Notes under the pieces: model-generated
Seen by the model: the letters and a program-made list of their open reading frames with translations, nothing else
Told to the model about the DNA's origin: nothing
The model's database searches: none
Source: an uncultured virus (IMG/VR IMGVR_UViG_3300021425_003921)
Taxonomy: Duplodnaviria > Heunggongvirae > Uroviricota > Caudoviricetes
DNA: 20,000 bases
Reading direction: 5' to 3' (one strand)
Virus record (IMG/VR): IMGVR_UViG_3300021425_003921
Part shown: positions 1 through 20,000 of the stretch, in pieces
Numbering within the stretch: the first letter of the stretch is position 1
How the letters are laid out: the number at the start of each line of letters is the position of its first letter
Made by a program: the position numbers and the translations under genes

Positions 1-76
1 CGCACGAAACAAGTTCAAGAAGAGATTCCACATAGAATCTCATCCATCATTACTTGCCGTGTAGTGTAGTGGAAAC

Positions 77-1771
77 TCACAGTTCAAACTCATCAAGGAT
101 GCCGTCGTTATCGTCGTCGGAATCCATGTAGTCTTCTACGCCATCGTTATCATGATCGAACTGTCCGGTAAGGTCGTTACCATCATTGTTCTCGAACCAA
201 TCGCTGAGTCCGTCGTTGTCGTCATCAAGGTCAGTCATGTCCCAAATACCGTCGTTATCGTGGTCGTAGCGGTAGTTTCCTACCATACCATCAACTTCAT
301 CAACATCGAGGATGTTGTCGTTGTCGTCGTCGGTGTCTACGCCATCATTGAGTCCATCGTTATCGTGGTCACGCATAGCCGAGGTTCCATTGTCGTAAAG
401 GTCTTTGTAATTGTCGATTCCATCGTTGTCGATATCAAGATCTACATTATCAGGAATGTTATCATTGTCGTGGTCGTAAATGTTGGTGTTGGGGTTGCCG
501 TCATTGACTTCCTCACGGTCGTCTATGCCGTCGCCGTCATCGTCGTCGTCTTCGGCATCATTGATACCGTCGTTGTCGTGGTCCATTGGGTTGTCGTCGA
601 GGACATCGGGGATTCCATCGTTATCGTCGTCGTTATCAATTTCGTTAGGGATGCCGTCGCCGTCGTTGTCATTGTCGCCATTCTGAGCCTGATTGTCTAA
701 CTGTTGGCCTTGTTGTTGGTCGGATTGTTGTCCTTGTTGGCCTTGTTGTCCATTTTGGGTTTGACCTTGCTGTTGCTCGTTTTGCCCATTTTGGTTTTGT
801 CCATTTTGGTCTCCGGCTTGTTGATCAGTTTGCTGACCTCCCTGTTGTCCACCTTGTTGTTGTTGGCCTTGACCATTATCTTGTTGCTGGCCTTGTTGGC
901 CTTGTTGTCCTGATTGTTGTGAACCTTGGCCTTGTTGGCCTTGTTGTCCCTGTTGGCCTTGCTGACCTTGCTGACCTTGCTGGCCTTGTTGTCCTTGTTG
1001 GCCTTGTTGTCCAGACTGTCCTTGGCCCTGTCCTTGACCTTGACCTTGGCCTTGGCCTTGGCCTTGACCCTGACCCTGACCTTGCCCCTGTCCTTGACCT
1101 TGGCCCTGCCCTTGTCCTTGTCCTTGTCCTTGTCCTTGACCTTGGCCTTGTCCCTGACCTTGACCTTGGCCTTGGCCTTGGCCTTGTCCTTGGCCTTGCC
1201 CTTGCCCTTGGCCTTGGCCCTGTCCTTGACCTTGGCCTTGACCTTCGCCTTGTCCACCTGCGTCGGATTCGCCGCCGCCTTCGGTGCCACCATCGCCGCT
1301 ACCGGCTTGGGACTCTTGGAAATCAGGGTCGTAAGCATCAGGAATGCCATCGCCATCAGAATCGGAGTATTCACCATCATTAGGATCTGTAGGGAATTGG
1401 TCCGTAGCATCGGACTTTCCATCACCGTCTGTATCAGCGTTGTTTGGATTTGTGCCCTTGGCATACTCTTGAGCGTTAGTCAATCCATCGTTATCGGGGT
1501 CGGCGTTGCCGTCGCCACCGTTAGTGGGATTGAGACCGTTGGAGACTTCCCAACCATCTGGGAGTCCATCGCCATCAGAATCAGCGTTGTTCATGTTAGT
1601 GCCTTGAGATTGTTCTTCAGCGTTGGTGAGACCATCGCCATCCCAATCGGCTCCACCGTCGGAGGGGTCGAGAGGGTCAGAACCATCGGCGGCTCCAATA
1701 CCTGCACTCATAGCGAGCATTAGGGCAGTTAAAATTGTAAGCATCGTATTTTTGAATTTATTTGTCTTCAT
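77..1771 (-). CDS. Secreted/surface Asp-rich Ca-binding repeat protein (thrombospondin type 3-like DxDxDG repeats) with central Gly/Gln low-complexity linker
   Basis: 564 aa ORF. Signal peptide (MKTNKFKN, hydrophobic core, ..IGAA). N-terminal DxDGDGLxD/NxxE..GTNPNNAD repeats, a (GQ)n/(GQQ)n tract, and C-terminal DHDNDGIxDxxDxDDDND repeats. Visibly more GC-rich than the rest of the window. Confidence 0.85.
   Translation of the reverse strand: MKTNKFKNTMLTILTALMLAMSAGIGAADGSDPLDPSDGGADWDGDGLTNAEEQSQGTNMNNADSDGDGLPDGWEVSNGLNPTNGGDGNADPDNDGLTNAQEYAKGTNPNNADTDGDGKSDATDQFPTDPNDGEYSDSDGDGIPDAYDPDFQESQAGSGDGGTEGGGESDAGGQGEGQGQGQGQGQGQGQGQGQGQGQGQGQGQGQGQGQGQGQGQGQGQGQGQGQGQGQGQGQGQGQGQGQGQGQGQGQGQSGQQGQQGQQGQQGQQGQQGQQGQQGQQGQGSQQSGQQGQQGQQQDNGQGQQQQGGQQGGQQTDQQAGDQNGQNQNGQNEQQQGQTQNGQQGQQGQQSDQQQGQQLDNQAQNGDNDNDGDGIPNEIDNDDDNDGIPDVLDDNPMDHDNDGINDAEDDDDDGDGIDDREEVNDGNPNTNIYDHDNDNIPDNVDLDIDNDGIDNYKDLYDNGTSAMRDHDNDGLNDGVDTDDDNDNILDVDEVDGMVGNYRYDHDNDGIWDMTDLDDDNDGLSDWFENNDGNDLTGQFDHDNDGVEDYMDSDDDNDGILDEFEL
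932..1255 (-). repeat. Coding tandem repeat: (Gly-Gln)38 at 1243-1016 followed by (Gly-Gln-Gln)9 at 1012-932
   Basis: 6-nt units GGN-CAR and 9-nt units GGN-CAR-CAR with mixed synonymous codons, counted in frame. Confidence 0.95.
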
Positions 1772-1783
1772 AGTAATCTTTTT

Positions 1784-1859
1784 CCTATATATAGTTATTC
1801 ATAGGGAAACCGCTTTTCCCTCTAATCTAATATTAGATGTTTTCTCCTATATATAGTTT
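1784..1859 (-). promoter_or_regulatory. Two tandem TATA-type boxes (AACTATATATAGG) separated by a hairpin and a palindrome, upstream of the repeat-protein gene
   Basis: cctatatatagtt at 1784-1796 and 1846-1858. Inverted repeat agggaaa/tttccct at 1803-1821; palindrome atctaatattagat at 1825-1838. Confidence 0.6.
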
Positions 1860-1872
1860 GTGGTGATATGTA

Positions 1873-2274
1873 TCACTCTTCAGAATCGTCAGATTCGGCA
1901 TGATGTTCACGATGACAATTAGCACACAACAATTCTAAAGTATGGATTTTGGCTTTGAGATCTTGCCAAGAATAATCGGTAATTCCTTTTTGTCTAATTA
2001 CTCCACTACCACCTTGTTGGCCCGGACGAACCAAACCCCACTTTTGTTTTAGGGTTGAATCGGTATGATGAATATCTAATCCGGCGGGGTTATCGTAGCC
2101 ACATTTTTGGCAGACACCACCCAATTGAGAATGCAACCAATCTTTCTTTTCTTGTCGGCGTTGTCTTTTATTTTTTACCGAGCGTTGAATAAACGCATCT
2201 TTGTTATTAAGATAATACTTGCGTTGATACTGCTTTTGATAGGCTTTTCGTTTAGCAGGATCTTTGAAAGGCAT
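1873..2274 (-). CDS. HNH endonuclease (zinc-binding, viral type)
   Basis: Basic N-terminal helix MPFKDPAKRKAYQKQY, then LGGVCQKCG..LDIHH...LLCANCHREHH. Start placed at 2274, after SD-like AAGGTGAT. Confidence 0.8.
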   Translation of the reverse strand: MPFKDPAKRKAYQKQYQRKYYLNNKDAFIQRSVKNKRQRRQEKKDWLHSQLGGVCQKCGYDNPAGLDIHHTDSTLKQKWGLVRPGQQGGSGVIRQKGITDYSWQDLKAKIHTLELLCANCHREHHAESDDSEE

Positions 2275-2285
2275 TATATCACCTT

Positions 2286-2603
2286 TCAAGCCATGTCTTG
2301 CTTAGTATCCTCGTCAAAATCTTCGGCAGATTCATCAATGTGAATTTCCGGGGTATCGTCGTCAGAAGTTTCTGATTCCGAAAGTTTTTCAACGGTAACT
2401 CGATAAGTGTTACCATTTCGTTTGACGGTTTTAGTAGATACTACCTTGAACTCCATTTTGGGTTCAGGTTTGGGTGCTACTTCATCCATGGCTTCTTCCA
2501 TCATGCGATAAAGATCTTGATAGAAATTGCTAAATCTTCGGCTGGTCAAAGGTCGGCTATAATAGTTACTATATCTAAAAATGTCATCCCACATAATTAT
2601 CAA
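2286..2603 (-). CDS. Hypothetical protein with acidic C-terminus
   Basis: ORF packed in operon; TATA-type box at 2628-2641. Start is TTG 2603 or ATG 2594. Confidence 0.65.
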   Translation of the reverse strand: MIIMWDDIFRYSNYYSRPLTSRRFSNFYQDLYRMMEEAMDEVAPKPEPKMEFKVVSTKTVKRNGNTYRVTVEKLSESETSDDDTPEIHIDESAEDFDEDTKQDMA

Positions 2604-2631
2604 CTAAAAAAGTTTGTAGGCGACCACCTAC

Positions 2632-3036
2632 TTATATCTTTCTTTTGTTAATAGCATCGTATCTTATTGTTAATCCAATGGCTTCCTTAATAATATTATT
2701 GGGCCAATCATTAGATTCATCAATGCCGTGTTTTAGATATATATAGGCGGGGTCCATTTGGTTCCACCCACCGGCAATGTCCACCAGTCTAAAACCAAGA
2801 TATTCATCAATTACCTCAAGTTCGGTCATCACGCTATCTTGAAAACGGTTATTAATTTTAATATTTTGCAACAACAAATCTATTCTTTGTTGGGTCCATA
2901 CTCCTTCGTCAATTTGAAAATACCAACCTTGAGAATATAATTCTCGAAGAACTTCCTTAAGCGGAGTATCATACCTCTCCCATTGTTCCAAATATTCAGC
3001 AATATTTTCTTGGGCTGTTCTAAGATCAACTATCAT
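2632..3036 (-). CDS. Hypothetical protein with C-terminal YDAINKRKI motif
   Basis: True start probably ATG 3036 after SD AAGGTGAT; the longer 3207 start overlaps the upstream ORF. 134 aa. Confidence 0.7.
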   Translation of the reverse strand: MIVDLRTAQENIAEYLEQWERYDTPLKEVLRELYSQGWYFQIDEGVWTQQRIDLLLQNIKINNRFQDSVMTELEVIDEYLGFRLVDIAGGWNQMDPAYIYLKHGIDESNDWPNNIIKEAIGLTIRYDAINKRKI

Positions 3037-3040
3037 GATA

Positions 3041-3313
3041 TCACCTTCGGTCTTTTTTGAGCATATCTCTAATTCCGGGGATTTCGAAATCGACATTAGG
3101 TGCTTTGGTAATATCGGTAGCAGGTTTGGGTGCTCCCAATTTACTATCAGAACCAATCTTTTGACCACCTTTACCGGGGCGGGTGGCTTCATAATGGGCA
3201 TTAACAATATCTTGGGCAGTTAGGTTGGGTTGTAGTTGTGGTTTAACGCTGGAAGACATGATTTTATGTTTTTCTGCTTCCATAGCCTTTAAAATATCTT
3301 CTTTAGTAGTCAT
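3041..3313 (-). CDS. Hypothetical protein (90 aa)
   Basis: SD GAGGTGA upstream; overlaps the stop of the preceding gene. Confidence 0.7.
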   Translation of the reverse strand: MTTKEDILKAMEAEKHKIMSSSVKPQLQPNLTAQDIVNAHYEATRPGKGGQKIGSDSKLGAPKPATDITKAPNVDFEIPGIRDMLKKDRR

Positions 3314-3653
3314 GTGCTTTCACCTCGAATAAATATGCAGTCGTAAGATAACGATCTCCTTTTTTGCCTCGGTAGCGTTGAAAACTAAGAATTTGTTCTC
3401 TTGGGTCACCACCATCATAAAGAAACTTTTGCAAAAAGGAATCGGTCAATTCATTTAGGTAGGTCTTTACTTTAACCATGTCATAATCTTCAGGAAGTGA
3501 AAATTGCTCTATTTGCCAAGCCACAAAATCATCAGCGTGTTTTTGGGTTAAAATAACTCGAAGATTCAAAATTGGACCTTCATATTGATTTTGACCAATA
3601 TCTACCCATAACCAATATCGATCGGGTTGTCGTAGCCAATTAATTAGATTCAT
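3303..3653 (-). CDS. Hypothetical protein, N-terminal LINWLR family
   Basis: Begins MNLINWLRQ; ATGA overlap with the upstream gene. Confidence 0.75.
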   Translation of the reverse strand: MNLINWLRQPDRYWLWVDIGQNQYEGPILNLRVILTQKHADDFVAWQIEQFSLPEDYDMVKVKTYLNELTDSFLQKFLYDGGDPREQILSFQRYRGKKGDRYLTTAYLFEVKAHDY

Positions 3654-4069
3654 GATTTGACAACTCCGGTATTAAAAGCAAAATATTGGTCATCAGAACA
3701 AACAAAACTAATTTGTTCAGTTTCTCCTAATAAAATTTGTTGAAATAGTTTTTCTAAAATGGTTTGAACCTCTCCTGTTGTGGAAAGATAATTTTGTTCA
3801 TCCGAATCCATATTTTGATATGTTTCTGCCCACAAAGGACTGCGAGCATCAATTTGTGGCCTCCATTTTAATTCTAATATTCTACAATCACCGGTATTCC
3901 AATAATCGATAAGATATGACCAATTCGATAAAACTTTTTGATAAACTTCTCGTGAATAAAATTTAACGGTCAAATCTTGGTCATAAGATCCGTAAGAAGC
4001 CGTAAAAAAGGTTTCAGATTGACGGTGGCGAGATGGAGAATCTCGAATCCAATTAATGATTTCAGACAT
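3650..4069 (-). CDS. Hypothetical protein, N-terminal IINWIR family
   Basis: Begins MSEIINWIRD; TAATG overlap at 4067-4071 supports start 4069. Shares QDLTV with the upstream gene. Confidence 0.75.
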   Translation of the reverse strand: MSEIINWIRDSPSRHRQSETFFTASYGSYDQDLTVKFYSREVYQKVLSNWSYLIDYWNTGDCRILELKWRPQIDARSPLWAETYQNMDSDEQNYLSTTGEVQTILEKLFQQILLGETEQISFVCSDDQYFAFNTGVVKS

Positions 4070-4467
4070 TAGTTCCAACTCCCAATAGTATTGGTTGAAT
4101 CAAGACGATAAGTAGCATATTTCAAATCGTCAATATCATCGCCTGAACTCATACTAATATTTACAATATCAAAATTCTCTTGGGCTAAAAGAGTATCTCG
4201 CAAGGCAAAAACATAACTATAATCCTCATGATAAGAGTCTCTGCCTGTTCCAATCCTTATAGAAAGATGTTCAGTGTGGCCGTCAAGAAGATAATCGTTA
4301 TCTACCTCAAAAAAATCCATAACTTTTTCAATAAGACTTTTCCAAGTGTCTTGGACATTTGTAACTTGAACTAATGAAACCGTGAGATCTTGATTCCCAG
4401 CATCATAATTAGAAGAAGTCAATATCCAAATAGGTTTTCGGTCATGGAGCCAATTAATGATTTCCAT
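4069..4467 (-). CDS. Hypothetical protein, N-terminal IINWLH family
   Basis: Begins MEIINWLHD; ATG 4467 lies 22 nt from the TATA-type box. Confidence 0.75.
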   Translation of the reverse strand: MEIINWLHDRKPIWILTSSNYDAGNQDLTVSLVQVTNVQDTWKSLIEKVMDFFEVDNDYLLDGHTEHLSIRIGTGRDSYHEDYSYVFALRDTLLAQENFDIVNISMSSGDDIDDLKYATYRLDSTNTIGSWN

Positions 4468-4488
4468 AAGTGTATCTATGATACACAA

Positions 4489-4502
4489 CTACTTATAGTT
4501 TT
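4489..4502 (-). promoter_or_regulatory. TATA-type promoter AAAACTATAAGTAG
   Basis: Terminal G is 22 nt before ATG 4467. Spacer has gtgtatc-3nt-gatacac inverted repeat (4470-4486). Confidence 0.7.
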
Positions 4503-5653
4503 CACTCGTAATTACGAATCGTTAATCCCACAGGGAATCGAGGAATTCCTGCAGAAGTGTAGTCTTGGAACTTCACCGTTAATTTTTTGCCCACATATTT
4601 TTTGCCATCTTTGAGTAATTTGGCTCTCTCGGCACGAGTGCCTTTAGGACGAACCGTAAAGCGTTTCTTGGTTTTGGGAACTTCACAAGTCCAAATAACA
4701 GTTCCGGCATCATTGCCTTTTCCTTCCTGATAACCTACAATTTTAAATTCGGCATCATCGAATTTTTTATATTTTTGAAGATTATAAGAACGCTTTCCTT
4801 CGTAGGGGCTGGCAACATTTCGAATCATAACTCCTTCGTATCCAGCCTGTAGATTTTTAGTAAGAAGAGTTTCAATATCTTGAAGATTTTTAACTTGATA
4901 AATTGGAACCATAGTTAATCGCTTAGAAGTATCTTTTTTAACCAATTTGGTGGCTTCTGCATATCTCTTAGCAAAGGTTTTTCCGGGGTCTTTGGTATCG
5001 ATTAGATCGAAAACATTAAGTTTTACTTTTTTAGAATCGGCCACATCTTGAGGCTTTAATTTTTGCTTTCTTACTAAGCCTACAACTCGTTGAAAGTTTT
5101 CGGCTTGGTCTTTTCCAAGTTCGGTAGAATATAATTCTCCATCCAAAATAATGCCTTCGGGGAGTTTAATCTTTTTAAGAGCATCTCTGATTCCAGGAAG
5201 TTCTGGGAAGGGTTTATTGTTTCGAGACAGTAAAATAACATTACCTTTATGAATTTGAGCCAAACATCGAACACCATCTAATTTGGGTTGGGCAATAGCA
5301 GGCAATTGAATTTTTTTAGCGTGTTTTTCGTAGTTTTGAGCCAACATGGCTTTAACTCTAATAGATCCGACAGCACCCTTTCCAGAAGTATTGGTGGTAT
5401 AACCAGCATCCTTTTTCTTGGTGATTAAAGAATCAAATTGTGATTTGGATTGTTCTGCAAGTGAACGACCGGCTTTGCCTTTAGTGATTACCACTCCTTT
5501 GGTAGTAACCATTTTTCCTCCCTTGACACCGGTAGAAACTTTAATAACATGGTTGGAACCAACTTGTTCAACCCACCCTTTCCAATGACGGATTTTTCCA
5601 GTAGTATCAATTTTATAAAGATTGGTGGGGCCCAAAACAATAATGTTTGCCAT
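4502..5653 (-). CDS. lig: ATP-dependent DNA ligase (viral type)
   Basis: Motif I QPKLDGVR, III LDGELY, IIIa VFDL, IV EGVMIR, V KYKKFDDAEF, VI PRFP. N-terminal LYKxxxxGKIRHW domain. Start 5653 fixed by promoter spacing. Confidence 0.95.
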   Translation of the reverse strand: MANIIVLGPTNLYKIDTTGKIRHWKGWVEQVGSNHVIKVSTGVKGGKMVTTKGVVITKGKAGRSLAEQSKSQFDSLITKKKDAGYTTNTSGKGAVGSIRVKAMLAQNYEKHAKKIQLPAIAQPKLDGVRCLAQIHKGNVILLSRNNKPFPELPGIRDALKKIKLPEGIILDGELYSTELGKDQAENFQRVVGLVRKQKLKPQDVADSKKVKLNVFDLIDTKDPGKTFAKRYAEATKLVKKDTSKRLTMVPIYQVKNLQDIETLLTKNLQAGYEGVMIRNVASPYEGKRSYNLQKYKKFDDAEFKIVGYQEGKGNDAGTVIWTCEVPKTKKRFTVRPKGTRAERAKLLKDGKKYVGKKLTVKFQDYTSAGIPRFPVGLTIRNYE

Positions 5654-5674
5654 AATATTTATTAGGGGTATCAT

Positions 5675-5687
5675 CTATATAAAGTTT
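5675..5687 (-). promoter_or_regulatory. TATA-type promoter AAACTTTATATAG
   Basis: Terminal G is 22 nt before ATG 5653. Confidence 0.7.
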
Positions 5688-6021
5688 ACGGAGTTTTTCT
5701 TTTTAGATCTAATTCACAAACGGTGCAAATTAAACGAGCCTCTGAAGTGTGAGTTCTAATTTTATCCCATGATTGATCTTCTACAGGCATAGGTAACACA
5801 GATTCATCAAGAGATCTAATTCGTAGATATTGCCAAATAGTTGAATTACAATGTGGACAAGCCCCACCTAAAGCCGAAACTAACCAATCGTGTTTTTCTT
5901 GACGAAGTGATTTTTTATTGGCTTTAGCCCGAGGTTTGATATCTTCAGCATTGGCACGATAATATTTTTTATTATATTGAGCCATATATTGCTTCTTCTT
6001 TTCGGGATTGGAATAGGGCAT
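5686..6021 (-). CDS. HNH-fold zinc-binding protein, probably catalytically inactive paralog of 1873-2274
   Basis: MPYSNPEKKKQY...DWLVSALGGACPHC...SWDKI...LICTVC aligns by eye with the first HNH; the catalytic HH is replaced by RS. Confidence 0.7.
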   Translation of the reverse strand: MPYSNPEKKKQYMAQYNKKYYRANAEDIKPRAKANKKSLRQEKHDWLVSALGGACPHCNSTIWQYLRIRSLDESVLPMPVEDQSWDKIRTHTSEARLICTVCELDLKRKTP

Positions 6022-6042
6022 AAGATGATTTTATCATCTCGA

Positions 6043-6055
6043 CTATATATATTTT
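6043..6055 (-). promoter_or_regulatory. TATA-type promoter AAAATATATATAG
   Basis: 22 nt before ATG 6021. Spacer has agatgat-3nt-atcatct inverted repeat (6023-6039). Confidence 0.7.
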
Positions 6056-6067
6056 GTCTTCAAGACC

Positions 6068-6382
6068 CTACATCATGTTTTGCAAAAAGGCTAAAAATCC
6101 TGGAACGGCGGCTACTAATAAAGCCCACCAACGATTTAGTTTTCGATCGGCCTCAGCCACCTTTTCTTCGATAACTGCCAACCGGGTAGTTAGCGGGGGT
6201 TGTCCGTTACCATCACGGACGGTTTTCAATAATCCGGAAAGGTCTTCTTTGAGATCTCCAACCGTGTGTTCTAAATTACTAAGAGAATGAGAATAAGAAT
6301 CAGAATCGGCAATAAAACCTTGCATCATATCTGCAAAGTCACGAAGGGCTTCTTCAACTCCGATTAAATCATCACGAGGCAT
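6068..6382 (-). CDS. Coiled-coil protein with one C-terminal transmembrane helix (XhlA/holin-like architecture)
   Basis: Heptad-like region followed by RWWALLVAAVPGFLAFL; SD AAGGAGTGA upstream. Function is inference. Confidence 0.6.
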   Translation of the reverse strand: MPRDDLIGVEEALRDFADMMQGFIADSDSYSHSLSNLEHTVGDLKEDLSGLLKTVRDGNGQPPLTTRLAVIEEKVAEADRKLNRWWALLVAAVPGFLAFLQNMM

Positions 6383-6387
6383 TTAAT

Positions 6388-6534
6388 TCACTCCTTAAGA
6401 AAACGAAGTGATTTAGCAAGTAAAACTTGGGCACAATGATTCAAATGTTGCAATCGATGAGCAACATTATTACAATGAACTTGCGTCATAATGGCGGAGT
6501 GTTCGGCTTTTTGAACTGCTAATTCAAACTCCAT
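6388..6534 (-). CDS. Small hypothetical protein (48 aa, not in ORF track)
   Basis: MEFELAVQKAEHSAIMTQVHCNNVAHRLQHLNHCAQVLLAKSLRFLKE. ATG is 22 nt from the TATA box at 6556-6568 and the ORF fills the gap. Confidence 0.6.
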   Translation of the reverse strand: MEFELAVQKAEHSAIMTQVHCNNVAHRLQHLNHCAQVLLAKSLRFLKE

Positions 6535-6555
6535 GGACTGATTTTATCAGCCTTG

Positions 6556-6568
6556 CTATATATAGTTT
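6556..6568 (-). promoter_or_regulatory. TATA-type promoter AAACTATATATAG
   Basis: 22 nt before ATG 6534. Spacer hairpin GGCTGAT-AAA-ATCAGTC. Confidence 0.7.
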
Positions 6569-6575
6569 AGGGTTA

Positions 6576-6830
6576 TTAATAACCATTTCGCTTTAATCCC
6601 CATAGATTGACTTGATGGCTACGAGTTCGGCTAAGAGAACTGGTATCTACTTTATCTAATAACACAAATTCTGAATTGCCTCGCAAGGCAAAGGTAATTT
6701 CCCGGGGTGTGGGAACATGGCGGCGACCGGAAGTAACAATGGCTTGTCGAATTTGTTCAGCAGTAGCGGGATGTCGAGCCAAAAGGGTTTTGGCATGATC
6801 GATGATTACTTGTTGTTTTGAGCGGCCCAT
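6576..6830 (-). CDS. Small basic protein, putative winged-helix DNA-binding; paralog of 10902-11141
   Basis: TAEQIRQAIVTSGRRHVPTPREITFALRGNSEF vs TAQTMIDRLFDVGRREIPPKRSLSALMKQDPDF. Confidence 0.6.
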   Translation of the reverse strand: MGRSKQQVIIDHAKTLLARHPATAEQIRQAIVTSGRRHVPTPREITFALRGNSEFVLLDKVDTSSLSRTRSHQVNLWGLKRNGY

Positions 6831-6851
6831 ATAATCCTTTGGGATATACTA

Positions 6852-6865
6852 CTATTTGTAGGTTT
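6852..6865 (-). promoter_or_regulatory. TATA-type promoter variant AAACCTACAAATAG
   Basis: 22 nt before ATG 6830. Confidence 0.55.
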
Positions 6866-6887
6866 CGGTTATACCAAACAAGGCAAT

Positions 6888-8909
6888 TTATTCCTCAGCA
6901 ACCAAATCAACCCCATCAGAAGATACGGATACAAAGTCAATATCACAGACATCGTTATCACAGAATCGCTCGGCTACAATTTCTTCACCCTTAACACGAC
7001 CAAAGTTGAGTTTGCCAAGTCCAGATTTCATGTCGTTGTAAGTAGATAAATCGATAGCCTCATATGGCATTTGTGGGAAAGCCCCGAAGTCAAGTTTCGG
7101 AAGGAAAGAAATTCCTTTTAATTGATATTGGAAAACATCAAGGGCGGAAGCAATTTGCGAACCTTCAGTTTCGGGTTGGAAAGTCACGGTGCAAGAAACT
7201 TGATTATCGGCCCAATAGCGTTGAGCGACGGCAGCCAACGATAATTGTTCCCACATAGAAACTTGGTCTACGGTGCGAACTCCTTCACCAACATCTACGG
7301 GAATTTCGACGACGACGGTATCTTCTTCAGCACCGACACAAGGTTCGACCTTGTATCCGGCCTTAACTAATGAGGGAACCAAATTGGAGATTTTGCCTAA
7401 TCGCATTCGACGAATATAATATCGGCTCTCGGGAAAGTGAATTCCGGGGGTTGCACCCGCCAATAATGATACGGTGCCGGACGGCTTAATACTGGTAGTT
7501 TTAATAGATTTAGGAATGGCGAACCAATCAGAATATTCGGTGTCTAATTTTTGAATGTGGTCATATCCCGTATCCATCCAATTAATTAGATTACTCATTC
7601 CTCGATCTGCGAGGAATTGGGCAATTCCAGACATACTACAACCAATTCGTCGGTTGCGTAGCATTACTCGGTTGGTTTCCGGCCAATGGGTTTTACCAAG
7701 AGTCACAGTTTTGGCATACAGATAAGCGTATTTGAGAGTCTTGAGATAATCTTCGATGGTTTCGTGATTGTTGGGAAAAGTTTCCACAAGGCAACACAAT
7801 TCATAAGATTCTAAAGTTTGTTCCAAACACGGATTACCGCCTTTGGCTCGGTGGTCTTTGTTATTAATAGGGTCTTTCATTCGGCCATAAGCCTTCATGT
7901 TATCCAACCACGCATAGCCGGGTTCACCATTGAGGTTCACTCTTTCAGCCGTTGGGCCATAATCCATACCTACGGTTGCGAAAACGGAGTTATTAGAAGT
8001 CCATCCGTATTCGGCACGATGGGGATTTACTTCGTAATTTTTAAGGTCAATGTATTCTTCTGAGTCGGCAGGACCAAACACAATTTCGGCGGTGCGTCGG
8101 ACATTGCCAGCGACTACACACTTGCCAATCAAATTCATGATATCTACAATAGCAGTTTGACTGATAGGAGATCCGATTTCTTGAGATAGCACGGAATCGA
8201 TTTGAGTGTGAAGATCAATAAGGGGTCGAGGTCCGGAAGATTCGCCTCCAAAACCACGAATGGGTTCTCCAGCCGCTCGAATTTCAGAATAATCAAAAGT
8301 AATTGGGGCGGTGCCGAGGAAATAAGATTCAATTTGCATTCTAACAGAATCTACCCATCCTTCTCGGGTATCGGGAATAACAAATTGTTCGGGGCGACGA
8401 GTAGTTGAGGGGCCTTTGATTAATACCTTTCCAGCACCTTTGACATCGAATCCAACGCCAACACCCAACATAGAAGCATCCATCAGGAAGGTAAAGGGAG
8501 CCGAAAGATCTTCTTTAAGATTTTCGGTGGACACGAAAGCACAGTTATTGAGAGCAGCAAAAAGTCCTTTTTCTTCCGTGATGGGTGTTCCCATGGCCCA
8601 AAGCCCTCTTCCCGGCGGTAAGAATTTCATGTTGAAAATACGGTCATACATTTCTTGAGCAGAATGTTGGGCTTTCCAAGCATTCCAACCTAAGCCATGT
8701 GTTTCAATATGTCGCTTTTGCATATTATAAGTTCCTTCGACAACACGGCGAACAGTTTCCCACCATTGTTCGTTTTTTCCATCGTCCTTAAGGCGACTGT
8801 AAGTGCGGTTGTAAACCAATTCTCCAAGACCGTTAAATCCGAAAGGAGCCTTTTTGCGACGGTATTTTTCGACGAATGAATCGGTGAGGTAGAACTTGTT
8901 TTCAGACAT
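6888..8909 (-). CDS. nrdJ: Class II adenosylcobalamin-dependent ribonucleotide reductase, monomeric RTPR type
   Basis: YNRTYSR, PPGRGLW, LNNCAF, GNVRRTAE, radical-cysteine loop GNPCLEQ, KPSGTVS, C-terminal CDNDVC redox pair. 673 aa. Confidence 0.96.
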   Translation of the reverse strand: MSENKFYLTDSFVEKYRRKKAPFGFNGLGELVYNRTYSRLKDDGKNEQWWETVRRVVEGTYNMQKRHIETHGLGWNAWKAQHSAQEMYDRIFNMKFLPPGRGLWAMGTPITEEKGLFAALNNCAFVSTENLKEDLSAPFTFLMDASMLGVGVGFDVKGAGKVLIKGPSTTRRPEQFVIPDTREGWVDSVRMQIESYFLGTAPITFDYSEIRAAGEPIRGFGGESSGPRPLIDLHTQIDSVLSQEIGSPISQTAIVDIMNLIGKCVVAGNVRRTAEIVFGPADSEEYIDLKNYEVNPHRAEYGWTSNNSVFATVGMDYGPTAERVNLNGEPGYAWLDNMKAYGRMKDPINNKDHRAKGGNPCLEQTLESYELCCLVETFPNNHETIEDYLKTLKYAYLYAKTVTLGKTHWPETNRVMLRNRRIGCSMSGIAQFLADRGMSNLINWMDTGYDHIQKLDTEYSDWFAIPKSIKTTSIKPSGTVSLLAGATPGIHFPESRYYIRRMRLGKISNLVPSLVKAGYKVEPCVGAEEDTVVVEIPVDVGEGVRTVDQVSMWEQLSLAAVAQRYWADNQVSCTVTFQPETEGSQIASALDVFQYQLKGISFLPKLDFGAFPQMPYEAIDLSTYNDMKSGLGKLNFGRVKGEEIVAERFCDNDVCDIDFVSVSSDGVDLVAEE

Positions 8910-8931
8910 GAAATAAAAGTCTTGCTTCCTC

Positions 8932-8944
8932 CTATTTATAGTTT
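8932..8944 (-). promoter_or_regulatory. TATA-type promoter AAACTATAAATAG
   Basis: 23 nt before RNR ATG 8909. Confidence 0.7.
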
Positions 8945-9043
8945 GACACGAAGGTTTCTAAACCCTCTTTATTTTTGTTTAGTTTTATTTGGCTTGATTA
9001 TAGTTGTTTGGTATTAGGCGGACTCAAGACCCATTTTCTGGAG

Positions 9044-9057
9044 ATACCTATAAATAG
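9044..9057 (+). promoter_or_regulatory. TATA-type promoter ATACCTATAAATAG (divergent from RNR promoter)
   Basis: 23 nt before ATG 9080. Confidence 0.7.
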
Positions 9058-9079
9058 GTGACAACGGTAAGATGGTGTC

Positions 9080-9268
9080 ATGAAGATTCCAGAAATTTTC
9101 GTTGCCAAGGTTCGTGATTATCTGTTAAACCGACATAATACTCGATTAAAGGCGGTGTTATTGACTATGATTGAGGAGTTAGAAGCCGAAGACATTGATA
9201 AAGCCGCTCTTAGAGAAATGTTGGATGAGATTGAAGATGGAAAAATTACGGGTGATTTCGGTGCCTGA
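9080..9268 (+). CDS. Hypothetical protein (62 aa, helical, acidic)
   Basis: ORF with promoter at the conserved spacing. Confidence 0.7.
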   Translation: MKIPEIFVAKVRDYLLNRHNTRLKAVLLTMIEELEAEDIDKAALREMLDEIEDGKITGDFGA

Positions 9269-9506
9269 TTTAGTTTATAATGCCTTAATCCAACTAACAC
9301 GGATTATGTTATACAACTCTTCGGAAAGGTATGTAGACTTATGTATTCAACTGCTTAATGAAAATCAAAATCATCGTCAATATGACGCTTTAGAAAAAAT
9401 CTTTAATGATTTTATGCAGTTTTTAGATGAAGAACCCAATGAAGAAGATCGACAACATATGGATGAACATCTTGAAAAAATTCTCAATAATGAATTTGAT
9501 TGGTAA
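9261..9506 (+). CDS. Hypothetical protein (81 aa, acidic)
   Basis: Likely GTG start 9261 after SD GGTGA (9251-9255), overlapping the upstream stop. Confidence 0.65.
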   Translation: MPDLVYNALIQLTRIMLYNSSERYVDLCIQLLNENQNHRQYDALEKIFNDFMQFLDEEPNEEDRQHMDEHLEKILNNEFDW

Positions 9507-9517
9507 TCTATAAATAG
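9505..9517 (+). promoter_or_regulatory. TATA-type promoter AATCTATAAATAG
   Basis: 22 nt before ATG 9539. Inverted repeat cataaaa-taa-ttttatg (9525-9541) includes the start codon. Confidence 0.7.
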
Positions 9518-9538
9518 TAGAGGGCATAAAATAATTTT

Positions 9539-9946
9539 ATGATTCTTACTTGGAATCCTGCTTTTAGAATGCTGTTAGAAGCATTCAATGATGGAAACGA
9601 AAGAGTTTGGTTATTATATGGTTTAAATAATGCAAGTTTTTTAGAATCGGATTTTTGGCAAAGAATTAAAAACGCTAATCCTTATTTAGCCTCTTCGACC
9701 ATTATAGAAGAGTATGAAAAAATGGAAGACTCTTACGAATTCCCGGGTGGCGATTTAGAAGATTACAAAACAAACTTTAAAAAAATATTAATGAGTCCTA
9801 ATTATCGTGAAGCAGAATTTGAGGGTATATGGGATGAAAGAGAAGAATGTTGGTATATCAACAATAATTGGTATTTGGCTCCTTTTGTTTTGACCCCCAA
9901 ATATTTATTACAACAATCTATTAATTATAATAAATTAAAGTTGTGA
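9539..9946 (+). CDS. Hypothetical acidic, aromatic-rich protein
   Basis: 135 aa; ends QQSINYNKLKL, a possible degenerate AINK motif. Confidence 0.7.
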   Translation: MILTWNPAFRMLLEAFNDGNERVWLLYGLNNASFLESDFWQRIKNANPYLASSTIIEEYEKMEDSYEFPGGDLEDYKTNFKKILMSPNYREAEFEGIWDEREECWYINNNWYLAPFVLTPKYLLQQSINYNKLKL

Positions 9947-10372
9947 TGCGGGGAAAATAGTGTAAATGTTTTCCCATTGACCTTCGCCCTGATTTTCCCA
10001 CCAAAAATGAATAGTAATGGGTGATTGTATTTTCCACGGATCGGCAATTATATCGGAAATAATGTTTCGAATTTTATCTACTTTATTAAGCCATGCAGGA
10101 TCCGAAAAGTTTTCTGAATCTTCTCTCTCGGCCATATAGTAAGGATTAGAACCCATAATGGATGGGCCTTCAGTATAGAATCCAGCAACATCGAAATTTT
10201 CATATTCGTCCCAAAATTCATTTTGGTCAAACATTCGAACCTTTAAAACTTTGGTGTCTTGACCTTTTTTAAGCATATTGGTAATATTAGCGGTTTCCCT
10301 TTCTGCATAATTTATATGCAGATATTGAAAAAAGACAACATCAGAATTGCGAAGCCAATTGATAATCCCCAT
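9935..10372 (-). CDS. Hypothetical protein, N-terminal IINWLR family
   Basis: Begins MGIINWLRN; SD GGAGGAG at the end of the upstream gene. Confidence 0.75.
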   Translation of the reverse strand: MGIINWLRNSDVVFFQYLHINYAERETANITNMLKKGQDTKVLKVRMFDQNEFWDEYENFDVAGFYTEGPSIMGSNPYYMAEREDSENFSDPAWLNKVDKIRNIISDIIADPWKIQSPITIHFWWENQGEGQWENIYTIFPASQL

Positions 10373-10380
10373 AAAAAGGA

Positions 10381-10743
10381 TTACTCCTCCTTACTATTTA
10401 ACTTTTTCTTTTCAGCATTTCGGGCTCGACGAGCCTCCATATCCAAATCAGCAAGATTCATAACCGCAAATTTAAAATATTTTTTTCTTTTACTATCATA
10501 CATCCAACGAAGTTTTTGAGTTTCGGTTTCGGCAGCATATAACTCATAATGTTTCATAGAACGAGCATCAATTACTTTGGCAGACCCTCCTTTAAATAAG
10601 GTGGTAATGGCCGTATCAACAAAAGAGGCTTTGGGTTCACCCTCTTTGGGATTTTCATGTTTAGTCCATCGAGGGGTGGTAAGTCCCGTCATCATAGATT
10701 TAAGTTTGGTTTGCGATACGGTGTCGCCTTCTTTAAACATCAT
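10381..10743 (-). CDS. Hypothetical basic protein (120 aa)
   Basis: ORF with promoter 23 nt upstream. Confidence 0.7.
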   Translation of the reverse strand: MMFKEGDTVSQTKLKSMMTGLTTPRWTKHENPKEGEPKASFVDTAITTLFKGGSAKVIDARSMKHYELYAAETETQKLRWMYDSKRKKYFKFAVMNLADLDMEARRARNAEKKKLNSKEE

Positions 10744-10761
10744 ATGGTGATATAACTATCA

Positions 10762-10890
10762 TCACCAATATATAGTTTCGGTCAAAAATCCAGCAGCCAT
10801 TACGCCGGCTATAAAGAAAACAATCATTATTTTAGTAGGCAAAGTAATATCATCATCAGGTGGATGAGGATCGTGAAGTTCCCAAGACAT
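10762..10890 (-). CDS. Small single-pass membrane protein (42 aa, not in ORF track)
   Basis: MSWELHDPHPPDDDITLPTKIMIVFFIAGVMAAGFLTETIYW; fills the intergenic gap. Confidence 0.55.
   Translation of the reverse strand: MSWELHDPHPPDDDITLPTKIMIVFFIAGVMAAGFLTETIYW
10766..10778 (-). promoter_or_regulatory. TATA-type promoter AAACTATATATTG
   Basis: 23 nt before ATG 10743. 16-mer AAACTATATATTGGTG is identical to the MTase promoter. tggtgat/atcacca inverted repeat. Confidence 0.7.
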
Positions 10891-10901
10891 CGATAATCAT
10901 C

Positions 10902-11141
10902 TCAAGCAATTCTCTTAAAGGTGGCGGGGCCACGAGTGGTAGTTTTGGGTAGTTGTTCAAAGTCAGGGTCTTGCTTCATAAGAGCCGACAAACTTCGCTT
11001 AGGTGGAATTTCTCGACGACCGACATCAAACAATCGGTCAATCATGGTTTGGGCAGTTACCACTTCATCAACCAAAACTAAAGATTTGGCGGCTTGATAA
11101 GAGGTTGGCTTGTTCTTTTTTCTAATAATTTTTTTGGTCAT
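10902..11141 (-). CDS. Small basic protein, putative winged-helix DNA-binding; paralog of 6576-6830
   Basis: Shares TAxx..GRRxxPxxRxxxxxxxxxxxF pattern; directly downstream of PCNA. Confidence 0.6.
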   Translation of the reverse strand: MTKKIIRKKNKPTSYQAAKSLVLVDEVVTAQTMIDRLFDVGRREIPPKRSLSALMKQDPDFEQLPKTTTRGPATFKRIA

Positions 11142-11145
11142 GGGG

Positions 11146-11868
11146 TCACTTCCTTGGGGCTACTAAGGCGGTCATGTCAATAGACTCGTAAGTCCATTGG
11201 AATTCAATTGGGTTGTCAGGACCACCACGAAGCGTGAGGTCTTGCTTGGGGGCAGCAGTTAAAACAGATTTAACTTCTTCGGTGGTAAATTGTGAGGAGC
11301 CAATAGTTCCGGTAACTGTTTGTTGAAGTGGTGTCCAAGAAATAACTTCGTCACCTGAACCAGTAGTCCACACTAAATCTTGGTTATCGTTAGCATTGAT
11401 AATAAAACTCAAATTTTTCCCTGAAGTTTTGATAAAGTCGTTAGCCTCTTTGCCGGGGATAGTGGCATCATAGTTATGGTCAATGGCAGGCCATTCAGAA
11501 ATTTGGTGCATAAGGTCTAATCGCAATAATTTGATGTTTTGACGAATGCCGTTGGCTTGAAGATAAAAGCGATCGTTTTCATAAGTAAAAACTAATTCAT
11601 CTTTGGCAGTAAGCGTTTTGATAATTTGTCCCATACGACTAAAGATAACACCAATATCTAAATGCGTTTGAGTAGATACCCAAGAATAATCTAAGAAGGC
11701 GTCGGCCGGGGCCACGATTCGCAACATTTTATAACGATTGCCATCAACTAACATAGTAGACAATCCTTCGGAATCCCATCGAAGAATTCCTTCTTCGTTA
11801 ATGGCTTCCATGGCTCGCAAAATATTTTTAGCAAGTGGCACTCTGATTTTGGCTTGTAGTCGGGTCAT
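11146..11868 (-). CDS. pcn: DNA polymerase sliding clamp (archaeal-type PCNA, divergent)
   Basis: 240 aa. N-terminal ILRAMEAINEEGILRWDSEGLSTMLVD..MLRI...AFLDY, IGV, late PIEF and C-terminal LVAPRK match the PCNA pattern. Confidence 0.85.
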   Translation of the reverse strand: MTRLQAKIRVPLAKNILRAMEAINEEGILRWDSEGLSTMLVDGNRYKMLRIVAPADAFLDYSWVSTQTHLDIGVIFSRMGQIIKTLTAKDELVFTYENDRFYLQANGIRQNIKLLRLDLMHQISEWPAIDHNYDATIPGKEANDFIKTSGKNLSFIINANDNQDLVWTTGSGDEVISWTPLQQTVTGTIGSSQFTTEEVKSVLTAAPKQDLTLRGGPDNPIEFQWTYESIDMTALVAPRK

Positions 11869-12353
11869 GATTCATTCTCTCCTATCCATTCGTGGGAATA
11901 ACATACGACACCATATCGCACGGCGGCATTACTCATATTACGGTTACGACCTTCATGTAGTTTTCGGGCAATTCCGTTTTTGCTGGTAGGTCGCCACTTA
12001 GGAGATTTGTTGCGATACATACCTAATTTGGGATTAGTAGTTTTGCTATAATAGCGTTTTCCCTCGGATTTTATAATCATGCCGATACATTCCGATAAAG
12101 CCGTTCCTAATCCCATGCCTTGAAAGTCCGCAAGAATAACTAAGCGATGTTCTCGAAAAGCATTTTTGAGTGTTCCGCTGGGTTGAGGTAATACCGAGTT
12201 GAAGCCTACTAATTCGTCATTAAGATAAGCCACAAAACATCGGGCGGCAACATTTAATTGATTAGAAAGATAGTGATGCTTTTCAAAAACTTTCCAATAA
12301 GTTCTTTTGGCTTCAGCACCAAAGATCTCAAAGACCTCAATATTCAATTTCAA
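11865..12353 (-). CDS. GNAT acetyltransferase, Mom-like (HHYL motif)
   Basis: FEKHHYL near the N-terminus; acetyl-CoA motif A RLVILADFQGMGLG. Overlaps both the ABC ATPase and PCNA genes. Confidence 0.8.
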   Translation of the reverse strand: MKLNIEVFEIFGAEAKRTYWKVFEKHHYLSNQLNVAARCFVAYLNDELVGFNSVLPQPSGTLKNAFREHRLVILADFQGMGLGTALSECIGMIIKSEGKRYYSKTTNPKLGMYRNKSPKWRPTSKNGIARKLHEGRNRNMSNAAVRYGVVCYSHEWIGENES

Positions 12354-12951
12354 TTCGAGCCACTCTCCTGCGGTGAGTTACATCCATCTCTGCTAAGGCC
12401 ATACTATCGGTATCGAAAATCCAATCTGGTTTAAGCCAATCAATAATATCACGATGACAAGAAGCCAAAACAATGTTTTGGAGTCCTTCAGTATGAACAT
12501 AATTATGAAGAGCGATAGAAAGTGATTTGGCGACTTCTCGATTTACAACGGAAGTGTATTCATCAATAATGGCTCCATCAGATAGTTGTCGTGCTACATC
12601 GGCTCTAAATCTTTCTCCATTAGACAAAACTCGATAAGGTTTCGTCATGCTGGGAATTGATGATAATCCACAAGCCATTAGTTTTTTAACGGCTTCTTCG
12701 GGATTAGCGAAATGAGAAACGATAGCCCGATCAGACTGCCATTCATGACCTACTTCAGTAAAATTAAAATAATTTTTTAGGATTTGGGATTTTCCTGAAC
12801 CGGAAGAGCCCACGATTAAACCAATTTTGAAATTTGCCGGGGCGGTGAAATCGGGGAGGGTGAACTCAGAAGTTCCATCGAATTCATAATCAAAAGAATC
12901 GGCAAGATAATCTGTAAATTCATCAGGAATAACTTGACAAACTAATTTCAT
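12337..12951 (-). CDS. Soluble ABC-type ATPase (GNAT-associated viral family)
   Basis: Walker A GSSGSGKS, signature LSNGE, Walker B AIIDEY, H-loop ASCH. No TM partner. Start 12951 from promoter spacing. Confidence 0.88.
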   Translation of the reverse strand: MKLVCQVIPDEFTDYLADSFDYEFDGTSEFTLPDFTAPANFKIGLIVGSSGSGKSQILKNYFNFTEVGHEWQSDRAIVSHFANPEEAVKKLMACGLSSIPSMTKPYRVLSNGERFRADVARQLSDGAIIDEYTSVVNREVAKSLSIALHNYVHTEGLQNIVLASCHRDIIDWLKPDWIFDTDSMALAEMDVTHRRRVARIEIEY

Positions 12952-12972
12952 GAAGAAATTTAAGGTTACCAC

Positions 12973-12986
12973 CTATTTATAGATTT
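12973..12986 (-). promoter_or_regulatory. TATA-type promoter AAATCTATAAATAG overlapping the upstream stop codon
   Basis: 22 nt before ATG 12951. Confidence 0.7.
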
Positions 12987-13417
12987 TGCTTATTGATAGC
13001 GGCCACAAATTCGTAAGATGGCAATTCAGAAGACATAACTGTGGTGACGGCTCGTTCTCCGTTTCTTACTTTTTCTAAAGACCGTAAAGAAACAAAATAA
13101 GTGAGTTGAGGATCGAAATCCTCAGTTAAAAGACTAATTTTTATATTTTTGCCTTCTACACTACTACGGCGGGCGTATCCGGCCAATTCACTGTTGGTGC
13201 TTTGAAATTGATTATCAATCTTGGGAATATCTCCGTCCACAGGTAATTGAAAATTCAGGGCTGTATATTTTTGGCCGTCGGAAGTCATGTATGTTTTGAC
13301 ATCATAAAATCCTTGGTTAAGAATAATAACTCCGGTGTCTAAATCAATACTTCCAACAAGTTTTGTTCCTCCAGCAGTGGGAGACTCATAAACTCCGTAA
13401 ATATTGTAAGACACCAT
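12977..13417 (-). CDS. Hypothetical beta-rich protein with C-terminal AAINKQNL motif
   Basis: 146 aa with its own promoter. Confidence 0.7.
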   Translation of the reverse strand: MVSYNIYGVYESPTAGGTKLVGSIDLDTGVIILNQGFYDVKTYMTSDGQKYTALNFQLPVDGDIPKIDNQFQSTNSELAGYARRSSVEGKNIKISLLTEDFDPQLTYFVSLRSLEKVRNGERAVTTVMSSELPSYEFVAAINKQNL

Positions 13418-13438
13418 GCGATGACTTTATCATCGCTA

Positions 13439-13450
13439 CTATTTATGTTT
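13439..13450 (-). promoter_or_regulatory. TATA-type promoter AAACATAAATAG
   Basis: 22 nt before ATG 13417. Spacer hairpin GCGATGAT-AAA-GTCATCGC (13418-13436). Confidence 0.7.
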
Positions 13451-13454
13451 TTCC

Positions 13455-14852
13455 TTATTCCGTAGATTGAGAACGATTTAATGATCGCAAAATTGGTCGA
13501 AGATTAGAATTATCGTTAGAACCTCCATCCACTCGCCTTACGATATGATCGAAGTCGATAAGTCGTGGATGCACGGTAGTTCCGGAGATTGAACAAGTAA
13601 TCATGCCTTCAGAATCCATATGCGTTTCACGAAGTTCTTGGCGTTGCTTTTTGCTAATTGGTGCATTGACTTGAGGCATTCCGTTGGAATAAAGATGGTT
13701 TTCTAATTCTTCATAAGCCGTGTCAATCATGGCTAAATAGGATGAAGTATCAATACTATCTCCACGACCAGCAATTTTTACTGCAATCAAAGAAGTATTG
13801 ATTTGTGGTTCCTTTTGAACAAAATCATTAATCCATTTAGCAATAACTTGACTTTGCATAGAAAGATTAGAAATATTGTGATTTGCAAGTAAATGGCTTA
13901 GTATAATCGTGATGAAAATAGTCTTTCGAGGGTCATTACCCGAAAGAATTTCAATTCCATGTCCTGCAACTGCAGCGTAAAGATCTAAATATTGCCGTGT
14001 TTCATCTAACATATTCTTGAGATCTTTTTCAGAAAGGGTGCTCAAAGTATTGGTATCAAATTTAAACTCTTGACCATTTTTAAAGTTAGAATTATTGTTG
14101 ATATATTGATAATAATATTGTAGATGCTTAAACAAGGCTTGGATATTAGTAAGGTGGTCCATGTTTACAGAATAACCTTCATTACAATAATCTTTCCATT
14201 GTGATTTGTGAGCAAAATCATAAAGAGTTCTATAATTTGTTCGAAGATAGTTTCGAGAATGATATTTTTGCATGGGTTTAAGTCCTGTTGTCCCATCATT
14301 TAATCTAAGAAAAATATCTGCTGCTGTCCAACCATTACCTTTAGCAAATTCATACACATTAATTCTTGCATTTTCCATGTTATCTTGTTCAGTAGCAGGC
14401 AAATTGGTATAACTTCCAGAATATTTTTTTGCATTTTGATTTTCGGTAAGTGACATATATCGGCCTTGAATTTTAATATCATCATCCATATATTTCATAA
14501 GAGTCATAATTCGATGTTGTCCATCAATGATATAGTAACAAAAATTACCATCATCAAATTCCTTTTTCTCAACCATAATTTCTCCAATAGTAATATTACA
14601 AAGAACAGAATCTACCAAGCGACTGTTCCATCCTGTTTTTCGGTCTTGATATTTGCGTTGGTATTCATCAACCTTTAGACGACCTTTTTTATACAAATTA
14701 AAAAACTTTTGAAGGTTCCATGCTTGACAAGTTCCGAGGGCTTTTTTAAGTTGATTCTGTTTTGTGTTTGGTTTCTCTACCAAATCTTTTGGATCTGTGA
14801 CGACTTGGCTATTGACTGTTATGGCTTCTTCTTCTGTAATTACGACATTCAT
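13455..14852 (-). CDS. DUF262 (ParB/Srx-fold) plus C-terminal HNH nuclease, GmrSD-like
   Basis: YQRKY..W, LVDSVL, IIDGQHR and IFLRLNDG match DUF262 motifs; C-terminal CSISG..DFDHI...GGSNDNSNL..LN is HNH. ATG 14852 follows SD GGAGAGTGA. Confidence 0.85.
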   Translation of the reverse strand: MNVVITEEEAITVNSQVVTDPKDLVEKPNTKQNQLKKALGTCQAWNLQKFFNLYKKGRLKVDEYQRKYQDRKTGWNSRLVDSVLCNITIGEIMVEKKEFDDGNFCYYIIDGQHRIMTLMKYMDDDIKIQGRYMSLTENQNAKKYSGSYTNLPATEQDNMENARINVYEFAKGNGWTAADIFLRLNDGTTGLKPMQKYHSRNYLRTNYRTLYDFAHKSQWKDYCNEGYSVNMDHLTNIQALFKHLQYYYQYINNNSNFKNGQEFKFDTNTLSTLSEKDLKNMLDETRQYLDLYAAVAGHGIEILSGNDPRKTIFITIILSHLLANHNISNLSMQSQVIAKWINDFVQKEPQINTSLIAVKIAGRGDSIDTSSYLAMIDTAYEELENHLYSNGMPQVNAPISKKQRQELRETHMDSEGMITCSISGTTVHPRLIDFDHIVRRVDGGSNDNSNLRPILRSLNRSQSTE

Positions 14853-14907
14853 ATTTATCACTCTCCTGTTCTGATTTTACTTAAAAATCAATTACCCTTA
14901 TAAAGTT

Positions 14908-15660
14908 TTATGTATTGTTGTTGCCCATAAAGGAATCAAAATGAGTTTTAGACTTGGGATCTAAATCAATTAAAATGGCGGTGCGGTTGTGGTCTTCGCA
15001 AACCGGCCATGTGCTACAAGAACCTGCGAAACCATCTAAGACGACATCATTAGGGTCGGTGGTAGACAACACCATGCGTTTAATGAGGTCATAGGGGATT
15101 TGGTTATACCATCCTTTGTGTTCTGCTGAGCCAGCCTTAACCATATTTATTTCCCACCAATCATAAGGACTAACGCCCTTACTGCCTTTGGCAATTTGCT
15201 TTTGAACTCGTGGGTCATTTGGATTTTTGTAGGGCATCGGGTCAGCCTTGTTGTTAAACTTGGGTTGCTCACAATCTTGATGAACAAACCAAAGCAAAGC
15301 ACGGTGAGCCGTAGTAAATCGCTTTTTGGTCATACCAATGTTACTGGGATAAACCCACGAAATCCATTGTTGAAGTCGATAACCTTTGGACTCAATAATG
15401 GGAAGTAAACGAGCACAGGCTTCGGGATAGTGAACTAAGAAAGCCGAACCATCGGCTGACAAAATGGGTTTGAGGGCTTCAAAAGTATCTCCGATAAGAT
15501 CGTGATATTCGTTTTCGGGAAGGTTGTCATCAACAAGATTAGAATAACGGAAACCAATGTTGTAAGGCGGGTCAAAGAAAGCAGTATTGATTTCTTGTGA
15601 TTCAGTTTGCAGTTGTTTGAGGGCAGAAACAACATCGGTGTTGATAAAACGATGGGCCAT
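14908..15660 (-). CDS. DNA amino-methyltransferase, beta class (N6-adenine/N4-cytosine family)
   Basis: Catalytic motif IV FDPPY precedes SAM-binding motif I VLDGFAGS; 250 aa. Confidence 0.92.
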   Translation of the reverse strand: MAHRFINTDVVSALKQLQTESQEINTAFFDPPYNIGFRYSNLVDDNLPENEYHDLIGDTFEALKPILSADGSAFLVHYPEACARLLPIIESKGYRLQQWISWVYPSNIGMTKKRFTTAHRALLWFVHQDCEQPKFNNKADPMPYKNPNDPRVQKQIAKGSKGVSPYDWWEINMVKAGSAEHKGWYNQIPYDLIKRMVLSTTDPNDVVLDGFAGSCSTWPVCEDHNRTAILIDLDPKSKTHFDSFMGNNNT

Positions 15661-15681
15661 AATAATGGTTTACGAAACCAC

Positions 15682-15694
15682 CAATATATAGTTT
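15682..15694 (-). promoter_or_regulatory. TATA-type promoter AAACTATATATTG
   Basis: 22 nt before ATG 15660. Spacer inverted repeat tggttt-3nt-aaacca (15666-15680). Confidence 0.7.
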
Positions 15695-15695
15695 A

Positions 15696-16463
15696 TCAAA
15701 AGAGTGTCTTTTGTTCACCGACTTCTTGTGGTTCCGAAGCAATGTCTTCAAGACCTTGTAGGTTGGGATTGTTGCCGACGGCTTGGAAGATAATTTCTCG
15801 ATCAACTTCAGGATTCCATGTTTGGTCAATAAATTCCATAATGCGTTTGTAAGTTACGCTGGAAGGTTTTACACCGACTTCTTCTGAGGTGGTTCTAAAA
15901 TTAACTATGAAATCACCGATAGAACCATAGGTTTCGTAAATCTTTTTAGCAAGTTTCTTACCGACTCGTGGGATTTGTTCTAACACCGCATGATGTTTAT
16001 TGCTGGTAGAAGTTACTACCGTCACAGGACGAATTAATTGATGTAATTCTTCTTCTTCCATGCGAAGAGCATGACTTCTAATAAACCGAATAGTTTCGTC
16101 AAGGGAATCGGTATATACTACAGGAATGGCTTCGCTGGTAAGTCGGTTAAAAAATTGTTGGAGGGATTGAATCTGATTAGAATTGGCGGTGAAAATATCC
16201 CGAGGCGAGCCTTCGATAATAAGATAATTACGACCTCCAGAGGCTACTAAACGAGTGATTTGTTCTTGCATACGGCGAGAAGTCCAAGAAGAGTAAGCAT
16301 CACTCCATGTTTTTCGCTCGAATAACGAGAAATTCCCGGGGTTATCGTAATCATAAACTTTGATGTCGCCTTCGGAAAGGTTTTCTATGTCGGCATTGAG
16401 CAACATTTTGAACATAGTTTTAGTGTTGTCAGATTCTTTAGAATCAATGCTGATAGCGATCAT
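15696..16463 (-). CDS. ERCC4/XPF-family structure-specific nuclease with HhH domain and C-terminal clamp-binding motif
   Basis: IDSKE, GD...FERKTWSD, LIIEG, HhH IPRVGKKLA, C-terminal QKTLF. Start 16463 from promoter spacing. Confidence 0.88.
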   Translation of the reverse strand: MIAISIDSKESDNTKTMFKMLLNADIENLSEGDIKVYDYDNPGNFSLFERKTWSDAYSSWTSRRMQEQITRLVASGGRNYLIIEGSPRDIFTANSNQIQSLQQFFNRLTSEAIPVVYTDSLDETIRFIRSHALRMEEEELHQLIRPVTVVTSTSNKHHAVLEQIPRVGKKLAKKIYETYGSIGDFIVNFRTTSEEVGVKPSSVTYKRIMEFIDQTWNPEVDREIIFQAVGNNPNLQGLEDIASEPQEVGEQKTLF

Positions 16464-16484
16464 AAAAAATATACAAACAATCAC

Positions 16485-16517
16485 CTACTTATATGTTTGT
16501 TAGAAGATTATAAATAG
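16485..16517. promoter_or_regulatory. Back-to-back divergent TATA-type promoters
   Basis: Minus strand AAACATATAAGTAG (16498-16485) is 22 nt before ATG 16463; plus strand AAGATTATAAATAG (16504-16517) is 22 nt before GTG 16539. Confidence 0.7.
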
Positions 16518-16538
16518 TAGCGATGACGATGTTATTGT

Positions 16539-17033
16539 GTGACGGGAATTGTTAATTGGTTACGAGAGTCTGGTATATCGGATTATCCGTTGATTAGAAT
16601 AATTAAATCAGATAGTGCTGCGAGGGAGACCATAGGTGAAATTTTAGAAAACCAATTAGGAGTAGATATTGTAGATAACTCTGCTTATTTTGCTAATAAC
16701 AATGCTAACAAAATTATAGAAATTACAACCAATAACCTTGATCGGCCCCGTGTCGAGCGATTATTAAAATATCAAGATAAATATTTTAAGGATGCGACCG
16801 TAATTGTTTTAGAATCTTATAATGAAAAACAATTTCTTGATGATGTGGTTTTGGGGATAGATTATGGGCCATCTTACTTGCCGGTATGGGTTGCTAAATT
16901 TAATTTGAATGGTAATAATTATTATTTGGTTATTGATAATGAATTGGATTGTAGATTTGGTTGGGCAGTAATAAATAATCAAAAAACCCTTGTTACTACT
17001 TTGGAAGACTTATTGAGAAGATATAGGGATTAA
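16539..17033 (+). CDS. Hypothetical protein, N-terminal IVNWLR family
   Basis: Begins MTGIVNWLRE; first gene of a five-gene plus-strand operon. Confidence 0.75.
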   Translation: MTGIVNWLRESGISDYPLIRIIKSDSAARETIGEILENQLGVDIVDNSAYFANNNANKIIEITTNNLDRPRVERLLKYQDKYFKDATVIVLESYNEKQFLDDVVLGIDYGPSYLPVWVAKFNLNGNNYYLVIDNELDCRFGWAVINNQKTLVTTLEDLLRRYRD

Positions 17034-17035
17034 TC

Positions 17036-17557
17036 ATGTTGCCAAATTATAGTGTCACTTTGGACAAAAATAATCTTGTGGAAGAGATCGTTATCGATAA
17101 AGATTTATTTGTAAATGGTAAAAATTATTATATGAAAGTGATCGGAATCAACTCGTTTGGACATACTATTACTACTTACGAATTTAAAATCAAAAAAATA
17201 CCACAATTTTTTGATAATCGATTGTGGAAAAATTTTGATTTGGAGGGATTAATAATTTTTAATCCCTATGAGACTTCCAAAACCGAGGATACGGTTGTGT
17301 GGGATGGTAAGATAAAAAAACGACAGGTTATTCCTGAGGAGGAAAAATTTAGCCATTTTGATTCACAAATAGAAAGCATACTATCACAAAAATGGCCTAT
17401 TTGGAGTAAAGTTGAGGGGGTTTGGATTACTCCTGAATTTAAAGATGTTCCCAGTTTTTTGTATCGAGAATGGGTAATGGGAAATCTTTTGCAAGATATT
17501 GAAATTTCGTTTGAAGAAATAATCAATCCGATGGCTATCAATCAGGAGGTGATATGA
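17036..17557 (+). CDS. Hypothetical protein with C-terminal MAINQEVI motif
   Basis: 173 aa; coupled to neighbours. Confidence 0.75.
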   Translation: MLPNYSVTLDKNNLVEEIVIDKDLFVNGKNYYMKVIGINSFGHTITTYEFKIKKIPQFFDNRLWKNFDLEGLIIFNPYETSKTEDTVVWDGKIKKRQVIPEEEKFSHFDSQIESILSQKWPIWSKVEGVWITPEFKDVPSFLYREWVMGNLLQDIEISFEEIINPMAINQEVI

Positions 17558-18063
17558 TGACTTATTTTCCTTCCGAACAATGGAGTAATAAATTATTTTC
17601 AATGGGGCAATATGGAAGTATTTTCGATGAATTTTTAGATCTACCAAGTTCGTATAAATTACTGATGAAATTGGCTAAAGAAAACTTACAAAAAGGACCT
17701 ACTTCACAAGTTTCTTTTGGTCCTGATTATAACGAATATTTATTAGAATTATCAAAACAACACGGGATATTTTTATTGACTAATCCATCATATAAAGAAG
17801 ACCAAGATTTAGGAGATAATTTAATAGTGGTGCCTATGTTTATAGAACATAATAAACAAAGAGGAAGGTTAGAACCCACAGATGTATGGACAATTGATTT
17901 AGATAATCAAACTTATGATGGGATTCCGCTTAGCGATGATTATAATGGTTCGGTTTATGATATTTATAAATTAGGTAAGCCTTTTATGTTTAAAGTAGAA
18001 AATTTTTTCCGAAAACATTATGATGAAACTTATGATGCTATTAATAAAAGGAGGGTGTTATAA
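17554..18063 (+). CDS. Hypothetical protein with C-terminal YDAINKRRVL motif
   Basis: 169 aa; ATGA overlap, SD GGAGGTGA. Confidence 0.75.
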   Translation: MMTYFPSEQWSNKLFSMGQYGSIFDEFLDLPSSYKLLMKLAKENLQKGPTSQVSFGPDYNEYLLELSKQHGIFLLTNPSYKEDQDLGDNLIVVPMFIEHNKQRGRLEPTDVWTIDLDNQTYDGIPLSDDYNGSVYDIYKLGKPFMFKVENFFRKHYDETYDAINKRRVL

Positions 18064-18602
18064 TGTTTAAACCGGAAGTGTGGGCCATTATTTATAATCG
18101 GTTTAAAACCGATAAATATGATACTTCTCGTTGGTCTGATGCCGCAATTATGAAAACATTAAAGGGTTCGGATGTAACTTTAACATGGTATCCTGAAATG
18201 TCGGCAGCAGATTGGTGGACTTTTTATGAATTAGGTGATTTAACAGCAAATGATGAAAGAATAGTTGCTGAAGTTTCTTTGCCAAAAAAAGGTTTTTGGG
18301 CGAGATTACATCATGCTTATGCTACTAATAGAATACTTTTTACTGATAAAGATGAAAGGGAATGGTATGATGAATGGATAAAACCTTTTGATGATCCATT
18401 GAGGGAGGATTGGCCTGATGTATATACAAAAACCCCAAGAGATTATATGAATAATGCTCGCAATTATTTTGATAATGAAGCACCTATCGAAATGATGAAT
18501 CAAGAAAACTTTGATGTGAATAATCCTGCTGTTTTGTGGGAGTGGCGTCCACCTCAAGAAAATAATTATTGGCAAGCAATTAATAAGCAAGAGGTGTTAT
18601 AA
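18063..18602 (+). CDS. Hypothetical Trp-rich protein with C-terminal WQAINKQEVL motif
   Basis: 179 aa; TAATG overlap. Confidence 0.75.
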   Translation: MFKPEVWAIIYNRFKTDKYDTSRWSDAAIMKTLKGSDVTLTWYPEMSAADWWTFYELGDLTANDERIVAEVSLPKKGFWARLHHAYATNRILFTDKDEREWYDEWIKPFDDPLREDWPDVYTKTPRDYMNNARNYFDNEAPIEMMNQENFDVNNPAVLWEWRPPQENNYWQAINKQEVL

Positions 18603-19283
18603 TTGGTAGTCAAATCAGCCACTAAGAAAAAATTAATGGATTCTGGGTGGAGTGAACCTGCGGCTCATGAAATGGCAAAGGATAGACGATGGGACGATGT
18701 AAAAAAATTATCTCCCTCGGAAATAGAGGGTATTTTAATTGATGCTTATATTCCGGCACCATATATACCTAATACAACTACTGGAAGACCACTAAGTATT
18801 TATGATTGGTGGCTAACAACTAAAGGAACTTGGAGATTTAAGAAAACTTCTGAGGGGTATGATTTTGAATTTACATTTAAAGGCGATGATTACAAATATA
18901 GTTGGCTTCGAAAGTCTGGACAAGTTATAGAAAAAGAAATGCTTTTTGAAGGATTAGGATCTTTATTTGGTGGCAAAGGGCCTGCTGATTGGTGGTCTTG
19001 GGAAGAACTTGCTTTGGGTAAATTAAATCCCCATTTTGATGGTGTCGAAATCTCTCAAATAATAAAAGATATGGATGGCAAACAAAATATTTTGCATGAG
19101 GTTGTTACCAAAGTAGAAAATGGAAACTATCATAATTATGATGCATGGTTTCCTGAATCTATCAATCGAGTAGATGTTTTAGATGTTTTTGTTCCTGTAG
19201 AGCGTTGTCGGCACGGTGTTGATCGTAGAAAAGATTGTGATCAATGTGGTGGTTTTGATGATTTAGCAAGTTTGTTCGGTTAA
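18603..19283 (+). CDS. Hypothetical protein; N-terminus possibly related to the MGII RNA polymerase A'' N-terminal extension; C-terminal CxH..CxxC cluster
   Basis: 226 aa, TTG start after SD GAGGTG. The similarity is from recall only. Confidence 0.55.
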   Translation: MVVKSATKKKLMDSGWSEPAAHEMAKDRRWDDVKKLSPSEIEGILIDAYIPAPYIPNTTTGRPLSIYDWWLTTKGTWRFKKTSEGYDFEFTFKGDDYKYSWLRKSGQVIEKEMLFEGLGSLFGGKGPADWWSWEELALGKLNPHFDGVEISQIIKDMDGKQNILHEVVTKVENGNYHNYDAWFPESINRVDVLDVFVPVERCRHGVDRRKDCDQCGGFDDLASLFG

Positions 19284-19379
19284 AATAGCCGTCGCATAAC
19301 CGCAACCACAAACCCAATATCCATTTTGAGATTCCATCTTTTTAACAAAATCTCGGCAAGAGCAAACAGGACAACTCAT
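19263..19379 (-). CDS. Small zinc-ribbon protein (38 aa, not in ORF track)
   Basis: MSCPVCSCRDFVKKMESQNGYWVCGCGYATAILTEQTC; ATGA overlap with the upstream stop. Confidence 0.6.
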   Translation of the reverse strand: MSCPVCSCRDFVKKMESQNGYWVCGCGYATAILTEQTC

Positions 19380-19609
19380 AGTTCATTCCTCGAAATTTTA
19401 TCTAATTGGTCTGCCAATTCTTCATCGTAATCGGCTTCTTGGTCTTCAGTCGTAATAATAACAACGGGTGGGTCACGCCAACGACTACCCATTTCTAAAA
19501 TGGACTGCAATAGATAATGAATTGATTTGTGTTCTGAAACAGCCCCTGATTTGGTGGCCTCAATAAAACCTTGGAGAGATTCTAAGTCAATTCTAATTTC
19601 AGCAGGCAT
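19376..19609 (-). CDS. Hypothetical protein (77 aa)
   Basis: ATG 19609 lies 23 nt from the TATA box. Confidence 0.7.
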   Translation of the reverse strand: MPAEIRIDLESLQGFIEATKSGAVSEHKSIHYLLQSILEMGSRWRDPPVVIITTEDQEADYDEELADQLDKISRNEL

Positions 19610-19631
19610 GATAATCAATGGGTAAGATTAC

Positions 19632-19645
19632 CTATTTATATGTTT
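19632..19645 (-). promoter_or_regulatory. TATA-type promoter AAACATATAAATAG overlapping the upstream stop codon
   Basis: 23 nt before ATG 19609. Confidence 0.7.
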
Positions 19646-20000
19646 CCATCATGTAATGGGCTGGGCAATTTGATAATGGTTCGATAATCCAAAATAGTTT
19701 GGCGTTCATTATGTTGCTCAAGATATTCTTCTTGAATGGCTTCGCAAGAAATTAATTTTTCATATTGTGATTGATTAATTTTGATGGCTTTTCCTTCTCG
19801 AAGATCGATAATAGAACTACCCCATTTGCGTTTCATAGTAGCATCGCTAATATCATTGGTGGTTTGATATTCGGTAATGTAATTGGAAAGAACTAAGGCT
19901 GCTGTGGGGCTACAAGTATAATACAAAAAGTGGGGTTCAGGGATATTTTCTAAAGCCCCATAATTGATAACTAAATCGGCTGCTTTTTTAGGTCCTAAGT
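19636..20000 (-). CDS. 3' part of a FEN1/5'-3' exonuclease-like protein (truncated by window edge)
   Basis: Frame is open to the window end and reads LGPKKAADLVINYGALENIPE, matching the H3TH motif of flap/5'-3' nucleases. Confidence 0.6.
   Translation of the reverse strand, partial: LGPKKAADLVINYGALENIPEPHFLYYTCSPTAALVLSNYITEYQTTNDISDATMKRKWGSSIIDLREGKAIKINQSQYEKLISCEAIQEEYLEQHNERQTILDYRTIIKLPSPLHDGNI

Follow-up and report, generated by a model that had tools for sequence, protein, structure and literature searches.

The window analysed here, a stretch of 20,000 nucleotides from the record of an uncultured virus (IMGVR_UViG_3300021425_003921) and part of a 74-kb contig, encodes several proteins that carry a short peptide with an Ile-Asn core near the N-terminus, near the C-terminus or internally. 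On the minus strand, a run of such genes follows a TATAAGTAG box and comprises three genes with an N-terminal tag, F258, the first of the run (4069-4467; IINWLH at 4444-4461), F39 (3650-4069; IINWIR at 4043-4060) and F44 (3303-3653; LINWLR at 3630-3647), and the C-tagged gene F45 (2632-3036; RYDAINKRKI at 2635-2664). The start of F45, previously placed at 3201, is likelier to be at 3036 (134 aa from this start), since an SD sequence precedes 3036 and the upstream part overlaps a conserved ORF at 3041-3313. The N-tagged F49 (9935-10372; IINWLR at 10349-10366) and the C-tagged F22 (12977-13417; 146 aa; FVAAINKQNL at 12980-13009) are also on the minus strand, and the C-tagged F50 (9539-9946; 135 aa), with the variant ending SINY (LQQSINYNKL at 9908-9937), is on the plus strand. 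A plus-strand run in which every gene is tagged (16539-19283) follows a TATAAATAG box and is headed by the N-tagged F59 (16539-17033; IVNWLR at 16548-16565), with the C-tagged F18 (17036-17557; 173 aa; NPMAINQEVI at 17525-17554), F52 (17554-18063; 169 aa; TYDAINKRRV at 18028-18057) and F17 (18063-18602; 179 aa; YWQAINKQEV at 18567-18596) behind it. The last gene of the run, F19 (18603-19283; 226 aa from a TTG start), carries an internal tag (FPESINRVDV at 19149-19178) and a conserved ending, LxSLFG; it was absent from the tagged set of a preliminary description of this DNA. The tagged genes are AT-rich and aromatic-rich, are located mostly among the replication and repair genes and not in the structural-looking left half, and by their promoter boxes are not set apart from either class.

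The AIN endings reported on five genes in the preliminary description are all present, with the A of AIN 7-8 residues before the protein end, and the pattern AIN[KQ].{3,4}$ matches 5 of the 98 ORFs of the contig, every one inside the window; only two occurrences of AIN are found elsewhere in the contig proteins (23,505 aa). The SINY ending at 9946, listed there as a possible case, belongs to the motif and is present in all four members of its family. The tag is not bound to the -7/-8 position as first described: its distance from the end ranges from 4 to 20 aa, and from 10 to 49 aa in the F19 family. Nor are the five genes ORFans, as F17 has 16 homologs and the families have 5, 12, 14, 4 and 14 members in the collected related loci. 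A shuffle test confined to one genome, with no preset motif, is marginal, with some tripeptide shared by at least five C-termini in 74/2000 draws of internal windows and 169/2000 draws of shuffled C-termini; it is the related loci that decide for a real motif. AIN[KQ] lies within the last 20 aa in 3 of the 62 families without a member in this genome and is absent from the internal 7,371 aa of the same families, and a wider C-terminal pattern, chosen post hoc, is found in 16/132 families, the GmrSD-HNH family discounted below among them, where 300 null draws gave 0.11 on average and never more than 2. Across 58 related loci, the C-placed tag has the consensus [YF][YH]x[AS]-I-N-[KYR]-x-x-[ILV] in 17 protein families (16 once two relatives are merged), and the N-placed tag the consensus M-x(1-3)-I-I-N-W-[LI]-R in 13 families once relatives are merged. 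Overlap with an SD sequence, earlier offered as the source of the EVL and EVI endings, is not the whole explanation; the hydrophobic residue at Asn+4 is not merely its by-product, because it recurs in endings without an overlapping SD. The two tags are found at the matching end in 5 and 6 of the 98 viral ORFs, and neither is so placed in any of the 1,798 ORFs of the host-type genome G001. A GmrSD-HNH family ending in TINRS or SLNRS was removed before the families were counted, as the chance end of an HNH motif; AINEEGI in the viral PCNA and LINWM in RNR, which lie in enzyme cores with low scores or outside the top matches, were likewise set aside as chance.

Within families, the Ile-Asn core is retained at low overall similarity. 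[AT]IN is present in 16/16 homologs of F17, at identities as low as 42%, and I-N is invariant in the F18 alignment (12 rows, 17-44% identity) and in those of F52, F45 and F6. In F19, SINR is invariant in 9/9 rows at about 28% identity, and 82 of 85 full-length homologs carry [SA]INR. The tagged genes show 27-71% identity to their counterparts in a related locus (L007), whereas for PCNA, ligase, ERCC4, methylase and RNR the value is 80-95%; an equally fast divergence is seen in some genes without a tag, such as F51 with 32% to the same locus. Tagged genes also swap for one another at fixed slots across related loci. Full-length homology of the five bodies, named in the preliminary description as an outcome against its reading, was not detected by profile-profile comparison (E 6.3-21, from shallow alignments); across families, 1/602 pairs was significant and none among the five. 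None of the tagged proteins scanned was assigned to a meaningful family by Pfam or PHROGs, and the ESM Atlas had no usable match for the F17 protein; the AlphaFold model of the F17 family was too poor to use (mean pLDDT 41.9). Judged from these alignments, one Ile-Asn peptide is shared by many proteins of the lineage that change fast and are otherwise unrelated.

Two tagged families have host counterparts. F22 is a tandem copy (one and a half to two units) of a chromosomal Poseidoniales protein of about 70 aa, to which a tagged tail is joined; the counterpart is a single-copy gene with 177 matches, present in 5/5 genomes, and none of 78 host copies has the tag. In F19, residues 1-52 form a module in common with the host RNA polymerase subunit A'', and here too the host counterpart lacks the tag. 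The earlier suggestion of a module added to newly acquired genes is supported for these two families, which are the only ones of 31 tagged families with a detected host counterpart. Seven tagged-family alignments gave 0/5 genomes each; in five host-type genomes the N-tag DNA pattern had one match against one control match. Transfer probably ran from host to virus, judging from the wide spread of the host gene as a single copy. New or captured genes may gain the tag through recombination into an already tagged gene slot. In the predicted structure of F22, residues 1-131 form a compact domain and residues 135-146 have pLDDT below 50, so that in this one family the tag is predicted to be borne by a flexible tail separate from the fold. 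Foldseek gave no match to the model at E<=0.001 and the best VIA Z was 4.0 (rmsd 2.9, 74 aligned); searches with this model show neither a new nor a known fold.

A very improbable explanation is that the motif is a DNA feature, either a recombination or regulatory site by the SD or TATA box or a relic of cassette insertion. Different families do have identical stretches of 15-18 nt across the tag, and the residues past I-N track the slot before gene F20 and not the family, a pattern consistent with crossing over at the tag from time to time. The frame test has largely overturned this reading: across the three frames of 893 unique gene ends, matches to the motif DNA number 103:6:2 (20:4:2 when families are counted), and those to GCNATHAAY 59:0:1. 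Conservation at the nucleotide level, the other outcome that the preliminary description had named against itself, was checked, and conservation is in-frame and synonymous instead. The synonymous variation noted earlier in the AIN codons is borne out with free third positions, Ile being ATC/ATT/ATA in 36/33/14 and Asn AAT/AAC in 42/41 of 83 contexts; synonymous identity between families over the tag (0.43-0.47) is at the level expected from codon usage. The distance from tag to next ATG varies from 20 to 107 nt, with no fixed spacing, and the F19 family retains its tag 10-49 codons inside the gene. A cassette mechanism acting on DNA is unsupported in that no frame-independent conservation is seen. 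Among the joints listed for contigs from four runs compared with the window, none deletes a tagged gene at the tag, and one in X4, joining 18596 to 18061, is consistent with a relative that has a similar tag upstream. Nested insertion, with the N- and C-tags as halves of one recombined site, was rejected on their unpaired numbers and the in-frame conservation. Whether the tags are one or two is a separate matter, and it is unlikely that N-terminal IINW[LI]R and C-terminal [AS]IN[KYR] are distinct addresses for different partners or sites. The two-address system proposed earlier retains some weight from their distinct consensuses: in the collected loci, placement at the N-terminus goes nearly always with IINW[LI]R and placement at the C-terminus mostly with [AS]IN[KYR], W following Asn in 13/14 N-families and K, Y or R in most C-families. 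N-tagged genes also come first, as described, where both types share a run. The proposal is weakened by the N-only and C-only runs of relatives (L023) and by the mixed C-terminal site of F22, whose long tandem homologs keep the Asn in 19/19 cases; the next residue is K in two of them, R in ten, Y in one and W in six. At this site in the tail, AINK, SINR, AINW, FINW, LINW and VINW are all found, and the tail-less homolog P0058 has VINWRK in an internal linker; the W-form C-terminal tags of F22 homologs come from proteins without genomic context, and AINW and SINW are present also in collected loci with context. The AIN and IINW tags are therefore likely to be one movable motif, as read from these homologs.

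With regard to function, about even weight is given to the reading, drawn by analogy, that the tag labels its carriers for docking to one common partner, probably for loading into the virus particle. The Ile-Asn peptide, at either end or inside, would be read by this single partner, possibly a protein of particle assembly; its carriers would be host-takeover or counter-defence cargo, comparable to the internal proteins of T-even phages, that is delivered to the next host cell. Against this reading, a scan of the contig for the motif turned up no conserved copy among its core and structural proteins, and most tagged genes are outside the structural-looking half; the contig covers only a portion of its genome, related genomes being as large as 118-176 kb. 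An appreciable minority of the weight goes to docking at an intracellular hub, such as a viral or host AAA+ ATPase, the viral clamp or a replication/transcription factory, in which case the carriers would never be packaged. Replication and repair genes surround most tagged genes, the contig has a host-like AAA+ ATPase (E 3e-57 to a host protein) as well as a large AAA protein partnered by a vWA protein, and the RNA polymerase-derived module of F19 fits action inside the infected cell. Against a hub, the C-form departs from the PIP-box pattern, with K/Y/R-x-x-aliphatic past I-N, and the ERCC4 family has an ending of its own, a Q-x-x-L-F motif. The 1,798 host ORFs, having no terminal copy of the motif, therefore give no sign that a terminal host motif is mimicked. 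A predicted complex between viral PCNA and residues 146-179 of the F17 family scored 0.01 against a mark of 0.32, which gives no answer either way. It is improbable that the invariant Asn is a chemical site, with I-N cut or linked by a protease or transpeptidase so that the tagged proteins are trimmed or attached covalently to some other molecule that carries them. Asn-directed proteases, ligases and isopeptide bonds exist, and the Asn sits on a tail predicted to be exposed and is the sole fully invariant residue in the F22 homologs and in all families, although across families (not within them) this invariance is inflated because the motif definition required I-N. No such enzyme family was found among 77 contig proteins scanned with Pfam, and the residues past Asn vary widely between forms.

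The host is likely to be marine archaea of the Poseidoniales, because the contig carries genes like theirs. Its content includes a HerA-type ATPase, which matches a PHROG labelled terminase large subunit, a Get3/ArsA ATPase and many membrane-tailed proteins; Pfam and PHROG scans of this partial contig found no HK97 capsid, portal or prohead protease family. A fuller version of the packaging proposal can be offered only tentatively: a position-independent Ile-Asn tag would load about 30 families of host-mimic and counter-defence proteins into a large, tailless, membrane-containing Poseidoniales virus, with host genes (the RNA polymerase module and the duplicated small core gene) recruited by tag grafting. 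Searches of viral contigs with ERCC4, PCNA, A2 and A1 found no relative and a first search of genome contigs with A3 no match; the motif or lineage is described in no title or abstract start found by full-text search, and supplements may hold these genomes. If the motif is a loading tag, cargo addressing in the style of T4 would extend to a virus without head-tail genes in its known part, the addition of a tag to host-related genes, including a piece of RNA polymerase, would be shown, and the motif would provide a sequence handle on a likely host-takeover arsenal, 14-15 of about 100 contig genes. The lineage, an undescribed one, likely infects a marine archaeal order that is abundant and uncultured; its tag, a short movable peptide, is amenable to study without culture of the host.

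Several known systems invite comparison. PIP boxes, with the consensus Q-x-x-[LIM]-x-x-aromatic-aromatic, are present on many unrelated proteins, often terminally. The virus encodes its own PCNA and the N-form resembles the PIP core in I-x-x-W-L, the only part that fits; the C-form differs in lacking the aromatic pair and having an invariant Asn, and the carriers are not replication enzymes. The cargo-loading peptides of encapsulins are short, sit on flexible tails at either terminus of folded cargo proteins that are unrelated to one another, and are read by one shell protein. The predicted flexible terminal tail of F22 (one family) is similar, whereas the consensus is another and encapsulins, as compartments of cells, have operons with one cargo type or a few. 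The Pfam scan of 77 proteins of the partial contig found no encapsulin family. The capsid targeting sequence (CTS) of T-even phages is N-terminal and is removed by the prohead protease, whereas the Ile-Asn tag is of other sequence and may be N-terminal, C-terminal or internal. The described Poseidoniales viruses, Magrovirales (Aoguangviridae, Apasviridae, Krittikaviridae) and Adrikavirales (PMC11706807; PMC10768690), share with this lineage a marine habitat, a large genome and a likely host order. Aoguangviridae are predicted to be head-tail viruses (PMC10768690), and the present contig shows the ATPases and membrane-tailed proteins above instead of a head-tail set; the word 'motif' occurs twice in PMC11706807, one passage being on helix-turn-helix motifs. 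The reading favoured here follows T4, from which the addressing of cargo by a short tag is already known in principle. Packaging has been shown for T4 and is proposed for the Ile-Asn tag; in both, a short conserved peptide is the sole common feature of diverse, variable small proteins, the internal proteins of T4 (IPI and kin) having only the CTS in common according to PMC3012670. A further likeness is that foreign proteins can be joined to the set by way of the tag, in T4 according to PMC3012670 and here probably in the case of the host-related genes.

The Ile-Asn tag described here is a movable, virus-specific linear motif of proteins, carried by unrelated and variable proteins. The preliminary description had reported five C-terminal AIN[KQ] endings, and all five were recovered in genes ending at 2632 and 12977 (minus strand) and at 17557, 18063 and 18602 (plus strand). 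The expression AIN[KQ].{3,4}$ matched 5 of the 98 ORFs of the contig, AIN occurring only twice elsewhere in 23,505 residues. With correction for any tripeptide, one genome alone gives p of about 0.04-0.08 (74/2000 and 169/2000 null draws); therefore, the analysis was extended to 58 loci surrounding relatives of the viral PCNA. Their 978 ORFs and the 98 own ORFs, with 14 residues masked at each end, were clustered into 259 families. AIN[KQ] was found within the last 20 residues of 3 of the 62 families without a member in the own genome, and nowhere in the 7,371 internal residues of those families. The family-weighted C-terminal consensus is [YF][YH][DQ][AS]-I-N-[KYR]-x-x-[ILV]; when each family was left out in turn for scoring, none of the 20,173 internal windows reached the score of 11 of the 16 families, and 1-9 windows matched that of the other five. 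Altogether, 17 families carry the C-type tag (including F19, the family of 18603-19283) and 14 the N-type one (I-I-N-W-[LI]-R), and a family and motif scan of the contig placed tagged members outside the window at contig positions 25014-25802, 50070-50603 and 52520-53404. The motif is thus real and broader than first reported.

Conservation at the nucleotide level, independent of frame and at a fixed distance from the next start, had been named as the finding that would speak against a protein tag, and such a DNA feature now appears extremely improbable. Across 893 distinct gene ends, the final 66 coding bases contain [GTA]CNATHAAY 103 times in frame against 6 and 2 in the other frames (by family, 20 against 4 and 2), and GCNATHAAY 59 times against 0 and 1. 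As Ile and Asn are demanded by the search pattern, the first two codon positions are uninformative, the informative measures being the frame test and the third positions, which vary freely. The C-terminal tag lies 4-20 residues before the stop, and 20-107 nt separate it from the next ATG; a TATA box follows in only 33 of 83 contexts. Synonymous codons agree between families in 0.47 of comparisons within a locus (191/406) and 0.43 between loci (4,475/10,536), the codon-usage expectation being 0.31-0.59. Conservation of the tag is at the level of protein and not of DNA. Different families share a few exact 15-18-nt stretches over their tags, and some tails go with the slot before gene F20 rather than with the family; both observations are compatible with occasional crossovers at the tag, which are likely a route of its spread and not the reason it is kept.

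The proposal of two addresses, with N-placed and C-placed tags read separately, draws on the different consensuses that the two placements keep in the fetched loci; it is nevertheless unlikely, since the IINW type also occurs at C-terminal and internal sites, judging from the FINW, LINW and VINW tails and a VINWRK linker. In 19 long forms of F22 (the family of 12977-13417), the Asn never varies, and the residue after it is K (2), R (10), Y (1) or W (6), in the spellings AINK, SINR, AINY, AINW, FINW, LINW and VINW; the homolog P0058, outside that alignment, has VINWRK between its halves and no tail. These proteins come without genomic context, but within the fetched loci F6 members likewise have AINW or SINW as their ending. 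The two classes are not obligate pairs, as N-only and C-only runs occur in one relative locus (L023). Of 5 F49-type proteins, 3 combine the N-terminal tag with a terminal x-I-N-[PL], possibly a tag as well. A hub inside the cell as the partner is a doubtful reading, though less so than two addresses, and chemistry at the Asn is very unlikely. Most tagged genes lie in the replication half of the contig, promoter boxes do not time them, and no partner was found, the core proteins of the 74-kb contig having no conserved copy of the motif.

The unrelatedness of the tagged bodies was upheld: the five window families gave pairwise E-values of 6.3-21, with no full-length homology seen, and 1 of 602 family pairs was significant (F18-F61, E 1.8e-4), in comparisons made with tags removed, on shallow alignments and without context pseudocounts, which could miss very remote kinship. 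F49 and F145 (E 0.084) aligned well and were therefore merged. The proteins are not ORFans: 18063-18602 has 16 homologs (42-87% identity), each of which keeps [AT]IN, displaced by one residue in the three that are least similar. Tagged genes have a GC content of 0.35 against 0.41 and an aromatic fraction of 0.15 against 0.09. Their identity to the relative locus L007 is 27-71%, against 80-95% for PCNA, ERCC4, ligase, methylase and RNR; identities this low are also seen for untagged F51 (32%) and F10 (62%). Depending on the relative, the slot before PCNA holds F22, F6 or nothing, that before 18063-18602 holds F52, F18 or F61, and that after the ligase F258, F39 or F127.

The window forms the right-hand end of a contig of 74,005 bases that is recorded as a virus and is probably a partial genome because its PCNA has 27 relatives (51-81% identity) on contigs of up to 176 kb. 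Sequencing runs that contain at least half of the contig's words, 3 of 22 among those listed and one of them a possible source, come from seawater or marine metagenomes. Poseidoniales are the likely host, since gene 77-1771 (minus strand) matches a protein of the host-type genome G001 (E 8e-243) and two tagged genes match genes of Poseidoniales-type genomes. That gene, nearly common to the host-type genome, encodes a surface-type protein with Gly-Gln and Asp-rich repeats, and its GC (about 0.52) exceeds that of the remaining contig. The contig encodes DNA ligase, class II ribonucleotide reductase, PCNA, an ERCC4 nuclease, a methylase and a GmrSD-HNH protein. The nuclease (15696-16463, minus strand) terminates in QKTLF (QKRLF in a relative), a clamp-binding-like motif. 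An ABC-type ATPase and a GNAT protein (11865-12951, minus strand), overlapping genes that each match one half of PHROG 11143, precede PCNA in some relatives only. Elsewhere on the contig are an ArsA/Get3 ATPase at 44704-45702 (L003:8704-9702; PF02374, E 6e-55), alongside which many proteins of 1-45000 have a terminal hydrophobic segment with basic residues and many [FYMH]xAE motifs, possibly protease sites; three paralogous candidate capsid proteins (8665-10000 and 49548-50057), whose Atlas feature matches are viral clusters, the closest named family, PM2 P2 jelly-roll (0.77-0.78), being a lead only; a HerA-type ATPase (25843-27000); adjoining vWA, HExxH and 1,450-residue AAA proteins (27040-36321); and a 53-residue C-terminal module shared by 14630-15361 and 51169-52191 (72% identity). 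A [TC]ATAA[AG]TAG box lies about 25 nt upstream of many starts across the contig (29 on the coding minus strand), often overlapping the preceding stop codon, with a TATATA variant at other starts.

The suggestion that the tag is a module appended to newly acquired genes holds in part: host-related, tag-free counterparts were found for F22 and F19, while the other 29 tagged families had no match in the G001 ORF comparison (nor, for seven of them, in separate searches), whose ORF set is incomplete, as it missed the small F22 counterpart. Neither tag occurs at the corresponding end of any of the 1,798 ORFs in 2.0 of the 2.06 Mb of G001; among the 98 viral ORFs, the two tags are present on 5 and 6. 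A profile of F22 recovered 82 proteins among 1.84 billion representatives, mostly single domains of about 70-110 residues without a tag; this domain matched 177 stretches in a species-genome collection. The titles of the 80 kept are mostly Poseidoniales or marine euryarchaeote; the domain occurs once per genome in 5/5 genomes, and x-I-N follows it in none of 78 parsed host copies of these 80. This single-copy protein of about 70 residues (L062-L141, e.g. L082:2501-2755) has no Pfam family and appears in the virus as a single-chain tandem. Eighteen long forms, chosen by eye from the 82 as tandem forms, and the viral protein itself give two profile matches each, the first partial. The AlphaFold model has a compact, mostly beta domain at residues 1-131 (mean pLDDT 77.3); residues 135-146, including the tag, fall below 50.

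Gene 18603-19283 (plus strand; F19) was absent from the preliminary description. Its positions 1-52 are common to two genes in 5/5 host-type genomes, one being RNA polymerase subunit A'' (PF04998, E 2.5e-49) and the other a 216-residue protein, presumably Rpo5 by its motifs. SINR lies 37-40 residues before its end, and 82 of 85 full-length homologs have [SA]INR at a distance of 10-49 residues from the terminus, while the three that lack it look truncated or frameshifted; 2 of 35 proteins matching the N-terminal module alone have a loose tag match. GLGSLF occurs twice in this protein and LGSLFG ends 59 of the 85 homologs, giving it a clamp likeness; a possible role is that of an RNA polymerase decoy or a clamp-tethered transcription factor.

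No description of the motif was found in the paper titles and abstract beginnings covered, or in passages of PMC11706807, on Poseidoniales viruses, and of PMC3012670. The tag would work like the cargo peptides of encapsulins, but differs in position and sequence and is not a member of that group. It would likewise resemble the T4 capsid targeting sequence (PMC3012670) in its working. From that sequence, too, it differs in position and in residues, and it is not a member of that group either.

Follow-up and report, generated by a model that had tools for sequence, protein, structure and literature searches.

The question raised by this locus is why many promoters of a large uncultured virus, whose host likely belongs to marine-type archaea, carry a short inverted repeat in the spacer that separates TATA box and start codon. 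The window is a stretch of 20,000 nucleotides from the 74-kb record of this virus. In a promoter set called without regard to hairpins across the whole record, the distance from the TATA box's first T down to the start codon is 30 nt in 38 of 46 promoters, 31 nt in 7 and 33 nt in 1. Genes with the fixed 30-nt spacing are probably leaderless, and this spacing supports the original prediction that promoter melting takes place in the spacer. If transcription starts at the A of the ATG, a gene's own mRNA does not include the stem; this start, like the copying mechanism and the stem function discussed below, is inferred. The promoters resemble the leaderless BRE-TATA-Inr promoters of archaea (PMC7289017, excerpt) in their A-rich BRE, 8-bp TATA box and pyrimidine-purine start overlapping the start codon, and differ from ordinary ones by the palindromic spacer.

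The 22-nt gap between TATA box and start holds an inverted repeat at 16 of 45 promoters of the record, about a third. The spacers of the 45 promoters with a TATA-to-start distance of 30-31 nt were compared with dinucleotide shuffles, and their mean RNA MFE was -3.36 against -1.13+-0.18 for the shuffles (set Z -12.6), with 20/45 at p<=0.05 and 18/45 at <=-4 kcal/mol where 2.8 were expected. The same fold test gave Z +0.4 to -2.9 in flanking windows and Z -1.3 at 54 genes without a TATA box. The excess was equally strong on the template strand with RNA parameters (Z -12.9) and was present with DNA parameters on both (coding -12.8, template -14.5). Within the window, 9 of 16 TATA promoters are at p<=0.05 against 200 dinucleotide shuffles, and no Rfam family matched there at gathering score. 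The symmetry centres cluster at -9.5 to -12 from the start codon, which is taken as the start site, and position -10 is always inside the loop. Among the 29 strong stems, 25 show perfect Watson-Crick pairing; stems free of internal mismatches number 25 in this set and 76 among 259 half-swap controls. The 3-nt loops that had been thought to predominate are no commoner than in controls (11/29 vs 88/259); loops span 3-9 nt, most stem sequences are unrelated to each other, and 26 different loop-plus-closing-pair sequences occur among the 29 strong stems, so that neither loop nor closing pair is conserved. Variable sequence on a constant geometry, also part of the original prediction, is thus borne out; the excess of stems in the spacer, their fixed geometry and their perfect pairing are shown by the sequences.

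The individual promoters of the window are collected in the table. All nine stems first listed were located, with sequence as written, and the promoters described as weak or stemless (8909, 9080, 12951 and 16463) scored stemless. Each has a TATA box 30-31 nt upstream of the start codon. Eight of the nine are confined to positions -24..-1, and 9525-9541 overlaps the ATG; since its spacer by itself is unfolded (MFE 0, p=1.0), that stem was left out of the member count.

Table. Stem-bearing and stemless promoters in the window.
Feature	Position	Strand	Context
Perfect 7-bp inverted repeat, 3-nt loop	4470..4486	-	-19..-3 of ATG at 4467; TATA box 4490-4497; p=0.01
TGAT-N3-ATCA family, 7 Watson-Crick pairs and outer G-T	6022..6040	-	before gene at 6021 (111 aa, HNH-like); TATA box 6044-6051; p=0.015
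TGAT-N3-ATCA family, one G-T	6536..6552	-	before 48-aa ORF at 6534; TATA box 6557-6564; p=0.01
AT-only stem covering ATG at 9539	9525..9541	+	runs -14 to +2; TATA box 9509-9516
G-T-rich 8-pair stem	10373..10392	-	before ORF at 10372; -6.4 kcal/mol, p=0.015; not in the original list
Inverted repeat with longer loop	10745..10767	-	before 120-aa ORF at 10743
8-pair TGAT-N3-ATCA family stem	13418..13436	-	ends at -1 of ATG at 13417; TATA box 13440-13447; p=0.005
6 Watson-Crick pairs and 2 outer G-T	15664..15682	-	before N6/N4 methyltransferase gene at 15660; p=0.025
TGAT-N3-ATCA family stem, 3 G-T pairs	16520..16538	+	divergent promoter, GTG at 16539; TATA box 16509-16516; p=0.025
7-pair stem, one G-T, 9-nt loop	19610..19632	-	before ORF at 19609; TATA box 19633-19640; p=0.03
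Stemless promoter of ERCC4 nuclease gene	16464..16493	-	
Further stemless promoters	5653, 6830, 8909, 9080, 12951		

The feature is specific to certain lineages: stem-bearing promoters number 1/58 in relative G004, 2/58 in G002, 1/51 in G003 and 1/96 in clade C. Since G004 has the same TATA box type as the studied genome, with its 16/45, the stem is not needed for initiation; and since close relatives often do without it, the stem is likely fold-back-copied and probably optional. Between close relatives, stems are gained, lost or altered in blocks. The relatives L012 and L015 are 96.0% identical over 1608 nt; their spacers differ at 5 bases, all among the last 11, and this turns a poorly paired stem into one that is near-perfect. 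Between L030 and L037, whose proteins are 97% identical, three neighbouring pairs have changed in a compensatory way. The ERCC4 nuclease promoter has stemless orthologues in L012/L013 and near-perfect stems in L014/L015, and the 15664..15682 stem is the same in L012-L015 and in a different register in clade B. For three genes (13417, 10743 and 16539) the orthologues retain a stem of different sequence: those of 13417 in L012 and L014/L015 bear stems of unrelated sequence, and that of the 10743 ORF in L014 bears a different perfect stem nearly matching the spacer of another gene of the studied genome (C1 14597). Compensatory changes are present, as the three adjacent pairs in close orthologues and as four Watson-Crick types at one pair of a 7-member family. 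Arm positions changed at 52/236 on stem-bearing edges vs 485/2115 on stemless edges, with loci within clades not independent; purifying selection on the stems was not seen, which counts against the model proposed below, and selection looks weak, the arms diverging like ordinary spacers. Divergence at free spacer positions is 0.13-0.14 vs 0.10 at third codon positions, and 0.35-0.39 vs 0.35.

The mismatches had been described as G-T pairs on the coding strand, and these as a sign of a single-stranded structure there. A strand-neutral stem finder run over 480 spacers gave 7 G-T vs 3 A-C internal mismatches (control fraction 0.60, p=0.39) and 11 vs 2 in outer-flank pairs (control 0.85, p=0.71). 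At unconstrained positions the studied genome had a G-T:A-C ratio of 15:4 (control 0.63, p=0.11), which became 19:6 when the closest clade was added (p=0.07), and the share of G-T among all mismatches was raised (15/33, p=0.002). Once spacer composition is controlled, the preference for G-T over A-C is not significant (p 0.07-0.7), and one-sided changes between orthologues comprise 9 G-T and 9 A-C; neither count supports the single-stranded reading.

A model is proposed, with a probability of about 0.4, that the stems are fold-back copies, spread by promoter exchange, of which some are kept as insulators in read-through RNA. Fold-back template switching would in one step likely rewrite the predicted melted region (-9 to -1) into the reverse complement of the spacer's upstream half, recombination between look-alike promoters would likely spread the stems, and weak selection would probably retain the stem at some genes as an RNA hairpin. 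The copying origin by itself is likely, and given such an origin the RNA-insulator function has slightly better than even odds. A mutational origin was not considered in the original prediction; it accounts for the data better than the other readings. In spacers with a stem the downstream half is atypical (GC 0.42 vs 0.20, p=9e-8; 24 vs 214 spacers), and the upstream half is like that of ordinary spacers (p=0.66, same sets), a comparison blunted by the upstream half being only weakly constrained. Twelve promoter pairs share >=13/18 spacer bases where 1.3 are expected, and 11 of the 12 involve a strong stem; in the stem-poor G004 and G002 there are 2 and 1 such pairs vs about 1. Furthermore, L012/L013 and L014/L015 have an identical run of 14 upstream spacer bases in front of genes that are not the same. 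Perfect stems, recurrent spacers and block changes (two clear cases) fit single-step fold-back copying with promoter-to-promoter exchange.

A single template-switching event makes stems that pair perfectly and compensations at several bases together (PMC8794818, excerpt), and transcription can promote such switching (PMC3820800, excerpt). The hairpins of these two accounts (PMC8794818, PMC3820800, excerpts) are like the present ones in their perfect stems, which here too would arise in one event, in their compensatory blocks, in loops replaced with the stem kept and in a proposed link to transcription; the excerpts place them in rRNA, miRNA and yeast reporter genes, whereas here they are confined to one viral promoter position, and such footprints show no excess elsewhere in the studied data. 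Only 2 of 48 spacer mutation clusters passed a strict test for the template-switch footprint, and overall counts of such footprints show no excess (1/112, 7/450, 5/713 and 25/1008 vs 2.8, 9.3, 8.2 and 21.9 expected). Against copying also counts a second copy of one family palindrome, which lies upstream of the TATA box and outside any melted region. It is doubtful that the archaeal open complex itself directs site-specific rewriting, in which a stall or nick at the upstream border of the bubble (-10) would be followed by fold-back and replacement of the melted region by a copy of the upstream half.

What, then, do the stems do once formed? They may be near-neutral scars of fold-back copying, a mutational hot spot at active promoters of some lineages, tolerated provided that the spacing stays intact together with the G at -22/-19, the A at -10 and the -1 pyrimidine, and decaying later, with no more effect than a small change in promoter strength. 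The ordinary divergence of the arms, the near-equality of free spacer and third codon positions, the equal fold excess on both strands, the lineages without stems and the turnover between 96%-identical relatives all agree with this, but three genes have orthologues that retain a stem of unrelated sequence, stems exclude Shine-Dalgarno motifs and favour accessory genes in the studied genome, and they double GC in a region AT-rich elsewhere, which should be costly; the scar reading is possible, though on the unlikely side. Archaeal repressors can have operators between TATA box and start site, and the repeats could be double-stranded sites for one or more dimeric viral repressors that block RNA polymerase loading there. 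Seven promoters share a GATGAT-N3-ATCATC-like family seen in clade B too, the exact TGAT-N3-ATCA core occurs four times in the record, always at promoters, the promoter at C1 49501 has a second copy at -53..-35 so that two copies flank the TATA box, and AT-rich 3-nt centres with strand symmetry fit protein-bound palindromes. The operator role mentioned in the original prediction is thus conceivable for this family; across the stem set there is no single half-site or fixed spacing, most stems being unrelated with loops of 3-9 nt. One pair of the 7-member family is C-G, A-T, G-C or T-A, always complementary (members hand-picked), orthologues exchange one perfect palindrome for another, and the small candidate regulators, labelled wHTH in the original prediction, have no Pfam or PHROGs match; operators are rather improbable.

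A non-template hairpin or cruciform, extruded with A-10 in its loop, could instead aid melting or be read by a viral factor. Position -10 is always looped, divergent promoters also bear stems, the relatives have TBP and TFB genes of their own, and the symmetry centre, about -10 to -11.5, is near the -11 of N4 promoters (PMC4496689, excerpt), where stem bases likewise vary if pairing is kept. All early promoters of N4, however, need the hairpin, which forms on the template strand, has a loop and a closing pair that are conserved and is read by a virion RNA polymerase (PMC4496689, excerpt); in promoters of that type supercoiling drives the extrusion. The present promoters have a TATA box and varied loops (26 kinds among 29 stems), orthologous promoters lose the stem, and 29/45 promoters here and most in the virus family are stemless and share the TATA type and spacing. 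The search for a polymerase gene gave none: PF00562 matched 0/5 records, which may be incomplete, with controls 14/14 positive, and PF00940 matched 0/5 and no control genome either. Moreover, pairing requires -19..-12 to be open, upstream of the melted region, and TFB and TFE contact the upstream edge of the bubble (PMC13502027, excerpt). A role in promoter opening is accordingly quite improbable, and the N4-type role suggested at first is unlikely, also in view of one stem among 58 promoters in the same-TATA relative.

The stem is probably an optional tuning device and not a required promoter part, most likely as a hairpin in read-through RNA, where it would insulate the gene from upstream transcripts. 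In most cases the stop codon of the upstream gene is no more than about 60 nt away from the following ATG, and the mRNA of that gene would therefore extend into the spacer. Stems occur at 36/180 tandem vs 3/40 divergent promoters (p=0.07), 31 of the 36 within 58 nt of the upstream stop, and in the studied genome at 12/22 accessory vs 4/23 core genes (p=0.013), a bias not seen in G001 (7/47 vs 3/27, p=0.74). Shine-Dalgarno-like motifs are found in 0/29 strong-stem spacers vs 33/206 others (p=0.019) and are retained in the orthologous core-gene spacers of G004; the spacer would hold either such a motif, by which core genes are coupled, or a stem, by which genes that are mostly accessory are insulated. 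The lack of the motif and the mostly tandem accessory genes lean towards the read-through block of the original prediction, though not by hiding a Shine-Dalgarno motif, which strong-stem spacers do not have. Against an insulator count the strong stems at three divergent promoters of L014 and the G-T bias, which selection on RNA predicts and which is nonsignificant here and absent between orthologues. The hairpins that block translation of T4 gene e and I-TevI (PMC3014915, excerpt) also stand at the translation start and only in upstream-initiated transcripts, as the 30-nt spacing and the nearby upstream stops would imply here. They sequester the Shine-Dalgarno sequence, which no strong stem does here; the one weaker and sole T4-like case is the 10373..10392 stem before 10372, which pairs a GGAGG Shine-Dalgarno-like motif. 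The T4 late promoter starts inside the structure (PMC3014915, excerpt), while here the whole stem lies upstream of the presumed start and ends before the AUG, and only the 9525 stem spans an ATG.

PeSL cassettes have the terminator before the promoter. A U-tract after the stem, sought as a T4 tract in the DNA, was found in 0/16 stem spacers of the studied genome, where the start codon follows the stem. PeSLs of T4-like phages are alike in being repeated promoter-plus-stem units before variable genes with signs of exchange, but they are terminator/promoter composites (PMC4122927, excerpt), and here the stem is downstream of the TATA box and variable in sequence. Perfect inverted repeats with arms >=10 bp peak near -50 in archaeal and viral genomes and drop at the start (PMC13155455, excerpt), and the 7-9-bp stems are invisible to a survey with that arm length. 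No published description of the spacer stem was found in the open-licence literature.

Compensatory changes and G-T pairs are usually taken as proof of functional RNA or single-stranded DNA structure, and caution is advised, since one-step copying and base composition can mimic both here. The element occupies DNA that archaeal RNA polymerase has to open. Since the virus family encodes a TBP and a TFB of its own and has dozens of near-identical promoters, natural stem-bearing and stemless variants of one and the same promoter provide a test set for the effect of spacer sequence on opening. If true, open-complex rewriting and promoter exchange would be a built-in generator of promoter variants, by which accessory genes could change in one step from coupled to insulated or from strong to weak, or the reverse; should the open complex target the rewriting, regulatory evolution would have a route not described so far.

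The stems, inverted repeats that fill the roughly 22-nt spacer between TATA box and start codon, are a real and strongly non-random feature. All nine hairpins of the original prediction are present in the sequence, including that at 9525, although this one takes in the ATG and no fold forms from its spacer alone; one further stem, before 10372, had been overlooked. Hairpin-blind calling gave 46 promoters from 104 ORFs. When 45 spacers were folded against shuffles, the expected excess was obtained, with a mean RNA MFE of -3.36 versus -1.13 (Z -12.6) and 20 of the 45 individually at p<=0.05, while flanking windows gave Z +0.4 to -2.9 and 54 TATA-less genes Z -1.3. By a strand-neutral score of at least 5.5, stems were found in 15/45 spacers (16/45 when 23-nt spacers were scored whole) versus 2.6 expected after swapping halves between spacers, and a score of at least 7 was reached by 10 spacers versus 0.24 expected from the same half-swap.

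The fold excess was equally strong on the template strand. G-T wobbles had been taken as a sign of coding-strand structure, but their excess over A-C is not significant against a composition control; whether paired or not, spacers are rich in G on the upstream side and in T on the downstream side, and G-T outnumbers A-C because of this composition. The G-T:A-C ratio was 7:3 among internal mismatches (p=0.39), 11:2 among flanking ones (p=0.71), 15:4 in this genome (p=0.11), 19:6 with the closest clade included (p=0.07) and 8:10 in the related virus record G001. The G-T share of all mismatches is raised (15/33, p=0.002), a rise that transitions would equally produce in a decaying palindrome, and one-sided orthologue changes comprised 9 G-T, 9 A-C and 17 others. 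Nor did the 3-nt loops prove diagnostic, occurring in 11/29 strong stems versus 88/259 controls.

The first T of TATAWATA lies 30 nt from the start codon in 38 promoters, 31 nt in 7 and 33 nt in 1, with an A-rich element upstream of the TATA box. The archaeal TATA box sits at about -30 to -23, and the 30-nt spacing would therefore put transcription start on the A of the ATG. The 480 spacers of the family show a preference for G at -22 and -19, for A at -10 and for a pyrimidine at -1. In leaderless archaeal mRNAs the initiator overlaps the start codon, according to PMC7289017, and PMC4495717 gives the archaeal melted region as -12 to +4. The downstream arm would thus lie in the melted region and the loop at the upstream boundary of that region, and the entire stem would fall outside the mRNA of its own gene. 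A reading of TATAAATA as a T4-late-type promoter with a 22-nt leader was rejected, since an archaeal TATA box is what the constant 30-nt distance, the A-rich element ahead of it and the occurrence of variants such as TTTAAGTA fit. The RNA data come from a single run (word share 0.05), as contigs; in a relative, one of these stops at window 1825, at a distance of exactly 30 nt from the TATA first T at 1855, a weak hint since contigs cannot show starts. Within the leader of the TSP3/GQ-repeat gene lie a 7-bp stem (1803-1821) and, 22 nt ahead of the ATG, a second TATA-like motif; part of the leader is similar in the distant record G007, and it is possibly a conserved leader element.

The virus record is a fragment of 74,005 bases, the final 20 kb of which is the window. 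Window genes encode an ATP-dependent ligase, a class II ribonucleotide reductase, a GNAT protein, a GmrSD-domain protein, an N6/N4 methyltransferase and an ERCC4 nuclease, besides many unknowns. This gene set is largely common to relatives, two of which are 160-166-kb records with inverted terminal repeats, and relatives encode PolD DP2, an MCM-like protein, a primase, TBP and TFB. TBP occurs in 4/9 and TFB in 5/9 records of the family, the TATA consensus varies by lineage (TATAAATA versus TTTAAGTA), and the viral TBP and its TATA box possibly co-vary. No multisubunit RNA polymerase was found in five records searched. Among 120 homologues listed for the Fe-S assembly protein, three bear an organism name, Ca. 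Poseidoniales (65%), Ca. Poseidonia (63%) and a Euryarchaeota archaeon, so that the host is likely Poseidoniales. Family contigs (L193-L195) inside three MAGs with bacterial titles were probably mis-binned. In the accessible text of PMC11706807, on Poseidoniales viruses with terminal repeats, the word "promoter" is absent. Two tandem paralogues that match no Pfam entry rank with the most conserved proteins of the family (77-85% identity), have more paralogues in relatives, and are candidate major structural proteins. Several otherwise unrelated accessory ORFs share an N-terminal head, as if new genes had been joined behind one 5' end.

Locations of promoter-associated and coding features (G000, this virus record; C1, its contig; L-numbers, related metagenome loci)
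Feature	Location	Strand	Description
TSP3/GQ-repeat gene promoter	window 1772-1855	minus	TATA box ~84 nt upstream, leader ~54 nt
Double palindrome	G000 C1 49502-49554		two 19-bp copies 34 nt apart flank TATA of 1084-aa gene
ORFs with shared head	window 3653, 4069, 4467, 10372	minus	roughly M-x-(E/G)-I-(I/V)-N-W-(L/I)-R
ORF with shared head	window 16539	plus	same head
Further ORFs with shared head	G000 C1 near 50580; L014		same head
Core genes with Shine-Dalgarno-like spacer motif	G000 C1 2635-24584		several genes
Tandem paralogues	L001:8665-10000		~215 aa each
TBP and TFB	L100:15740-16381; L196:6067-6978		

Among related virus records, score-5.5 stems were counted in 10/74 spacers of G001 (3.3 expected), 2/58 of G002 (1.7), 1/51 of G003 (1.5), 1/58 of G004 (0.9), 1/32 of G005 (0.7) and 1/18 of G007 (0.5); G006 and G008, with too few seed promoters, were left out of these whole-record counts. 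G004 shares the TATAAATA box and is similar to clade C. Metagenome loci were found by alignment-based scans, single-protein queries with ligase and ERCC4 returning one distant locus and none, and were grouped into clades by ERCC4 identity. L007, L008 and L011, duplicates of G001, G002 and G000, were left out of the clade counts, and 80 RNR loci and L004 were excluded from promoter counts. Unique spacers having 6 or more net WC pairs amounted to 7/20 at 87-88% ERCC4 identity, 5/83 at 73-80%, 1/96 at 68-72% and 2/101 at up to 51%, loci within clades not being independent in these or the other stem statistics. The stem is dispensable for the promoter type. The exact pattern of the TGAT-N3-ATCA family palindrome in promoter context had no match in the viral contigs scanned.

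No internal mismatch was present in 25/29 strong stems versus 76/259 controls, and position -10 fell in the loop in 29/29 versus 0.79 of controls. GC of the downstream half was 0.42 in stem-bearing versus 0.20 in ordinary spacers (p=9e-8), with no departure in the upstream half, which is weakly constrained anyway. L012 and L015, close relatives (96.0% over 1608 nt), differ at 5 of the last 11 bases of the ERCC4 spacer and at none upstream; at a second promoter the 7-bp stem is kept and 7/8 inner bases differ. Compensatory changes, as originally predicted, do exist, with three adjacent compensatory pairs between L030 and L037. In the hand-picked 7-member palindrome family of this genome, 87.5% of cells pair, the covariation score was matched by 3/500 shuffles, and one pair has four WC types. 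Perfect stems, block changes and multi-base compensation are patterns attributed to template switching in PMC8794818, and the covariation supports a copying process better than function. Against such an origin, a strict template-switch footprint test was passed by only 2/48 spacer clusters, without overall excess, and change directions are unpolarised. Twelve spacer pairs with at least 13/18 bases alike were found versus 1.3 expected, 11 of them including a strong stem (8 pairs in G001; G004 and G002 near expectation), and spacers thus appear to move between promoters. Perfect 7-bp repeats outside spacers number 58 in this genome versus a Markov expectation of 33, and in six other genomes they come close to expectation or fall under it. 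Short perfect inverted repeats in genes exceed synonymous-codon shuffles modestly (575/471 at 5 bp, then 164/125 and 47/35), as they do in stem-poor G002 (1047/921) and in the closest clade. A lineage-wide mutator as main cause was rejected, since the genic excess is modest and present in G002, and inter-relative footprints are not enriched.

The favoured reading, given a probability of roughly 40%, is that the stem would serve as an RNA insulator in read-through transcripts. Several core genes have their own leaderless-type promoter yet a Shine-Dalgarno-like motif in the spacer; such motifs are kept in G004 orthologues, which suggests that the spacer is read as RNA in read-through transcripts, and that core genes may be translated from both these and their own transcripts. 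The motif occurs in 0/29 stem spacers versus 33/206 others (p=0.019), by which Shine-Dalgarno occlusion as a general rule was rejected. Stems stand at 12/22 accessory versus 4/23 core genes in this genome (p=0.013), a bias absent in G001, and at 36/180 tandem versus 3/40 divergent promoters (p=0.07); these biases, the lack of the motif and a comparison of eight genes with the closest clade are leaning signs of function. In that comparison one gene has its stem unchanged, three have a stem of other sequence, three have a weak stem or none on both sides, and one is mixed. A terminator was rejected, there being no U-tract behind the stems.

A near-neutral scar, ranked second and rather unlikely, would match the rate of change. 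Along the minimum-spanning-tree edges of gene clusters, 52/236 arm positions (17 edges) and 485/2115 positions of stemless spacers (141 edges) had changed, the same rate, and therefore no strong purifying selection is seen. Operators, an idea of the original prediction, are less probable still; their case is strongest for the family palindrome, seen at about 7 promoters, of which C1 49501 has a second copy at -53..-35. That upstream copy overlaps the stop codon of the previous gene and differs by a compensatory outer pair. Least probable of the four is a DNA hairpin acting in promoter opening. Stem position resembles that of N4 promoters (PMC4496689), but the conserved loop and universality of an N4-like role are absent here, and a polymerase gene was not found in the records searched.

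Rfam returned no family match in the window, and no published description of these spacer stems was found in the open-licence literature. Closest in working to an insulating RNA stem are the hairpins of T4 gene e and I-TevI, confined to transcripts that begin upstream (PMC3014915); these are defined by ribosome binding site occlusion, which the present stems do not share. PeSL cassettes (PMC4122927) are alike in repetition and exchange but differ in that the stems here are not terminators. In conclusion, the spacer stems of this virus are best treated as a variant of known promoter-plus-stem arrangements.

Follow-up and report, generated by a model that had tools for sequence, protein, structure and literature searches.

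TmcA/NAT10 combines an ATPase with a GNAT acyltransferase and forms N4-acetylcytidine in RNA. A phage family in which an ABC-type ATPase is coupled to a GNAT includes proteins of pT24, PX29, phiE255 (gp29) and LE4 and carries the JGI label "ABC-type ATPase with predicted acetyltransferase domain". pT24 is named, in the accessible part of PMC7824862, for an ABC-ATPase-coupled GNAT (quoted accession QAX98348.1) that is predicted to acylate a DNA base and is kept apart from Mom; the prediction is cited there to Iyer et al. 2013 (Aravind's group). The literature searched contained no demonstration of an activity for any member of this family. Phage Mu Mom, also of the GNAT fold, uses Gly-tRNA and needs no ATPase partner, and in vitro no clamp is required by the purified enzyme, which modifies dsDNA post-replicatively, according to the accessible part of PMC13219725.

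Here we examined a 20,000-nucleotide stretch of DNA, referred to as the window, from an uncultured virus (IMG/VR IMGVR_UViG_3300021425_003921). A first-pass annotation had described three overlapping minus-strand reading frames, an ABC ATPase starting at 12951, a GNAT with an HHYL motif and a PCNA joined by an ATGA overlap, and all three lie at these coordinates. The locus and its neighbors comprise the following features.

10902..11141, minus strand: conserved 79-aa gene, starting 4 nt past the PCNA stop
11146..11868, minus strand: divergent archaeal-type PCNA, 240 aa, a core gene of the virus group
11865..12353, minus strand: GNAT acyltransferase, 162 aa, C-terminal half of phrog_11143, pI 9.65
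12361..12369, minus strand: Shine-Dalgarno-like AGGAGAGTG, 7 nt 5' of the GNAT TTG, read from the sequence and of putative function
12337..12951, minus strand: ABC-type ATPase, 204 aa, N-terminal half of phrog_11143
12970..12988, minus strand: predicted archaeal-type promoter CAAAATCTATAAATAGGTG, consisting of an A-rich element, TATAAATA and GGTG, 18 nt 5' of the ABC ATG
12977..13417, minus strand: 146-aa gene with its own promoter-like element; directly 5' of the PCNA promoter in loci L103-L106 (empty-site arrangement)
13455..14861, minus strand: GmrSD_N plus HNH nuclease (PF03235, E 2e-15), sporadic in the variable slot (3/41 loci among the matches listed)
14908..15660, minus strand: N6/N4 DNA methyltransferase (E 3e-33), directly 5' of PCNA in 16 relatives among the matches listed
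15696..16463, minus strand: Hef/XPF-type ERCC4 nuclease with an acidic tail followed by the C-terminal QKTLF, a motif of the clamp-binding type

The ABC reading frame opens with a GTG at 12972, and the ATG at 12951 was taken as the start because it matches the N-termini of homologues. The GNAT gene starts with a TTG at 12353, shares a 17-nt overlap with the ABC gene and contains KHHYL, and its stop overlaps the PCNA ATG at 11868. The transcription unit probably includes a fourth gene (11141-10902), the 79-aa gene, which was absent from the operon as first annotated. A contig from an independent study covers positions 11806-12735, and hence both junctions, with 0 differences and 0 gaps (X2 record 5), and the ABC/GNAT junction is identical in loci L082-L086; these observations rule out an assembly error as the origin of the split. 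A slippery-site frameshift was rejected as the main reading, with no slippery heptamer seen and with the GNAT of loci L002-L004 having its own ATG past the ABC stop. Because the GNAT start is a TTG, a +1 shift at the overlap may nevertheless occur. Two metatranscriptomes yielded only a 224-nt GNAT contig and a 223-nt PCNA contig, too short to inform on operon structure or transcript level.

Together, the ABC and GNAT proteins tile a single phage profile of 357 positions, phrog_11143, at 8-203 (E 7e-59) and 209-352 (E 9e-34), respectively, and this profile is also matched by 59/59 GNAT homologues. All motifs of the window ABC are intact (Walker A GSSGSGKS, signature LSNGE, Walker B IIDEY, H-loop SCH), as they are in 61, 61, 56 and 61, respectively, of 62 ABC sequences. 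The window GNAT contains, next to KHHYL, an invariant R70 and the acyl-CoA loop QGMGLG. Phage records gave 67 matches to the window ABC, including the pT24 protein with 37% identity over the whole ABC (E 5e-34). The proposal that the pair belongs to a family predicted to modify DNA bases is thus upheld by the phrog_11143 match and by the homology to pT24, as the latter is presented in the accessible part of PMC7824862.

The window pair has the same domains as the phage ABC-coupled GNATs, in the same ABC-then-GNAT order, and shares with them the catalytic motifs, HHYL and a C-terminal YSHE; the LE4 member is the top viral fold match of the window GNAT model (TM 0.74, E 9e-12). Whereas the phage proteins are usually fused, the window encodes two overlapping genes. 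The C terminus of the window ABC is a copy of the linker strand (RVARIEIEY), and each of the split halves keeps one copy, an arrangement also present in the marine phage loci L002-L006. The window pair further differs from the phage family in its placement in an archaeal virus, behind a PCNA promoter. Comparison with locus L085 gave dN/dS values of about 0.07 for the ABC and about 0.09 for the GNAT, similar to those of core genes; both genes are under purifying selection. By sequence, the pair is a new member of a known family whose activity is so far predicted.

This family is large, with 1,910 clusters at 50% identity reaching E<=0.001, and is distributed over temperate and lytic phages of many phyla. 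Among the GNAT-relative loci listed from IMG/VR (n=80), 68 are fused, 10 are split and 2 are cut off, and the ABC half is present in all but the 2 that are cut off (78/80); IMG/VR gives the 60-69% GNAT relatives without locus context. Stand-alone ABC and GNAT halves of the same lengths are common among the nearest homologues. A second type of split, with a 25-nt overlap and a GNAT starting MFKxHHYL, is found in L065, L076, L077 and L029 and may involve a programmed frameshift. In the T4-like marine phages of loci L005-L007 (554-4663), the split pair is directly followed by a pyrimidine-dimer glycosylase-like gene (PF03013).

The first-pass annotation had called the GNAT Mom-like, a designation that our comparisons do not bear out. 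None of the 59 GNATs matches the Mom profiles PF25680 (Pfam) or phrog_1384 (PHROG) at E<=0.1; as controls, Mu Mom matches phrog_1384 at 8e-84 and an L078 ORF matches PF25680 at 6e-45. Comparison of the GNAT family with Mom by hhalign gave 0.9% and 2.6%, the latter with 9 Mom proteins and aligning the His-Tyr region only, with H27-Y28 of the GNAT opposite H58-Y59 of Mom. From the Mom active-site set (H58, Y59, R111, S124, D149, R151), the His-Tyr pair is aligned, R70 is by eye a plausible equivalent of R111, and the invariant D149 has no evident counterpart at the matching place. The QGxGxG acyl-CoA loop is present in 58/59 family GNATs versus 0/9 Mom proteins. For comparison with the essential HTH-like insertion of Mom, the GNAT model shows a low-confidence basic loop at about 131-148. 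In fold searches with this model, Mom was not among the PDB matches listed, a result that leaves room for a likeness, and Mom-like viral proteins occupied ranks 18 and 30 in BFVD. Mom and the window GNAT have in common the GNAT fold, the N-terminal His-Tyr pair, by eye a strand-4 Arg, and a basic protein, and probably an anti-restriction role, but Mom lacks the acyl-CoA loop that the window GNAT keeps, and only the latter is paired with an ABC protein. We place the GNAT in a separate family.

The third gene of the cluster encodes a sliding clamp. All PDB sequence matches of the PCNA (17/17) are sliding clamps, and its predicted structure has the two-domain fold of a clamp and fits that of A. 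fulgidus PCNA (3p83) with a TM of 0.88 (E 1e-17, rmsd 2.3 over 248 columns). Profile matches are weak in Pfam (E 0.012) and below the cut-off for NF002222 (E 1.6e-14), and IMG/VR contained no match to the window PCNA. Among the matches listed are 41 PCNA loci, 2 without upstream DNA, leaving 39 informative loci that are not independent and whose counts are to be read as samples. The ABC-GNAT pair precedes PCNA in 5/39 of these, 3 near-identical to the window and 2 of a second lineage; the PCNAs of the two cassette-bearing lineages are 79% identical. In the other 34 listed loci, the upstream slot holds an N6/N4 methyltransferase in 16 cases, the 146-aa gene in 4 and other small ORFs in 14. By contrast, the 79-aa gene follows PCNA in 38/41 listed loci, with the other 3 cut inside PCNA, and is the true fixed neighbor of PCNA. 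It is possibly DUF3860-like, for which an Atlas feature match to PF12976 at 0.90 is a lead only. The fixed gene frame consists of XPF, the variable slot, PCNA, the 79-aa gene and RNR, and the ABC-GNAT pair is an accessory cassette inserted in the variable slot. In a PCNA tree (32 rows, midpoint root), cassette-bearing rows fall outside a supported methyltransferase clade (98/97) and form no supported clade of their own; therefore, one gain with later loss and lateral exchange both fit. Two small conserved genes, 10902-11141 and 6576-6830 (minus strand), located 3' of PCNA and RNR, respectively, in nearly all relatives, look alike and winged-helix-like by eye.

A single promoter had been proposed for ABC, GNAT and PCNA, and this agrees with the single predicted TATA-type element 5' of the ABC gene and with a PCNA gene that lacks such an element. 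Within this element, TATAAATA is positioned at -30 to -23 relative to the ABC ATG. The element at 12988-12970 is the best match in the window (13.5 bits) to a matrix derived from the PCNA upstream regions of relatives, a score inside the range of best matches in shuffled sequence (5.6-13.8, 20 shuffles); counted by eye, 10 of the 13 top window matches are 18-21 nt 5' of an ORF start. Among the matches listed, 34/34 cassette-free loci have the same TATA-type element directly 5' of the PCNA ATG, at ~30 nt, and 33/34 have AGGTG, which is 23-25 nt from the ATG in 23/24 unique upstream sequences. In the window and in L082-L086, it is the ABC ATG that follows this element, and PCNA has nothing but a Shine-Dalgarno-like sequence in front of it. 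The gene order is 146-aa gene, promoter, PCNA in L103-L106, and 146-aa gene, promoter, ABC, GNAT, PCNA in the window. The cassette therefore sits between PCNA and the PCNA promoter, and the three proteins would be translated from one message. A promoter of the form AAA-N3-TATAA[AG]TAGGTG recurs ~18-21 nt 5' of start codons across the virus (12988, 9042, 16500, 2643, 4504, 13454, 10781, 8947, 19647 and 5690), which suggests leaderless transcripts. A sigma-70 scan of the window (37 sites vs 28.7 +/- 4.6) is uninformative for an archaeal promoter.

The first-pass annotation took the shared operon to mean that the modifying enzyme rides the viral clamp and acylates nascent DNA at the fork, the clamp being co-expressed for this purpose. 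Consistent with this proposal, the shared promoter and the ATGA overlap are kept in two lineages and probably in a third (P0002/P0161/P0146, which have in common a longest contig of 15,992), the fused gene of the T4-like locus L060 adjoins gp45/gp44, and many family members sit among replication genes. However, adjacency to PCNA is not conserved. Besides the 5/39 PCNA loci, only 1 of 53 dereplicated ABC-GNAT loci among the matches listed has a clamp within 2.5 kb (gp45 in L060), in a screen that covered 193 ORFs between 150 and 620 aa long with a cut-off of E<=1e-4, too strict to recover the window PCNA itself (E 0.012); with the PCNA profile, nothing below E 0.2 was found in the listed ABC-GNAT loci. 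Most related viruses keep the clamp without the cassette (34/39 listed loci and also a ~171 kb relative, in which a six-frame search of its two overlapping contigs, possibly incomplete, gave no ABC or GNAT match), so that a special link between cassette and clamp is unlikely. Small temperate phages, for example, P335 and phiE255, are also among the carriers of the family.

Neither half of the enzyme appears equipped to bind a clamp. No PIP box was found in 59 GNAT or 62 ABC sequences, in a search that non-canonical motifs would escape, and QxxLF occurs in 0/59 GNATs and 2/62 ABCs, the window ABC not being among them, whereas a C-terminal QxxLF is kept in the window and in 20/41 PCNA loci among the matches listed, always on the XPF gene. 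Judged by this motif, the XPF nuclease is a good candidate and a likelier PCNA client than ABC-GNAT. The argument for a clamp had also invoked a reported dependence of Mom on the beta clamp. Our literature search of openly licensed papers found no such report. Instead, the accessible part of PMC12867686 describes a need of the transcription activator MuC for the clamp at the Pmom promoter, and the word "clamp" has 0 occurrences in the accessible part of PMC13219725, in which Mom acts on dsDNA without one. The link of the cassette to PCNA looks positional, and we consider a clamp-riding enzyme improbable. The same low expectation applies to the idea of a split ABC-GNAT domesticated by the viral replisome, docking on PCNA through a non-canonical surface and writing a new acyl base (e.g. 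N4-acetylcytosine) into nascent DNA; if true, DNA hypermodification tethered to a clamp would be without precedent, as would a base of this type in an archaeal virus that encodes its own PolD.

Other genes of the window were examined as well. The GmrSD-HNH nuclease was rejected as a fixed restriction partner of the cassette, being absent from the cassette-bearing L085/L086 and present in the cassette-free L116/L117. Profile searches found no family for the 146-aa gene (12977-13417). A 564-aa signal-peptide protein (77-1771, minus strand), also present in the ~171 kb relative, contains a long Gly-Gln tract flanked by TSP3 calcium-binding repeats. A short terminal tag recurs in eleven small ORFs (raw tally) that are not alike in other respects; it is either an N-terminal [IV]INW[LI]R (5 ORFs: 3303-3653, 3650-4078, 4069-4488 and 9935-10372 on the minus strand, 16539-17033 on the plus strand) or a C-terminal [AS]IN[KQY] (6 ORFs: 2632-3207 and 12977-13417 on the minus strand, 9539-9946, 17036-17557, 17554-18063 and 18063-18602 on the plus strand). 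Because relatives keep these tags with varied codons, they look protein-level. Terminal signals are known from T4 internal proteins, and by this parallel the tags are possibly capsid-targeting or host-binding signals.

Regarding the substrate of the pair, the GNATs of the family are uniformly basic (median pI 9.73, minimum 9.15, n=59). In the Mu-like phage phiE255, the fused gene is located 3' of the tail-fibre genes, where Mu has com-mom; the small gene preceding it was checked and is not Com. Within 2.5 kb, 8 of the 53 dereplicated loci have a DNA methyltransferase and 1 has a Mom (raw counts among the matches listed), and immediate neighbors are very mixed. Longer homologues (n=43) include single fusions to SNF2, a Strawberry-notch helicase and ASCH (3/43), most having no informative extra domain. 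The basic GNAT, the mom-equivalent position, the methyltransferase neighbors, the fusions and the alignment of H27-Y28 with the His-Tyr pair of Mom give indirect support to a nucleic-acid target, from which we infer DNA as the substrate. Acylation of DNA without dependence on the clamp is the reading that we favor, with moderate confidence.

A basic surface would be equally suited to tRNA, and the GNAT could instead acetylate tRNA or a host or viral protein, either for host takeover or as an abortive toxin that the ABC half switches in the manner of ABC-sensor defence systems. The canonical acetyl-CoA loop is in keeping with such a role, and phage GNATs that modify RNA polymerase are described in the accessible part of PMC7824862. 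The nearest PDB folds of the GNAT model are generic small-molecule and protein N-acetyltransferases (Z 12-14, 8-17% identity), with RimI/Naa50/Ard1-type protein acetylases at the top; they fit a protein target, although such generic folds would neither support nor exclude DNA. However, a comparison with PADLOC yielded no model for the GNAT and nothing beyond a P-loop-level match for the ABC half, and no antitoxin-like partner is conserved. The mom-equivalent position in phiE255 also speaks against this alternative, and a distribution across many phyla and both lytic and temperate phages is easier to reconcile with a universal substrate than with a single host protein. We consider a protein or tRNA target possible but rather unlikely. 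Frequent neighbors of the family are Thy1, dUTPase, RNR, NUDIX and HD-domain genes, and a formyltransferase lies 3' of the fused gene in phiE255, as might be expected if the pair acted on a free nucleotide or small molecule before replication, yielding an acylated base built in by the polymerase or an altered host signalling nucleotide. Yet these genes are common in phage replication regions anyway, no kinase or dNTP-removal partner is conserved, and the strongly basic GNAT suggests a polymeric substrate, so that we regard action on free nucleotides as very unlikely.

The archaeal assignment of the virus made in the first-pass annotation is well supported by inference from a relative; the window itself contains no virion gene. 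The ~171 kb relative (G001, overlapping contigs C16 and C26) carries PCNA and was assigned to a bacterial MAG by binning. It encodes a terminase-like domain (E 4e-17; found by PHROGs and missed by Pfam Terminase_6N), tail-fibre-like genes and a helicase (PHROGs), as well as TBP, PolD DP1, PolD DP2 and, by eye, a TFB-like ORF. The only phage-record matches of the window XPF are haloarchaeal viruses. Terminase, tail-fibre, PolD, TBP and these XPF matches together point to an archaeal tailed virus; Poseidoniales as the host is a guess. The magroviruses (Aoguangviridae; PMC10768690) are likewise tailed viruses of marine archaea that encode PCNA, ligase, MCM and TFB themselves, as in the virus group of the window, but they are described as having genomes of 90-100 kb and PolB, whereas the relative has ~171 kb, both PolD subunits and TBP. 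Our literature search listed no virus of this kind.

Under our preferred reading of clamp-independent DNA acylation, one branch of a large group of marine archaeal viruses gained a split ABC-GNAT at a site that separates the PCNA start codon from its promoter, and the two proteins made from overlapping genes probably re-form the usual fused enzyme. With acyl-CoA as donor, the basic GNAT would act on viral DNA once this has been synthesised, transferring the acyl group (acetyl being the likeliest) to an exocyclic base amine. By analogy with TmcA/NAT10, where base acylation involves an ATPase working together with an acyl-CoA GNAT, the ABC half may use ATP to load onto or open DNA. The ATPase of TmcA/NAT10 is helicase-type and that of the window ABC-type, and sequence matches between the two systems do not go beyond a weak GNAT_acetyltr_2 match in 1/59 GNATs. 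N4 of cytosine is our guess for the target because N6-acyl adenine is reported to be unstable in the accessible part of PMC13219725. Co-expression with PCNA would provide replication-phase timing without a need of the enzyme for the clamp itself, and the acyl mark would protect the viral genome against restriction by host nucleases.

In conclusion, the locus brings no new kind of system, and the ~171 kb relative with PolD and TBP is probably more notable than the ABC-GNAT locus. The locus clearly illustrates how a cassette can capture the promoter of a core gene, and it provides a compact 204+162 aa version of ABC-GNAT. Coastal metagenomes contain natural pairs of related viruses with and without the cassette, and DNA acylation is therefore open to long-read comparison. 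The ABC-GNAT family is widespread and, in the literature searched, its function is still predicted; if DNA acylation is true, a new natural base would follow.
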